The notes under the pieces are model-generated. The model was given only the letters and a program-made list of their open reading frames with translations, did not search any database and was not told the DNA's origin. This document shows positions 1 through 39,801 of a DNA stretch of 39,801 nucleotides, piece after piece. Source of the stretch: a virus. The translations under genes and the position numbers were made by a program. Location: IMG/VR virus record IMGVR_UViG_3300038559_000036. One strand, given 5' to 3'. How positions within the stretch are numbered: the stretch's first letter is position 1; every line of letters begins with the position of its first letter.

Positions 1-119
1 TTGTATCCGTTATGACTCTAAATATTCAATACCCATAACGGATGTGATTTAACCATCAGCTTATTATAATAATTCTTGTTCAAATATGAACAATTAAAAA
101 GTTTGTTAATGTTTTATAA
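1..119. repeat. Partial copy (unit offset 19 to end) of the 136-bp tandem repeat seen at 39403..39801
   Basis: Read directly: 1..119 matches 39421..39538 and continues. It diverges from the unit at base 120. Confidence 0.95.
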
Positions 120-127
120 GGATTATT

Positions 128-307
128 ATGGATAATACATCTATGTTTTTATACCCTAAACAAGCAGCAAAATTTCTTGGTGTTTGTAGAACACAATTTT
201 ATTATTTTAGAAAACTTTCAAATTTCCCAAAGTCAAAAAATCCGCTAAACAAACGCCCACTTTATTTAAGGTGTGAATTAGAAGCTTGGGCAAAAACTAT
301 AACTTAA
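128..307 (+). CDS. AlpA/excisionase-like small HTH DNA-binding protein (59 aa, below the track length cutoff)
   Basis: Hand translation gives MDNTSMFLYPKQAAKFLGVCRTQFYYFRKLSNFPKSKNPLNKRPLYLRCELEAWAKTIT. The pattern (helix, FP.p, then an L..elE.W tail) is typical of the AlpA/MerR-like prophage regulator family. It lies directly after the tandem repeats. Confidence 0.6.
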   Translation: MDNTSMFLYPKQAAKFLGVCRTQFYYFRKLSNFPKSKNPLNKRPLYLRCELEAWAKTIT

Positions 308-325
308 TGCTGATAAAAACAATTA

Positions 326-1378
326 TTAAGATGATGGCCTAGCTCTTAACACTGATGGGTTACTATAAGAATAGACTACCGCATCTGCATCATAGATTGT
401 CACCGATTGTCCGGAAGAAGGGGTAGTAGTAGTTTCTGTAGATGAGGGGCTAAGAGTTAAAGGAAAAACCACGTCAGTTAAATTTTGCTCTTGCCGTCTA
501 AGATGTGCTGAACAATGATACAATAATTCTGGGTGTTCGTGGTGTTTATGATGTTGTTTAAATTTAGCTAAGACTTTCATAACTAACATCTTATCTTTAA
601 CTTCACGTGGCAATGATGTTAAAGAGTTAGCGCTAAGAGACATTGGGATAGTTTCGGTATGTTGACGAGGTAATAACGGTGTGTCTTCACAGTTAAATTT
701 GGTTTGATTTTTAAACGACCATAATAAAGATTTTTCTAGATCAACAGTAGATCCGTATTTTGTTAAAGCATTGCATCTTTGGATAGTTTTTTGTAGTTTC
801 TTTTGTAGAAATTCCTGTTGTTCTAAAAATACTTCTAAATCTCCTTCGTAAATTAAAGCATCCAACATCCGCTTCCAATCGTGTGGGTGCGATCCAAAAT
901 CTTTTAATGGAGGTTTACGAAAATTTCTAATACAAAACTCTATTACTTTTCTAATGGTATCGCCTGTTATGTTATAGCCTTGATGCCTAAATGCTTCCTC
1001 TAACTCTCTTTCTCTTTGTTTAGTTAAGTAAAAATCAGGATCGCCGTATTTAAAATAACAAAAAGCTTTAGTTGCCATTCTGGCACAAAATCCTGTTATG
1101 CCACCTCCTGATGTTACAGCTGCGTATAATGTAGCTAATGACTGAAAATTACTTGGTATGCCTAATGCTGTTACTATACCGCTTAAAAACTGGGCAAATG
1201 CGGCGCTTTGATAAAACATTACACCGCCAGCTATGCAACCAATAGACGTAAGGATAACCCTAAACATGCTTCTAGTTACATGTTTACATTTTAATATTGC
1301 CTCTATTTCTTCCTTTAAGAAAACAAAAGGAAACAACAGTAGATTTATAAGTTGTGCGTTTAATAAATAATTTGCCAT
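326..1378 (-). CDS. Hypothetical membrane protein (N-terminal hydrophobic segments, His-rich patch, Ser/Thr-rich tail)
   Basis: Long 350-aa ORF. It has 2-3 hydrophobic helices in the first ~110 aa, an HHKHHEH patch and an STETTTTPSS tail. It is tightly spaced with 1385..1906 as a two-gene unit. No family recognised. Confidence 0.6.
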   Translation of the reverse strand: MANYLLNAQLINLLLFPFVFLKEEIEAILKCKHVTRSMFRVILTSIGCIAGGVMFYQSAAFAQFLSGIVTALGIPSNFQSLATLYAAVTSGGGITGFCARMATKAFCYFKYGDPDFYLTKQRERELEEAFRHQGYNITGDTIRKVIEFCIRNFRKPPLKDFGSHPHDWKRMLDALIYEGDLEVFLEQQEFLQKKLQKTIQRCNALTKYGSTVDLEKSLLWSFKNQTKFNCEDTPLLPRQHTETIPMSLSANSLTSLPREVKDKMLVMKVLAKFKQHHKHHEHPELLYHCSAHLRRQEQNLTDVVFPLTLSPSSTETTTTPSSGQSVTIYDADAVVYSYSNPSVLRARPSS

Positions 1379-1384
1379 ATTACC

Positions 1385-1906
1385 TTAAAGTATTAAGCAT
1401 TTGTTTTTAGGCGGCCTCGGCGTAGCTTTATGAACAGTTACTGGCGGTAACTCTACCGTTGATGTTGCTGGGGTTGTTGGAGATGCAAACGTACCCTCGG
1501 TTGGGTACCTTGTAGTTGGTGTTTTAGGATCCGTAGATGGTGCTAATAAATCAAAATTTCCTGACGGATTTATTTGAAAATGTAATCTACGGTTAGCCGC
1601 AGGACGTGCAGTCCACCTACAATTTGCTTTGTAATAAGGCTCTGTACTATCAATCCTCTCTATAAAAAATATGCGATACGGGTGAGGGGGTGCGCCCATA
1701 TCTCTAATAAAATTAGAATAAGAATACATCCAATCATCACAAACTTTTGCGCCAATTGCTCCAAAATCTTTATATGACGGATTATTTGGGCTGTAACAGC
1801 GATCTCGTATTTCTAACCATTCTTGATACACTGGGTTAATAATAACATCCATAACGCTATTAGCATCCGCACTGCTACCGCTAGATCTAGGTTCTCCAGT
1901 ATACAT
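1385..1906 (-). CDS. Phage-associated putative DNA-binding protein (W..RC.nP....Y..(Y)G..G..VC..W ... RID....Y...NCRW motif family)
   Basis: YQEWLEIRDRCYSPNNPSYKDFGAIGAKVCDDWMYSYSNFIRDMG...IERIDSTEPYYKANCRWTARPAANRR matches a motif I recall from many phage and prophage proteins. Those are variously annotated as HNH-like or AP2-like, and the function is not established. The C-terminal tail is Pro/Thr-rich. Confidence 0.6.
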   Translation of the reverse strand: MYTGEPRSSGSSADANSVMDVIINPVYQEWLEIRDRCYSPNNPSYKDFGAIGAKVCDDWMYSYSNFIRDMGAPPHPYRIFFIERIDSTEPYYKANCRWTARPAANRRLHFQINPSGNFDLLAPSTDPKTPTTRYPTEGTFASPTTPATSTVELPPVTVHKATPRPPKNKCLIL

Positions 1907-2039
1907 CGTACAGCTCTCCTCTTTTTTTATATTTTCAAGAAAGTATAGCTTAAATATGCTGACAAGTTAGCAATCTACCGTAAGATATTCAAATTTTGAA
2001 CAGTTAAGGAAACCTCGGAAATTTCAGCAAACAGTTATC

Positions 2040-2074
2040 TTATCCACAGGGTTATTAAAAGATTTTGTGGATAA
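2040..2074. promoter_or_regulatory. Inverted pair of perfect DnaA-box 9-mers upstream of parA
   Basis: TTATCCACA at 2040..2048 and TGTGGATAA (its reverse complement) at 2066..2074, separated by 17 bp. They sit in the divergent intergenic region between 1906 and 2174. Confidence 0.6.
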
Positions 2075-2173
2075 GTTTATTTACAAGAGTGTATTTACTT
2101 TTAATTACTTTTATCTTACGTTAATGCTTATTATAATCATATAAATTTTAAAAACATATAAGTTGGAGTAAAA

Positions 2174-3145
2174 ATGAGTAACGGTACATTGTGTTTATCA
2201 CAAATTAGTAAATTAGTTGGGATGCATGGGGCATGTTTGCATGAAAGAGCAAAAGCTAGAAGAACAAAGACTCAAAAACTGTCAAGGGGGGGACAATACA
2301 AGATTTTATTAACGCCCGAACAAATAAAAAAAATAATACACGATCGATTTAATCCTTTAAGCGGGAAAGTAATTTATATAGGAAATTTAAAAGGTGGGGT
2401 GGGAAAAACTACGTTAGCATATTTAACAATAGAGATGCTATCCACACTAGGTTTAAAAACTTGTGCTATTGATTTAGATATTCAAGCAAATTTAACCAGA
2501 CAATTTGATGGCATAAAAGCAAATCCTCCGGTATTTGCGGACTTGGTAGATAAAAAACTTAAAATAGAAGATATAATAATTAAATTAAGTCCTACTTTAG
2601 ATATTATACCATCTTCGTTGAAAAATGGTTTAATTCAAAAAACGCTATCCCACGAAACACCAAAACATTATTTAACGTGGTTTAATTCATTATGCCTTTC
2701 ATATTTACGATCTAAATATGATGTTATTGTCGTAGATACTCCACCCAGTTTAACCACTCTAAACTCAGTATTTTGTTTGTGTTTACAAAGCACTGATAAT
2801 TTATTGATCCCTGCTTGTGCCGATGAGTTTTCTATAATGGGCATAGAAATGTTTTTAGAAGACGTAAAAACTATCCGTGAATCCTATAAAACCAATTCAG
2901 AACCAAAAACAAGCATACTCATAAATAAATTCTTTCAGAATCAAACTAACAACATAGAAATGTTTGCCAAAATAAGCAAAGCATATCCTAACTTGTTATC
3001 TAAAAATGTAATTAAAGACTGTGCAAAAATAAGAGAAACAACTACCGATAAAAAACATATAGGAGACGCAACCAGAAAATCAGAGCTTTTTGATGTTCTT
3101 GTTACATTATTAAATGAGTTTAATATTTTAAAAAAAGTGAAATAA
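2174..3145 (+). CDS. parA: ParA/Soj-family partition ATPase
   Basis: Deviant Walker A in IGNLKGGVGKTTLAYL and Walker B-like YDVIVVDTPPS. It is 323 aa with a ~65-aa N-terminal extension. A GGAG RBS lies just upstream of the ATG. Confidence 0.9.
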   Translation: MSNGTLCLSQISKLVGMHGACLHERAKARRTKTQKLSRGGQYKILLTPEQIKKIIHDRFNPLSGKVIYIGNLKGGVGKTTLAYLTIEMLSTLGLKTCAIDLDIQANLTRQFDGIKANPPVFADLVDKKLKIEDIIIKLSPTLDIIPSSLKNGLIQKTLSHETPKHYLTWFNSLCLSYLRSKYDVIVVDTPPSLTTLNSVFCLCLQSTDNLLIPACADEFSIMGIEMFLEDVKTIRESYKTNSEPKTSILINKFFQNQTNNIEMFAKISKAYPNLLSKNVIKDCAKIRETTTDKKHIGDATRKSELFDVLVTLLNEFNILKKVK

Positions 3146-3148
3146 ATA

Positions 3149-4582
3149 ATGTCTGTCGATATAGATAAAATCTTAAAAAAAGCTAAAGAATTAAACGCGA
3201 AGAAAAAAAACAAGCCACAATGTAACTCTGTTATTACTGGCTTACCGGCCGAATATAAACCATGGTATCAAGGTGATAACTTTTCTCCTGAAGAAGCTGA
3301 GAAGTTAGAAACCTCTCAGCCGCCGATCATGGAAGTTTTGGTTACGGCGGCCGTTGAGGAAAAAAACTCCCATCAAAATTTACATTTCAAGGAAGATAAC
3401 TTTATGAATCATGACAATGACATAAAAATGGATGAAATTCAACTTAAAACAAACCTAGTACAAACGGAGTACAAACCTAGTACAGGCACAGATCGTACAC
3501 AGATCGTACACAAACGTGATTCAAACTGGAGTCAAAGTGGAGTCAAACTGGAGTCAAAGTGGAGTCAAACTGGAGTCAAACTGGAGTCAAAGTGGAGTCA
3601 AAGTGGAGTCAAAGTGGAGTCCAGATTACTTTCAAAATCAGAAACTGGAGTCAAACTGGAGTCACAACTGGAGTCAAAGTGGAGTCAAAGTGGAGTCAAA
3701 GTGGAGTCAAAACAGCCAAATTACTCCTCGTTAGTTGGGCTTCAAAGAGCTATCATTTTTTTGATTTATTCAGAATGCCAAAAAGCTAGATCTAAGGTTA
3801 CCAATCCATTAACGGTGGAACATATTAAAGATGCCATAAATTGCAAAAAATCCAGCATAAAAGCAGCAATACGGCGGTTAGAAAGAAAACACTGTATATC
3901 CAGAGTTGCTTATAAAAATGGTAAGGGTGGATGGTCAAAATATACTATCCCTGATTTGTTGTTTCATGAGATGCTCCACCTTGAAACTGGAGTCAAAGTG
4001 GAGTCAAAGTGGAGTCAAAGTGGAGTCAAAGTGGAGTCCAAAGTGGAGTCAACCCCCGTTAGTAGTAGTAGTTATATTAATAATAAAAATACTACTACTA
4101 ACGGAAACGAGCTTCCCGAGGAATGGAGGAACATAAATTTAGATCCCTTACAAGATATTGGCTTTTCAGAAAAACATCTTAGACAGATTTTTAATCTTAA
4201 CCTCCCCGATGTAGTCGAGGAATCAATCAAGCATTTTGCATTTGGGCTTTTGAATAATCCAAATGCAAAACAATATACAAATCCGATAAACGTGATAATG
4301 GGAGTTTTACGAAAAGGCCAAGCGTGGGTTGAAAATAATTACAAATCACCACAAGAAATAGCACAACAAGAACTTGCGTCACGAAAAAAAGCAGAAGCGG
4401 AACGCTTAGCAAAACTCGCTCAAGAAATTTATGACGCAGAATTTAAGATATGGGAAAATGGATTATCAGCGGAAGAAATAAAAGCTATTGAGTTTGGAAC
4501 AAAATATTGTGGCCCACTAAAATCTAGGTTAAAAGCATGTTTTAATGAAACCGCATGGGCAACCAAGCAAAACAAACCCTAA
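3149..4582 (+). CDS. Repeat-containing winged-helix DNA-binding protein; candidate replication initiator (or ParB-analogue centromere binder)
   Basis: Starts 4 nt after the parA stop. A central wHTH-like segment (LQRAIIFLIYSEC...IKAAIRRLERKHCISRV, about 3730..3975) is flanked by SKWSQSGVKVE peptide repeats encoded by 11-bp DNA repeats. The C-terminus (NPINVIMGVLRKGQAW) resembles DnaD-like replisome-organiser tails. Confidence 0.6.
   Translation: MSVDIDKILKKAKELNAKKKNKPQCNSVITGLPAEYKPWYQGDNFSPEEAEKLETSQPPIMEVLVTAAVEEKNSHQNLHFKEDNFMNHDNDIKMDEIQLKTNLVQTEYKPSTGTDRTQIVHKRDSNWSQSGVKLESKWSQTGVKLESKWSQSGVKVESRLLSKSETGVKLESQLESKWSQSGVKVESKQPNYSSLVGLQRAIIFLIYSECQKARSKVTNPLTVEHIKDAINCKKSSIKAAIRRLERKHCISRVAYKNGKGGWSKYTIPDLLFHEMLHLETGVKVESKWSQSGVKVESKVESTPVSSSSYINNKNTTTNGNELPEEWRNINLDPLQDIGFSEKHLRQIFNLNLPDVVEESIKHFAFGLLNNPNAKQYTNPINVIMGVLRKGQAWVENNYKSPQEIAQQELASRKKAEAERLAKLAQEIYDAEFKIWENGLSAEEIKAIEFGTKYCGPLKSRLKACFNETAWATKQNKP
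3488..3512. repeat. Two tandem 11-bp units ACAGATCGTAC, each with a GATC site
   Basis: Read directly: acagatcgtac acagatcgtac aca. It lies 15 bp upstream of the main 11-bp array and has the same 11-bp period. Confidence 0.85.
3527..3712. repeat. Iteron-like array: 15 copies of 11-bp TGGAGTCAAAG/C (9 contiguous, 20-bp gap, 6 more)
   Basis: Read directly. Units start at 3527 and recur every 11 bp to 3625, then run from 3646 to 3712, with one 12-bp variant (tggagtcacaac). Confidence 0.95.
3988..4054. repeat. Second iteron-like array: 6 copies of the same 11-bp unit
   Basis: Read directly: tggagtcaaag x4, then tggagtccaaag, then tggagtcaacc. It lies on the far side of the wHTH-coding segment. 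Confidence 0.95.
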
Positions 4583-4780
4583 CCAAGGCCACTTTTATCG
4601 CTTTGTAGCCGCCTTCTTACCCTAACTGCGGCTACCCTAGCGGCCAACTAAAAGAATGGCTAATAAAGCGTTAGGGTGAGTTGGTGTATCTGCACGAATA
4701 GTGACAATTTAGGGAACAGTTTTTGGTAAGTTGATACTGCTGCCCCATATGCTATAGAAAGTTAATAACATAGGAGAAAA

Positions 4781-5053
4781 ATGCTCATGGAAAAAGAACC
4801 ACCACACCCTGGAGAGATATTACTCAGGGAATTTATAGAACCTAACGGCCTTATGCCACACAGATTAGCCAAAGATTTAGGTTGGCCTTATTCAAAATTG
4901 GAAAAGCTTATGGATGGAGAAATAAACCTTACGGTTGATTCTGCCATGGAATTAGCAGAGGTTTTAGATATGGAACCTGATTTTTGGGTAAGCTTACAGG
5001 CCAAATGGAGTAAATGGCATGATAATCAAGCGTTAGTAGACGAGAACCTTTAA
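4781..5053 (+). CDS. higA: HigA-family (XRE-type HTH) antitoxin-like protein, no adjacent HigB
   Basis: PPHPGEILLREFIEPNGL....LAKDLGWPYSKLEKLMDGEINLTVDSAMELAEVL..EPDFWVSLQAKW is the classic HigA/VapI signature. An AGGAG RBS is present. The 200 bp upstream has no ORF that could be higB. Confidence 0.8.
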   Translation: MLMEKEPPHPGEILLREFIEPNGLMPHRLAKDLGWPYSKLEKLMDGEINLTVDSAMELAEVLDMEPDFWVSLQAKWSKWHDNQALVDENL

Positions 5054-5302
5054 CACGAAATATCCGTGTAGTAATGTGAGTATTGTTCCAAACAAATATA
5101 CCACATTTTTTAAGCGCTTGAATCCAGAGGTTATGGCAAACTCAAGGTTTTGAATATGCTCTTTAGTTGCGATAAGACGTAAGTCCGTTTCGCCAGCAAT
5201 TGCTAAATTACGAGCTAACATTTTAGCTTGGTGTTCAGGGAAACCAGCTTCAATAAATTCATCAGTTTTTAATAACATGTTTATTTTCATCCATAAATCC
5301 AC
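5033..5302 (-). CDS. DUF1640-like coiled-coil protein with C-terminal TM anchor (paralogue 1 of 6)
   Basis: EAGFPEHQAKMLARNL...LIATKEHIQNLE followed by the hydrophobic tail VVYLFGTILTLLHGYFVL, the same architecture as five other ORFs in this window. Start is uncertain (ATG at 5302, 5290 or 5278). It is the last gene of the late/lysis operon. Confidence 0.6.
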   Translation of the reverse strand: MDLWMKINMLLKTDEFIEAGFPEHQAKMLARNLAIAGETDLRLIATKEHIQNLEFAITSGFKRLKNVVYLFGTILTLLHGYFVLKVLVY

Positions 5303-5335
5303 TAAATCCGTTTAATGTTCCTCGTGGAACATATA

Positions 5336-5584
5336 TTAATCATCCATAGAATGTTTACTAGGTGGTAATAATTTATCAATATCTATGCCTGTTTCTTTCT
5401 TAACAATTTCTTCTATGACTTCTTCTGCAAATTCAGTACCAGGATTATTAATTTTACCCGTATACCAATAACAAACACCAGAGAAAATAACAGAAAGAAT
5501 GATAATCACGAAGCAAATTACCTTGGTGTTTGCCCCCATAGCAATAACTTTATCAACAAGACCATTAACGCAAGGATCGCTCAT
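5336..5584 (-). CDS. Single-pass membrane protein, holin/spanin candidate
   Basis: 82 aa with one strong TM (VICFVIIILSVIFSGVCYWY) and an acidic C-terminal tail. It overlaps the upstream lysin-like gene by 4 nt. Confidence 0.45.
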   Translation of the reverse strand: MSDPCVNGLVDKVIAMGANTKVICFVIIILSVIFSGVCYWYTGKINNPGTEFAEEVIEEIVKKETGIDIDKLLPPSKHSMDD

Positions 5585-6087
5585 TTTTTAACCCCAACAA
5601 AGTTATTGTAGTTAGTAATATATTCATCAACAGTAGCTTTACCGCCAGCTGTATTATAATATTTTTTATAGTATTCTGCTTGAAGTTCTAAGGTCTTAGG
5701 GATAGGTTCAGACACCCTATGGTAGTATAATCTTGCCATAGCTGTTGCATAATAAAGATTGTATAGCATAATATTAGCCGTTGGGTTATTAGGAACATTA
5801 CAAAAACTTATTATCTTATCTAGTAAATAATGATTAGATAAATTTAGATGTTTCCAAATGTCATCATGAGTGGCTGATTGCATTTGATAAACCCCGACAG
5901 CCAAAATGTTTTTTTGTAATGATGCATATAAATCAGGATTGGTACCTTCTTGAAATAAATATGTACCGCCTCTGGATTCTTGAGCGCAAGTTCCTACAAG
6001 TAAGTCTTCGGCTTCTTGGCTATAAAGATAAATAGCGCGCAATACTGGTTGGATTATTAGTTGTCTAAACTGTAAGTTATTAAACAT
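5581..6087 (-). CDS. Lytic transglycosylase-like endolysin
   Basis: GTCAQESRGGTYLFQ ... AVGVYQMQSATHDDIW resembles the SLT-type catalytic Glu-Ser motif plus the GlyQ(M/I) motif. It sits at the end of the late operon next to a TM protein. Confidence 0.55.
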   Translation of the reverse strand: MFNNLQFRQLIIQPVLRAIYLYSQEAEDLLVGTCAQESRGGTYLFQEGTNPDLYASLQKNILAVGVYQMQSATHDDIWKHLNLSNHYLLDKIISFCNVPNNPTANIMLYNLYYATAMARLYYHRVSEPIPKTLELQAEYYKKYYNTAGGKATVDEYITNYNNFVGVKK

Positions 6088-6448
6088 TATTTAGGTTCCC
6101 TCCCAAGTACTCTGTAACTGCATCCATTGCCTCATCTAAAGAATAGCATACGACAGCTCTGTAGGCTCTGTCATTTAAATTATTAAGCCATATTTTTTGA
6201 TGTTCGGAAAGGCGGCCTGTTTTAGATTTTAATTCTATAAACAACCCATGAAAGCCATTATAAGGCAAGGCCATGAATAGATCAGGTACTCCAGGCGTAA
6301 CGCCTTGCGCCTTGAGGCTTTTAGCCTCAAGACGATTTCTACTCCCCCCATTAGGGATAGCAAAGGTAACAAGACGTAAGCAGGGGTAAAAACACAGCCA
6401 TTCAAAGAAATCACTTTGGATCTTCTTTTCTGGGATCTGTATGCTCAA
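6080..6448 (-). CDS. VRR-NUC domain nuclease (PD-(D/E)xK)
   Basis: GVTPGVPDLFMALP...GLFIELKSKTGRLSEHQKIWLNNL matches the VRR-NUC D...ExK core plus the Q..W tail. Confidence 0.75.
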   Translation of the reverse strand: MSIQIPEKKIQSDFFEWLCFYPCLRLVTFAIPNGGSRNRLEAKSLKAQGVTPGVPDLFMALPYNGFHGLFIELKSKTGRLSEHQKIWLNNLNDRAYRAVVCYSLDEAMDAVTEYLGGNLNNV

Positions 6449-6450
6449 AC

Positions 6451-6696
6451 CTAATTAGCAGCAGGTGTAGCTATAGCCGAGCTTACAGCGTTTACCACGT
6501 TTTCAGTAGTACCTAAAGCAGCATCAACATCACTAATTACAGTACCAACAGTACCAGGAAGTTTCACTGAATTTAACATATCTAAAATAGATTTAGCTTC
6601 TGCTAAACGTCCTACTAAAGCATTGTGATTAGCAGCACTTTGTTCAATAGCCTGAGCTAATTGAGATACGCGTTCAATTAATGATTGCATTGTCAT
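6451..6696 (-). CDS. Hypothetical small coiled-coil protein
   Basis: 81-aa ORF tightly packed in the late operon. No motif recognised. Confidence 0.5.
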   Translation of the reverse strand: MTMQSLIERVSQLAQAIEQSAANHNALVGRLAEAKSILDMLNSVKLPGTVGTVISDVDAALGTTENVVNAVSSAIATPAAN

Positions 6697-6712
6697 AGTT
6701 ATATTTCCTTAT

Positions 6713-6739
6713 ATAAAAATGCCCTCCATCTTGAAGGGC
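6713..6739 (-). terminator. Rho-independent terminator/attenuator candidate
   Basis: On the minus strand, gcccttcaagatggagggc is followed by atttttat. It lies between genes 6752..7531 and 6451..6696. Confidence 0.45.
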
Positions 6740-6751
6740 GTTAATCGATAA

Positions 6752-7531
6752 TTACACGGCAGGCGTTATTGCGATCCAGCTTACGGTAGTTGCAGCACCA
6801 GGATCGGTGCTAAAACTTACTGTTAATGTACCAGCACCTGGAACTACTTTAGTAATTGAAACAGCGTTAGTAGAGGCTAAAATAGAAGCTGTCACTATAC
6901 TGGTTGCTCCAACGTTAGTTGCTGTATAAGCATTGCTTGTACCACCACCTGCGTATGCAGCAGTAGTTGCAGCATGTAATGTAAATCCAGCATCTTGAAT
7001 TGCACCAACCGTACCAGTTGCTTTAACAACATTTCCACTTACTAAAGCACTAGGAGCTAGCACAAAATTAGCTGTTGTAGCGGCTGGATCGGGAATTGTA
7101 AAAGTCCTAACACCAGCTTGTGAGGCATTCGTTATAGTGGCTGCTGTGTTTCCTGCATTTGAGGTGGCAGCTACAACTAAGTTTCCTCTGTTTGCTGTTG
7201 CTGGGAAAGAAATAAAATCACCAGCTACACCGCTCGATCCTGCCTGGACGTTTCCAGCAAAAGAACCACCGGAGCTGGCTGGGGTTACTAAGCTATAAAC
7301 TAAATTAGGCGCAGTTCCTGTAATAGATATAGCTAGCCAAACTGGACCGCTAGTTGTGTTAACAAGGGCTATTTGACCGTTTGATACAGTTAATAGATTT
7401 TCATGAATTGCTTTAGATAAATATCCTGTTGTTGTCACAGTTGCAACAGAGTCGTTAGTATTTATAAAAACTAGATTAGGAATAACACCGGCTAACCCAG
7501 TAACGCTACTTGTAGCTTGTAAAATTGACAT
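6752..7531 (-). CDS. Ala/Thr/Gly-rich virion-associated protein (fibre-like), function unknown
   Basis: 259-aa ORF in the tail-fibre region. Its composition resembles the neighbouring fibre proteins. Confidence 0.55.
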   Translation of the reverse strand: MSILQATSSVTGLAGVIPNLVFINTNDSVATVTTTGYLSKAIHENLLTVSNGQIALVNTTSGPVWLAISITGTAPNLVYSLVTPASSGGSFAGNVQAGSSGVAGDFISFPATANRGNLVVAATSNAGNTAATITNASQAGVRTFTIPDPAATTANFVLAPSALVSGNVVKATGTVGAIQDAGFTLHAATTAAYAGGGTSNAYTATNVGATSIVTASILASTNAVSITKVVPGAGTLTVSFSTDPGAATTVSWIAITPAV

Positions 7532-7578
7532 CTTTGCCCTCCATGGTTTAGATTAATTTATATTTTATTTGGCAGAAA

Positions 7579-7689
7579 CTATTTTTTCTTTTTAGCAGCT
7601 TTACCTATGCGACCTTCCATTTTGCCACCTTTTTTATTCATTTTTTCTTTCTTTTCGTAAGATTCTTCTTTACGTTCGTGCTTTTTCAT
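7579..7689 (-). CDS. Possible 36-aa highly basic peptide
   Basis: Hand translation gives MKKHERKEESYEKKEKMNKKGGKMEGRIGKAAKKKK. An AGGA lies 8 nt upstream. It is below the track cutoff. Confidence 0.3.
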   Translation of the reverse strand: MKKHERKEESYEKKEKMNKKGGKMEGRIGKAAKKKK

Positions 7690-7708
7690 TTTCGATGTCC
7701 TTATTATA

Positions 7709-7936
7709 TTAAAAATAAATTAATCTAAAGTCATTATAGTAAATCTTATACAAACCCCAAAGGTAGTCAAGAGGCCGTTGTTTACTTTTTTGCTTAGATT
7801 TCTTAATAGCCTTTGCTTTAGGCTTTACATGCTGAGGCAGCTTTTTACCTTTAGGGGTGGCAGATTCAAATTCTTTGGCTAATTCAGGATGTTTAGCATA
7901 CATGAATTTACGCTGGGCTTTGGAAACAAATGGCAC
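7709..7936 (-). CDS. Small basic protein (SKAQRKFMYA motif), unknown function
   Basis: 75-aa ORF. I recall the N-terminal MPFVSKAQRKFMYAKHPELAKEF motif from small phage proteins. Confidence 0.5.
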   Translation of the reverse strand: MPFVSKAQRKFMYAKHPELAKEFESATPKGKKLPQHVKPKAKAIKKSKQKSKQRPLDYLWGLYKIYYNDFRLIYF

Positions 7937-7946
7937 TTTAATTCTC

Positions 7947-8327
7947 CTATGAAGCTGTAGTTGGAACTGCTACCCAAGACTTAGTTGTCTCATCCCAGAT
8001 ATATAGATTTCCATCAGTAGGATAAGGTGTTGGAGGTGTCCAAGTCCAGTTTGGGGTAGCAATAGTCCAACTTGGGTAAGGCTGTGGCGGATAAAACACA
8101 TCATGGGTTGAATCATATGTATAGCCAATTCCTGCATAATTTCCTCGTAAAGGAGTGCCGCCATCCGGGATATCACTGTTTGGCGCATAATGATTGCCAC
8201 CTCTCGTATTATAAGAGGTTTGGATCCATGAACCAGGACTAGTATCCACGAAAGTATTAAAAAATGCAGCATCAGCCACAATAACCTGGGTTACTATTCC
8301 ATTAACTACTTTTGCGTAATGAGACAT
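7947..8327 (-). CDS. Conserved phage protein, Trp/Pro/Tyr-rich (fibre-associated?)
   Basis: 126 aa. The N-terminus MSHYAKVVNGIVTQVIVADAAFF is a pattern I recall from many phage hypothetical proteins. It lies directly downstream of the large fibre gene. Confidence 0.6.
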   Translation of the reverse strand: MSHYAKVVNGIVTQVIVADAAFFNTFVDTSPGSWIQTSYNTRGGNHYAPNSDIPDGGTPLRGNYAGIGYTYDSTHDVFYPPQPYPSWTIATPNWTWTPPTPYPTDGNLYIWDETTKSWVAVPTTAS

Positions 8328-8340
8328 TAAATTATTCCTT

Positions 8341-11300
8341 TTATGCTGTATAACTTCCGCTTGAGGTAAATTTCATGATGGTATTGCCGCCAGAAACTGT
8401 TACGGTTGGCGATCCAGTAGTTGTGCCTGAATAATTAGCGGTTGGAACAGATAAAACTATTATACCAGAACCGCCGGCTCCTCCAGAATACCCACCATTA
8501 CCGCCATTTCCAGTGTTTGCCGAACCAGCAGCACTATTGCTAGAACTTCCACCAGTACTATAAATTACACTAGATCCTGTGATAGTAGATGCCGAGCCTG
8601 TTCCGCCAATATTTGCAAATCCAACACCGCCAGCACCACCACCGCCGCCAGCAACACCACCGTAGCTATATCCTGCTCCAGCATTTCCTTGGCCAGCAGT
8701 ACCGCTTCCTCCGGTAGTACTTCCATAACCGCTACCACCACCAGAACCACCATTTTGGCCAGCACCAGTATAAACTCCACCAGCACCACCACCAATAGAG
8801 GTAATTGTAGTTATGAAACTTCCGCTAATACTAGAATTAGTTCCGTTAGTGGTTAGAGCACCACCACCACCAATTGTAATAGTATAAACCACACCTTGTT
8901 GTAAATTCGTTGTTGAGGCCAACAAACCGCCAGCACCACCACCGCCACTATAAGAGCCGCTTCCTGGTCCAGCACCAGCACCAGCACCACCAGCGGCAGA
9001 CAAATAAGAAATAGAATAATATTGGTTTATTGGGGTTGATGCATAAGCAGTACTAAATACTATCCATCCTTGGGTAGTATCAACATAAACTAAAGATACA
9101 GCTACTCGATTTATAACTATCTGTTCATTTGATGTTGAACCATTAATTTTACTTCCATTTGGATTAATATCAATCTGATTGGTAGCAGCTGTCCCAGAAT
9201 AATCAACAATAGTTACATAGTTTCCTGCTGAAGGAGCAGAAGGCAATGTAACCGTAATTATTCCCGCTGTTGTATTAATTGGATACCCATTACCTGATAT
9301 CGCTGTAAAATTAGAGGTTTGTACCGATTGCCAAGAAATACCACCACCGCCTCCGCCACCCGCTTGAAATGTTGGAAGAGCACCTGCACCATTACTTGTT
9401 AATACCTGTCCTGATGTGCCAAGGGATGCTATTGATTGTACCGATCCAGTTGATGTTGTGCCGCCACATAAAACTGCATATGAAGTAAAAGATGCATCAC
9501 CCGTTCCGCCATTGGCAACAGGCAACGTATTAGTTACACCATTAGAAAGATTTACATACCCCCATGCTGGATCGTTGCTAGCTCCAGTGTTAGCAAGGTA
9601 TTGGGTTGCTGTAGTACTTTTAGCAAGAGCCATTAATGTATTGGCAGCGCTCGCATATATAGTATCACCTTGGTTAAAACTAGTAATGTTTGTACCGCCA
9701 GAGGTTACGCCAATTGGTGTGGCAGCTGAACCCCAGGTTCCGGTTGTAATCGTGCCAATACTGGCCAAGGAAGACAATGTACCTACAGCGCTATTAACTA
9801 GAGTGCCAGAAACTGGAAATGTTACGGATGTGGTGTTACTAAAAGTAAAAGTAGAATTGTATGCGCCAGACAATGTTAGACCGCCAGCTGTTGAAATGCT
9901 ACCACCTAAAGTAACAGTATAAGCACCGTTGTTAACACCTGTGCCGCCATAAGTTCCTGTTATTATTGAACCGTTCCACGCACCGGTTGTGATCGTTCCG
10001 GTTTGTGTAATATTTCCTTGCACGGCAGTTGGTAAAGTGCTACCAATGCTTGGAACTCCGCCACTACTCGTTATTAATACTCCACTATTGGCGGTTGTTA
10101 AACCTGTAATAGTATTAGCAGCTGATGAATAAAGAAGTTGATTAATAGTAGTAGTAGTAGGATAAGTAGCTGTAGACCAGGCAGGAGTAGTACTTGCACC
10201 TGACAATAAAACTTGATTAGCAGTAGATGTCCCGGCTAGGATAGCCCCCGCTGATGCAGTAGAATAAAAAATACCACCATTACTTGCTGTTAAGTTGGCG
10301 TTTAACCCGCCATTAGCTAACGACAAAGGAAAAGTAGGAATAGATGAAGTCGTAGCTAATGTGCCTGACGTTGGTAAAGTTACACTAGTAGCACCTGTCA
10401 ATGTTAGGGTTGCTGCGTATGCGCCACTAGTTGTAAAGTTACCGCCAAGCGTGACTGTCGATGAGCCATTGTTAATTCCAGTCCCACCATACGTTGGGGA
10501 AATTATAGTGCCACCCCAAACGCCCGTACCTATAATGCCAACACTTGATAGTGATGATAGCGTAGTCACTGCTGAGTTAACCAGTGTTCCTGAAGTTGGT
10601 AGAGTAACGCTTGTAGCTCCAGTTACAGTTAACGTGGTGTTAAAAGCGCCGCTAGTTGTTAAGTTTCCCCCAAGTGTTATGGTGGATGCACCGTTATTTA
10701 CGCCTGTGCCGCCATAAGTGCCCCCAACAACACCACCGTTCCAAGTTCCTGTGCCTATTGTGCCAAGAGTTGTAATGCTGCTTTGCCCTACGTAATTAGC
10801 GTCTATATCAATAACGGGAGTTGTGCCGCCTGTAGAGGTTATTCTATTTAACGTACCACCAACGCTTACTACGCCGGTTGAAGCAGTCGTAAACGGAGCC
10901 CAAGTAGAACCGTCTGCCGTACCTTCGAATACCGCAGTCTGCGTGTTAAATCTCATCGTGCCAGCGGCTCCAGCCTTGGCTGCTGTATTGCCTTGTGGTA
11001 AAGTTACACCGGCAGTTCCTGGCAATACAGCATTGCTTGCTAATCCTATTGTAACGTTCCCGGTTGCGCTAGATACTGTAGTTTGATTGGCAGTTGCGAT
11101 GTTGCTAAGTACGCCGCTTCCCGCACCGGTTGCTTGCCAAGTAGGTGCACTTCCTGCGCCATTACTTGTTAATACCTGTCCTGATGTGCCACTGCTACTA
11201 ACAGTTCCTACAGCACTTGTGCCGTTCCCTAATAAAACTTCATATTGAGCAAGAGAAACTGCCCCAGTTCCTCCGTTAGCAACAGCAATAGTAGAACCAG

Positions 11301-12864
11301 CCCAAGTTCCTGTAGTTATAGTGCCAAGTGTAGTAATACTTGTCTGCCCTATATATGTTGAGTCAATATCTACAATAACACTCCCAGTAGTTGGTGAGCA
11401 GGTAATAAATCCACCCGTTCCTGCAACACTCGTAACACCAGTAGATGATGATTCAAAAGTATCCCAGGTGGTGCCATCTGCAGTACCTTCAAAAACTCCG
11501 GATTGGGTATTAAACCTCATTGTTCCGGCCGCACCAGCACGAGCCGCAGTATTACCTTGTGGTAAAGTAACACCTGCCAGTCCAGGTAAAGATGGATTAT
11601 TTGTTACGCCAATTGTGATCGCACCTGTTGCACTAGTAATTGTTAATGCTGTTCCTTGGGTTAAAGTAGCAGCGACTGGATCGCCGGCTGTTGTTCCAAT
11701 TAATAATTGGCCTGCGGCTAATGCAATAGGATTAAAAGGGCTTGCTCCTTCGGCAATTAATATTCCGTGTGCAGTTGGGCTAACGAGACCAGATCCCCCT
11801 TGAGATGTAACTAACGGCAGAGATGGTATCCCAGCAACTGTAGCTAGTGTGCCTGAAAGAGGAAAAGTAAGATCGGTAATACCAGTAAAATTAAATGTGA
11901 CCGGATAAGCACCAGTAGTCGTTAAGCTGTCTGCTAAAGTAATAGTAGAGGCACCATTGTTTACTCCAGTTCCTCCGAACGCAGCTCCTAATGGCTCAAT
12001 CATATAAGTTATCGTTCCAAGCTCAGTAATGCCTTGTTGAACAGCAGACGGTAAAGTTCCTGAAATGCTAGGCACTCCATCTATGTTAGTAACAAGCACG
12101 CTATCAGCAGCAGTAGCTAACCCTGTTATAGTGTTATTTGCAGAAGAATATAAAAGTTGATTTGCAGTCGTTGTTGCAGGATATGTAGCGGTTGACCATG
12201 ATGGTGCCGTAGACGAGCCTGATAACAACACTTTATCTGCGGTTGCAATTCCAGACAATATGGCGGTAGCTGTAGCGGTTGAATAAAATATGCCGCCATT
12301 AGAAGCGGTAAGGTTAGCATTTGTTCCTCCATAGGCTAAACTAATAACAGAGCCCTCAAATACTCCTGTTGTAATTGTACCAAGTGTAGTAATACTAGTT
12401 TGCCCAACATAATTTGGATCTATACTAATTACTGGGTTTTGCCCTCCAGTACAGGAAATTTTATTAAGAGTTCCTGTAACCGTTAACACCCCAACCCCTA
12501 CAGTTGTAGCTAGAACTCCACTTGTTGGAAACGTTATACTAGTAGTTCCCGTCATATTAAAGGTAGAATTATAAGCACCTGTTGTTGTTAAACTACCGCC
12601 AAGAGTAATCGTTCCAGTATTGTTAATGCCAGTCCCACCGAATTGTTGATTTAAAGGAGCACCAATAGATGCAATAGCTCCAAGCTCGGTAATATTTTGT
12701 TGTACCAACAATGGAATAGTAGCTTGAAAGCTTGGGATCCCACCAGCATTTGTAACTAATATTGCATTTGTAGCTGTTCCTAACCCTACTAATTGGGTTG
12801 CAGATGATGCATATATTAATTGGTTAGCAGCAAATGCGGCATTGAGTGCGTTACTTATTGTCAT
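8341..12864 (-). CDS. Giant mosaic tail fibre / host-recognition protein with glycine-rich C-terminal domain
   Basis: 1507-aa uninterrupted ORF. It is Gly/Thr/Ala/Ser-rich with repeated modules (GQTSITTLGTITTG.W, LPQGNTAA.AGAAGTMRFNTQ, SGQVLTSNGAG..PT(W/F)QA). The tail (about 8341..9000) is rich in GGGGAGG runs. Confidence 0.8.
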   Translation of the reverse strand: MTISNALNAAFAANQLIYASSATQLVGLGTATNAILVTNAGGIPSFQATIPLLVQQNITELGAIASIGAPLNQQFGGTGINNTGTITLGGSLTTTGAYNSTFNMTGTTSITFPTSGVLATTVGVGVLTVTGTLNKISCTGGQNPVISIDPNYVGQTSITTLGTITTGVFEGSVISLAYGGTNANLTASNGGIFYSTATATAILSGIATADKVLLSGSSTAPSWSTATYPATTTANQLLYSSANNTITGLATAADSVLVTNIDGVPSISGTLPSAVQQGITELGTITYMIEPLGAAFGGTGVNNGASTITLADSLTTTGAYPVTFNFTGITDLTFPLSGTLATVAGIPSLPLVTSQGGSGLVSPTAHGILIAEGASPFNPIALAAGQLLIGTTAGDPVAATLTQGTALTITSATGAITIGVTNNPSLPGLAGVTLPQGNTAARAGAAGTMRFNTQSGVFEGTADGTTWDTFESSSTGVTSVAGTGGFITCSPTTGSVIVDIDSTYIGQTSITTLGTITTGTWAGSTIAVANGGTGAVSLAQYEVLLGNGTSAVGTVSSSGTSGQVLTSNGAGSAPTWQATGAGSGVLSNIATANQTTVSSATGNVTIGLASNAVLPGTAGVTLPQGNTAAKAGAAGTMRFNTQTAVFEGTADGSTWAPFTTASTGVVSVGGTLNRITSTGGTTPVIDIDANYVGQSSITTLGTIGTGTWNGGVVGGTYGGTGVNNGASTITLGGNLTTSGAFNTTLTVTGATSVTLPTSGTLVNSAVTTLSSLSSVGIIGTGVWGGTIISPTYGGTGINNGSSTVTLGGNFTTSGAYAATLTLTGATSVTLPTSGTLATTSSIPTFPLSLANGGLNANLTASNGGIFYSTASAGAILAGTSTANQVLLSGASTTPAWSTATYPTTTTINQLLYSSAANTITGLTTANSGVLITSSGGVPSIGSTLPTAVQGNITQTGTITTGAWNGSIITGTYGGTGVNNGAYTVTLGGSISTAGGLTLSGAYNSTFTFSNTTSVTFPVSGTLVNSAVGTLSSLASIGTITTGTWGSAATPIGVTSGGTNITSFNQGDTIYASAANTLMALAKSTTATQYLANTGASNDPAWGYVNLSNGVTNTLPVANGGTGDASFTSYAVLCGGTTSTGSVQSIASLGTSGQVLTSNGAGALPTFQAGGGGGGGISWQSVQTSNFTAISGNGYPINTTAGIITVTLPSAPSAGNYVTIVDYSGTAATNQIDINPNGSKINGSTSNEQIVINRVAVSLVYVDTTQGWIVFSTAYASTPINQYYSISYLSAAGGAGAGAGPGSGSYSGGGGAGGLLASTTNLQQGVVYTITIGGGGALTTNGTNSSISGSFITTITSIGGGAGGVYTGAGQNGGSGGGSGYGSTTGGSGTAGQGNAGAGYSYGGVAGGGGGAGGVGFANIGGTGSASTITGSSVIYSTGGSSSNSAAGSANTGNGGNGGYSGGAGGSGIIVLSVPTANYSGTTTGSPTVTVSGGNTIMKFTSSGSYTA

Positions 12865-12883
12865 AAATTAATCCCTTAATAAA

Positions 12884-13327
12884 TTAAGTTACCACCCAAT
12901 TTCCTTGTGGTGCGCCTAAAAGTGTAAAGTTATTATTAGTAACGCTGCATACTAAAGTTAGGGAATCACCAATATTAGATGATGCAACAGAACCACCAGC
13001 ACCTAAAGTTGATGCAATGTTACCGAATTGAATTTGTTGTCCTGCATTTTGTGCTATCGTAACGGTGAAAGTCGAGAGGTTTATAATTTGTAAGACTTGC
13101 CCAACAACTGCAACGGTAGGAAGTGTATAAATAGCATTGGCAGTGTTTGCTAGAAAATAGCCATTATTAATAACCAAAACTTGTCCAACAGCTAAAGTAG
13201 CCCAAGGAAGAGCTGCAAATGCTTGAGCATTAAATATGGTATTAGCACCATTTCTTAAGCCGACAACAGTATCACCAGATTCGGCGACCGTTGTAACAGG
13301 ATTAAATTGACTAAATTTTGTAGACAT
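12884..13327 (-). CDS. Tail-fibre-like protein
   Basis: The N-terminus MSTKFSQFNPVTTVAESGDTVVGLRNGANT resembles fibre N-termini. It sits between two large fibre/spike genes. Confidence 0.55.
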   Translation of the reverse strand: MSTKFSQFNPVTTVAESGDTVVGLRNGANTIFNAQAFAALPWATLAVGQVLVINNGYFLANTANAIYTLPTVAVVGQVLQIINLSTFTVTIAQNAGQQIQFGNIASTLGAGGSVASSNIGDSLTLVCSVTNNNFTLLGAPQGNWVVT

Positions 13328-13330
13328 TTA

Positions 13331-13705
13331 TTACTCCTGTATAGCGTAAAATGCAACAGTAATGCTTGGTGTCCCACTTGAAATAAAATGTATTACATCG
13401 GTTGATTTAACCATCTTAGCAGTTGGATTAAGCTCTGCTGTTGTTGCTGCAAAAGTATTACCAGCTGGAACAGTGGCGGTTGCGTTAAGAGCAACAAATA
13501 CATTAGCAGCATTAGAGTATGAAAATACAGCCATAAATTTATTAAAGGTTGTGGCTGTTGGAGCTCCTACGGCAGCAGTCAATGGAACTGCAACTGTAGT
13601 ATCAGTACTTGCTGTTAGTGTTACAGAATAAATAGTGTTACAAAATGGCAAACCAAATCCATTTACACCACTTTTAGTCTTATCTACATTATAATTTGTT
13701 GCCAT
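13331..13705 (-). CDS. Hypothetical virion protein
   Basis: 124-aa ORF, 3-nt spacing to its neighbours, Ala/Thr-rich. Confidence 0.5.
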   Translation of the reverse strand: MATNYNVDKTKSGVNGFGLPFCNTIYSVTLTASTDTTVAVPLTAAVGAPTATTFNKFMAVFSYSNAANVFVALNATATVPAGNTFAATTAELNPTAKMVKSTDVIHFISSGTPSITVAFYAIQE

Positions 13706-13724
13706 TAAAATTCTCCTAAATTAA

Positions 13725-15821
13725 TTAAATTATTCCTAAACGAGCATCTGCCACCCAATGCAAGATCCTTATGTTTCCAAGATTTCCCCCCAAATTAGTA
13801 GCTGTTGTTATACAAACAAATTTAGGCGTAGCATTTAAAACAGCAGTGCTTGACTCATCAGCAGATTGAGTTAAATTATAAGCTTGTGCATTATTATTTA
13901 TTGGGTTGTATGTAGTTACAGTTGGCACGACCCTCATACCAGTTTCAAACTCCAAAGGAAACCCAATACCAACTCCATTTAAATTATTAACAGGGAAATA
14001 ATACTCGCCTGTGCCAACGCCTAATGCGGTTGCCGGAACGATACTGTTGGAAAATGATTTCCTATAGTAGTATAAACAGTCTTGCATGACGGATATTACT
14101 GATTGTGGTGCTGGCCTTGTAGGTATATCTCCCGGCACAACGCTTGCGGAATTAATCGAGATAGTATCCGCCGCTGTCATTGCCCCAAAACCCACTACAA
14201 TTGCAAAAAAATTAGCAGTTTGAGTAGCTGCTACTCCTTTCATATCCCAACCGCTAAAACCATTAAAATTAAAATTAGTAGTGGCATTAGCCTTTATGGT
14301 AAATTGAGCATTTCCTAAATCACTTCGTGGAACCTCGACCCATGTGCCGTTTAAAGTGGCAGGATGTCCATTAGCGTCTAGTGTGGCGACAACAGAATTA
14401 TTAGTGCCAGCTACTACGCTTGGTAAAGAAGCATCAGTGCAATACCATAACGATATTGTTGCGGTTATTCCAGCTAAATTAGAGGTTTTGCTTTCAATGG
14501 CACAAGACATCTTTGAATTCAACATTTCTCGTGCCTTAGTTGAATCTAAATATTGGACTATTGCAGGTTGAACAGCAGCAGCAGCGGTTAATACTAATTC
14601 ACCATTACCACCACGATTAACGCTAACGCCACTATTGGCCGATTGAAATACTATTGTTTGATCCCAGGCATAAAAAGATTTGTTAGCACCAACTGCTTGA
14701 ACTGCAACAGTCGTTCCTAAAAATTGGGAAGGATTTAAGGGGAAATCCCACCCACATAAATAGCTTGAAATAGGCTTATATTCTAATGCAGGAATATTAG
14801 CCTCTTCTACTTGCTGGTTAACTGGGATTTGATCAAAAATAACATTGGTTAGATCTGTTTCTAAACCAGCAACTTGAACGTTAGATAAAGTAGTAGTAGC
14901 TGCAATTGGTAATGTTATAATTATATCAACATACCCCACATCAGCATTGTCAGTATTACTTGCTGCGGCCAATTGAACCGTGTTTGTAAATTCTTGATAA
15001 GTACCCAACACATTGTTAGCGGTAAGCAACGCTTGGGGCGCACCAACTGATGGTGCATATTGCATTGTCACAGAACTAAGAGGTGCTAATAAAATAGATG
15101 TTGCAATGTAACCGTTTGTGCCTCCTGGCTGAGGAGACCAAATGTTAGGGTTATGGTATAGCCTTTGGAAAAGGGTTAATCCTGTAACGTTAGCACTTGG
15201 TGTTACTGTTAAAGTATAAGGCGGGTTGCCCGGGTAAGCCGAAGATCCTGCTATTGAATTTCTAGTAACTGTTACGCTACCAGCCCCTAGCGTTGTTAAA
15301 TTTAACGTCCAACGTTGCCCTATTACCGTGCTAACTGTTCCTGTTACTGGAGAGGTTATGATTAACGGGGTTGGAGGGCTAAACGATACGTTTGCAAACT
15401 GAGGGTTAATCAAGCCATTGCTAATATTAGCTTGTGTTAGGGATTCGCTTTCGTTGGTTACTATATTAGGCCATGCCTCTCTAGTAAACTGTTCTGTTCC
15501 CATTGAATTAGTAACAGTAATATAATAAAGCTGTACGTTTGCGTCTGGTAACTGTGAATCGTAAGGAAAATAGTAAACAGCAATATTGTTGCCTGCTGCA
15601 TCCTGAAATGTTCCAGCGTTGCTTAAAATAATAGGATTAGGCAATGCCGTATAAGTGTAATTAGGCGGTGCGCCAGATAGCTCATATACAAGTTTTGGCA
15701 CAGTTCTTGCATCATCTTGCCAGAAAGAGACAACCCCATTAGATAAGGGTGCGCCCGAATCTTTGTCTACCAAATATGGAGACAAATCAATAGCCGTTAT
15801 ATATCTAGGGTCGAGAGCCAT
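13725..15821 (-). CDS. Tailspike / tail fibre protein
   Basis: 698 aa. The N-terminal segment NGVVSFWQDDARTVPKLVY...NPIILSNAGTF follows the pattern of spike/fibre head-binding domains. It is located after the ejection proteins, as in P22-like phages. Confidence 0.55.
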   Translation of the reverse strand: MALDPRYITAIDLSPYLVDKDSGAPLSNGVVSFWQDDARTVPKLVYELSGAPPNYTYTALPNPIILSNAGTFQDAAGNNIAVYYFPYDSQLPDANVQLYYITVTNSMGTEQFTREAWPNIVTNESESLTQANISNGLINPQFANVSFSPPTPLIITSPVTGTVSTVIGQRWTLNLTTLGAGSVTVTRNSIAGSSAYPGNPPYTLTVTPSANVTGLTLFQRLYHNPNIWSPQPGGTNGYIATSILLAPLSSVTMQYAPSVGAPQALLTANNVLGTYQEFTNTVQLAAASNTDNADVGYVDIIITLPIAATTTLSNVQVAGLETDLTNVIFDQIPVNQQVEEANIPALEYKPISSYLCGWDFPLNPSQFLGTTVAVQAVGANKSFYAWDQTIVFQSANSGVSVNRGGNGELVLTAAAAVQPAIVQYLDSTKAREMLNSKMSCAIESKTSNLAGITATISLWYCTDASLPSVVAGTNNSVVATLDANGHPATLNGTWVEVPRSDLGNAQFTIKANATTNFNFNGFSGWDMKGVAATQTANFFAIVVGFGAMTAADTISINSASVVPGDIPTRPAPQSVISVMQDCLYYYRKSFSNSIVPATALGVGTGEYYFPVNNLNGVGIGFPLEFETGMRVVPTVTTYNPINNNAQAYNLTQSADESSTAVLNATPKFVCITTATNLGGNLGNIRILHWVADARLGII

Positions 15822-15925
15822 ATTTAGAATCCTTTCTTTGCTGTGGCATCCGTTGCTTTGCAGTTTTTAGTATAGTAAAATTTAAGAATATAACTACTAT
15901 AAATTTGCATGGGGATATACAATAA

Positions 15926-16237
15926 ATGACTAATACAGCGTGGCAATACTATAAAGATTTAAAGGCTGGCGGAGTGCCAGAAGAACAGGCAGTTGCAGAA
16001 ACGGATGCTTTAAATGTGGCAGTACAAGGCTTGGATAACAAAATTGATCAAGTTAAAGACGAATTAAAAGCCGATATAAAAGATGTAAAGGCCGAGATTA
16101 AAGCATTGAGAACCGAATTAAAAGCCGATATAAAAGATGTTAAAAGTAGCACTAACAAAATATTCTATACCATGATTAGTGCGATGCTTGTGTTTATTGT
16201 AAAAACAGTTGTAATGTTTTGTATACATGGAAGATAA
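15926..16237 (+). CDS. DUF1640-like coiled-coil protein with C-terminal TM anchor (paralogue 2 of 6)
   Basis: YYKDLKAGGVPEEQAVAETDALN, an internal ELKADIKDVK repeat and the hydrophobic tail IFYTMISAMLVFIVKTVVMF. It is on the opposite strand to the structural operon. Confidence 0.7.
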   Translation: MTNTAWQYYKDLKAGGVPEEQAVAETDALNVAVQGLDNKIDQVKDELKADIKDVKAEIKALRTELKADIKDVKSSTNKIFYTMISAMLVFIVKTVVMFCIHGR

Positions 16238-16301
16238 AACCCTTGACCTACCCATCGGCTTAAGGTATAGTTAATTGGTAAACTAATTGGGGGATGTGCA
16301 A

Positions 16302-16550
16302 GTGGCCAGTATAGATACATTGCAAGCATATGAAAATTTAGTTGCTTCTGGGATTCCAGAACAACAAGCAAAGGCGCAAGTTCATTTATTAAATGGATCG
16401 CTGAGCGATTTAGCAACTAAAGATGACTTAAAGATGCTAGAAAAAGATTTAAAATACTTTTTTATAAATTCTTTTGTGGGATTTATATATGCCCCAGTTA
16501 TTGTGGGAATTATAATTGCTTTAATCTTAAAATGGTTAGGAAAGTTTTAA
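16302..16550 (+). CDS. DUF1640-like coiled-coil protein with C-terminal TM anchor (paralogue 3 of 6)
   Basis: (M)ASIDTLQAYENLVASGIPEQQAKAQV...DLATKDDLKMLEKDLK followed by a TM tail. A GTG start at 16302 is preferred over the track start because a GGGGGA RBS lies 7 nt upstream, as in the paralogues. Confidence 0.7.
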   Translation: MASIDTLQAYENLVASGIPEQQAKAQVHLLNGSLSDLATKDDLKMLEKDLKYFFINSFVGFIYAPVIVGIIIALILKWLGKF

Positions 16551-16571
16551 TAAAAAACAGGAGATGAAAAA

Positions 16572-16643
16572 ATGTGTATAATATATATTATAGGATTAAT
16601 TTTAAGTGCCCTAGTGGTTGGCTGGGGGTTTACAGATGATTAG
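16572..16643 (+). CDS. Possible 23-aa hydrophobic peptide
   Basis: An AGGAG lies 8 nt upstream of the ATG. The peptide is MCIIYIIGLILSALVVGWGFTDD. It lies directly downstream of paralogue 3. Confidence 0.3.
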   Translation: MCIIYIIGLILSALVVGWGFTDD

Positions 16644-16650
16644 AATATTA

Positions 16651-18165
16651 TTATTTATCTTTAAACAACTGATAGCCAAATCCCCCAACACTACCAATTC
16701 CAAGCGCACTAGCGCCTCTTTTTAAATATTTTGGCAATAGCTGGTTCACCTCGATCTCTGGATATTTATTTCCAAAATGCGCCCTAAAGGTACTATCGCC
16801 ATGAGCTTTCTTGAGAAAATCCTCTGCCGTTAATGTAGGAATTCCTATTGATTTTTTTCCTTTAGTTATACCTAAGTAATTTTTAATCAATGGATGATTA
16901 TATTTAAGCACCTTGTCTGCATAAGTTTTATTTACTTCCTTAAACATCCCAAGCTCTGAGTGTAAACCAGCTTCTTTTAATGCTTTCGATATGGCGCTTT
17001 GAACTTTAATCCTTCCTTTTTTTAGCTTATTTAATTGGTTTGATACTTTGGTGGTTTGCCGCAATCCTTCTAATCGGCCAATAGCATCATCTAAATCTTT
17101 TTTTACATTATGAGCATTCCCAAAACTTTGATCGCCAGGAGTTATAGATTTTAATTTATTGCCATTTGGTAATATTATTTTTGATTCTTTAACTTTAGGC
17201 AACGCTTTTTTAAGCGTTTCTTTTTCAGCAGAATTCATAGCACTTAACAAGCCTTTAGATTTTATTTTAGATAAATCTACTTTAACTTTGGCTTTGTCGG
17301 CAGCACTTATTACTCGGTCATACACTTCAGTAGCAGCATCTTTAGCAGCATCCCTATCGACTTTAGCTATTTTGTCGGCCAATTCTTTAGCACCACCTTT
17401 AGGAAAAGCTTTAGGAAGATTTGCTGCCCACTTACCAAGTTTTAATAGTTGTTTTCCACCATATTGAAGTCCACTAAAAACTCCCCCAGCAATTGCTCCA
17501 CCTGCGGCTTTTTTCCCTGAATTTTCTAATCTAGATTCGCCTTCATTAACATAATCTGTTGCCCCCTCAAGACCACCTGTTAATCCACCAGTAACTATAT
17601 TTTTTGCTAAATTACTATTTAATAGCCATTTTGGAATACCTGCGAGTGCCTTGGTGGGTATGTTTCCTGCTAATGCCCCTACAGGTTTTTTAAGTGCTAT
17701 AGCCGCTAATATATCTCTATTAACTTTACCTATAAGTTCTCCTCCATTTGTTATAAGAGGATAGTCTTCTCCAGCTAATTTAAGACTTGATTCTCGTTCC
17801 CTTGCTTTTTCTTTAGACCAATCGGATACACCTTGTCCTAAATAACCGCTTTCTAATAAAGGCTGTAATGCTCCGTGTACTGGTGCTTCGTAAACTGCTC
17901 TTTGGCTGGTTAGACCAGCCAATAACGCTTTTACGAATGGATTACCAACAGAATCATTATTTGTTTGTGGCATCGGAGCGCTTTCAGGCTTGATATCTTC
18001 GCCGATTGATGTCTCGCGATGAGGCTCTTGGGATTCTAACCCCCTTCTTCTATTCCTTTCTGCTATAGCCTGCTCTTTAGTTACAGATGAATAGCTGCGT
18101 GCACCAGACGATAAATTGCGTCTTCTCTCCCTTTCTGCTATAGCCTGTTCTTTAGTTATGCCCAT
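16651..18165 (-). CDS. Internal virion / ejection protein candidate
   Basis: 504 aa, positioned like P22 gp16/gp20. It has an N-terminal duplicated TKEQAIAER..RRR motif, Gly-rich hydrophobic stretches and a Lys-rich C-terminal half. Confidence 0.5.
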   Translation of the reverse strand: MGITKEQAIAERERRRNLSSGARSYSSVTKEQAIAERNRRRGLESQEPHRETSIGEDIKPESAPMPQTNNDSVGNPFVKALLAGLTSQRAVYEAPVHGALQPLLESGYLGQGVSDWSKEKARERESSLKLAGEDYPLITNGGELIGKVNRDILAAIALKKPVGALAGNIPTKALAGIPKWLLNSNLAKNIVTGGLTGGLEGATDYVNEGESRLENSGKKAAGGAIAGGVFSGLQYGGKQLLKLGKWAANLPKAFPKGGAKELADKIAKVDRDAAKDAATEVYDRVISAADKAKVKVDLSKIKSKGLLSAMNSAEKETLKKALPKVKESKIILPNGNKLKSITPGDQSFGNAHNVKKDLDDAIGRLEGLRQTTKVSNQLNKLKKGRIKVQSAISKALKEAGLHSELGMFKEVNKTYADKVLKYNHPLIKNYLGITKGKKSIGIPTLTAEDFLKKAHGDSTFRAHFGNKYPEIEVNQLLPKYLKRGASALGIGSVGGFGYQLFKDK

Positions 18166-18176
18166 TTAATTACTCC

Positions 18177-19121
18177 CTATTTATCAGGACCATCTGCTAT
18201 GGCGTCTATTTCTGCATCGGACATGGAAGATAGCTCTTTCTCATTACTACTATTGCTTTCTGGCCTAAAGTCATCGTAATCGTCATATACTGGAAAACGA
18301 TAATCTAATCCTTCCTTAGTCTTTTTCTTCCATGCATCGGCATAGGCGTTTTCTTCTAATAGTGAGTCAATAATCATTTGATTAGTTGCGTCAGTATTTA
18401 AAGGATTAACTTTTGCTGATTGCATAATTTTAGCTAAAAAGTCAGTTACACCTCTTTTTCCTACAGCGCCACCGCCTAATGAATTCATATACCTAAGTAG
18501 AGCGCTGTTACCTAATTTTTGTGCCTTATTAAGGGCATCAAGACCTTTTTTATCTCCGTTAAACTTCCGCCATACTTGAGAGATAATCCCTGGCTCTTTT
18601 TGCAAAAGTATATTATTGAATGCCTCACTCATATTAGGATGCTCTTTCATTAACTTTTTAAACTCTTTTAATTCTTTGCCCATTTGCATGAGGTTTTCGG
18701 CTTTAACAAGATTATCTTTCATACGTTTTGTCGTATCATGCTGCTCAGCTTTAGGCAGCTTATCCAAAGATCCAGGAATATATTTTCCGTATTTTGATGC
18801 ATCCGTAAGTTTATTGTTTTCAGCAGCAGCTTGACTGTTTGCATGATTTGCGTGCGCCTGATTTAACCCAATCTTAGATTCAATCTCCCTATTATAATTT
18901 TCAGCCTGGTTTTGTCGTAACATAGCAGTAAACTTTTCCATATCAGGAGCATATTGAGCCTTAGCGCCTTGGATAGAATTTTGGTGACGCGTACCCTCAT
19001 TCTCTAAACCACGTCTTTCGCCAGCATGTTGAGCTTCACGCATTTTTAATAAGCCAGAGAACATATCATCTTTAAAATCGATAGGATCAATGGCAGCAAA
19101 ATTAATAGGTGTAATAGGCAT
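18177..19121 (-). CDS. Internal virion / ejection protein candidate
   Basis: 314 aa, charged and coiled-coil-rich, in the ejection-protein position. Confidence 0.45.
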   Translation of the reverse strand: MPITPINFAAIDPIDFKDDMFSGLLKMREAQHAGERRGLENEGTRHQNSIQGAKAQYAPDMEKFTAMLRQNQAENYNREIESKIGLNQAHANHANSQAAAENNKLTDASKYGKYIPGSLDKLPKAEQHDTTKRMKDNLVKAENLMQMGKELKEFKKLMKEHPNMSEAFNNILLQKEPGIISQVWRKFNGDKKGLDALNKAQKLGNSALLRYMNSLGGGAVGKRGVTDFLAKIMQSAKVNPLNTDATNQMIIDSLLEENAYADAWKKKTKEGLDYRFPVYDDYDDFRPESNSSNEKELSSMSDAEIDAIADGPDK

Positions 19122-19123
19122 AA

Positions 19124-19969
19124 TTATCCTCCAAAAAGTGCGCCAAGAGAGCTAAACATGTCAGTAAGTCTACCGTTAGCAGCATCAAGGCCGCCTTGGT
19201 TTTTCGAACTTAGTAAATCACCAAATAAACCCATCCTGCTGTTTCTTTTATTAGCTTGATCTAACCTTCTTTGACGTTCACCCTCAAATCTAAATCCTGC
19301 TTGTTGTCCTAAATTAGTTCCCAATATACTTGCTAAATCATGTGCAGCATCGCCGCCTCTTCCGGCCTCCCCTGCTAATACTCTTTCGCGCCCAGCCAAT
19401 CTTCTTTCTTCACCTTCTAAGCCAGACTTTTGAATATTCAAAACATTGGATAAATACTCTGCCATATCAGAGCCAAGTAAATCTTTAATTGTTTCAGCTT
19501 GGTTTGCTTGATCATACTGGGTTCCAGAAAAACCACCAGATGCCGCACTATTTCTAGTAGCCCCTAGCATTTGATTTTGTTTGTAATTGTAACCCCTAGA
19601 TGGCTCGTAATCTTTCATTAAGTTATTCATAAAAGCTGTAGGATCACGTCCCATTTGGCTATATTCTGCTGGAAATTGAGTTGGGTTAGTAGTAGAGGTA
19701 TTACTATATTGATCTAAAAGACTGTTATAAGCTTTTCTTCCTTCTTCGGTGTAGGGGTTTAAATAGCTTCTAGCCATACCTGGAATTTGGTTTAAATATT
19801 CCATGCCAGCCCCATAATTGCCACCACCGCCTCCTCCGCTACCACCAAAGCCGCTCATAGCGCCCATTAAGCCACCAATCGGACCACCTGTCAGGTAACC
19901 CATGCCAGCTCCCATAAGAGGCTTAGTTACGCCTTTAAACATCTTTCCTACGCTTTTAAAAAATCCCAT
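19124..19969 (-). CDS. Internal virion / ejection protein candidate (Gly-rich N-terminus)
   Basis: 281 aa. It has a GGPIGGLMGAMSGFGGSGGGGGG membrane-active-looking N-terminus and sits in the ejection-protein position. Confidence 0.45.
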   Translation of the reverse strand: MGFFKSVGKMFKGVTKPLMGAGMGYLTGGPIGGLMGAMSGFGGSGGGGGGNYGAGMEYLNQIPGMARSYLNPYTEEGRKAYNSLLDQYSNTSTTNPTQFPAEYSQMGRDPTAFMNNLMKDYEPSRGYNYKQNQMLGATRNSAASGGFSGTQYDQANQAETIKDLLGSDMAEYLSNVLNIQKSGLEGEERRLAGRERVLAGEAGRGGDAAHDLASILGTNLGQQAGFRFEGERQRRLDQANKRNSRMGLFGDLLSSKNQGGLDAANGRLTDMFSSLGALFGG

Positions 19970-19981
19970 TATCTATGCTCC

Positions 19982-20230
19982 TTATGGATATGAAGTAGTT
20001 GTAAATTTTACTAAACTACCGTTAACTTTTCCAACAAATATAGGCGGCGTACTGTCGGTTACATACCAAAGCGTACCATCTGGCATCTGTGATGATATTA
20101 TAGCTAAGTTTGCCATCGTTATCTCTGGTACAACCCAACCATTGTTACTTAAATTATCCCTTAAAGTTTGATTTAATTCTTGGTTATAATTTTCTTGATT
20201 GTCATTTTGTATGTATGTTGGTAAGTCCAT
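19982..20230 (-). CDS. Small virion-module protein
   Basis: 82-aa ORF abutting the upstream gene (the boundary falls at base 20230). Confidence 0.45.
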   Translation of the reverse strand: MDLPTYIQNDNQENYNQELNQTLRDNLSNNGWVVPEITMANLAIISSQMPDGTLWYVTDSTPPIFVGKVNGSLVKFTTTSYP

Positions 20231-21849
20231 TAATACAACTCCACCATTCCGTTATTAGCTACAAAACGGCTTAATCCCCAAAATCTTAATTTTAAAGTTA
20301 AACTATTACATGCTCCTAAATTTTCCCAGTTAAGAATGTTCTGACGTATTCCTATAGGGTTTAAATTTCTAGAGACGGTATTGCTCCAGGATACACCGCT
20401 GTCTCTTGAGACCGTTAAATCAACCCTAGGTTGATATGGGATCGTAAGTGATGCTATATCACTAGAATCCTCATCTGCCATTTGTTGTCCAGCCTCAGTG
20501 TATATAGTATCGTCAGGTGGAGTAAATAAATCCTCAGTTATTAGTAAATCCTGTCCAGGGCTATTTATTGATAATCCTGTAACATTTTTATCGTTGCCTT
20601 GTTCAATTGTAAACACAAAACTGTTTGGCCTGAATTGACTACTATCATCTTCCCTAATAGTATCACAAATTCTAATCCTTTGGATCTCATATATTTGAGT
20701 TGGATCTGAAATCATAGTCGGTAAATTTTCATTATATGTAGTTAAATCCGTTGATGATAAATAAATAGCAGCATTATTTAATGAAACAAAATAAGTGTTG
20801 CCATTAAAGTAGGCATAATTTTTAGCTGGATGATAATCTAATGCGTAATCACTAAGATTAAAAAACATTTCTGTATTAAAATCATAAAGAATGGTTAAAT
20901 TATCAGCTGGATTATAAAATGTTAATTGATAAAATAAATGACCATCTTGTCTATAAAACATGGCCGTTGATTCAGCTACATATTTAATGTGGGATAATTG
21001 GTGATCAATACCATCTGTTGATATTGGCTTAAATCCTTGTCCAGTATACACCATAATAGTTGGTGCATTATTTTCATTAATAGCGAGCCACGCTACATAT
21101 CTATCTGAGGTTGCAATGGTTGAAATCGAGGCACAACCATAATCAATGTTTATGGTGTTATTACGTCTATAATTTTGAAGGCCGCCAATTTGTGTCCATA
21201 TCTCACAAACTGATGTACCCATAACTAAAACGTTAGCGCCTTGCCCTGGCAGCCTTACTATAGCTAATGCATAATCAGGTTTAGTTTGTAAGGCAAATTG
21301 TCCAGGAGTTGCTTGTATTATTGTGGTTGGTGTACTGTATTTATAAGCATACCAAGCTGAGCCATTACTAGTTCTGTCAGCATTTCCAAAAAGGAAATAG
21401 GTATTATGATACTCTACATAATTTGGGATAAGGTTACCTAATCCAGTTTGAACCGTTAAACTGGTGCCTGGCAGGGAATAATTATAGATGTAAGCATTTA
21501 ACCCATCTACAATACAAATCTGTGAGTTTAAATTTTCATCTATATATACAACACCTCTTTCAGTTCCCAACATTCCTACAAAAGTAGGTACAAGGTGCTC
21601 GTTTAATGAATAAACAAAACTGTCTACTACTATGATCAAAATGTTACCACGAATACTAGTAAAAATAGCACGGCCTAATCCATCCGGAAGTAATTCATAA
21701 ACTTTTTGATACCCAGCGGTGTTAACTAGCCATTCGTCAGAAACAAACATGTTGTATGTTTTTTCACTTGAGATTTTCTTATATCTACCGAAGGTTGAAC
21801 CTCCCACTACATTTACGGGCTCTTGTTTGGCGTTGGGTGTTTGTCTCAT
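20230..21849 (-). CDS. P22 gp10-like packaged-DNA stabilisation / tail hub protein
   Basis: 539 aa, second gene after the capsid-proximal genes. It looks beta-rich, and the C-terminal pattern (DLTVSRDSGVSWSN...LNWENLG...LKLRF) resembles the gp10 family end as I remember it. Confidence 0.45.
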   Translation of the reverse strand: MRQTPNAKQEPVNVVGGSTFGRYKKISSEKTYNMFVSDEWLVNTAGYQKVYELLPDGLGRAIFTSIRGNILIIVVDSFVYSLNEHLVPTFVGMLGTERGVVYIDENLNSQICIVDGLNAYIYNYSLPGTSLTVQTGLGNLIPNYVEYHNTYFLFGNADRTSNGSAWYAYKYSTPTTIIQATPGQFALQTKPDYALAIVRLPGQGANVLVMGTSVCEIWTQIGGLQNYRRNNTINIDYGCASISTIATSDRYVAWLAINENNAPTIMVYTGQGFKPISTDGIDHQLSHIKYVAESTAMFYRQDGHLFYQLTFYNPADNLTILYDFNTEMFFNLSDYALDYHPAKNYAYFNGNTYFVSLNNAAIYLSSTDLTTYNENLPTMISDPTQIYEIQRIRICDTIREDDSSQFRPNSFVFTIEQGNDKNVTGLSINSPGQDLLITEDLFTPPDDTIYTEAGQQMADEDSSDIASLTIPYQPRVDLTVSRDSGVSWSNTVSRNLNPIGIRQNILNWENLGACNSLTLKLRFWGLSRFVANNGMVELY

Positions 21850-21867
21850 TTATGGAGTATCCCTTAA

Positions 21868-22584
21868 TTAATTGGTAGTCCAGCCCTTTCCAAGATTTAC
21901 TTGCGCGTAATTGATCGAGTTGCCCGAATTAAAAGTAGAAGTTTTATTAATCCTTAAATCCATTGGGCTTGAACGCTTGGAGATCATTTGTTGATATTGT
22001 AGTAGTTGTTTAGTTAATGATGGGGAAGGTGCGAAATTGTATGCTGTACACAATCTGTCGGCTAAACGGTATTGTAAATAATTAATATAATACTGATCAA
22101 GTATTAACGATAAGTCTTGATTAATAGTTACTGTTTGCAATCTAAAGCGCCCTGTTAATTGCATTGGGTAAGCAGTGTCCGGAAAGAAATAGATAAATAA
22201 ATTACAGCCACCTAAACAACGCTCGCAATGCCAATTATAAGGCAATGATTCAACATTTTCTGCGCGTGCTGCACCAAAATACAAATCTTGAGATTCTTTT
22301 CTCATTTGATACCGAATGGTATTAATAAAGAATGTTAAAGTTTCAGGATCAGATAGGTTTGGAATAAAATACATTTCTTGGCCAGGTACTGCATTAAAGT
22401 CATATGATGTCGTAAAATAAGGGATCATATCTTCTTCAATTGCAGTATCAGACAAGATTTCGTTTAGTTTTAAAAAGCCTGTTTGCTCCTGGTCTCCTGC
22501 CACTTGCTGAAAATTTCTTGAGACGATCCCTGAGGTATAAAACGCCTCGCTAATCAGCAGTGTGACAGGGTAAGCCATGGACAA
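21868..22584 (-). CDS. Head completion / head-to-tail adaptor candidate (gp4-position)
   Basis: 238 aa. The call is positional only. Confidence 0.35.
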   Translation of the reverse strand: MSMAYPVTLLISEAFYTSGIVSRNFQQVAGDQEQTGFLKLNEILSDTAIEEDMIPYFTTSYDFNAVPGQEMYFIPNLSDPETLTFFINTIRYQMRKESQDLYFGAARAENVESLPYNWHCERCLGGCNLFIYFFPDTAYPMQLTGRFRLQTVTINQDLSLILDQYYINYLQYRLADRLCTAYNFAPSPSLTKQLLQYQQMISKRSSPMDLRINKTSTFNSGNSINYAQVNLGKGWTTN

Positions 22585-22591
22585 GTGCTCC

Positions 22592-23332
22592 TTATAATTG
22601 ATCTACATAGCCAAATACAGAAACTGCTATCGCAGCAGAACCATTTGAAACTAAGTAATCAACACCAGTTGTGCTTGTTATAGTTGTACAAGGACAAACT
22701 AAAGATGTACTAGTAACGGTACTAGCAGGTGAGGACATATTAACCTGGCCAGCCGCTGAACTTGAGCCACTAGCTTTAAAAGCAGCAGTACGAGTTGCGC
22801 CAGCGTCAGCTGTTAAAACTGCCTCTAGTATTACAGAACTTGCAGTGCTTGGTACCATTGCTGAAACGTTAACTAAAGCAAAAGTAGTAGATGCACCAGC
22901 TGTTACAGCAGTTGCAACGGCAGCCGCATACCACATAGTGCGACCAGCTTGGCTAAAGTCTAGAATTGCAGCAGCGCCGCTTGTTAGAACAGCTCCAATA
23001 CGGCGGAACATATCATAACCAGCAGGTAATGTTGGAGCGCTAAAGCTAGTTGATAAAAGGCCAGCCGTAGCGTTAAATCCAGTAGAATCGCCGATTACAT
23101 AAACCGCATATAAAGTGCTATTGGCTAATGCGCCAACGTCTAATCCGTTAGCTCCGTTAGCAGATGCCACAATAGTTGCAGCGCTTGATAACACAATGTC
23201 GTTAACATTGGTTGAATCACGAAACTGTCCGGAGGCAATTGTAATACTAGTGCCGCTTACAAATGAAAGCGCACCACCTTGGACATAAAGGTTACCAAGG
23301 TTAACCATAGGGTAGTTAGGTTGTATTGTCAT
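22592..23332 (-). CDS. Ala/Ser/Thr-rich virion protein directly after capsid gene (decoration or tail accessory?)
   Basis: 246-aa ORF with a good context after the capsid terminator hairpin. No motif recognised. Confidence 0.5.
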   Translation of the reverse strand: MTIQPNYPMVNLGNLYVQGGALSFVSGTSITIASGQFRDSTNVNDIVLSSAATIVASANGANGLDVGALANSTLYAVYVIGDSTGFNATAGLLSTSFSAPTLPAGYDMFRRIGAVLTSGAAAILDFSQAGRTMWYAAAVATAVTAGASTTFALVNVSAMVPSTASSVILEAVLTADAGATRTAAFKASGSSSAAGQVNMSSPASTVTSTSLVCPCTTITSTTGVDYLVSNGSAAIAVSVFGYVDQL

Positions 23333-23352
23333 AACATTCTTCCTTTTAAATA

Positions 23353-23370
23353 AGGGGCATGGCTGCCCCT
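23353..23370 (-). terminator. Hairpin after major capsid gene (attenuator/terminator candidate)
   Basis: aggggca-tggc-tgcccct forms a 7-bp GC-rich stem. On the minus strand it is followed by tattt. This is a common position for a partial terminator in phage late operons. Confidence 0.45.
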
Positions 23371-23386
23371 ATTGTTAATCATCAGG

Positions 23387-24634
23387 TTATAGAGGAAATA
23401 CCAAAGCCATCGAATATTCTGGTACTAGCGTACTTCCCCATATTGCATCATGGATCATCCCCATCTGATTTTGTCCAAATAGATTTCCGTAATACATACG
23501 CATTGATACACCTGTTTCTGGATCGTTTTCGTTTCCTGTAGGGAACGGTACTTGATCAGGCAATCTTGGCATTGCTAAGAACAATGGATCGCCAGCTGTT
23601 ATCAGCCCAGACCTGTGACTTGGTAATACAGAAACCTGCATACCAGGTAATATTTGGGTATTTAAGTTTTGAGCATTAGTTTGAGATGCTTGTAATGCTG
23701 GGAAGATATTAACAGTTACTTGCGATCCATTGGTGGATGCAGCAGCTGCGGTAGCTTGGAATTGAACTGGGTTAGCGGATACTTTATGCCCAATAAAAGT
23801 TCTGTAACGTAAGTTGGTATATCCAGCTACGCCATCGTTAAATTGGAATTTATCGTATTGAGCAACAGAGTTAGCATCATTTGCAGCATGAGTACCACTA
23901 AAGGTAATAGCTGTTACAGCGCCGTTAGCATCTAACGTAGTAGAAACTACAGTTAAAGTGCTTCCTTGTTGTCCTTCAGTTCCTGCTATATGAATTGGCA
24001 ATAAGTTAGATTGGTACCAATCGCAATTAGAGAACTCCCCTAATTCCCAACTGTTCGCAATCTTGTTATTACGATCCATTGCAAATTGGCTTAATCCAGT
24101 ACCAACGATGTTAGGTACAACGGTGTCACCAATATATGCTTTGGCGCGGCCATTAGCTGAACCATAGTTACGGTATAATGCTAATGCATTAGCTAATTGG
24201 GTATAGCTGTTAATTGGGTTAACGCCATCACCAAAGAATCTATAAGTATTAGTTACACAATTTTGTGCAACGTTAGCTTCGATTTGTGCGCCAATTTCTT
24301 GAACAGCAGCTTTACCGAAACGTCCCATGTATTCCTCAACATTGAATATAAATTGTTGAGATGTAAATGTATAGCTAGTTGAAACTGATTGATCGCAAAC
24401 CAAAGTTTGTATTCTTTGATCGGCTGGTTGAAAAGTTGCAACTAAAGAGTTAGTAGTAGTCATTCTAGGAGGTAAATCAAAGCCTACTGAATCCCCTAAG
24501 TTTCCGACCAATTTTTCAAAGTTCTTAAACTTGGTGTTTGCAGTAGATATAAAACAATTTAAGTTTTGTAGAAAGGCAAGTGAAGACATTTGGTATGTTT
24601 GCACTTGTTGTAAAATATTTGTTGGTCCTGCCAT
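23387..24634 (-). CDS. Major capsid protein (P22 coat-like position and size)
   Basis: 415 aa, immediately downstream of the scaffold-like gene and followed by a hairpin. The assignment to the P22 coat family is from gene order and general sequence character only. Confidence 0.7.
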   Translation of the reverse strand: MAGPTNILQQVQTYQMSSLAFLQNLNCFISTANTKFKNFEKLVGNLGDSVGFDLPPRMTTTNSLVATFQPADQRIQTLVCDQSVSTSYTFTSQQFIFNVEEYMGRFGKAAVQEIGAQIEANVAQNCVTNTYRFFGDGVNPINSYTQLANALALYRNYGSANGRAKAYIGDTVVPNIVGTGLSQFAMDRNNKIANSWELGEFSNCDWYQSNLLPIHIAGTEGQQGSTLTVVSTTLDANGAVTAITFSGTHAANDANSVAQYDKFQFNDGVAGYTNLRYRTFIGHKVSANPVQFQATAAAASTNGSQVTVNIFPALQASQTNAQNLNTQILPGMQVSVLPSHRSGLITAGDPLFLAMPRLPDQVPFPTGNENDPETGVSMRMYYGNLFGQNQMGMIHDAIWGSTLVPEYSMALVFPL

Positions 24635-24705
24635 GTTAAATTTTCCCTTTATCTAGCGTTAATCTAGGTAGGGATATGGCAATGTAGTTAGAGGTTAACG
24701 ATCCT

Positions 24706-25467
24706 TTAGCCTTTCAACCAAGGGGCGTTCTTAAAATCCTTCAACGTCATCTTGCCGCTATCCATACCGACCGAAGAAGATTTAAGTTTTGATAAAGGAG
24801 GAGGGGCACTAACATTGTTGGTTTTTGCTTCTAGATTATTGGCTATCGATTTCGATAACCTTTCTAGCTGTTTTGTCGCTAATTTAGGCGAGGTCTTAGC
24901 TAGTCCATCTATCTCTAACAGCTTTGATGGGTTATTAGCCAGCTCATACATAATCTCTGGCGTATTCTCCATTTGCGCTGCAAGCATTACCGCATTGGGA
25001 AATTTATCAGGTTCAAAATCACCCATGACTTCGTTAAAGTCTTCAAATAACTGAGAGCCTTTACCCATTTTAAGGTAGTACTGATCAGCAATTGTCTTTA
25101 ACTCATCTTCCTGAGTTTTTCTTTCAACCTCATCACGATGCTTTTGTAAATCCTGCATGAACTGTTCGTATACTTGCTGCTTAATAGCAGTAGCATCTAT
25201 TTCGCCTTTTGACGCTGGTTTCCCAGCAGCCTCAGCACGAACCTTTTCAAGTTCAGCTTGATATTCCGCTTGCGCCTGTTGACGCGCGCGTTCAGCAGCA
25301 TGAGCCTTTTCCCGTTTAACAATGTCATTCACCTGGCTAGTAGTCAGTGTCTTTTCAGTGCCACTGTCACTAACTGGCGCTTCGATCCCTGAAGCTTCTA
25401 TATCATCCATAAACCCACTATTTCCCCGTGACGGTAAAATAACCTCATGCGCTGAGTTCGCGACCAT
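24706..25467 (-). CDS. Scaffolding protein
   Basis: 253 aa, charged, Ala/Glu/Lys/Gln-rich and predicted helical/coiled coil. It is directly upstream of the capsid gene. Confidence 0.6.
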   Translation of the reverse strand: MVANSAHEVILPSRGNSGFMDDIEASGIEAPVSDSGTEKTLTTSQVNDIVKREKAHAAERARQQAQAEYQAELEKVRAEAAGKPASKGEIDATAIKQQVYEQFMQDLQKHRDEVERKTQEDELKTIADQYYLKMGKGSQLFEDFNEVMGDFEPDKFPNAVMLAAQMENTPEIMYELANNPSKLLEIDGLAKTSPKLATKQLERLSKSIANNLEAKTNNVSAPPPLSKLKSSSVGMDSGKMTLKDFKNAPWLKG

Positions 25468-25663
25468 TTATACCCGATGGCTCGGTAGTAACCTAAGTTT
25501 CTACATCCTGTATAAACCTAGTAATTTAACTTTAGTTTAATTTCTGAATTTGCGCAATGTTTGCACAGGATTTTGGGAATATCAGACTTATTTAGGGCGT
25601 GTCAATAACAAAGTGTTCTTTTTATTGGCGAGCATCAAACCTAGGTAGTTCCTCTACTAACAC

Positions 25664-25693
25664 TTGTAAAACCCGTACGGATTGTAGTATAGT
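25664..25693 (+). promoter_or_regulatory. Promoter candidate for yefM (TTGTAA-18-TATAGT)
   Basis: Hexamers read by eye at 25664..25669 and 25688..25693. It contains the GTAGTATAGT motif also seen upstream of two other plus-strand accessory genes. Confidence 0.3.
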
Positions 25694-25719
25694 TGGGATT
25701 GCTATTGTGGAGGTTTTAT

Positions 25720-25974
25720 ATGACAATTTTAAGCGTAAGTGCTGCAAGACAAAATTTATATAGTTTGGTTAATGAAATATCTGATGGGCATAAACCGATT
25801 TATATTAAAGGCAAAAAAAGCAATGCCGTATTGGTATCCGAACAAGAATGGAATAGCGTAAAAGAAACAGCATATCTTATGAGCAGCCCCTATAATGCTT
25901 TGGCTTTGATGAAATCAATTAAAGAAATAGAAAAAAATACACGCAAGAAAAAATCTAAAAAATGCCTAGCATAA
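25720..25974 (+). CDS. yefM: Phd/YefM-family antitoxin, no cognate toxin gene downstream
   Basis: MTILSVSAARQNLYSLVNEISDGHKPIYIKGKKSNAVLVSEQEWNSVKETAYLMSSPYN is the classic YefM signature. A GGAGG RBS lies 7 nt upstream of ATG 25720 (the track start at 25693 is a TTG extension). Only 138 non-coding bp follow before relB. Confidence 0.8.
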   Translation: MTILSVSAARQNLYSLVNEISDGHKPIYIKGKKSNAVLVSEQEWNSVKETAYLMSSPYNALALMKSIKEIEKNTRKKKSKKCLA

Positions 25975-26070
25975 TTTGCTTTAAAAGTATACGGCGAAAA
26001 AACGACCAAAAACTCCTCTTTTTTGATCCAATTTTTTATGTGCAAAAAGAGGTATATCTTTTGCTATAGC

Positions 26071-26090
26071 TTTGGTATACTTTGGTATAC
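26071..26090. promoter_or_regulatory. Operator candidate for RelB: tandem TTTGGTATAC x2 (each with GTATAC palindrome)
   Basis: Read directly, with a third related copy (atgttatac) following. It lies 23 bp upstream of the relB ATG. Confidence 0.45.
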
Positions 26091-26112
26091 ATGTTATACG
26101 GGGCGATACATT

Positions 26113-26325
26113 ATGCTTGCTATTAGAATTTCAGAAGATTTAGAACAACGCTTAACTAGACTGTCCGAAAAAACAGGTCGCACTAAAAGCTATTATGCTA
26201 GAAAAGCCATCCAAGAATTTATAGAAGATAGGGAAGATTATTTATTGGCAATTAGCGTGCTAGAACAAAAGAACCCTACTATATCTTTGGATGAATGGAG
26301 CAAAAAGAATGGTTTGGATGATTGA
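26113..26325 (+). CDS. relB: RelB/ParD-type ribbon-helix-helix antitoxin
   Basis: MLAIRISEDLEQRLTRLSEKTGRTKSYYARKAIQEFIEDRED shows a beta-strand then helix RHH pattern. It overlaps the downstream toxin gene. Confidence 0.8.
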   Translation: MLAIRISEDLEQRLTRLSEKTGRTKSYYARKAIQEFIEDREDYLLAISVLEQKNPTISLDEWSKKNGLDD

Positions 26326-26575
26326 ATTAGACAAAAAGGCCGTGAAACAATTGGACAAATTAGGGAAGCCAGCACAAAAACAAATAAGGGACTTTTTAGC
26401 GAATAAAATTAGGAGACTTAGTAACCCTCGCAGACTAGGTAAGCCCCTAAGTGGAACCCACAAAGGATTATGGAGCTATAGAACTGGGGTATATAGAGTT
26501 GTGTGTGAGATAAAAGACAGTACGTTAGTAGTAATTGTGGTTAATGTTGGACATAGAAAAAGCGTATATAGTTAA
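26309..26575 (+). CDS. relE: RelE/ParE-family toxin
   Basis: LGKPLSGTHKGLWSYRTGVYRVVCEIKDSTLVVIVVNVGHRKSVY is the RelE signature (G.YR...I.....V..VGHR..VY). A GGAG lies 8 nt upstream of ATG 26309. ATG 26318 is an alternative start. Confidence 0.85.
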   Translation: MVWMIELDKKAVKQLDKLGKPAQKQIRDFLANKIRRLSNPRRLGKPLSGTHKGLWSYRTGVYRVVCEIKDSTLVVIVVNVGHRKSVYS

Positions 26576-26772
26576 TCTCTCCGCCCATCATATCTTGGTA
26601 ATTCCTCTATTTCTTCTATAGACAAGCCCAAGCATTTACTTATTATCTCTGGGCTTACGCCAGCATTTAATAAGTTAATGGCAATTTCTCTAGCTTTTTC
26701 AATTTTCGCTTCTAAAATAATTAAAACCTCGTACGTTATAAAATCTGCTTCCGTATAATGTTCTTTATTCAT
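26572..26772 (-). CDS. Small protein resembling the C-terminal tail domain of Rpn/YhgA-like nucleases
   Basis: EAKIEKAREIAINLLNAGVSPEIISKCLGLSIEEIEEL matches, as I remember it, the conserved C-terminal (..IA.nmL..G.....I...tGLs.eEi..L) segment of the Rpn family. No nuclease domain is present. Confidence 0.4.
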   Translation of the reverse strand: MNKEHYTEADFITYEVLIILEAKIEKAREIAINLLNAGVSPEIISKCLGLSIEEIEELPRYDGRRD

Positions 26773-26852
26773 TCTTATATAGTAGGCGCATAATGAATGA
26801 TAAAAAATAGCATATACACTAATAATTTATGTTAGTGTATATGCGCTTAATA

Positions 26853-27206
26853 CTATATTCTAAGCTTTTTTTTAGCTGGCGAATTAGGAGCGTCAACTAC
26901 ACTAGCTACCGTAGATACAGCGCTTTCCACGCCCTCAACAATAGGTAATGCTTCTGGAGCAACAACACCAACTACAGTGTTAACAACAGGCTCAACAGCT
27001 TCTACAGTTGAAACAGCGGCCGCAACTTCCGGTTGAATATTAGAAACTGCGCTAGCAACATCGGATTCAATCTTAGGGGCTTCGGCTTCCACATGATGTC
27101 CAATGGCATCTATTTTAGCATGGAAATTAGCCATGGCTTCGTGTAATTCGGCTTTAAGTTTATTTAATACAGTCGTAATGCTTTTAGGTTGATTATCAGT
27201 AGGCAT
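26853..27206 (-). CDS. Hypothetical Ala/Val/Glu-rich protein
   Basis: 117-aa ORF in the accessory island. No motif recognised. Confidence 0.45.
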   Translation of the reverse strand: MPTDNQPKSITTVLNKLKAELHEAMANFHAKIDAIGHHVEAEAPKIESDVASAVSNIQPEVAAAVSTVEAVEPVVNTVVGVVAPEALPIVEGVESAVSTVASVVDAPNSPAKKKLRI

Positions 27207-27231
27207 CGTAACTCTCCTTGTTTGTTAAAAT

Positions 27232-27438
27232 TTATGGTGAACCAGGTTTATATTTAGGCGATGGCGGTAATTCTATAGTACGCCAATATTCAACTGAAGA
27301 TTCTCGGTGAAATTCGGCAAGTTCAGCCTCAGTAGGCGCATAATCTGAAAGGATAACGCAATCTTCTGCAATTTCGATTACCTTTTCATCTTCGGATTTT
27401 TCTGTTATTACAGGTACCGATTCATCTTCGTTTTTCAT
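27232..27438 (-). CDS. Small strongly acidic protein
   Basis: 68 aa, roughly a quarter Asp/Glu. It overlaps the upstream gene by 4 nt. Confidence 0.45.
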   Translation of the reverse strand: MKNEDESVPVITEKSEDEKVIEIAEDCVILSDYAPTEAELAEFHRESSVEYWRTIELPPSPKYKPGSP

Positions 27439-27650
27439 TTCTTTTTCTTTACCTTAAGAACTTTGTTAGCCTTAGCATCTATCTTTTCTTCTGTTTCTTT
27501 AGATATTTTACCCTTATGCTCCATCTCAGATGCACGAGCCTTAGCATTGGCAGCGTGAGATTTGTCAGGCACTGGAAACTTACGTGATTTGGGTAATGCA
27601 AACTCTTTTGGTTTTAATTTCTTTCTGGCGTTAGTTGTTAGTTTTGACAT
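27435..27650 (-). CDS. Small basic protein (F.LP..RKFPV.D..HA.NA.ARA motif)
   Basis: 71-aa ORF. I recall the motif from small phage/plasmid proteins of unknown function. Confidence 0.5.
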   Translation of the reverse strand: MSKLTTNARKKLKPKEFALPKSRKFPVPDKSHAANAKARASEMEHKGKISKETEEKIDAKANKVLKVKKKK

Positions 27651-27654
27651 TTTA

Positions 27655-27816
27655 TTAATCCTTTAAAAATAGTTTACTTCTTTCTTCTTCAAATTTAGCG
27701 TCAGCTAAAAGATTCTTATAACCTGAATCTTGATTCAACTCAAGAACCTCATATTGCTCCAAAGTAATCAGAGGCAGCGGCTTTAATGGCGGAAAGGTAT
27801 GTGATTTAGTTGTCAT
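27655..27816 (-). CDS. Possible 53-aa protein overlapping the methyltransferase stop
   Basis: Hand translation gives MTTKSHTFPPLKPLPLITLEQYEVLELNQDSGYKNLLADAKFEEERSKLFLKD. Its start overlaps the end of the MTase gene (coupling-type arrangement). It is below the track cutoff. Confidence 0.35.
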   Translation of the reverse strand: MTTKSHTFPPLKPLPLITLEQYEVLELNQDSGYKNLLADAKFEEERSKLFLKD

Positions 27817-28858
27817 TCGCTATCCTTTTAATCGCAATATCCATATATTCCTGTTGCTTTTCAATTCCTATGAACCTAAATCCCTCTAGCTTAGCAGCAA
27901 TTCCAGTTGAACCGCTGCCCATAAACGGATCGAGTATAACGCCATTAGGCGGTGTAACTAGTCTACATAAGTATTGCATTAATTTAATTGGTTTTACAGT
28001 GGGATGATTGTTATGTTGGCCTCTTTCTGCGGACGACGCTTTAGCACAATAGAAAAAGCGGGACGGCGAACCTAAACTTGCTTCTACCTCTTCGCTACCA
28101 TCGTGGATAAAGTTTGCTGGAAAACGGCCTGACACGGTCGATTTAAATTGCCTTGACACCCAATTATCATCGTGCATAACCCCTAAAGTTTTCATACTTT
28201 GATACGTTCTAGTTTCTGTTCCAACCCGACACCCATCGATATTAATCCCGCCAGTACCATGTTTTAGCACGTTACTTGCTATATTCTTTTCGCTTAGTGG
28301 TTTTCTTGCCACAATTATTGGCTCGTGTGCTGGTTTTAATTGAGAACCCCAGCCATCCCACTTTTTGGCATCGTATGTTGGCGGCGTGGTTATGTTAATA
28401 TCAATCCTTTCTTTAAGCTTGCTTTTTTCACTGCCAAACCCAGCGTTCCCCTTTATATCTTGGCTACTTTTTAAAACGCCTATAACCTCTCTTTCAGCAC
28501 CAGCCATCTTATCGATAGCCTTGCTAACATTTAAGTTTTTAGGAAAACCGCTTCCATAAACCCACATGATTTGATCCCGAATTTCAAACCCGGCATCTTC
28601 AATTGCACAGGCCATCCTATGATAAGTGCGGCTACCGCCGAACGCTAATAAATGGCCACCTGGCTTTAATACCTCTAGGCATAGTTTCCATAACTCGACA
28701 TCATTAGCAATGCCAGACTTATCCCAGCCTTTGTTCATAAACCCAAGTTCATACGGCGGGTCAGTAACAATTGCATCTACCTGTTGACCCTTTGCAATCA
28801 AATCCCTTATCGCATCTTTACAATCCGACAAGACGCAGACATATCCCTTGTCTAACAC
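27806..28858 (-). CDS. Orphan beta-class N6-adenine (or N4-cytosine) DNA methyltransferase
   Basis: Motif IV AIVTDPPYELGF lies near the N-terminus and motif I VILDPFMGSGSTGIAA near the C-terminus, which is the permuted beta-class order. DPPY favours N6-adenine. No restriction endonuclease gene is adjacent. Confidence 0.9.
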   Translation of the reverse strand: MLDKGYVCVLSDCKDAIRDLIAKGQQVDAIVTDPPYELGFMNKGWDKSGIANDVELWKLCLEVLKPGGHLLAFGGSRTYHRMACAIEDAGFEIRDQIMWVYGSGFPKNLNVSKAIDKMAGAEREVIGVLKSSQDIKGNAGFGSEKSKLKERIDINITTPPTYDAKKWDGWGSQLKPAHEPIIVARKPLSEKNIASNVLKHGTGGINIDGCRVGTETRTYQSMKTLGVMHDDNWVSRQFKSTVSGRFPANFIHDGSEEVEASLGSPSRFFYCAKASSAERGQHNNHPTVKPIKLMQYLCRLVTPPNGVILDPFMGSGSTGIAAKLEGFRFIGIEKQQEYMDIAIKRIANDN

Positions 28859-30963
28859 TATTCTTCCCTATGTTTGTGGGCTATTTCTGCACTTTTAATT
28901 ACATGCTCCACCGCAGTTCTAGCATTTTCGGAATCAACCTTTTCTTGCTCAATTCCAAGTTTGATTTGGTTCTGATTAATTTGCGCCATAATCTGCATAA
29001 ACTTAACATCAGTTAAGGTCTTCTCATTAGCAACTTTAGCAGCTTGGATAGCTAGCTCTCCTTCTTGTTTTTGTTGTTGTTGCTGAATCTTAGCCATCTC
29101 AATTTGTTTAATGGCCTCAGTTTGCTCACGCATTGCGGTTTCTTCAGGATTGCCTTGCTGTGCTTGTTGTTGTTTTTGTTCTTCTAATTGCTTCATAAAC
29201 TGAACGGCTTGAGCCTTAAGCCCCTCAATACCTCTAATGTCCATGTTATCTAGAATTGTTTCTAGCCCCATAGTATTAATAAACTCAGCAAACAATTGAC
29301 TGGACTGCATCATTCTAATTATTTGATCAAGCGCTACTTGTTTTTGTACTGCGCTACTAACCCCTGCTTCAACCTTAATCTGTAAACTATTTGGGTTGTA
29401 ACTAAAGTCTACGCTTTCAGGATTATTTGGGTGATTAATAATTTGGTAAGAGCGCTTACCGTCAGGCGCCTTTACTGGTAAGCTTCTAGGCGTTACATAA
29501 TACTTAGGAATTAAGTCAACAACTATTTGGGCAACCCTATTTAAGCCTCTAATATAGCCCTGTAAATAAGGAATGGCCGCAGCATTAGATTGCATTGCTC
29601 CTTGCTGTATGGCGACCCCTGATATTTGCTTATCGTTAGTTCCTAATATGGAATCATACGTACCTAATATAGTTTGGGTAACCTGATCGGTCCCCATAAA
29701 AGTCATATTAACAATGTCGGGAGTAGGGGTTCGTTGAACTTCTCTTGGGGGCGGTAATGGTTGCTCTGGATTATCTTTATAAAATGCGTTATAAACCAAC
29801 GTAGATGCTTGCTGTACGTTTTTATAAGCGTCCGCATAATCCTCTGGTATAGACTCAACTGCTACCATAAATTTATGTTGCACCATGTTTTCAATTTCGG
29901 CAGCAACGGTCTGTCCTGAGAAGTTTTTAAGTTGTTGCACACCTTTAGCATGATAAACAAAAGGCCTGGTCATCTGCATTGATGCATCATCTTCGTTTTC
30001 TCTAATTACCACACTATTGCCATCAATAAATACTAACGGGAAGAACTTATAGGATGTTTCTTCGTGAGACAGTACTTTATCTTCACAAACCATATAGCGA
30101 TCAATTGTTTCGATAATGGTTTCTCTTTCATCTATAAGAATGGGGGCTTGTTCAATAAACCCTTGATTACCCCATAGTTTAAGGAATTCCTCATAATGTT
30201 TTTTAACAATAGTATGGCCGTTAGAAAGTTTTACGATCTTCTCTTTCTTCTTTTTCTTGCAGTAGTAATCGGCAACCAGTATGATTTCTTGATCTTGATT
30301 TAAATAGCTCCAATTAAAATCGCCTACATGGCTCGATCTTTCAAACTTCATATTGTCGGCCGAGCCTTTACCGAATTCTTCTTCAAAATCTTCTTTTGAT
30401 TTAGGGATTAACTGAAAGCAGTAATTACCATCGCCCTTATGTGATTCTCTGGCTAACGGATCGAAGCCAGTTAAAGTTGGATCGAATACTCGCTCTACTT
30501 TAATATTTTGCTCAAAAGATAGCTCGTTAATGTAGCCTGTATAAACGTGGACAACACTATAACCACCAGCTAATAAGTCTGAATAAATGTTATACTCTAG
30601 TGCATCGTTGGAGGCGTCAAAGAAAATCTCTCTTAAATGCGCCTCTATTATTTCTAATGTTTGTAAAAATTCTGGGGTTAGCTCTTCAATTCGCACACCG
30701 TCGGCAGCTCTTGCCACTATTGATGGTTCTTGTTTCGCGAACTCGCCTCTTAGCCTTGAAATCATCGCTTCTAAGATGTTAAATTCTATTGCAGGTTTTT
30801 GTAGCACATCTAATTTAGTGATGTCATCGGACGATAACGAAGTCTGGAAGACAAACTTCATAAAGTCATTAAAGCGATTAACATTCTTTATAAAATATTC
30901 GTGCGCGTGCTCAATATTTTTCTTGATTTCGTTTAACTTATCCGTGTGCTTTTTAGCTACCAT
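28858..30963 (-). CDS. Portal protein (P22-like, with long Q-rich C-terminal coiled coil)
   Basis: 701 aa, in the terminase-proximal position. The C-terminal ~120 aa (QLEEQKQQQAQQ...KIQQQQQKQEGELAIQAAK) resembles the P22 portal barrel. Confidence 0.75.
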   Translation of the reverse strand: MVAKKHTDKLNEIKKNIEHAHEYFIKNVNRFNDFMKFVFQTSLSSDDITKLDVLQKPAIEFNILEAMISRLRGEFAKQEPSIVARAADGVRIEELTPEFLQTLEIIEAHLREIFFDASNDALEYNIYSDLLAGGYSVVHVYTGYINELSFEQNIKVERVFDPTLTGFDPLARESHKGDGNYCFQLIPKSKEDFEEEFGKGSADNMKFERSSHVGDFNWSYLNQDQEIILVADYYCKKKKKEKIVKLSNGHTIVKKHYEEFLKLWGNQGFIEQAPILIDERETIIETIDRYMVCEDKVLSHEETSYKFFPLVFIDGNSVVIRENEDDASMQMTRPFVYHAKGVQQLKNFSGQTVAAEIENMVQHKFMVAVESIPEDYADAYKNVQQASTLVYNAFYKDNPEQPLPPPREVQRTPTPDIVNMTFMGTDQVTQTILGTYDSILGTNDKQISGVAIQQGAMQSNAAAIPYLQGYIRGLNRVAQIVVDLIPKYYVTPRSLPVKAPDGKRSYQIINHPNNPESVDFSYNPNSLQIKVEAGVSSAVQKQVALDQIIRMMQSSQLFAEFINTMGLETILDNMDIRGIEGLKAQAVQFMKQLEEQKQQQAQQGNPEETAMREQTEAIKQIEMAKIQQQQQKQEGELAIQAAKVANEKTLTDVKFMQIMAQINQNQIKLGIEQEKVDSENARTAVEHVIKSAEIAHKHREE

Positions 30964-31068
30964 TTGAAATCCTTTTCTGGTGGTTGAACTACTTAGATAG
31001 ATACATTCCTTATATCTAAGTTTTTAGTATAGTAAAATCTAAGGAAATAACTATAAATGGGGATAAGA

Positions 31069-31305
31069 ATGGCACACATAGATACATTACAAGTATACAA
31101 AGAATATTTATCTGGGGGCTACACAGAAAGCCAAGCAATTACGGCTGTAAAGGCCTTGAATGCCTCATTTGACGGCGCAGCCACTAAAGAAGATTTAAAT
31201 AGCCTAGAAAAAAGAATAGATTCAAAGTTTGATGCTAAGTTCGGTATGCTAGAAAAAGCCTGCATAGCAATAATTGTGCTGCTTCTGAAGGTAGCTTTTT
31301 GGTGA
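31069..31305 (+). CDS. DUF1640-like coiled-coil protein with C-terminal TM anchor (paralogue 4 of 6)
   Basis: MAHIDTLQVYKEYLSGGYTESQAITAVKAL...AATKEDLNSLEKRIDSKFD followed by the hydrophobic tail. A GGGGAT RBS lies upstream of ATG 31069. Confidence 0.7.
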   Translation: MAHIDTLQVYKEYLSGGYTESQAITAVKALNASFDGAATKEDLNSLEKRIDSKFDAKFGMLEKACIAIIVLLLKVAFW

Positions 31306-31306
31306 T

Positions 31307-31459
31307 TCATATTTTTTCCCTATGGTTGCCTCTAGTGGCTTCAATCCGTTGATCTATCCAGTTGTCTACCTCGCTCTCAAGCCAGCCAACCGATCTGGCT
31401 GAAAGTTTTATAGGTTTAGGGAAAACACCTTTAGAGACTTTTAAATAAGATACCGAACC
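31307..31459 (-). pseudogene. 5'-truncated/frameshifted AlpA-like HTH gene remnant
   Basis: A 50-codon open frame reads GSVSYLKVSKGVFPKPIKLSARSVGWLESEVDNWIDQRIEATRGNHREKI. This is the AlpA C-terminal two-thirds, but there is no start codon. The only upstream ATG (31485) is in another frame and stops after 14 codons. Confidence 0.5.
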
Positions 31460-31527
31460 CTATTGTTCTTTATAATAGGGTTCATAAAGCCATAACGCAT
31501 TGAAAATTAAGGAAATTAAGGTAGACT

Positions 31528-31704
31528 CTATTGTTTTTTGGGAGATCCTTTTTTTGCCCATTCTGGCCTAATAAAGCTAGCCATGCGCTTTGCTGTAGTT
31601 GGGTCAAATTCTTTATTACTTAACCAATCAATTACATCTTGATTCCTTGGATGCTGTTTTTCTTAGTACAGGCTCAGCTTAGATAATGTTTTATATTCTT
31701 TCAT
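31528..31704 (-). pseudogene. Small ORF interrupted by an in-frame TAA at codon 14
   Basis: Hand translation gives MKEYKTLSKLSLY*EKQHPRNQDVIDWLSNKEFDPTTAKRMASFIRPEWAKKGSPKKQ. The stop codon lies at 31663..31665. Confidence 0.3.
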
Positions 31705-31725
31705 TGTACAAAAATGGATAACCAA

Positions 31726-31862
31726 TTTCGTACAATTAAACGATGCTTTTCGTACAATAATTAAGGTTTTCGTACAATTCTTTATCGTTTTCGTATTATG
31801 GATAACAATTTTCGTTAAAGTTGTGCTATTTTCGTACAATTATTTAATTAATTTCGTACTAT
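31726..31862. repeat. Iteron-like array: 7 direct copies of TTTCGTACAAT-like 11-mers spaced 20-22 bp
   Basis: Copies start at 31726, 31748, 31768, 31789, 31810, 31830 and 31852. Four are perfect through TCGTACAAT and three are degenerate. TGGATAAC(C)AAT also occurs twice, at 31714 and 31798. Confidence 0.9.
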
Positions 31863-32104
31863 AAATTGTTATTTTTAAAAAATTTATTTGCACTAGAAAA
31901 CTTCCTGTTCAGATTTTCTACTGACAAATTTTCTTTTTCAGGAAATTTATTTGCAATATCATCAATTAGTTTATTTTGAGTTTTATAAGGGGTAATACTA
32001 TTATGTTCATCATGTCCTTTTGATATTAGCACACGTAATAAGCTGCCTATATGGTAATCATATATTTCTTTCTCCTCCACGTAGGAGCCCAGCTTTTTGA
32101 ACAC
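31859..32104 (-). CDS. Hypothetical 81-aa protein in accessory insertion
   Basis: ORF only, Lys/Asn-rich, no motif recognised. Its stop overlaps the last iteron-like copy. Confidence 0.4.
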   Translation of the reverse strand: MFKKLGSYVEEKEIYDYHIGSLLRVLISKGHDEHNSITPYKTQNKLIDDIANKFPEKENLSVENLNRKFSSANKFFKNNNL

Positions 32105-32129
32105 ATCAACATTTGACTCTAATGAGTTA

Positions 32130-32252
32130 TAAATAGCCTAGAAAAAAGAATAGATTCAAAGTTTGATTAAAGTTATGATTACAGTATAATTTATTTGATG
32201 TTCTTTATTAGCCGTTAGTAGTTCTGCAAAAACACTAACGGTAGCTTTTTGG
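32130..32252 (+). pseudogene. Duplicated 3'-end fragment of the DUF1640-like gene at 31069..31305
   Basis: 32130..32167 is a perfect 38-bp copy of 31196..31233 (encoding NSLEKRIDSKFD), followed here by an immediate stop. GGTAGCTTTTTGG is also repeated, at 31290..31302 and 32240..32252. Confidence 0.7.
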
Positions 32253-32258
32253 CCTTAA

Positions 32259-33818
32259 TTATTTTCTAGACCTCCTAATGGCTGTCAGTTTAGTATTAAA
32301 ATCTTGCGCCAATGATTTAAGTATTGGTGCGCTTGGGTTTGGCTGTTCCCTAAATGCCGTAACAGGATAAGCAAAAGTTAAACAAAGCGCGTCCGCTTCG
32401 TCTGACGACCTGATTCCCCTCTTTTTCATATCTTCCTTTTTCTCCATAACCAATCTAGAGTTGGAATCAAAACTATAGCGTATACCGCATAAATCTGCAT
32501 GTAAGCTGTCTACATCTGGTATTTGTACTGGGATATCCTCTAGCCAATTGGCGCACTTACCCCACATCTCAGCACGCTTATTTGAATACTTCTGGTCGTC
32601 TAAGCTTTTTGAACCAGCGTTAACCGCAACGACAGCCTCCTTGTGGCCTAATTCATTAAGCCTGTCGACAACACCAGCTCCCAATCCGCCGACATCAACA
32701 AACACCTTTAAAGGCCGATGCTGTTCAATCAATGAATGAACAATGCCAGTTACCTCCATTGTGTCTTTCTTGGTATAGCTTTGTAATCCAAATGCCACAC
32801 GGCCTTGCCTAAAGATTATTGAAGTGCGATCATCACCAAATCGGGCAGGGTCAACCCCCATAATTAAAGGGCCGTATTTCTCTGCCGTTTCTTTTCTCGC
32901 TCGCATTACTATTGATGAATCGATAAATGAATTCTCGCCTTTAAGTTGGAAAGCCTCATTTGGATTGCATGGATATTCCTGGCAAAAGCTTTTCTCCCCG
33001 TCTTGACCGTTAACTGATAAATCAGTAATTTTAAATCGCCGCCAGGCTATCTGCTCTAAGGTTAACCGATAAGCTTCAATTAAGCGTAACTCTATATGAT
33101 TAGGTTTAAAGTCCGGCGACGTTTGTCTTTTATATTCGTCTTGCCAGAACCATGGAACAAAGATAGCTATAAAATCAGACATGCCGCCCTCTGCTTTTTG
33201 CCACATCTGATGAAAGTAATTACCAACCCCGTTAGCGGTTGATTCCAATATGATCTCTGTTCCTGTTGCGTCTGGCACGGCTTGCAGTATACCTTTAGTA
33301 TGCTCGTGAGCATTTGCCCAAAAGGCAATCTCAGAGCCATGGAATAATTGAATAGTACTGGAGCGCCCAACCGCTTTATTTTCGGCTGTTCCTAGTTTAT
33401 ATCCGCTATCTAACCGCCCAAAGATAAGCTCTTTAGAGTTGTTGGTGCTAATATCAGGCTGAACTAAGTTTGGGGTATTCTGATAAAACCGCTGCGCCAT
33501 CTTAAATAGATTATTGGTAGCATCTAATGCATGAGTTAAGATAAAGCATTGTGTCCCCTTATTATGCGTTGTTTTATGGTAGTATCTGCCGCCAACATAC
33601 GTACTGCATCCTTGTTGTCTTCCTTTCAAGATCAGTGCTCTAACTCTACCTGTTTGTCTTCTTTGATCTTCTAATCGCTCATGTATATACTGCTGCGCTT
33701 TATTTAAGACAAACGGCGCAATCTCACCTTGCTTAGTGCGGATTTTAAGACAACGCGAAGCATAATGTATAAAGTTGTCTTTTAAAAGTTGGCGTGTCTT
33801 AATCTCGTCATCAGTCAT
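32259..33818 (-). CDS. terL: Terminase large subunit
   Basis: 519 aa with the Walker A-like ILKGRQQGCSTY and C-terminal nuclease-type acidic motifs (VFVDVGGLGAGVVDRL, SSDEADAL). It overlaps the upstream gene by 8 nt. Confidence 0.85.
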   Translation of the reverse strand: MTDDEIKTRQLLKDNFIHYASRCLKIRTKQGEIAPFVLNKAQQYIHERLEDQRRQTGRVRALILKGRQQGCSTYVGGRYYHKTTHNKGTQCFILTHALDATNNLFKMAQRFYQNTPNLVQPDISTNNSKELIFGRLDSGYKLGTAENKAVGRSSTIQLFHGSEIAFWANAHEHTKGILQAVPDATGTEIILESTANGVGNYFHQMWQKAEGGMSDFIAIFVPWFWQDEYKRQTSPDFKPNHIELRLIEAYRLTLEQIAWRRFKITDLSVNGQDGEKSFCQEYPCNPNEAFQLKGENSFIDSSIVMRARKETAEKYGPLIMGVDPARFGDDRTSIIFRQGRVAFGLQSYTKKDTMEVTGIVHSLIEQHRPLKVFVDVGGLGAGVVDRLNELGHKEAVVAVNAGSKSLDDQKYSNKRAEMWGKCANWLEDIPVQIPDVDSLHADLCGIRYSFDSNSRLVMEKKEDMKKRGIRSSDEADALCLTFAYPVTAFREQPNPSAPILKSLAQDFNTKLTAIRRSRK

Positions 33819-34128
33819 CGTATGACTTATTGTTTTTTTCGTCCATCATTTTATCATTCCATTTATACGAAGCTTTTTTCCGTAAACTCTTTATAGCGTT
33901 ATCTCTAATTTGAGACGGCCTCGACCAGCTCACTCCAAACGTAGTGGCTATTTCTCTAAAAGTTAAGCCGTCTCGATAAAAAAAGTTTATTACCTGCTGC
34001 TGCTTAGTTGGTAATTGTTTAATATAATCTGGCAATTCTGTTACGGTTATAAGTACACGCCCTTCAAAGTTACCGTTAATTAGCTCTAATAATCGCTCAA
34101 AGCTATGCGAGCGCACACTATAGTTCAT
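33811..34128 (-). CDS. Sigma-70 region-4-like HTH protein (late regulator or packaging accessory)
   Basis: QQQVINFFYRDGLTFREIATTFGVSWSRPSQIRDNAIKSLRKK is a typical region 4.2 / LuxR-type HTH. Confidence 0.55.
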   Translation of the reverse strand: MNYSVRSHSFERLLELINGNFEGRVLITVTELPDYIKQLPTKQQQVINFFYRDGLTFREIATTFGVSWSRPSQIRDNAIKSLRKKASYKWNDKMMDEKNNKSYDD

Positions 34129-34400
34129 CTTTTATCCCTTGTTATTGGTGCTTGCTTTTGATGGGATTCGTGTTTTTTACGTATTAATTGTAATCTTTTA
34201 ATATTCTCTTCTAAAGTAAAACAGCTCGCCAAACTAAAGGCCAATCGTTTTGCTTGCTCTATCTTTTTTGCTAATTTATTAAAACACTCCGCTGTATACC
34301 CACATCCTGTAAGTGGGCTTATATTTTCTAGCGTTTCCTCTATCTCATAGAGGTTTTGTACTATTTCACTTACCAAATCACTTGCATTTAATTCACTCAT
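34125..34400 (-). CDS. Hypothetical protein
   Basis: 91-aa ORF with 4-nt overlaps on both sides. Confidence 0.45.
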   Translation of the reverse strand: MSELNASDLVSEIVQNLYEIEETLENISPLTGCGYTAECFNKLAKKIEQAKRLAFSLASCFTLEENIKRLQLIRKKHESHQKQAPITRDKR

Positions 34401-34594
34401 TCTCTTAACACTCCTTCTAACTTTTGTTTAAATTCTGCCAAAGTAATTGGCGTTACATCAATGGTGCTTGGTGTCATAAACTCGTAGAACATTACAGCTA
34501 ATGCATAAAAGTCTCCTGGAGTTAGCGCATCAAATTCTTTGTTGTTTATAATAGGCGGCCAATTCGGTCCTTGCAGATCTGGTAATGGCCTCAT
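34397..34594 (-). CDS. Hypothetical protein
   Basis: 65-aa ORF with 4-nt overlaps on both sides. Confidence 0.45.
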   Translation of the reverse strand: MRPLPDLQGPNWPPIINNKEFDALTPGDFYALAVMFYEFMTPSTIDVTPITLAEFKQKLEGVLRE

Positions 34595-35079
34595 TTCAAA
34601 AGCTCCAGCGCATCCTCATGTTTAATATTAACTGTTGATTCGCTATGAACTCTGTCGCCATAAATTTTTGGTATTAGTTTTGATGTTAACCATTTACGAG
34701 TGTCAACTCGTAGTCTTGCGTGTTGTATTTCTTCACTAGTAATTTTTGGTTCATCACAAATATCTATAATTTGTTCTGCGAATAGATCGGCCTGAATAAG
34801 TTTAGCCTGTGCGTAGCGTGCAGCAAATTCTGGGTAATTAAAGCGCCATTCCATAAGGGTTTGGCAACAAGGAAAGTCTGGATTTGAATCACACATTCTG
34901 CGCATACCATCTGTGCAAGTGGATACCTTGTGGCAAATTTTATTTGCTAATGCTTCCGTATAATTTGTTGGTCTGCCAGGAGTGTGTTTACTTTTTACGC
35001 TTAGCTTGATTGTGGGTAGTTTTGCTATCTGTTTTTTTAACTTCTCGCGATTCTTCTCTTTTTGCGTCATTGGTGACAT
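34591..35079 (-). CDS. terS: Terminase small subunit
   Basis: GRPTNYTEALANKICHKVS...TLMEWRFNYPEFAARYAQAKLIQADLFAEQIIDICDE...RLRVDTRKWLTSKLIPKIYGDR matches the widespread TerS pattern (GRP..Yt.e.a..IC ... W......F...Y..A......d......D.......R...D.rKW..sK..PkkYGd). Confidence 0.7.
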   Translation of the reverse strand: MSPMTQKEKNREKLKKQIAKLPTIKLSVKSKHTPGRPTNYTEALANKICHKVSTCTDGMRRMCDSNPDFPCCQTLMEWRFNYPEFAARYAQAKLIQADLFAEQIIDICDEPKITSEEIQHARLRVDTRKWLTSKLIPKIYGDRVHSESTVNIKHEDALELLK

Positions 35080-35254
35080 CCTTGTCTATTGTTGGTTTAA
35101 CTTCCCCATCATTTAAAGTAATGCTATCGCCACTCCATGGCTCGTCTGGGGTTTTTTCTAAGCCTGTGCCTTTACAGATGCCGCATTCACCCATTATCAT
35201 CCCTAGTTTCATAATCTTTTTATTGCCGTTACAGGCTGTACATCTGCGCTTCAT
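34988..35254 (-). CDS. Small zinc-finger protein (DnaJ-type CxxCxGxG x2)
   Basis: CTACNGNK and CGICKGTG motifs lie in the first 35 aa. The C-terminal 30 codons overlap terS in another frame. Confidence 0.5.
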   Translation of the reverse strand: MKRRCTACNGNKKIMKLGMIMGECGICKGTGLEKTPDEPWSGDSITLNDGEVKPTIDKDVTNDAKREESREVKKTDSKTTHNQAKRKK

Positions 35255-35289
35255 AATATGAACCTCCTTGTTATATTATAGTTTATTAA

Positions 35290-35688
35290 TCATTTACAAA
35301 GCATGCCAATTATTCCGCCTAAACCAGCTATTAAAAATGCCATAATCCAACGGTGGTTAATGCTCATCTCGCTTCTAAGTAAACCAATTTCTGTTTTTAA
35401 GTCTTGTCTTGCTAAATCAAATTTAGAGTCAGTTCTAGTTTCCAGATTGGCAATATCTTGTCTTGCTAAATCAAATTTAAAGTCAGTTCTAGTTTCCAGA
35501 TTGGCAATATCTTTTCTAACTAAATCAAATTTAGAGTCAGTTCTAGTTTCCAGATGTTGTAAATATTCTTTAGTTGCCAAATGACTAATAGCATTATCAA
35601 ATGCCATTGCTTGATTAAATGCTTGTTCGTCTGGTATTCCTGCTTTAACTAATTCATGGTAATAAACTAATGCGTTTGATGTTGCCAT
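35290..35688 (-). CDS. DUF1640-like coiled-coil protein with C-terminal TM anchor and 18-aa tandem repeats (paralogue 5 of 6)
   Basis: MATSNALVYYHELVKAGIPDEQAFNQA...HLATKEYLQHLE, then ETRTDSKFDL(V/A)R(K/Q)DIANL about 3 times, then the TM tail IMAFLIAGLGGIIGML. ATG 35688 is preferred because it has the same GGGGGATTGAAT leader as paralogue 6. Confidence 0.75.
   Translation of the reverse strand: MATSNALVYYHELVKAGIPDEQAFNQAMAFDNAISHLATKEYLQHLETRTDSKFDLVRKDIANLETRTDFKFDLARQDIANLETRTDSKFDLARQDLKTEIGLLRSEMSINHRWIMAFLIAGLGGIIGMLCK
35403..35554. repeat. 54-bp tandem repeat, 2.8 copies, inside paralogue 5
   Basis: Units start at 35403, 35457 and 35511. Read directly, with a few substitutions. Confidence 0.9.
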
Positions 35689-35704
35689 ATTCAATCCCCC
35701 TTTT

Positions 35705-35986
35705 TTATATTATCCTAAAGTACTTTAAAACGATGGCCACAATAATAGGTAATATAAATCCTACTAATAATGTGCTTCCTAAGGAATACACGAAGAAAAT
35801 TTTTAAGTCTTTTTCTAGCATTTGTAATCCATTAGTAAACTCATTTTTGGTTAATAATAAATCTTCTTTGGTTACTAAATCAGAATGATAAACTCCTAAG
35901 GACTTTACCGCTGTCATTGCCTGAGCCTCAGTATAACCACCTTCTAAGTATTCTTTGTACATTTGTAATGTATCTATGTTTGCCAT
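35705..35986 (-). CDS. DUF1640-like coiled-coil protein with C-terminal TM anchor (paralogue 6 of 6)
   Basis: MANIDTLQMYKEYLEGGYTEAQAMTAVKSL...DLVTKEDLLL followed by the TM tail LLVGFILPIIVAIVL. It is nearly identical at the N-terminus to paralogue 4. Confidence 0.75.
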   Translation of the reverse strand: MANIDTLQMYKEYLEGGYTEAQAMTAVKSLGVYHSDLVTKEDLLLTKNEFTNGLQMLEKDLKIFFVYSLGSTLLVGFILPIIVAIVLKYFRII

Positions 35987-35988
35987 AT

Positions 35989-36168
35989 TCAATCCCCCTT
36001 TTTATTATTATCTTCTTTTTTAATTCTTTCTTCCAGCCAAAATCTAGCCAAGCTAGATGGCGACATGCCCCTTTTACGTGCAAGTACGCTTAATTTATTA
36101 CGCGTTATGGATGTCAATCTCACACTTAAAGGAGTTCCTAATAACTCTTTTTCTGTTTTATCCAACAT
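35989..36168 (-). CDS. Ribbon-helix-helix (CopG/Arc-type) regulator, 59 aa, first gene of the leftward operon
   Basis: Hand translation gives MLDKTEKELLGTPLSVRLTSITRNKLSVLARKRGMSPSSLARFWLEERIKKEDNNKKGD, a beta-strand plus two-helix RHH pattern. It is below the track cutoff and abuts the divergent control region. Confidence 0.55.
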   Translation of the reverse strand: MLDKTEKELLGTPLSVRLTSITRNKLSVLARKRGMSPSSLARFWLEERIKKEDNNKKGD

Positions 36169-36184
36169 TTTTATAAACTACCTC

Positions 36185-36212
36185 TTGACATTGTGTCGTT
36201 TTGTATTACAAT
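36185..36212 (+). promoter_or_regulatory. Rightward early promoter candidate TTGACA-16-TACAAT with overlapping 7-bp inverted repeat
   Basis: TTGACA at 36185..36190 and TACAAT at 36207..36212. ACATTGT at 36188..36194 and ACAATGT at 36208..36214 form an operator-like inverted repeat covering both hexamers. Confidence 0.45.
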
Positions 36213-36219
36213 GTAGTTA

Positions 36220-36247
36220 TTATTACACAAAAACATAAAAATTACAA
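36220..36247 (-). promoter_or_regulatory. Leftward promoter candidate TTGTAA-16-TAATAA (minus strand)
   Basis: Hexamers read by eye on the minus strand. It would fire towards the RHH gene through the same inverted repeat, face-to-face with the rightward promoter. Confidence 0.3.
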
Positions 36248-36260
36248 GAAGAGGCAAATA

Positions 36261-36434
36261 ATGAGAACTTATACTATCAATACAGAATATGTCCAAGAGC
36301 GTCCGTTTTTTAACTGGATAGCCAACCTAGACAATTATTCGGGTGGCGATTGCCTTGGAAAAGGTGATACCGAATTCGAGGCAATAGAAGATTTATTTAA
36401 TCAATTAGAATTGAACCAGGAGGAAATAATATGA
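36261..36434 (+). CDS. Small acidic early protein
   Basis: ATG 36261 (MRTYTINTEYVQERPFFNW...) has an AGAGG RBS. The track start at 36201 lies inside the promoter. It overlaps the next gene by 4 nt. Confidence 0.5.
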   Translation: MRTYTINTEYVQERPFFNWIANLDNYSGGDCLGKGDTEFEAIEDLFNQLELNQEEII

Positions 36435-37294
36435 TAAACGGTATATACGACAATTTAGACATTAACGAATACCACGCAGATAATAGCATTAGCTCAACTG
36501 GTATCAATTTGATACTAGATTGTCCTAAACGGTATTACTACGAATATCACGTAAAACGTACAGAGTTAGACGAGAAAGAATTAAAGAAACAAGCAGAAAA
36601 ATATAAGCTCGGACGTGCTGTTCATACACTTGTATTAGAGCCAAAAAAATTCGATAATACCTTTTATTGTATGACAGAATCAGTGAATTTATCTACAAAG
36701 ATTGGTAAAGAGATTTACGCTCAAGCTGAGATTACAGCTAATGGACGAGATATTTTAAGAACTGGCGAATGGGAAGATATTAAAGACATGGCTAACGTTA
36801 TAGCTGCACATCCTGTTTGGAACGAGCTAAAAGACGGTAAAGTTGAGCAATCTATATTTTGGGAAGGTGGCACATTTGATACACCACTTAGATCAAGGCC
36901 AGATATTTTTAATGATAAATTAATAATTGATCTTAAAACCACTGATTCAATTAAAGCGTTTTCAAATTCTATTTATCAGTATGGCTATCATAGACAAGCT
37001 GCTATGCAGATAGACGCATTAAAACAATTAGATGGTAAAAAAAGATTCTTTGCCTTTTTCGTAGTTGAGAAAAAACCGCCTTATTTAACAGCCTGCTTTA
37101 CTTTAGACGAAGGCTCGTTAGCGCAAGGCAGACTAGAATATCTAGATGGTGCAGCTTTATATACTGAATGTGTAAGATATAAAGAATGGCCAGGGTATGA
37201 AGAAAAATTCCAATTAATATCATTACCTAATTGGGCAAAAATGAAAGAATTAGATAATCAAGCAGGGGGATTAAAATGCTTAGCTCAAATGTAA
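36431..37294 (+). CDS. RecE-like PD-(D/E)xK exonuclease (DUF3799-type)
   Basis: It has the N-terminal YHADNSISSTGINLIL.CP..YYYEY, RPDIFNDKLIIDLKTTDS (D...DxK) and a QYGYHRQAAMQ motif. It is paired with a RecT-like gene. Confidence 0.75.
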   Translation: MINGIYDNLDINEYHADNSISSTGINLILDCPKRYYYEYHVKRTELDEKELKKQAEKYKLGRAVHTLVLEPKKFDNTFYCMTESVNLSTKIGKEIYAQAEITANGRDILRTGEWEDIKDMANVIAAHPVWNELKDGKVEQSIFWEGGTFDTPLRSRPDIFNDKLIIDLKTTDSIKAFSNSIYQYGYHRQAAMQIDALKQLDGKKRFFAFFVVEKKPPYLTACFTLDEGSLAQGRLEYLDGAALYTECVRYKEWPGYEEKFQLISLPNWAKMKELDNQAGGLKCLAQM

Positions 37295-38196
37295 AGCCAA
37301 TTAAACCAAAACAAACGTTAACAGAACTTTTAGCGGATACTGATAGCAATATCTATTATACCCTTAAAAATTCGATTTATCCTGGCGCTAAAGATGAATC
37401 TATAGGAATGGTTTTAGCATATTGTAAAGCTAAAAAGTATGATCCAATAGCAAAACCTGTTCATATTGTGCCTATGAGTGTAAAAAACAGTCAAACTGGT
37501 AGTTATGAATATAGGGATGTTTTAATGCCTGGTATTGCATCATATCGTATTGACGCTGATAGAACTGGGCTATATTTGGGAATTAGCGAACCTGAATACG
37601 GTCCAACGATAACAGAAAGGTTGGGAACTATAGAAATATCTTATCCTGAATGGTGTAAGATGACTGTAGAAAAATATAATCCTACTAGCGGTAAAAGCTC
37701 TTTCTTTTCTGCCAAAGAGTATTGGAAAGAAAACTACGCAAACAAGGGTAAAATAAAAGGAACATCACAAGTTGATGAAACCCCTAATGCTATGTGGGCA
37801 AAAAGACCTTTTGGACAAATAGCTAAATGTACAGAGGCTCAAGCACTTAGGAAAGCTTTTTCAGATGTTCTTGGTGTGCATCCAACCTTTGAAGAAATGG
37901 AAGGTAAAGAGCCGAAAGATGTTGTTAGTGTTGTAGATCTAGTTGATGTCGGCGCTACCGTTACTGCTGAACAATTAGATATTGTTAAAAGCAAAATAAT
38001 ATTGTCGGATAGCGAAGAAATAGCGTTATGTAATTATCTAAAAATTAACAGTTTAGATCATATGCTAGCAAAAGATTTCGCTGATGTTATAAGGCAGCTT
38101 GATAAAAAAATTGATAAGCAACAAAAGATTAATAGTTTGCCTATTAACAAAGTGTTTGAAGAAATCAGCACAAATGACTTGCAAGAGGCAAATTAA
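37276..38196 (+). CDS. recT: RecT/Bet-family single-strand annealing protein
   Basis: MVLAYCKAKKYDPIAKPVHIVPM, PGIASYRIDADRTG and NAMWAKRPFGQIAKCTEAQALRKAF match the RecT/Bet core (W....p..Ml..KA...a.R.AF). Confidence 0.8.
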   Translation: MLSSNVKPIKPKQTLTELLADTDSNIYYTLKNSIYPGAKDESIGMVLAYCKAKKYDPIAKPVHIVPMSVKNSQTGSYEYRDVLMPGIASYRIDADRTGLYLGISEPEYGPTITERLGTIEISYPEWCKMTVEKYNPTSGKSSFFSAKEYWKENYANKGKIKGTSQVDETPNAMWAKRPFGQIAKCTEAQALRKAFSDVLGVHPTFEEMEGKEPKDVVSVVDLVDVGATVTAEQLDIVKSKIILSDSEEIALCNYLKINSLDHMLAKDFADVIRQLDKKIDKQQKINSLPINKVFEEISTNDLQEAN

Positions 38197-38350
38197 AATA
38201 TTACCATTATCCTGCATTTTTTTATTCTTAGATCTGTTAGTGATTTGAAAGACCGCTAACAGATTACTCCTGACCTAAAGGAGCTTCTAGAACTTCTTTA
38301 GGTTAGCTTAATGAGAATATCCTAAATTGTTAATTAATCATGGCTGATAT

Positions 38351-38397
38351 TTAGCCCTTACGGTCCTCCCTGGGTTTCCGTATGGGCTAAATTTTTT
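38351..38397 (+). terminator. Rho-independent terminator of the early rightward operon
   Basis: ttagcccttacgg ... ccgtatgggctaa forms a 13-bp imperfect stem, followed by attttttat. Confidence 0.6.
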
Positions 38398-38404
38398 ATG
38401 GCTA

Positions 38405-39124
38405 TTAATGTCTGCTTTTTTGTTGTTCTAAGATTTTCCTAAGATAAGCCCCCTTGTTTTTTATTTGGATCCCTTTTTTCTTTTCGTGTTCTCTCATAGC
38501 TACAATTATTTCAGTTAGTGCAGTAAACCCAAACTCGTTAACCCACCTATCTACCGATTTCTTATTTACCTTCATCATCAACAAATCATTTTTTATATCA
38601 ATTTGTTGCTCTTTAATCATATGATTTTTATTTAATGATTGTGATATATGATTATGGGTGGGCGCTGTGACTACAGCCCCCCTGGTCTCTCTGGGTACAG
38701 CTCCTATGTTCTCTGGGACTATAGGTAAAGAATTATCCACAGGGTTATACATAGAAATTGGCATGTTATCCACATAGTTATCCACAGCGTCAGTATAAGT
38801 AGGCATTTGAATAGCTACGTGCCTTGGAAGTAACGACAGGTTAATTTTATATTCGTTAGCTTTATGCGTTTGACTGTTGCCCTGCTTTATTAAAACTATC
38901 CGTTTTTTATCTAATAAAGCTTTTATAGTTCGTTGAATAGTACTCTTAGAAAACTTAAGTTCAGCAACTAGAGTGTTAAGGCCAGGATAAATATTAGTTC
39001 CGTCCTCGCTGGCATATAAGGCCATCCTGGCGTAAACAGCGGTCTCAATTCCTGTTAGTCGATACTTCCCATTAGAATCCTTGGCCTGGTCGCGAAATGC
39101 AGCCAGCATTAACATAAAACACAT
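38405..39124 (-). CDS. Replication initiation/organiser protein (N-terminal winged HTH, C-terminal DnaD-like tail) containing DnaA boxes
   Basis: LTGIETAVYARMALYASEDGTNIYPGLNTLVAELKFSKSTIQRTIKALLDKKRIV is wHTH-like. The C-terminal VDRWVNEFGFTALTEIIVAMREHEKKKGIQIKNKGAYLRKIL follows the DnaD/DnaB_2 pattern (W....g.....i..A........i.n..aYl..IL). Confidence 0.6.
   Translation of the reverse strand: MCFMLMLAAFRDQAKDSNGKYRLTGIETAVYARMALYASEDGTNIYPGLNTLVAELKFSKSTIQRTIKALLDKKRIVLIKQGNSQTHKANEYKINLSLLPRHVAIQMPTYTDAVDNYVDNMPISMYNPVDNSLPIVPENIGAVPRETRGAVVTAPTHNHISQSLNKNHMIKEQQIDIKNDLLMMKVNKKSVDRWVNEFGFTALTEIIVAMREHEKKKGIQIKNKGAYLRKILEQQKSRH
38733..38786 (+). promoter_or_regulatory. Three perfect direct DnaA-box 9-mers TTATCCACA inside the replication-protein gene
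   Basis: Boxes at 38733..38741, 38766..38774 and 38778..38786, read directly. On the minus strand they encode the VDN(Y/M/S) repeats of the protein. Confidence 0.6.
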
Positions 39125-39158
39125 GTAATTTACTCCCTGTAAATAACTGACGTTTGGT

Positions 39159-39187
39159 TTGACTTTAGTGGCTAATCGTCTGATACT
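39159..39187 (+). promoter_or_regulatory. Promoter candidate TTGACT-17-GATACT, antisense to the leader of 38405..39124
   Basis: Hexamers read at 39159..39164 and 39182..39187. Confidence 0.35.
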
Positions 39188-39193
39188 TTCCCT

Positions 39194-39248
39194 TTATCCA
39201 TGCAAAATAATTTTGCCCTAGGAACTTAACTCCGCCTAGGGCGTTTTT
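39194..39248 (+). ncRNA. Candidate ~55-nt countertranscript (antisense to replication-gene leader)
   Basis: It is bounded by the promoter candidate above and by the hairpin gccctagg-N12-cctagggc (39215..39242) followed by gttttt. No plus-strand ORF is present here. Confidence 0.25.
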
Positions 39249-39250
39249 AT

Positions 39251-39279
39251 ATTAAACTCTGTACTCTTAAAGCCGTCAA
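39251..39279 (-). promoter_or_regulatory. Promoter candidate for 38405..39124 (minus strand TTGACG-17-TTTAAT)
   Basis: Hexamers read by eye on the minus strand. It would give a ~120-nt leader that contains the complement of the hairpin. Confidence 0.3.
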
Positions 39280-39306
39280 TTATTAAGATGCTTTAAATAT
39301 AAACAA

Positions 39307-39345
39307 CCAAAAGATACCACTAGCGCATTCTAATGCCGCTAGTGG
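39307..39345 (-). terminator. Hairpin ccactagcg-N11-cgctagtgg followed on the minus strand by tatcttttgg
   Basis: A 9-bp perfect stem, read directly. It could stop minus-strand transcription entering from the repeat array. Confidence 0.35.
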
Positions 39346-39402
39346 TTAAGGAAATTAAATGTACATTAACACATTAGACTGCGTTTTAAAATTAACTATA
39401 GT

Positions 39403-39801
39403 ACTTGCTGCTCTTGATGGTTGTATCCGTTATGACTCTAAATATTCAATACCCATAACGGATGTGATTTAACCATCAGCTTATTATAATAATTCTTGTT
39501 CAAATATGAACAATTAAAAAGTTTGTTAATGTTTTATAACTTGCTGCTCTTGATGGTTGTATCCGTTATGACTCTAAATATTCAATACCCATAACGGATG
39601 TGATTTAACCATCAGCTTATTATAATAATTCTTGTTCAAATATGAACAATTAAAAAGTTTGTTAATGTTTTATAACTTGCTGCTCTTGATGGTTGTATCC
39701 GTTATGACTCTAAATATTCAATACCCATAACGGATGTGATTTAACCATCAGCTTATTATAATAATTCTTGTTCAAATATGAACAATTAAAAAGTTTGTTA
39801 A
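39403..39801. repeat. 136-bp tandem repeat array (2.9 copies in window, continues into 1..119)
   Basis: The unit landmark TTGTATCCGT recurs at 39421, 39557 and 39693, exactly 136 bp apart, and the copies look identical. Each unit holds nested inverted repeats (cttgatggtt/aaccatcag, atccgttatg/cataacggat) and the palindrome ttgttca-aata-tgaacaa. Confidence 0.95.

Follow-up and report, generated by a model that had tools for sequence, protein, structure and literature searches.

The window analysed here is a stretch of 39,801 nucleotides of viral DNA (IMG/VR virus record IMGVR_UViG_3300038559_000036), in which no integrase was found. In this window, an open reading frame for a 477-aa protein begins 3 nt past the end of parA, a gene for a Walker-type partition ATPase, and is followed by a gene for a 90-aa XRE-type HTH protein (4781-5053). 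Two arrays of an 11-bp direct repeat lie inside the 477-aa frame, and both adjoin the segment that encodes its winged helix-turn-helix (wHTH) domain. The features of the locus, in window coordinates, are as follows.

2040..2074, no single strand: inverted pair of perfect DnaA boxes (TTATCCACA; 2040 on the + strand, 2066 on the - strand), 100-134 bp upstream of parA
2174..3145, + strand: parA, 323 aa, Walker-type partition ATPase with a 60-aa N-terminal extension (Pfam AAA_31 9.8e-30, CbiA; PHROG 164 ParA-like 2.9e-39)
3149..4582, + strand: 477-aa wHTH protein, putative initiator and ParA partner (ORF, profile searches, AlphaFold2, Foldseek)
3161..3205, + strand: N-terminal Lys-rich helix, aa 5-19, DIDKILKKAKELNAK, candidate ParA-contact peptide (AlphaFold2 helix)
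3449..3484, + strand: ACAAACCTAGT in 3.3 copies, an 11-bp repeat just upstream of array 1, of a sister-lineage iteron type (AGTACAAACCT; L011, P0003)
3487..3512, + strand: CACAGATCGTA in 2.4 copies, a second heterologous 11-bp unit upstream of array 1
3527..3625, + strand: array 1a, nine copies of TGGAGTCAAAS at exactly 11 bp (motif scan)
3646..3712, + strand: array 1b, six copies of TGGAGTCAAAS with one 12-bp step (motif scan)
3716..3988, + strand: wHTH DNA-binding domain, aa 190-280 (AlphaFold2 pLDDT above 90)
3988..4054, + strand: array 2, six copies of TGGAGTCAAAS (motif scan)
4056..4104, no single strand: inverted repeat CCGTT(AGT)4-TATATTAATAATAAAAAT-(ACT)3AACGG, candidate DNA-unwinding or hairpin element, translated VSSSSYINNKNTTTNG (ssDNA fold)
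4106..4579, + strand: all-alpha C-terminal domain, aa 320-477 (AlphaFold2 pLDDT 95)

The core of the repeat, TGGAGTC, occurs 21 times on the + strand, with 15 copies in 3527-3712 and 6 in 3988-4054, exactly as an earlier sequence-only reading had counted; across the whole 39.8-kb window, there are no copies on the - strand and none outside the two arrays. The longer unit TGGAGTCAAAS, allowing at most one mismatch, is found 18 times where 0.86 occurrences are expected, and none of 100 shuffled sequences reached this number. The same reading had described one unit at a period of exactly 11 bp within runs. This needs correction, as three copies deviate in their 3' tails (3615, TGGAGTCCAGA; 3657, TGGAGTCACAA; 4032, TGGAGTCCAAA), and the 11-bp period is interrupted by a single gap of 31 bp (3615 to 3646) and by two steps of 12 bp. 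All three codon phases are used across the TGGAGTC copies, and the product consists of 11-aa repeats of the SKWSQSGVKVE type, again as first described. The other two + frames are also open over the arrays (ORFs 3516-3734, 3559-3789 and 3906-4136), but trivially so, because the 11-bp unit contains no stop triplet in any phase; the alternative-frame ORFs were therefore rejected as genes. AlphaFold2 places the wHTH domain between the arrays, where the first reading had put it, and predicts that both repeat-encoded segments of the protein are disordered, in line with its view that the protein puts up with such inserts. The arrays would thus be tolerated because they encode disordered linkers and lack a stop triplet in every phase.

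The heterologous ACAAACCTAGT and CACAGATCGTA repeats upstream of array 1 had been missed in that reading. The CACAGATCGTA unit is expanded in L004/P0005 and in variants of the protein of 488 aa.

The locus was compared with homologous loci from Legionella, Rickettsiella, Coxiellaceae, Piscirickettsia, Bdellovibrio and phage contigs, 35 in all. Each gene has a heptamer of its own, which recurs at intervals of 10-12, 22-24 or 33-36 bp to either side of the wHTH segment. Among the 312 spacings pooled from the 35 loci, 193 fall at 10-12 bp, 61 at 22-24 bp and 34 at 33-36 bp; the spacing follows the helix and not the codon. The heptamers of the different lineages are TGGAGTC, GATCCAA, ACTCAAA, AGTACAA, GACAACA, AGATAAC, AGATATC, GGTTCAA, ATCCGTT, GTGCAAA, GGGTTCA and AGACAAA. 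The commonest heptamer ahead of the wHTH segment recurs in the linker downstream of the same segment in 1.4 copies on average, against 0.06 copies in the linkers of the other loci (35 loci). The DNA unit is matched on the two sides of its own wHTH, and the peptide that it encodes is not kept.

The repeats co-vary with the wHTH domain. The nearest wHTH (L003, 68% identical) comes with the nearest unit, TGGATCCAAAG against TGGAGTCAAAG in the window. Two further loci separate this domain from the rest of the protein. In P0004, the wHTH is 100% identical and the repeats are the same, whereas the N-terminus is only 27% and the C-terminal domain 21% identical; in P0006, the C-terminal domain is 100% identical, whereas the wHTH is 45% identical and the repeats differ. 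On these comparisons, the block of array, wHTH segment and array is exchanged as a cassette.

One relative (L029) has its arrays outside any ORF. Its gene has no internal arrays; instead, the DNA upstream of parA includes a stretch free of ORFs that holds a 12-copy and a 7-copy array at 11 bp, together with (AGT)4-AT-(ACT)3. The Legionella and Rickettsiella loci repeat their own heptamer in a third array, which lies ahead of parA. In the loci with the AGTACAAACCT unit, each third copy is altered exactly where an in-frame TAG would arise, which shows that the DNA unit is primary and that coding is a constraint upon it. Among near-identical genomes, array 1 has 2, 8, 15 or 28 copies and array 2 is constant at 6, although these differences rest on short-read assemblies, which may collapse repeats. 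The size of the copy-number steps had been put forward as a check on DNA-level selection, and the outcome supports it: variants with an intact frame differ by 33 or 66 bp in either direction, while the frame-breaking ones, which occur in several ~39-kb genomes, differ by other amounts, e.g., -44 bp. Taken across the compared loci, selection on the repeats at the DNA level, as the sequence-only reading had proposed, is strongly supported.

A reading in which the repeats have no function in cis, being a slippage-prone minisatellite or contingency on-off switch, or serving at the protein level as an 11-aa low-complexity repeat, is highly improbable. It would accommodate the frame-breaking variants and the predicted disorder of the encoded segments. 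However, a peptide-level repeat gives no reason for the 11-nt sub-period, and homologues of only 27-40% identity have unrelated units in these two places, with the two arrays always matching each other. Nor would it fit the intergenic arrays or the changes of the AGTACAAACCT unit at a would-be stop codon.

Directly 3' of array 2 is an inverted repeat (4056-4104) with a 15-bp stem and an AT-only loop, which had been missed in the first reading of the sequence. Its central part, 4061-4099, is 82% A+T and begins 7 bp past the array; as single-stranded DNA, the element folds with -16.2 kcal/mol (z -8.6). An (AGT)n–AT-rich–(ACT)n element is present as a single copy per locus in ~30 loci, always directly past array 2. 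The codons that it contributes are unlike those used elsewhere in the genes: AGT makes up 92 of 101 codons in the Ser runs vs 86 of 500 elsewhere (Fisher 3.5e-47), and ACT 77 of 83 in the Thr runs vs 143 of 443 elsewhere (Fisher 2.4e-26). Judged from this codon choice, the conserved "SSSS…TTT" linker of the protein is really the DNA element (AGT)n–AT-rich–(ACT)n.

The arms of the inverted repeat recall the basal unwinding system of bacterial origins, in which a DnaA box is followed by a GC spacer, DnaA-trios (3'-GAT-5') and an AT-rich stretch (PMC8287927). The left arm, T(TAG)4 at 4060-4072, equals four tandem 3'-GAT-5' trios, and the right arm is (TAG)3 on the other strand; a GC cluster (CCCCCG) precedes the trio arm and AT-only DNA follows it. 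The window thus shares with that system at least three tandem trios, a GC cluster and AT-only DNA. In contrast, the iteron array stands where a DnaA box (within 16 bp) would be, and a box scan of the window found none near 4056. The trios have the canonical orientation if viewed from the centre of the inverted repeat, but not if viewed from the array. Membership of the DnaA-trio system was rejected, since the tandem trios occur here but lack both the DnaA-box anchor and the required orientation; the likeness is one of resemblance only.

If the two arrays had split roles, array 2 and the inverted repeat alone would form the origin core, while array 1 and the arrays upstream of parA in relatives would be sites of copy-number control and incompatibility that titrate or handcuff the initiator. 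Array 2 always adjoins the inverted repeat, whereas the wHTH segment stands between this repeat and array 1; array 1 varies in copy number and array 2 does not; and relatives have extra arrays at a distance. The incC and incA arrays of P1 offer a precedent, with incA titrating or handcuffing the initiator. However, both arrays of L029 lie together just upstream of the inverted repeat, and the copy-number differences may reflect repeat collapse in the assemblies. We consider such a division of roles improbable.

The 477-aa protein matches no Pfam or NCBIfam model. Its Lys-rich N-terminal motif is kept in distant homologues, and the C-terminal domain is the most conserved part of the family. The wHTH segment has weak Pfam wHTH matches at aa 218-258, and the domain is MarR/ArsR-like, not of the ParB/Srx-HTH or ribbon-helix-helix fold. 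Against PHROG 428 ("replication initiation protein"), the wHTH of the window protein gives 1.1e-5. Among 64 family members, up to 23 match PHROG 428, 678, 391, 270 or 186 (replication initiation, O-like, DnaD-like; best 3.7e-8), while ParB families are absent from their Pfam and PHROG matches. Matches to Pfam DnaD_N (8 of 64 members, best 0.004) and Phage_rep_O (2 of 64, 0.013) stay below the gathering threshold, and no curated O-like or DnaD-like model in Pfam or NCBIfam exceeds its threshold for the family. The best Foldseek matches in BFVD are GpO N-terminal, replisome organizer, DnaD and replication initiator proteins (E 4e-6 to 1e-3). The C-terminal domain model has no fold match in the PDB (best E 4.5), and a known structure sought by a PDB sequence-profile search and by Foldseek of the whole model was limited to generic MarR/ArsR wHTH matches. 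INPHARED yielded no matches, whether searched by blastn with 2000-4700 or by tblastn with the protein, and a description of the family was not found in the literature on in-gene 11-bp iteron origins, Legionella phage-plasmids and pLPL replication. By sequence and predicted fold, the protein resembles phage O/DnaD-like initiators. No helicase loader (lambda P-like or DnaC-like) adjoins the gene or occurs among the scanned ORFs.

In 35 of 35 loci, the gene immediately upstream is parA. Most of the pairs overlap slightly or are ~3-26 nt apart, and in one locus the gap is 480 nt. The closest NCBIfam models of the window ParA are repABC RepA, PrgP and SopA, all below cutoff, and the ParA of three loci carries a variant Walker-A motif (KGGVLKS or KGGTLKT). 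The identity of ParA correlates with that of the first 40 aa of the partner protein (Spearman 0.77), although the two coding stretches are also neighbours on the DNA. In the loci examined, parA had no ParB-like gene beside it. Repeated sites that may act as centromeres are present at the operon: the in-gene arrays and, in the Legionella and Rickettsiella clades and L029, arrays upstream of parA.

These features underlie the main rival explanation, namely that the arrays are centromere and operator only. The 477-aa protein would then be a wHTH analogue of ParB and the in-gene arrays would be centromere and autoregulatory sites, with the same role for the arrays upstream of parA in the Legionella relatives. 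The phage would replicate from a second, 239-aa O/DnaD-like gene of the window, and the plasmids from an unrecognised Rep or RNA-primed origins. In its favour are the invariable parA gene immediately upstream, the lack of another ParB candidate beside it, and the conserved Lys-rich N-terminal helix that co-varies with ParA. The third array upstream of parA is placed as in type Ib parC, the 11-12-bp helical phasing is like that of R1 parC and tubC, the second initiator-like gene has DnaA boxes, and the module often lies within a stability cluster of resolvase, ParA, the gene and toxin/antitoxin. However, homology and fold indicate initiators rather than ParB, ribbon-helix-helix or TubR families, it is not obvious what a centromere would need the conserved AT-rich inverted repeat for, and the large conserved C-terminal domain is left unexplained. 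Moreover, another recognisable Rep is missing from three distinct plasmid backbones, and one P. salmonis plasmid has a second ParA locus that could be its true partition system. We regard the centromere-only explanation as unlikely, while giving it appreciable weight.

A family member is the sole initiator-like candidate found on pLPL and on the Piscirickettsia and Bdellovibrio plasmids. Annotation and Pfam scans revealed no other recognisable Rep on pBdHAGR4 (11.9 kb), L. pneumophila pLPL or the P. salmonis plasmids, though such scans would let Rep families of an unknown type or RNA-primed origins escape. A published analysis of pPSLF89-2 and -3 reports "no replication initiator" and "no origin or iterons" (PMC6963756); pPSLF89-3 encodes a homologue of the 477-aa protein. 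A small closed plasmid of parA and the gene alone was considered and rejected, the P0047 contigs being fragments (resolvase-ParA-gene-toxin/antitoxin) and not circles.

Several known systems share parts of this organisation. The closest is the lambda origin, which has, to one side of the domain, four ~19-bp iterons of dyad symmetry. Similar to lambda O and ori-lambda, the putative origin lies in the initiator gene, in the linker past the DNA-binding domain, and consists of iterons followed by an AT-rich stretch and an inverted repeat. In lambdoid phages too, relatives have a C-terminal domain in common but differ, through exchange, in the iterons and the DNA-binding domain that co-varies with them, and the wHTH of the window family has sub-threshold O-like and DnaD_N-like matches. 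In contrast to lambda, the window has 21 direct copies of a 7-nt core, spaced at 11 bp and placed to either side of the domain, no P-like helicase loader adjoins the gene, the gene is obligatorily coupled to parA, and the C-terminal domain is unrelated by sequence or fold search.

Plasmids of the RepA_N type (pAD1 RepA, pCF10 PrgW) have oriV inside the rep gene, beside a ParA-type partition operon. For repC of repABC, an in-gene origin is likewise reported (PMC3155836). As in these plasmids, the origin would lie in a central region of the rep gene that bears repeats and is little conserved, and the replicon is tied to a ParA-family ATPase; the window ParA is near repABC RepA and PrgP in NCBIfam. 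However, those systems own a separate centromere-binding protein (pAD1 RepC, PrgO, repABC RepB), whereas none is present here, and the protein families differ, with no RepA_N or RepC Pfam matches. In-gene origins as a kind are well known, and the lack of precedent claimed in the sequence-only reading applies only to the 11-bp density and to the position flanking the DNA-binding domain.

Among centromeres, R1 parC, bound by ParR, has two sets of five 11-bp iterons, and tubC has 12-bp iterons bound by the wHTH protein TubR. Both resemble the arrays in having two clusters of short direct repeats spaced by one turn of the helix, and the protein that binds them is encoded next after the partition NTPase (putatively so here); TubR is also a winged-helix protein. 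The differences are that their sites are intergenic, that their NTPases are ParM and TubZ and not a Walker ParA, that ParR and TubR are small proteins with no initiator-like C-terminal domain, and that their sites have no AT-rich inverted repeat next to them. In P1, incC and incA arrays flank repA, DnaA boxes lie in oriR, and the lytic origin oriL lies inside repL. The window resembles P1 as a phage-plasmid with iteron arrays on both sides of initiator coding sequence, with DnaA boxes and with a second, separate initiator-like gene; it differs in that P1 has 19-bp units, arrays that flank the whole gene, and canonical ParB and parS.

Taken together, we consider it probable that the locus is an iteron origin embedded in an initiator gene, similar to lambda O and its ori, which probably also serves ParA-driven partition. 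An origin is favoured by the homology, by the adjoining AT-rich inverted repeat and by the absence of another recognisable Rep on three plasmid backbones; a partition role is favoured as well by the universal operon of parA and the gene. The reading as a whole gains further support from the cluster of DnaA boxes upstream of parA, with a pair in the same place in L003, L004 and L011 and seven perfect boxes in L009, and from the lack of an integrase in the window. We infer that the repeats are iterons, the cognate double-stranded sites to which the wHTH encoded by the same gene would bind, and likewise we infer origin firing by the module and its interaction with ParA.

Several observations weaken the origin reading. 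Firstly, the 11-bp spacing of a 7-nt core is denser than in characterised Rep systems, where iterons are ~17-22 bp, and is more like that of the R1 parC and tubC centromeres. Secondly, the gene sits in a tight parA operon, the classic position of ParB, and the matches to curated initiator models are below Pfam gathering thresholds. Thirdly, the DnaA boxes of the window, at 2040 and 2066, stand 1.45 kb from array 1. Fourthly, cumulative GC skew, both raw and detrended, tracks gene orientation and backs a module-proximal origin only in pLPL, where the minimum adjoins parA; it lies away from parA in the window, pBdHAGR4 and the P. salmonis plasmid. Finally, the second O/DnaD-like gene (38405-39124, 239 aa) has three internal DnaA boxes and could be the real origin.

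The proposed module would act as the plasmid-state origin of a non-integrating phage-plasmid and would consist of three exchangeable parts: parA with the N-terminal Lys-rich peptide of its partner; a specificity cassette of array 1, wHTH segment and array 2; and the conserved C-terminal domain, preceded by the GC cluster and the (AGT)n–AT-rich–(ACT)n inverted repeat. Protein monomers may coat both helically phased arrays along one face of the DNA. Since the arrays are ~290 bp apart, bridging or wrapping would be possible, and the strain might be passed to the adjoining AT-rich inverted repeat, leading to its melting or extrusion. The C-terminal domain would, at a guess, recruit host replication factors, and the boxes upstream of parA suggest that DnaA may participate. 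Given that no ParB-like gene lies beside parA, the nucleoprotein complex is probably also the cargo, or centromere, of ParA through the N-terminal peptide. Translation of the iterons would be the cost of placing an origin inside a gene. It is tempting to go further and to propose that one protein is both initiator and ParA adaptor, that one set of iterons is both origin and centromere, that opening occurs at the symmetric (TAG)n-armed element, and that the specificity cassette is portable; this fuller version is possible but rather doubtful. If it is true, the module would do on a plasmid what the basal unwinding system does on the chromosome, with a Rep in place of DnaA boxes as its anchor, and the array-wHTH-array cassette would let co-resident phage-plasmids escape incompatibility.

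The locus offers a natural case of dual coding, in which all three frames run through an 11-bp DNA signal, the peptide gives way so that the helical spacing is kept, and unit variants arise exactly where a stop codon would form. The "SSSS…TTT" peptide motif that is an inverted repeat in the DNA is a warning against taking low-complexity protein motifs as features of the protein, and the universal absence of ParB suggests that the functions of initiator and partition adaptor may have been fused. Few phages of Legionellales-like hosts have been described. The family is a testable replicon candidate for pLPL and pPSLF89-2/-3, and also for the ~40-kb phage-plasmids of such hosts, and a defined minimal replicon would serve vector building for Legionella, Piscirickettsia, Rickettsiella and Bdellovibrio.

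The window contains 21 copies of the heptamer TGGAGTC, all on the + strand: 15 in 3527-3712 (array 1), six in 3988-4054 (array 2) and none elsewhere. This matches the count in the sequence-only reading. Every copy lies inside the ORF of a 477-aa protein next to parA, and all three codon phases are used. With at most one mismatch, TGGAGTCAAAS is found 18 times in the window against 0.86 expected, and no shuffle scored as high. The period had been described as exactly 11 bp; this holds for most copy-to-copy steps, the exceptions being one 31-bp gap and two 12-bp steps. Both other + frames are open across the arrays in the ORF listing, as previously noted, because the 11-bp unit has no stop triplet in any phase.

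Features of the parA region
2174-3145, + strand: parA ORF, 3 nt before the start of the 477-aa ORF
3149-4582, + strand: 477-aa ORF, holding all 21 TGGAGTC copies
3449-3484: 11-bp repeat ACAAACCTAGT, 3.3 copies (TRF), just upstream of the TGGAGTC arrays
3487-3512: 11-bp repeat CACAGATCGTA, 2.4 copies (TRF), just upstream of the TGGAGTC arrays
4056-4104: CCGTT(AGT)4-TATATTAATAATAAAAAT-(ACT)3AACGG, inverted repeat with a 15-bp stem and AT-only centre, directly after array 2

The minor repeats at 3449-3512 match the iterons of sister lineages. L011/P0003 (a homologous locus and protein) has ACAAACCTAGT as its unit, and expanded runs of CACAGATCGTA are seen in L004/P0005 as well as in 488-aa versions of the window's own protein. 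Both minor repeats may be scars of recombination, or sites that cross-react. A near-iteron, TGGAGTaAAA, at 2163-2172 coincides in part with the Shine-Dalgarno sequence and the start of parA; it may serve autoregulation, or the match may be chance arising from GGAG.

An AlphaFold2 model of the 477-aa protein, built with 64 homologues, gave the following domain map.

Domains of the 477-aa protein (AlphaFold2)
Residues 5-19: N-terminal helix
Residues 22-186: disordered; the DNA carries array 1
Residues 190-280: winged helix-turn-helix (wHTH), pLDDT >90
Residues 282-318: disordered; the DNA carries array 2 and the SSSS…TTT linker
Residues 320-477: helical domain (pLDDT 95 when the C-terminal domain is modelled separately)

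On this map, both arrays would encode disordered linkers adjoining the DNA-binding domain, in agreement with the earlier observation that they flank the wHTH-coding segment. The wHTH matches in Pfam are all sub-threshold, and no NCBIfam model was found. Among PHROG matches of 64 family members, up to 23 of the 64 hit "replication initiation protein", "replication initiation O-like" or "DnaD-like helicase loader" (best 3.7e-8), and no ParB family is among the matches. The top Foldseek matches to viral models were the lambda GpO N-terminal domain, replisome organizer, DnaD and replication initiator (E 4e-6 to 1e-3). Searches of the PDB returned generic MarR/ArsR wHTH proteins only, and no relative of the C-domain fold (best E 4.5).

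The protein database search yielded 71 homologues, every one unnamed or "hypothetical". Homologous DNA came from viral contigs and from GTDB genomes of Legionella, Rickettsiella, Coxiellaceae and Aquirickettsiella, as well as some Bdellovibrionota and alphaproteobacterial MAGs. In PLSDB, 113 Piscirickettsia salmonis, 18 Legionella and three Bdellovibrio plasmids carry a homologue, always labelled "hypothetical protein". A ParA ORF lies directly upstream in 35 of the 35 loci analysed. ParA identity between loci correlates most strongly with that of the partner's first 40 residues (Spearman 0.77, against 0.55 for the wHTH and 0.46 for the C-domain), and between L011 and the window identity is 83% in the C-domain but only 29% in ParA and 10% in the N-terminus. 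These patterns are consistent with the conserved Lys-rich helix in the N-terminus being a ParA-contact peptide; adjacency on the DNA would give an equal signal. Since this gene accompanies ParA in every locus, as its sole partner, the complex of the gene product with the arrays most likely also serves partition. In the P. salmonis phage-plasmid L052 (NZ_CP039084.1), besides the ParA-homologue pair at 1-2446, another ParA locus, with a 210-aa hypothetical protein encoded after it, lies at 45638-47326.

The earlier proposal that selection acts on the DNA is borne out by several comparisons. Firstly, each homologue repeats its own heptamer on both sides of its own wHTH segment (GATCCAA, ACTCAAA, AGTACAA, GACAACA, AGATAAC, AGATATC, GGTTCAA, ATCCGTT, GTGCAAA, GGGTTCA, AGACAAA and others). 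The commonest upstream heptamer has a mean of 1.4 copies in its own downstream linker, compared with 0.06 in those of other loci. Secondly, repeat spacings fall at multiples of the helical repeat of DNA rather than of three nucleotides: of 312 pooled spacings, 193 are 10-12 bp, 61 are 22-24 bp and 34 are 33-36 bp. Some clades use 12-bp units, which are in frame, and the window clade uses 11 bp. Thirdly, in L029 the cis module lies upstream of parA in an ORF-free stretch, with ATCAATTAGGT repeated 12 and seven times at 11 bp, followed by GCCCCTCT-(AGT)4-ATATATAAATATATA-(ACT)3, likewise intergenic, and the 361-aa gene has no internal arrays. L028, L033 and L035 resemble this arrangement in degenerate form, and Legionella and Rickettsiella loci have a third array, of their own heptamer, upstream of parA.

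Identities of homologues to the window protein, by domain
P0004: N-terminus 27%, wHTH 100%, C-domain 21%; repeats the same
P0006: N-terminus 43%, wHTH 45%, C-domain 100%; repeats different
P0002, P0003, P0005, P0011, P0012: N-terminus 97-100%, wHTH 35-67%, C-domain 22-82%; repeats different

Judging from these identities, the array-wHTH-array cassette is exchanged as a block. The nearest wHTH (L003, 68% identical) pairs with the nearest unit, TGGATCCAAAG versus TGGAGTCAAAG. That the repeats act in cis, as sites for the wHTH encoded by the same gene, is close to certain. Most lineage units have a variable 5' half and then a common 3' CAA(A)S segment (TGGAGTCAAAG, TGGATCCAAAG, AGTACTCAAAC, GACAACAAAC, GGGTTCAAAC, AGATAACAA, AGATATCA, TAGGTATCAAT), which suggests that one protein-DNA contact is conserved and another variable. 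Arrays of AGTACAAACCT have AGTACAAACGG as every third unit, precisely in the phase where CCTAGT would give an in-frame TAG; the DNA unit is constrained by coding, rather than coding by the unit.

Whether copy number varies in steps of 11 or 33 bp had been raised as a check. Intact proteins within 90%-identity clusters differ by exactly 11 or 22 aa, within the arrays (477/488/466, 501/490/512 and 456/434 aa), while L061, a frame-broken short-read assembly, has four ACTCAAA units fewer than L004 (-44 bp). In several near-identical genomes of ~39 kb, from short-read assemblies that can collapse arrays, a frameshift inside array 1 interrupts the gene. Frame-broken array 1 has two copies in L059, eight in L060 and 28 in L002 (6001-7598), compared with 15 in the window, again in short-read assemblies. 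Such variants reflect either real slippage or assembly collapse. Array 2 is constant at six copies while array 1 varies.

The inverted repeat at 4056-4104 folds as ssDNA at -16.2 kcal/mol (z = -8.6) and encodes the family's conserved linker "SSSSYINNKNTTT". Across ~30 loci, each homologous gene has the form (AGT)n-N-(ACT)n a single time, at a constant position except in L029, where it is intergenic. In the linker runs, 92 of 101 Ser codons are AGT, compared with 86 of 500 in the rest of those genes (Fisher 3.5e-47), and 77 of 83 Thr codons are ACT, against 143 of 443 (Fisher 2.4e-26); these p-values overstate independence because the loci are related. Because AGT and ACT are reverse complements of each other, what looks like a "peptide motif" is an inverted repeat that is maintained as DNA. 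The left arm reads T(TAG)4, i.e., four tandem 3'-GAT-5' triplets, with a GC cluster before it, and in this it resembles DnaA-trios as defined in PMC8287927. However, no DnaA box adjoins the triplets and their orientation fits only the repeat's centre, and the classification was reduced to a lead.

The window is a tailed-phage genome encoding large and small terminase, portal, major head protein and head closure protein, as well as RecE/RecT, a methylase and VRR-NUC. Among the ORFs of 100 aa or longer, none was found to encode an integrase, which fits a plasmid-prophage lifestyle. Sister phages share an inverted pair of perfect DnaA boxes that lies at 2040-2074 in the window, 100-134 bp upstream of parA; at the equivalent position, the relative L009 has seven perfect boxes in ~200 bp (4615-4819). 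A second, weakly O/DnaD-like wHTH protein of 239 aa (38405-39124, - strand; HTH_36 7.8e-8, DnaD_N 3.8e-4) contains three perfect DnaA boxes in its ORF, at 38733, 38766 and 38778, a trio conserved in L003 and L004. This gene is a candidate for a second, possibly lytic, origin-in-gene. Other repeats include a 136-bp unit (x2.9, 100% identity) at 39403-39801, reaching the window end, each unit with its own inverted repeat GATGGTTGTATCCGTTATG…CATAACGGATGTGATTTAACCATC, which might serve in packaging or as an origin, or might reflect terminal or assembly redundancy; a 54-bp tandem repeat (x2.9, 95% matches) at 35402-35555 within ORF 35290-35694 (- strand); and a 20-21-bp repeat (x2.5) at 31726-31795.

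Origins within genes are known from lambda O, RepA_N plasmids, repC and P1 repL, and helically phased centromeres from R1 parC and tubC. The main rival to an origin is that the arrays are a centromere and operator only, with replication starting elsewhere; in this phage, the 239-aa gene with its DnaA boxes could supply it, and GC skew does not separate the two readings. An in-gene iteron origin is favoured because the protein's homology is initiator-like, iterons adjoin an AT-rich element, the operon has DnaA boxes, and three plasmid backbones carry the ParA-homologue pair and no other recognisable Rep: the Bdellovibrio plasmid pBdHAGR4 (11.9 kb), pLPL, an F-type conjugative plasmid of L. pneumophila Lens, and the IS-ridden phage-plasmids of P. 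salmonis. The proposed origin would lie within its initiator gene, as in lambda O/ori-lambda, with array 2 and the AT-rich inverted repeat as its core.

The literature searched contains no description of this protein family, of densely packed 11-bp arrays that flank a DNA-binding domain and are translated in three phases, of an (AGT)n/(ACT)n element that acts at the DNA level but looks like a peptide linker, or of the ParB-less ParA coupling. For the P. salmonis LF-89 plasmids pPSLF89-1, -2 and -3, a replication initiator, origin and iterons were not identifiable (PMC6963756); pPSLF89-3 carries a homologue. In practical terms, the family is of value as a candidate for the missing replicon of Legionella, Piscirickettsia and Bdellovibrio plasmids.

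Follow-up and report, generated by a model that had tools for sequence, protein, structure and literature searches.

The analyzed window is a stretch of viral DNA of 39,801 nucleotides, a genome of ~40 kb from a phage-plasmid lineage that carries ParA, Rep, and toxin-antitoxin genes. It contains six open reading frames of one small-protein family, f1–f6, found with the coordinates and translations given in the original prediction. Close relatives have 5–7 family copies in five fixed slots (S1–S5), three of which lie antisense within the late operon. The tandem genes f6 (35705..35986, minus strand, 93 aa) and f5 (35290..35688, minus strand, 132 aa) occupy slot S1 on the operon strand, with the small-terminase gene downstream. 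Antisense f4 (31069..31305, plus strand, 78 aa), whose final codons include a terminator-like hairpin, lies in slot S2, flanked by the genes for portal and large terminase. Two further antisense genes, f2 (15926..16237, plus strand, 103 aa) and f3 (16302..16550, plus strand, 82 aa, GTG start), share slot S4, and a promoter-like TTGACC-17-TATAGT (16243–16271) precedes f3. In the remaining antisense slot, S3 (25693..26575, plus strand), the window has toxin-antitoxin genes (Phd/YefM, RHH, ParE); relatives have a family copy in place of the ParE/Phd module. The most divergent copy, f1 (5033..5290, minus strand, 85 aa), lies in slot S5 at the late-operon end; it probably starts at ATG 5290, the start assigned to it in metagenome relatives, rather than at GTG 5302. 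Three copies (f2, f3, and f4) are indeed opposite in strand to the structural operon, as originally claimed, and the copies in S1 and S5 run in the same direction as the late operon.

The neighborhood of f1 resembles a lysis cassette (putative, 5336..6087, minus strand). It consists of a gene for a 168-aa lysozyme-like protein (5581–6087, minus strand) followed by a gene for an 82-aa transmembrane protein (5336–5584, minus strand) directly before f1. In the lysozyme-like protein, Glu37 is invariant in 31 homologues, the structural model has a pLDDT of 92, and matches to GH19, SLT, and endolysin folds are weak (E 0.15–6 versus PDB). Homologues occupy lysis-cassette positions in unrelated phages, and the position of f1 beside the lysozyme-like gene is conserved. 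The par locus is ~450 bp from f1.

Five of the six copies have an upstream GGGGAT-type ribosome-binding site, and both of the shared leaders noted earlier are confirmed. The leaders of f5 (35683..35712) and f6 (35981..36010), both on the minus strand, have ~30 nt in common, including GGGGGATTGAATATGGCAA and a GGGGGAT ribosome-binding site. The leader shared by f2 and f4 is a 35-nt element, 91% identical between its two copies and holding an 18-mer that occurs exactly twice in the window. Both copies are on the plus strand in divergent regions, one upstream of f2 and before the 698-aa tail gene (15862..15896, intergenic), the other upstream of f4 and before the portal gene (31019..31053).

The predicted seventh 3' fragment also proved genuine. 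It is a 3' pseudogene (32125..32256, plus strand), headless, startless, and with an in-frame stop, and its bases 32125–32167 are 95% identical to f4 31191–31233. Its 3' end, GTAGCTTTTTGGCC..TAA, corresponds to the "...AFWP*" terminus of a relative's copy. Relatives have two intact copies in slot S2, versus f4 and this remnant of a second copy in the window. The two are separated by an insertion (31306..32124) with an AlpA-like C-terminal fragment, ~7 TTTTCGTACAAT repeats, and an 81-aa ORF.

The six ORFs are paralogues. In pairwise phmmer comparisons (Z=1000), f3, f4, f6, and f5 are mutually linked at E 1e-6 to 5e-15, and f1 and f2 join the group at E ~1e-5. For leave-one-out HMM searches, the window was taken as its 523 stop-to-stop segments, all of which were scanned with a profile lacking one copy. 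The copy left out was recovered every time (f1 at E 4.9e-5, f2 at 3e-8, the other four at <=1e-14, with a best value of 3e-19), and no non-family segment appeared at E<1. The conserved head motif sits outside the coiled coil, and a C-terminal hydrophobic segment is visible in the hydropathy of all six copies. A relaxed A-T-K motif is present in five of the six; elsewhere it has a single occurrence among 34,000 translated residues, in the frame antisense to f6. Comparison with relatives demonstrates purifying selection (dN/dS 0.04–0.26, dS up to 2.3); f1 is ~95% identical in relatives (dN/dS 0.04–0.06). A protein 99% identical to f6 is encoded on 22 contigs, and reading frames are kept despite changes of repeat number among orthologues.

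All copies follow a four-part build of a two-helix head, an A-T-K-x-D neck, a variable coiled-coil stalk, and a C-terminal transmembrane helix (residues 66–84 in f1). The neck is canonical in f3 (LATKDD), reads AATKED in f4 and LVTKED in f6, and is degenerate in f2 (LDNKID). The stalk is minimal in f3, where the anchor has an A-P-x-I-V-G motif. In f2, it is composed of heptad repeats (KADIKDV), and relatives of f2, at 110 aa, have one heptad more. The f5 stalk contains three 18-residue repeats encoded by tandem 54-nt units (35402..35563, minus strand; 100/98/83% identity), and orthologues have 1, 2, 3, or 4 repeats (96/114/132/150 aa). The AF2 model of f3 (pLDDT 89.3; helices 6–15, 20–34, and 40–78) shows a pair of helices in the head, then an interruption at the neck and a single long helix that continues into the anchor. 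A Foldseek search with this model gave no matches, the fold being too simple to discriminate.

The neck, [aliphatic]-A-T-K-[polar]-[D/E], is a beta-layer motif of the kind that nucleates trimeric coiled coils; the beta-layer consensus has been defined and placed where the DUF1640 stalk begins (PMC4786415). The proteins probably assemble into homo- or hetero-trimers. Among their homologues are matrix-facing yeast members and hetero-oligomers (PMC7519068). Because of homology with the matrix-facing members, the proteins are most likely tail-anchored in the inner membrane and expose both head and stalk to the cytoplasm. The reverse topology, with a periplasmic head, might be suggested by the Lys/Arg residues that follow the anchor. 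A trimer would position the head a fixed distance off the membrane, within reach of a membrane-proximal partner to which it could bind.

The proposed DUF1640-like character of the family is supported at the profile level. None of the six copies reached the PF07798 gathering score (13–18 bits versus 33.5), and the membership link is drawn through relatives and solved structures. Sub-threshold PF07798 matches are consistent in five of the six copies, with heads aligning to profile positions 1–34. A family profile search retrieved, at E<=1e-3, 1466 cluster representatives, almost all of them 75–130 aa long. PF07798 matches 48 of 138 relatives at E<1e-3 (best E 1e-12), and most database relatives come with precomputed PF07798 assignments and are named, for example, "CCDC90 family protein" or "DUF1640 domain-containing protein". 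Against structures, the family profile matches the prokaryotic homologue 6H9L (E 8.8e-6), CCDC90B 6H9M (E 6.6e-4, spanning head and neck), and 5APZ (Tcar0761). Membership in PF07798 is accordingly based on profile links that are transitive and on PDB E-values that are weak. The reading we favor, with a probability of roughly 0.55 for the explanation as a whole, is that the six ORFs are functional paralogues and form a branch of the DUF1640/CCDC90-like (MCUR1/CCDC90B) family that is both divergent and minimal. The mechanism is not derivable from homology to prokaryotic DUF1640 proteins.

The comparison of relatives demonstrates how this family changes. Heads, stalks, and anchors have been recombined between slots, and stalk length differs among near-identical strains by steps of 7 or 18 residues. 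Copies have been gained and lost within the five slots, with stalks lengthening or shortening by the same units. The claim that the family was repeatedly duplicated and retained is supported by the copy number of close relatives and by the dN/dS values. Six copies can reasonably be called very unusual among phages, as more distant relatives have 0–1 copies within the 12–22 kb sampled and APSE-2 has two. The APSE-2 copies are unannotated single genes in antisense orientation, an arrangement that recurs in Bordetella phage IFTN1. Tandem pairs of homologues are also found in chromosomal contexts. New relative to the original prediction are the fixed slots, recombination between them, the stepwise stalk changes, the copy beside the lysozyme-like gene, and the antisense copies in other phages.

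Gene position points indirectly to a moron or exclusion role for the antisense copies and to a lysis link for f1 only. We infer that f2, f3, and f4 are moron-like independent transcription units, probably on while the late operon is silent. The role we favor for them would be exerted at the inner membrane in the carrier state, for example exclusion of related phages or modulation of a host membrane complex; the family matched no known defense or exclusion protein. Not every copy fits the moron pattern, since those in S1 and S5 are on the late-operon strand. The invariant f1 probably takes part in lysis control, as it adjoins the lysozyme-like and small membrane protein genes.

All copies might instead be lysis-timing components, XhlA-like holin-associated or antiholin-like proteins or membrane-active effectors, whose several versions tune lysis. 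The placement of f1 suits this rather unlikely alternative, as does that of f5 and f6 just upstream of the small-terminase gene, a lysis-gene site in P22/lambda-like phages such as APSE-2. However, the three antisense copies would be poorly expressed at the time of lysis, the exchange of S3 with a toxin-antitoxin module suggests accessory cargo, and chromosomal homologues occur in non-phage contexts. The f3 anchor resembles the Fst type I membrane-toxin model (E 9e-5), and f2, alone among the six, matches XhlA (PF10779) weakly, but both scores are under the cut-offs (22.2 versus 26 bits and 15.2 versus 34.7 bits, respectively). A spanin architecture was also considered and rejected, as the transmembrane helix is at the wrong end.

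Less probable still is true homology with Bdr of Borrelia cp32, in which case the proteins would help to maintain the plasmid-prophage or tether its replicon to the membrane. The original "Bdr-like" label holds as an architectural and genomic analogy, including a varying number of repeats and the presence of several copies on a prophage-plasmid that bears ParA; as a statement of homology it is not supported. In cp32s, one bdr is beside the partition locus, comparable to f1 near par, and another often has its own promoter. KID-like 11-residue repeats in the family member P0044 match Bdr at BLASTP E 5e-17 and may indicate distant kinship, but the match falls within repeats, which inflate significance. 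Only two of 138 members touch the Bdr N-terminal model. Weak matches to Bdr_N_group1 come from f5 and one other member, but the N-terminal models score 16 bits versus a cut-off of 40. Aligned with cp32-1 Bdr by hhalign, the family profile gave 6% probability over stalk and anchor only, hmmsearch found no significant domain, and a profile search found no KID repeat (PF02524) in the six copies. Finally, short, coiled-coil-rich, hydrophobic proteins do attract spurious matches, among them many weak coiled-coil ones, and one copy in the window has demonstrably decayed, but compositional similarity, or non-functional relics or promoter/terminator filler, is refuted by the leave-one-out recovery free of false matches and by the dN/dS values; the head motif conserved beyond the coiled coil, the near-identity of f6 across contigs, and the preserved frames also speak against it.

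Among known systems, DUF1640/CCDC90-like proteins (human MCUR1 and CCDC90B; yeast Put6/Put7) have the same head, neck, stalk, and anchor, and paralogue pairs are common. In contrast, the window copies are far shorter (78–132 aa versus a 175-position model), phage-borne, present in 5–7 copies per 40-kb genome, and built of modules shuffled between slots. The alpha/beta coiled coil Tcar0761 (DUF3782) has the beta-layer motif in common with the family, and its nonad MATKDDIAN is similar to DLARQDIAN, the latter half of the f5 repeat; unlike the family, Tcar0761 has 14 consecutive nonads and no DUF1640 head. Borrelia Bdr proteins, like the window copies, combine a small conserved N-terminal region, a variable-copy repeat stalk, and a C-terminal hydrophobic anchor; they are inner-membrane associated, and several paralogues, some with their own promoter, occur on ParA-bearing prophage-plasmids. 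They lack the A-T-K-x-D neck, and cp32 has one or two bdr copies per replicon versus six here. XhlA from PBSX-type lysis cassettes is a small protein whose coiled coil is N-terminal and whose transmembrane helix is C-terminal, and its lysis-cassette setting matches the position of f1, but it comes from Gram-positive phages and is without head or neck motif. Prophage morons and exclusion genes (the P22 sieA/immI region, lambda bor, HK97 gp15) are without sequence similarity to the window copies; they are likewise single genes that have their own signals and lie antisense or as islands in late operons. Slot S4 is located between putative ejection genes and tail genes, a placement it has in common with the sieA region of P22.

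The six paralogous ORFs f1 (5033-5290, minus strand), f2 (15926-16237, plus), f3 (16302-16550, plus), f4 (31069-31305, plus), f5 (35290-35688, minus), and f6 (35705-35986, minus) are protein-coding genes under constraint. They translate as described in the original prediction, and their calls hold except for the start of f1, which is most likely the ATG at 5290. Comparison with orthologs and paralogs from related phages gives dN/dS of 0.04-0.06 for f1, 0.14 for f3, and 0.22-0.29 for the others, at dS from 0.17 to 2.3. Pairwise phmmer comparison links f3, f4, f5, and f6 at E-values of 1e-6 to 5e-15, and f1 and f2 are linked to other copies at about 1e-5. The similarity extends beyond composition: each omitted copy is regained by a profile of the other five from the complete set of 523 stop-to-stop segments in the window (E = 4.9e-5 for f1, 3e-8 for f2, and 1e-14 or better for the remaining copies), and none of these profiles brings a non-family segment below E = 1. 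As a single-sequence, word-indexed query, f6 matched itself only. All six proteins have a hydrophobic segment at the extreme C-terminus by the Kyte-Doolittle scale. The prediction also holds for the shared leaders, for the ribosome-binding sites of the GGGGAT type, and for f2, f3, and f4 being antisense. The seventh fragment (32125-32256, plus) is real as well and is what is left of the 3' part of a further, decayed copy. A convergent HigA-like HTH gene (4781-5053) overlaps the 3' end of f1.

The proposed DUF1640 likeness stands at the level of the superfamily and of profile similarity, but not as formal membership in Pfam family PF07798. Five of the six copies score 13.0-18.3 bits, below the gathering threshold of 33.5 bits, and f1 has no match to this model; the alignments are consistent, with the heads (the N-terminal two-helix parts) mapping to the first 34 model positions. 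An exhaustive profile search yielded 1466 cluster representatives at E ≤ 1e-3, nearly all of 75-130 aa. PF07798 is matched at E < 1e-3 by 48 of the 138 best relatives from the profile search (top E = 1e-12), precomputed PF07798 assignments are present on most of the 120 relatives listed in a second search, and NCBI names of relatives include "CCDC90 family protein" and "DUF1640 domain-containing protein". Among solved structures, the family profile matches the prokaryotic protein 6H9L, which has ATKEDI repeats (E = 8.8e-6), human CCDC90B (6H9M; E = 6.6e-4, profile positions 7-67) across the head and neck, including the head motif DT..l..L...G....qA, and, weakly, Tcar0761 (5APZ). Where the motif [aliphatic]-A-T-K-[polar]-[D/E] occurs in trimeric coiled coils, it builds a beta-layer, and prokaryotic and mitochondrial DUF1640 membrane proteins have it at the start of the stalk (Hartmann et al., PMC4786415). 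The LATKEDL segment singled out by the original prediction is this same motif, here called the neck. It is strict in f3 (LATKDD) and f4 (AATKED), relaxed in f6 (LVTKED), f5 (LATKEY), and f1 (IATKEH), and degenerate in f2 (LDNKID). The AlphaFold2 monomer model of f3, based on a 138-sequence alignment (pLDDT 89.3), contains head helices at residues 6-15 and 20-34, a break at the neck, and a continuous helix at 40-78 running through the coiled-coil stalk and the C-terminal transmembrane anchor. Foldseek comparison of this model with the PDB gave no E-value lower than 1.7 and is uninformative, because the fold is too simple. Taken together, the relatives with PF07798 matches, the structure matches, the neck motif, and the f3 model indicate that the six copies are a short, divergent branch of DUF1640. 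Proteins of the DUF1640/CCDC90 type are conserved from bacteria to human mitochondria, where the role of MCUR1 is disputed; we know of no prokaryotic member with a known function.

Several other assignments were considered. The family had also been called Bdr-like, and this holds as an analogy of architecture and context but not as demonstrated homology. The Bdr protein of cp32-1 has KID repeats (PF02524, 70.6 bits) and its own N-terminal model; none of the six copies matches KID at E ≤ 1, f5 reaches the Bdr N-terminal models (NF040499 / NF040500) at 16 bits (E = 0.0077, cut-off 40 bits), and in an NCBIfam census these models were touched at E < 0.01 by two of 138 relatives. Comparison of the family profile with Bdr gave an hhalign probability of 6% and no hmmsearch domain. 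One family member, P0044, does have KID-like 11-residue repeats that align to Bdr. Membership in the Fst/Ldr type I membrane toxins was rejected on scores below the cut-offs: the f3 anchor (...IYAPVIVGIIIALILKWL, 16480-16550) scores 22.2 bits against Fst NF033608 (E = 9.2e-5, cut-off 26 bits) and 19 bits against PF13955 (cut-off 36 bits), and Fst toxin models are matched by only two of 138 relatives. Still, this score is a hint of possible membrane activity for one type of anchor. The same anchor type occurs in relatives' copies between the large terminase and portal genes. The suggested relation to XhlA (PF10779) failed, as only f2 responds, at 15.2 bits (E = 0.024) against a threshold of 34.7 bits, and holin membership is also below cut-off. 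An Rz-like i-spanin role is rejected, since the transmembrane helix is C-terminal rather than N-terminal in all six; the sole PHROG match to an Rz-like protein covers only the coiled coil, and no o-spanin lipoprotein partner was seen. PADLOC defence models gave no match other than coiled-coil noise in f2.

The ~39.8-kb window is the complete genome of a P22-like tailed phage that also has genes for plasmid-type maintenance. Its late operon is encoded on the minus strand and comprises, in order, the genes for the small terminase (34591-35079), a sigma-r4-like protein, the large terminase (32259-33818), the P22-type portal (28858-30963), a DNA methyltransferase, the scaffold, the major capsid protein, and a head-closure protein resembling Hc3; then come three genes for unassigned products (281, 314, and 504 aa), the gene for a 698-aa protein, and one for a glycine-rich protein of 1507 aa. 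Outside the operon are genes for a ParA-like ATPase, an HTH_36/DnaD-like replication initiator, and a RecE/RecT-like pair; no integrase was recognised in the window. Many metagenomes yield near-identical contigs. Megablast with 20 kb of the window found no cultured phage, tblastn with the portal found no plasmid, and the portal is only 22-25% identical to those of P22-like podoviruses of Xylella, Vibrio, and Pseudomonas. One chromosomal relative of the family is in a low-GC gammaproteobacterial MAG from SPRUCE peatland. Scans for tRNAs and Rfam families gave no match.

Other features of the genome concern its maintenance and variability. Three 136-nt units at the window end (39403-39801), repeated with 100% identity at bases 1-119, fit a circular assembly broken inside an iteron-like array, which adjoins the replication initiator gene (38405-39124). 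An 11-nt tandem repeat (GGAGTCAAAGT / GGAGTCAAACT) is present in about 35 copies at 3487-4063, within a 477-aa ORF (3149-4582, plus) directly downstream of the ParA-like gene. The counterpart of this ORF in relatives has 477 aa, 488 aa, or is split, and thus the array varies in length; it may be a parS-like centromere overlapping a ParB analog for which neither Pfam nor PHROG gives a match. The interval that separates f4 from the large terminase gene (31306-32124) contains an AlpA-like C-terminal fragment, about seven TTTTCGTACAAT repeats, and an 81-aa ORF, and AlpA is intact at this place in some relatives. The same interval in the related contig L001 (13894-19050) encodes a primase of the PriCT/Toprim/AAA_25 type as well as a second small terminase, of the Sf6 type, a gene set that resembles a phage satellite, or could reflect a chimeric assembly. 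The large terminase itself has 519 aa in the window versus 786 aa with an intein (PF14890) in the near-identical contigs L003, L008, and L010, which is an intein presence/absence polymorphism.

Relatives were collected through family members, the 698-aa protein, and the portal, and then scanned with the family HMM. Phages with portals at least 92% identical contain five, six, and at least six copies, compared to six and the remnant in the window, and always in the same five slots: (i) S1, upstream of the small terminase gene, on the operon strand, one or two copies; (ii) S2, between the large terminase and portal genes, antisense, one or two; (iii) S3, between a 66-aa gene and the scaffold gene, antisense, none or one; (iv) S4, between the 504-aa and 698-aa genes, antisense, none to three; and (v) S5, after the lysozyme-like and small transmembrane protein genes, on the operon strand, always one. 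More distant relatives (portal identity below 75%) have at most one copy in the 12-22 kb sampled. S3 of the window (25693-26575, plus) carries, in place of a family copy, a set of genes antisense within the late operon: one for a Phd/YefM antitoxin with no recognisable toxin adjacent, followed by an antitoxin-toxin pair of RHH and ParE type. As toxin-antitoxin genes here replace the family copy of the relatives, S3 is a slot for accessory cargo.

The copies are mosaic, with identical anchor, head, and repeat types turning up in different slots of different genomes. Stalk length differs even between otherwise near-identical genomes. Thus, f5 orthologs contain one, two, three, or four 18-residue units (96, 114, 132, or 150 aa), f2 orthologs differ by one heptad, and one S2 copy has three 11-residue units. 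Periodicities of 7, 11, and 18 residues all suit a coiled coil, so the register is probably kept. As far as the literature consulted shows, such a multi-slot, recombining, length-polymorphic expansion has not been described.

The antisense copies have their own promoter-like and terminator-like signals. f2 and f4 have a 35-nt element in common. It is found in intergenic regions (15822-15925 and 30964-31068) that are divergent and also precede the 698-aa and portal genes on the other strand, so that it could control transcription one way, the other, or both. The window contains exactly two copies of the element's 18-nt core; as there are no others, a general late-promoter motif is rejected.

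The S5 copy, f1, follows the genes for a 168-aa protein (5581-6087, minus) and an 82-aa membrane protein. The 168-aa protein belongs to phrog_3108, labelled "unknown function", and Glu37 is invariant across its family. Its AlphaFold2 model (pLDDT 92) strongly matches unnamed viral proteins (TM-scores about 0.8) and has weak fold matches to GH19 chitinases, endolysins, and SLT transglycosylases; a PDB sequence search gave nothing informative. Homologs in unrelated phages are directly upstream of terminase genes, beside small transmembrane or coiled-coil proteins. The protein looks like an unannotated lysozyme-like endolysin family, and we infer that the f1 neighborhood is a lysis cassette, of which f1 is the most conserved neighbor.

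The family is also present elsewhere. Tblastn with f3 found no match in phages; it took a consensus peptide covering head and stalk to find APSE phages of Hamiltonella, Bordetella avium phages, and a Megaira phage, where the member is annotated as "CCDC90-like domain-containing protein"; the same peptide found members on plasmids of Arsenophonus, Geobacter, and Burkholderia. APSE-2 (NC_011551) has two DUF1640-like ORFs on the plus strand (31521-31916 and 35764-36162; E = 3e-17 and 3e-18 with the family profile), antisense to flanking early genes and absent from the RefSeq annotation, which flags two unannotated genes in these well-studied phages of aphid symbionts. The copy in Bordetella phage IFTN1 is the sole plus-strand gene in a minus-strand block.

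Placement of the copies suggests how they may act. Single antisense genes with their own signals, the exchange with toxin-antitoxin genes, and recurrence in other temperate phages fit morons, which would be expressed in the carrier state. By gene order, S4 presumably corresponds to the sieA/immI region of P22. Based on this moron-like placement, we favor a carrier-state role at the inner membrane, e.g. exclusion or modulation of a host complex, together with one lysis-associated copy. The beta-layer neck predicts trimers, in which the stalk would set the distance of the head from the membrane. If the copies are exclusion or membrane-modulating factors, they would form a new class of phage accessory proteins. 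A more far-reaching version, to which we give a probability of only about 15%, is that these inner-membrane "head-on-a-stalk" proteins make up a recombining repertoire that phages carry for phage-phage conflict, and that Bdr and the unannotated antisense APSE genes are versions of the same system. Because of this conflict, heads, stalk lengths (in coiled-coil-compatible quanta), and anchors would be shuffled under diversifying pressure, and the proteins might block or license DNA entry or guard a host membrane complex. If true, this would be the first function for prokaryotic homologs of MCUR1 and CCDC90B. The phage clade is a compact genetic system for studying DUF1640 function, with five to seven small paralogs at set positions, naturally occurring variation in the length of the stalk and in how modules are combined, one copy tied to a putative lysis cassette, and others placed like lysogeny-expressed morons.

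Two known systems are relevant for comparison. The yeast family members face the mitochondrial matrix, and Put6 and Put7 form a hetero-oligomeric pair (PMC7519068). By homology with these matrix-facing proteins, the phage heads and stalks would be cytoplasmic, with few residues past the anchor, and the chromosomal homologs in non-phage contexts, often in tandem pairs, recall the Put6/Put7 pair (PMC7519068). The closest analog of the family is Bdr, which shares with it the C-terminal hydrophobic anchor, the presence in several copies, the prophage-plasmid setting, and the inner-membrane location; the anchor and copy number are likeness of architecture and context, not evidence of homology. For the Bdr proteins of Borrelia prophage-plasmids, which have long lacked an explanation, the phage family offers a link that is concrete and testable.

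Follow-up and report, generated by a model that had tools for sequence, protein, structure and literature searches.

A probable multi-layer recombination scar of satellite DNA and an iteron-origin-like block between the terminase and portal genes of a P22-like phage

What separates the large terminase gene from the portal gene in this phage, and how did it get there? The window, by which we mean the whole 39,801-nucleotide stretch analysed here (IMG/VR record IMGVR_UViG_3300038559_000036), is a phage genome of ~39.8 kb with a P22-like portal and ParA- and Rep-like plasmid features. Its late operon includes, on the minus strand, the large terminase gene terL (32259..33818; phrog_2, E = 2.6e-31), upstream of the inserted DNA, and the portal gene (28858..30963; PF16510 P22_portal, E = 2.6e-75), downstream of it. 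In some three dozen more distant relatives the gap between the two genes is 6–92 bp, which confirms the statement of an earlier note, made from the letters alone, that they are normally adjacent. The features which that note listed, namely a 38/38 repeat, a 13-mer repeat, an AlpA remnant, a seven-copy array and an 81-aa ORF, are all present as described, and its proposal that foreign, satellite-derived DNA entered by recombination inside a DUF1640-like gene and decayed in the window is borne out by a match to a satellite, L159. Our reading departs from it in how the pieces came together: the segment is very probably a multi-layer recombination scar, a decayed patchwork of a satellite fragment and a separate iteron-origin-like block, in a terL–portal interval that appears to be a hot spot for accessory genes.

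The 38-bp repeat (31196-31233 = 32130-32167, plus strand; extendable to 43 nt at 95% identity by blastn within the window, E = 7.6e-16) had been taken as the bracket of the insertion. The boundaries lie instead at two plus-strand copies of the 13-mer GGTAGCTTTTTGG, at 31290..31302 on the left and 32240..32252 on the right. This repeat alone is not significant (E ~0.6), and it is identified as the phage–satellite crossover point because the comparison with L159 places it there: one flank of the L159 13-mer (2625-2637) continues as the window from 31303 onward, and the other corresponds to the window up to 32239. As judged by this comparison, the true insertion is 31303-32239, 937 bp bounded by the two GGTAGCTTTTTGG copies, and the GC content of the segment is 0.25 as against ~0.40 in the flanks. 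It lies at the last codon of an antisense gene (31057..31305, plus strand; “paralogue 4” in the earlier note) for an 82-aa DUF1640/CCDC90-like small membrane protein, which matches phrog_17872 (E = 4.4e-7) and, weakly, PF07798 (E = 0.025; 14.9 bits against a gathering cutoff of 33.5), and which is clearly paralogous to 35705-35992, 35290-35694, 15926-16237 and 16287-16550. A promoter-like leader (31019..31053, plus strand) is 91% identical to 15862-15896 and is common to the paralogue at 15926; in close relatives the leader and the first three codons are preserved ahead of differing DUF1640-like cargo.

The target gene now ends ...KVAFW*, its TGA being provided by the insert, and its orthologue in the related phage L183 finishes KVAFWP* (DNA ...GTAGCTTTTTGGCCTTAA). 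Because the L183 orthologue ends in this way, we take the VAFWP* stranded at the right boundary, encoded on the plus strand by the second 13-mer and CCTTAA (32240..32258), to be the original 3' end of the target gene. The stretch 32168-32239 is not a duplicated gene end: it carries, in antisense, the 5' part of a 74-aa satellite gene. Given this satellite match, a frameshifted DUF1640 tail at 32168-32258 was rejected. As for the 38-mer repeat, it reflects target-gene sequence copied into the insertion, where it closes a permuted fragment. Its first copy lies within a duplication source, H59 (31175..31233, plus strand), bounded by GCGCAGCC (31175-31182) and AGTTTGAT (31226-31233), and its second copy (32130..32167) is the remainder of a target-gene copy that links two satellite blocks and measures 38 bp in the window and 59 bp in sister variants. 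Terminal inverted repeats were found neither at the ends of 31303-32239 nor at those of a 466-bp block within it (see below), and there is no transposase, which rules out insertion of a transposable element (IS or MITE). Sister contigs, by contrast, do have a true MITE nearby, recognisable by its 43-bp terminal inverted repeats and 8-bp duplication. Rfam returned nothing relevant in the segment, and DNA searches of the phage collection with the region (distant mode) and with 28000-36000 (near mode) gave no match.

The satellite match is close and detailed. L159 2132-2637 aligns with window 31663-31290, and L159 2625-2717 with 32252-32160, at 99–100% identity. Satellite block 1 (31303..31663, minus strand) runs from L159 2624 back to 2132 minus 132 bp (99.1–100% identity); satellite block 2 (32168..32239, minus strand) is the 5' part of the 74-aa gene (L159 2638-2709), and with the microhomologies included, 32160-32252 equals L159 2717-2625 at 100% over 93 bp. 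Both blocks form one contiguous L159 stretch that is circularly permuted in the phage, and phage and satellite DNA are joined at microhomologies of 8, 13 and 8 bp; a 20-bp phage–satellite homology given by BLAST extension was ruled out on inspection, the true microhomology there being 8 bp. The gene content of L159, read from 8.6 kb of its 14.4-kb contig, suggests a PICI-like island: int, a 244-aa gene, alpA, the 74-aa gene, a primase–helicase gene and a TerS-like gene follow one another, with int, alpA, the primase–helicase gene and the TerS-like gene in one direction. The integrase (415 aa) has Arm-DNA-bind_3, Phage_int_M and Phage_integrase domains; the regulator AlpA66 matches PF05930 across the full profile (E = 7.7e-19), and the exact AlpA66 protein sits between the integrase and the primase–helicase; the primase–replicase (794 aa) combines PriCT_2, Toprim_3 and AAA_25; and the small-terminase homologue (148 aa, PF20901, Sf6-type) is 40% identical to the TerS of the window. 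The 8.6 kb examined has no capsid-morphogenesis Pfam match and no tail or lysis genes. The same order of alpA, 74-aa gene and primase gene is seen again in islands integrated at tRNA-Ser (L164) and tmRNA (L184) genes, and the independent island L164 has a counterpart of the 74-aa protein with 88% identity from end to end.

Within block 1, the alpA remnant (31307..31459, minus strand) matches PF05930 at E = 3.6e-11 over profile positions 21-51 of 51 only. It has no start codon, promoter or ribosome-binding site and no counterpart of ~22 N-terminal codons, so that 31307-31459 does not encode a complete winged-helix domain of this family with a start codon; an intact 66-aa alpA is found in L159 and in the sister variants that we call A and D. 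The loss is marked by the scar of a 132-bp deletion (31441..31448) between TTATTTAA microhomologies. A perfect 10-bp inverted repeat, GAACCCTATT / AATAGGGTTC (31456..31484; fold -17.8 kcal/mol, z = -2.0), sits in a 68-bp unit that is single in the window and the satellite and doubled in variant A.

The 466-bp block (31664..32129), which replaces 52 bp present in variants A and B, is 100% identical among all carriers and is a separate replacement, independent of the alpA part. Its junction with satellite block 1 accounts for the small ORF at 31528-31704 (minus strand), in which the earlier note had seen an in-frame stop. The stop is present, as a TAA at 31663-31665, exactly at the breakpoint. 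The ORF itself is a chimera, in which 13 codons of another gene (gene start MKEYKTLSKLSLY, 31663..31704, minus strand) run into a TAA made at the junction, followed by the last 44 codons and stop of the satellite's 244-aa gene (31528..31662, minus strand; identical to L159 ORF 1533-2267). Because the TAA falls exactly at the junction, the “in-frame stop” is a product of recombination rather than of point mutation.

Most of the left part of this block is taken up by an iteron-like array (31703..31862, plus strand) of seven direct copies and one inverted copy of TTTCGTACAAT with ~21-bp phasing. The direct copies start at 31726, 31748, 31768, 31789, 31811, 31830 and 31852 (spacing 19–22 bp, mean 21); four copies are perfect and the others have 1, 2 or ~3–4 mismatches, the 11-bp core being conserved and the spacers variable. 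The inverted copy (31703-31713) lies over the start of the truncated 13-codon gene, and TTTCGTACAAT has no match at ≤1 mismatch elsewhere in the 39.8-kb window. Two DnaA-box-like motifs, TTATCCAT, occur in the array (31714-31721 and 31798-31805, minus strand); each equals the first 7 bases of the TTATCCACA consensus followed by T for C, and perfect TTATCCAC clusters are found instead in the phage's own Rep region. Beside the array is an AT-rich stretch (31840..31960, 13–27% GC; 13% at 31840-31899). Region 31703-31960 thus has the at least three phased direct repeats and the AT-rich tract by which an iteron origin is recognised; where an adjacent cognate Rep gene would be expected, there is a 13-codon stump only. 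The block looks like an orphan plasmid-type iteron replication origin. It resembles iteron-type theta origins (e.g., those of Rep_3-family replicons) in its seven ~21-bp-phased repeats, AT-rich tract, DnaA-box-like motifs and inverted repeat copy over the start of the next gene, and it differs from them in having no Rep gene and only 13 codons of the adjacent ORF. An array with the same core was found 145 bp upstream of a Rep_3-family gene in an unrelated contig (L148), with only the 11-bp core in common.

The rest of the block holds ORF81 (31859..32104, minus strand; 81 aa), which has a GTG start and no ATG. Upstream, its frame runs without a stop into the 38-bp repeat, so ORF81 may be a 5'-truncated gene or no gene at all. 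The earlier note had left this ORF and the two remnants to database searches, and these have answered in part: alpA and the C-terminus of the 244-aa protein were traced to L159 (the latter had no word-sharing candidate in the protein search and was identified through the satellite), and ORF81 found only itself, exhaustive HMMER adding only spurious HYR-repeat surface proteins. Its AlphaFold model (pLDDT 65) was too poor for a fold search. The 466-bp block is absent from L159, from the phage and plasmid collections and from the replication modules of relatives; specifically, L159 has no matching iterons, and the relatives' modules, fetched through RecT, have neither such iterons nor ORF81. Scanning viral, genome and metagenome collections for pairs of iterons led to no donor; it returned only a coding coincidence (FRTIHMHFRT), unrelated tandem arrays and one window-type contig (L129). 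The segment had been thought an echo of the locus at 39403..307, an array with an AlpA-like gene, but the likeness is superficial: the two proteins share 24% identity across 37 residues (E = 0.018), and there is no relation between the arrays. At that locus, the 136-bp array adjoins the phage's own Rep-like gene.

The same junctions recur in >20 independent JGI, ENA and IMG/VR assemblies, and for this reason an assembly artefact is unlikely. Across these assemblies the alpA part is intact or truncated and the 466-bp block present or absent in all four combinations: variants A and B combine the alpA part with the 52 bp missing from the window and lack the block, and variant D has intact alpA together with the iteron/ORF81 block. 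That all four states exist implies recombination between alleles or recurrent events, and the 466-bp replacement and the 132-bp deletion could have come in either order. Every contig found with the target gene carries the insert, all DUF82-based loci included, none showing an empty site with the target gene intact, and the predicted empty-site junction CTGAAGGTAGCTTTTTGGCCTTAA is absent from IMG/VR; because no empty site was found, the ancestral state is taken from the L183 orthologue, which lies at a different locus. As to intact copies in relatives, which the earlier note regarded as decisive against an insertion or its decay, the answer is divided: sister genomes do carry alpA intact, and other close relatives lack the whole segment.

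Intact-alpA alleles are common (~15 of ~27 informative loci), and for that reason the insert may have a function that was lost in the window's allele. It could be a counter-measure or regulatory device maintained by the helper and only recently inactivated here, an idea that we consider very unlikely. We consider equally unlikely its specific form, in which helper-borne alpA would mis-time or titrate satellite induction and the array would titrate a competing Rep (incompatibility or handcuffing). It would account for the many sister contigs (variants A and D) in which alpA is whole and still preceded by its native upstream sequence, and for a kept 11-bp core among varying spacers, as expected of binding sites and not of simple tandem duplication, and AlpA has been proposed as a mediator of helper–satellite cross-talk (PMC10085698). 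Against it, the window's alpA lacks start and promoter, the array has no Rep gene and no matching iterons elsewhere in the window, in the satellite or in the relatives' replication modules, and the multiple independent deletions resemble decay; the carriers, at 99–100% identity, are too alike for selection to be assessed.

The four allelic states also bear on whether the segment is a single foreign module, plasmid- or satellite-like, that arrived by one homologous recombination event in the DUF1640-like gene, with the 38-bp repeat as the crossover, and then decayed by point mutation. Foreignness, the bracketing direct repeats of the gene, the low GC (0.25 against ~0.40) and the union of intact alpA and iteron/ORF81 block in variant D all accord with this, the view of the earlier note, and yet we give it very little credence. 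L159, which matches the alpA part at 99–100%, has neither iterons nor ORF81; variants A and B have 52 bp in place of the 466-bp block; the in-frame stop falls exactly at a breakpoint; and the point about which the satellite DNA is permuted is the 13-mer, not the 38-mer. The alpA part and the iteron/ORF81 part are, on this evidence, independent. A reversal of direction, in which L159 captured phage DNA and the alpA region is phage-native, is scarcely credible: PICIs are known to capture helper genes (PMC10111431) and L183 has an 80%-identical alpA beside the target-gene orthologue, but the 244-aa and 74-aa ORFs of L159 span both homology boundaries intact where the phage has only their ends, permuted, and independent islands integrated at tRNA and tmRNA genes keep the alpA/74-aa/primase arrangement. 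Because these genes are whole in the satellite and cut in the phage, and the synteny recurs in independent islands, transfer from satellite to phage is indicated. Since L183 carries its alpA as a regular gene, alpA traffic between such phages and satellites may be two-way.

We propose that the multi-layer scar arose in four steps. The starting point would have been an antisense DUF1640-like gene with its own promoter between portal and terL, its end, ...GGTAGCTTTTTGGCCTTAA, directly abutting the terL stop codon; parts of this arrangement are still legible. A contiguous 625-bp stretch of a PICI-like satellite, comprising the 3' end of the 244-aa gene, the 68-bp hairpin unit, the alpA promoter, alpA and the 5' end of the 74-aa gene, would then have been inserted at the 13-mer, the satellite copy being opened at the shared 13-mer and its ends joined through the 59-bp target-gene copy, which is flanked by the 8-bp microhomologies GCGCAGCC and AGTTTGAT. 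Either a small circular recombination intermediate could have entered by a single crossover of Campbell type, or templates could have been switched serially at microhomologies while helper and satellite were replicating in the same cell; the sequence fits both equally. The window encodes RecT and a DUF3799/PDDEXK exonuclease, and this RecT plus PD-(D/E)XK exonuclease pair could have promoted either mechanism. Third, the 466-bp block, apparently from a third replicon, replaced 52 bp at one junction, shortening the 59-bp duplicate to 38 bp and creating the “in-frame stop”; its layout, visible in the window, is an AT-rich tract, repeats, DnaA-box-like motifs and an inverted repeat, with flanking genes cut off and no Rep gene. 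Fourth, the 132-bp deletion between TTATTTAA repeats took the alpA promoter and ~22 N-terminal codons. No imported gene is intact in the window, and its segment is most likely an inert scar, a cargo that late transcription must read through. What remains would be ~450 bp of near-perfect satellite homology, a potential substrate for further helper–satellite recombination, and an orphan set of putative protein-binding repeats. For annotation, the lesson is that no small “ORF” in 31303-32239 should be called a gene.

Besides iteron-type origins, three known kinds of system come close to this arrangement. As in HE-PICIs, satellite DNA of int-alpA-pri type lies in the late region of a presumed helper, with alpA co-oriented with the late genes. 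HE-PICIs are complete satellites that can excise, and it is their integrase that places them in a late gene, at an att site (Tommasini, Mageeney and Williams 2023, PMC10111431), whereas the window holds 625 bp from the interior of a satellite, lacking integrase and primase genes. This DNA is permuted, its joints are microhomologies located between alpA and the following gene rather than attP, and its target is an antisense accessory gene, not a late gene. With neither int nor pri and a truncated alpA, 31303-32239 is not a complete helper-embedded PICI. L159 is like the Gram-negative PICIs and P4-like satellites, whose core components are listed by de Sousa et al. 2023 (PMC10085698), in having an integrase, alpA, a primase–helicase and a small-terminase homologue, with relatives at tRNA and tmRNA genes; unlike them, it has in the 8.6 kb read no recognised capsid-morphogenesis gene and none of the P4 markers psu, sid and delta, and the element in the window is a fragment. 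The third likeness is to phage morons, in that an accessory gene with its own promoter stands between two late genes and its cargo varies among close relatives, and to mosaic junctions, in that the novel joints fall at 8–13-bp microhomologies. Morons and mosaic junctions arise by illegitimate recombination at short homologies between co-replicating elements. Unlike in morons, the donor can be named and is a satellite rather than another phage, and the insert is circularly permuted and contains a templated copy of the target gene.

Accounts of gene flow between these elements usually have helper-phage genes passing into satellites, or an integrase inserting an entire satellite into a helper. 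Here a transfer from satellite to helper can apparently be read directly, with donor, recipient, exact 8–13-bp joints and later decay steps, and its four coexisting allelic states would make it a concrete natural example of illegitimate helper–satellite recombination. The shared DNA and the TerS homologue, and solely these, link a previously unnoted family of PICI-like islands to a candidate helper, a P22-portal phage with ParA and Rep genes. It is also conceivable, though we hold it to be unlikely, that the phage-plasmid population keeps satellite DNA as a working part of helper–satellite conflict. If so, intact-alpA alleles would express the satellite's activator from the helper and mistime satellite induction or, alternatively, ~0.5 kb of perfectly matching DNA would couple helper and satellite through cointegrates and co-packaging; the orphan iterons would soak up the Rep protein of a competing replicon; and what the window records would be a snapshot of rapid gain and loss, not junk.

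The segment lies between terL (33818 to 32259, minus strand) and the P22-type portal gene (30963 to 28858, minus strand; PF16510 at 2.6e-75), beside an 82-aa gene (31057-31305) antisense to both. This target gene is one of five paralogues in the window for DUF1640/CCDC90-like small membrane proteins, and its leader (31019-31053) shares 91% identity with the leader of the paralogue at 15926. The observations of the earlier note were confirmed. The 38-bp duplication is perfect (31196-31233 and 32130-32167, 38/38; 43 nt at 95% identity; within-window E-value 7.6e-16), and the 13-mer GGTAGCTTTTTGG occurs twice, at 31290 and 32240. The AlpA remnant without a start codon (minus strand, 31307-31459) matches PF05930 at E = 3.6e-11, over profile positions 21-51 only. 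The array comprises four perfect and three degenerate copies of TTTCGTACAAT at 31726-31862, spaced 19-22 bp apart, with one inverted copy at 31703-31713 and no further site at ≤1 mismatch anywhere in the 39.8-kb window. The 81-aa ORF (ORF81; 32104 to 31859) is present and starts with GTG. The small ORF (31528-31704) does carry an internal TAA, but this stop is the junction of a 466-bp block rather than a point mutation. GC content is 0.25 across 31600-32050 versus ~0.40 in the flanks. As for the interpretation, a foreign, decayed insertion within the gene, its core held, while the anatomy and the idea of a single module did not.

The exact 66-aa AlpA protein is also encoded on L159, a 14.4-kb JGI contig, in a very different gene setting. 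Identity between L159 2132-2637 and window 31663 to 31290 is 99-100%, leaving aside 132 bp lost in the window, and L159 2625-2717 is 100% identical to window 32252 to 32160; the phage thus holds a contiguous 625-bp stretch of L159 (2093-2717) in circularly permuted form, and the permutation breaks at the 13-mer, which phage and L159 share. Read from terL to portal, one of the alleles (variant A) consists of the terL stop followed by TTAAGG, the 13-mer, L159 2638-2709, ATCAAACT, 43 nt of the target gene, GGCTGCGC, L159 2101-2624, the 13-mer, and the remaining target gene. Read directly from these joints, each switch falls at a microhomology found in both partners (13, 8, and 8 bp). It follows from the permuted match and the joints that 32168-32239, previously taken for a duplicated gene tail, is instead the antisense of the first ~100 nt of a 74-aa gene of L159, that the small ORF ends in 44 codons from the C-terminus of the 244-aa gene of L159, and that the 38-bp repeat is the remnant of a 59-bp target-gene copy closing the permuted fragment. 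The target-gene orthologue in a related phage, L183, ends ...KVAFWP*, coded by ...GTAGCTTTTTGGCCTTAA, which identifies window 32240-32258 as the target gene's stranded original 3' end. The true insertion is 31303-32239 (937 bp).

The donor, L159, is classed as a PICI-like satellite on its gene content, which includes four of the five PICI core components on the list of de Sousa et al. (PMC10085698). Its gene order is integrase (415 aa), 244-aa gene, alpA, 74-aa gene, primase-helicase (794 aa; PriCT_2, Toprim_3, and AAA_25 domains), a small-terminase homologue (148 aa, Sf6-type, 40% identical to the window TerS at 35079 to 34591), and cargo. The order alpA, 74/75-aa gene, primase recurs in two homologous islands, L164 (NCBI MAG), adjoining tRNA-Ser, and L184, adjoining tmRNA; between L159 and L164, identity is 88% across the whole 74-aa protein and 75% across the N-terminal half of the primase. 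Island cargo includes an ankyrin-repeat protein with a CBUA0006_C domain (L164 12121-14178) and a Sel1-repeat protein (L159 7161-7994), a hint that the host may be intracellular and similar to Coxiella or Legionella.

Both homology boundaries are crossed in the islands by uninterrupted 244-aa and 74-aa genes, with synteny kept in independent islands, whereas the phage copy has only the ends of these genes; the DNA therefore moved from satellite to phage. One caveat comes from L183 (~91% identical in the RecT region), where an intact 70-aa alpA, 80% identical to that of the satellite, begins 16 bp after the target-gene orthologue (79 aa; both genes together at L183 2808-3276). This pair, in the early region upstream of TerS, is a second, different arrangement of the same neighbors, and since alpA is a regular gene there, alpA genes appear to be exchanged among these phages and their satellites.

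Four allelic states were distinguished among contigs with the window's own 82-aa gene, according to whether alpA is intact or truncated and the 466-bp block present or absent. Variant A (L014-16, L082, L083, L102/L161, L155, L157, L158, L160) has intact alpA (66 aa) and lacks the block; its target-gene duplicate is 59 bp (31175-31233), and a 68-bp unit is mostly doubled. Variant B (L105) has truncated alpA without the block, variant C (the window, L013, L084/L088, L099-L104, L163) truncated alpA with it, and variant D (L153, L154, L156, L162) intact alpA with it. Because the junctions were found again in many independent JGI, ENA, and IMG/VR assemblies, they are not assembly artefacts. The truncation is a 132-bp deletion between TTATTTAA repeats (scar 31441-31448), which removed the alpA promoter, the ribosome-binding site, and ~22 codons.

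The 466-bp block (31664-32129), 100% identical among all carriers, stands where variant A has 52 bp made up of 13 nt from the target-gene copy, the 8-bp microhomology, and 31 nt from the satellite, with ≤1 nt of junctional homology. Its left end makes the small-ORF TAA, the breakpoint (31663) being the third base of that codon. A single foreign module is contradicted by this block, since the array and ORF81 that it carries are absent from the satellite matching the alpA part. It was likewise found in neither the phage collection, the plasmid collection, nor the relatives' replication modules, and three collection-wide iteron-pair scans returned no donor. Its layout resembles an iteron-type origin with its neighbors cut off: seven phased repeats with a conserved 11-bp core and variable spacers, an AT-rich tract (13% GC at 31840-31899), two TTATCCAT motifs, and an inverted repeat overlying the start of a 13-codon stump. 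In the unrelated contig L148, an array with this core (2188-2320) lies upstream of a Rep_3-family initiator gene (ORF 814-2043; PF21205, E = 9e-6) at a distance of 145 bp, a likeness that we treat as analogy rather than as evidence of homology. Arrays of 19-22-bp period on the TTTCGTACAAT core also occur in the unrelated metagenomic or genomic contigs L124, L130/L142, L115, and L150, which may mean that Rep proteins target this core repeatedly or that the search pattern selected for it. No credible homologue of ORF81 emerged from two protein searches, and its single-sequence structure model was poor; since the frame continues upstream without a stop into the 38-bp repeat, ORF81 may be a truncated gene or not a gene.

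Comparison with terL relatives from IMG/VR bears out the claim that terL and portal are normally adjacent, the gap being 6-92 bp in some three dozen loci whose terL identity is 50-79%. Members of the close clade (terL identity 95-97%) have a gap of 673-738 bp occupied by two further antisense DUF1640-like genes; their homology to the window breaks off at 31065, immediately after the ATG, on one side and at the terL stop (32259) on the other. The conserved leader and differing DUF1640-like cargo mark the site, by comparative evidence, as an accessory-gene hot spot with exchangeable cargo. In some sister contigs (L102 3134-3276; also L100, L157, L082, L161), the portal start and the DUF1640-like leader are separated by a 143-bp MITE-like element (window site 30995-31002) whose perfect terminal inverted repeats measure ~43 bp (GGGTGCGACTAAAAGTGTCAC...) and which has an 8-bp target duplication, AGATAGAT; the element is absent from the window. 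In many sister contigs (L102, L154, L155, L157, L158, L160), terL encodes 786 aa versus 519 aa through an 804-bp in-frame insertion assigned by Pfam to Intein_splicing (PF14890), at the window equivalent of ~33599-33603 (terL codon ~72); this intein is not present in the window's terL. A DUF1640-like paralogue at 35290-35694 contains an in-frame 54-bp unit repeated 2.9 times (35402-35555; ...LETRTDSKFDLARQDIAN...), and similar coiled-coil repeat expansions occur in relatives' terL-portal cassettes.

The window looks like a whole ~39.8-kb genome with plasmid-like features. It encodes ParA (AAA_31; 2174-3145) and an HTH_36/DnaD_N Rep-like protein (39124 to 38405) whose gene contains three perfect TTATCCAC boxes (38733-38785), a 136-bp tandem array spans its ends (39403-39801, continuing into 1-120), and toxin-antitoxin pairs of the ParE/Phd or YoeB/Phd type lie downstream of the head genes in relatives; together these suggest a phage-plasmid lifestyle. 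Arrays of 11-bp units (AAAGTGGAGTC or CAAACGGGAGT, up to 18 copies) at 3449-3711 and 3984-4052 lie inside a 477-aa ORF (3149-4582) directly after ParA and may represent either a centromere-like site or repetitive coding sequence. No integrase was detected among the window proteins tested; RecT and a PD-(D/E)XK exonuclease are both encoded.

The sequences, joints, alleles, and donor are directly documented; for the way in which the joints formed, we infer one of two equivalent routes. A small circular recombination intermediate could have integrated by a single (Campbell-type) crossover, or four template switches at microhomologies could have occurred during joint replication of helper and satellite. 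Both would give a permuted insert, closed by the target-gene copy and opened at the shared 13-mer, and the RecT-exonuclease pair of the phage is a plausible catalyst. Formation of a whole-satellite cointegrate followed by templated deletion is a possible alternative.

Among described systems, the helper-embedded PICI, a complete, integrase-placed, excisable satellite within late genes (PMC10111431), comes closest; the segment has none of these defining features and fits better as a mosaic junction at a moron site, with a satellite as its donor. It does not represent a novel type of system. As no imported gene is intact in the window, the segment there is probably an inert scar; the frequency of intact-alpA alleles leaves room for a putative function of those alleles, which we regard as improbable. 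Through the scar, the phage retains ~450 bp that match the satellite almost perfectly, and L159 and the window phage supply a candidate helper-satellite pairing, with the segment as a clean natural record, at base-pair resolution, of satellite-to-helper DNA transfer.
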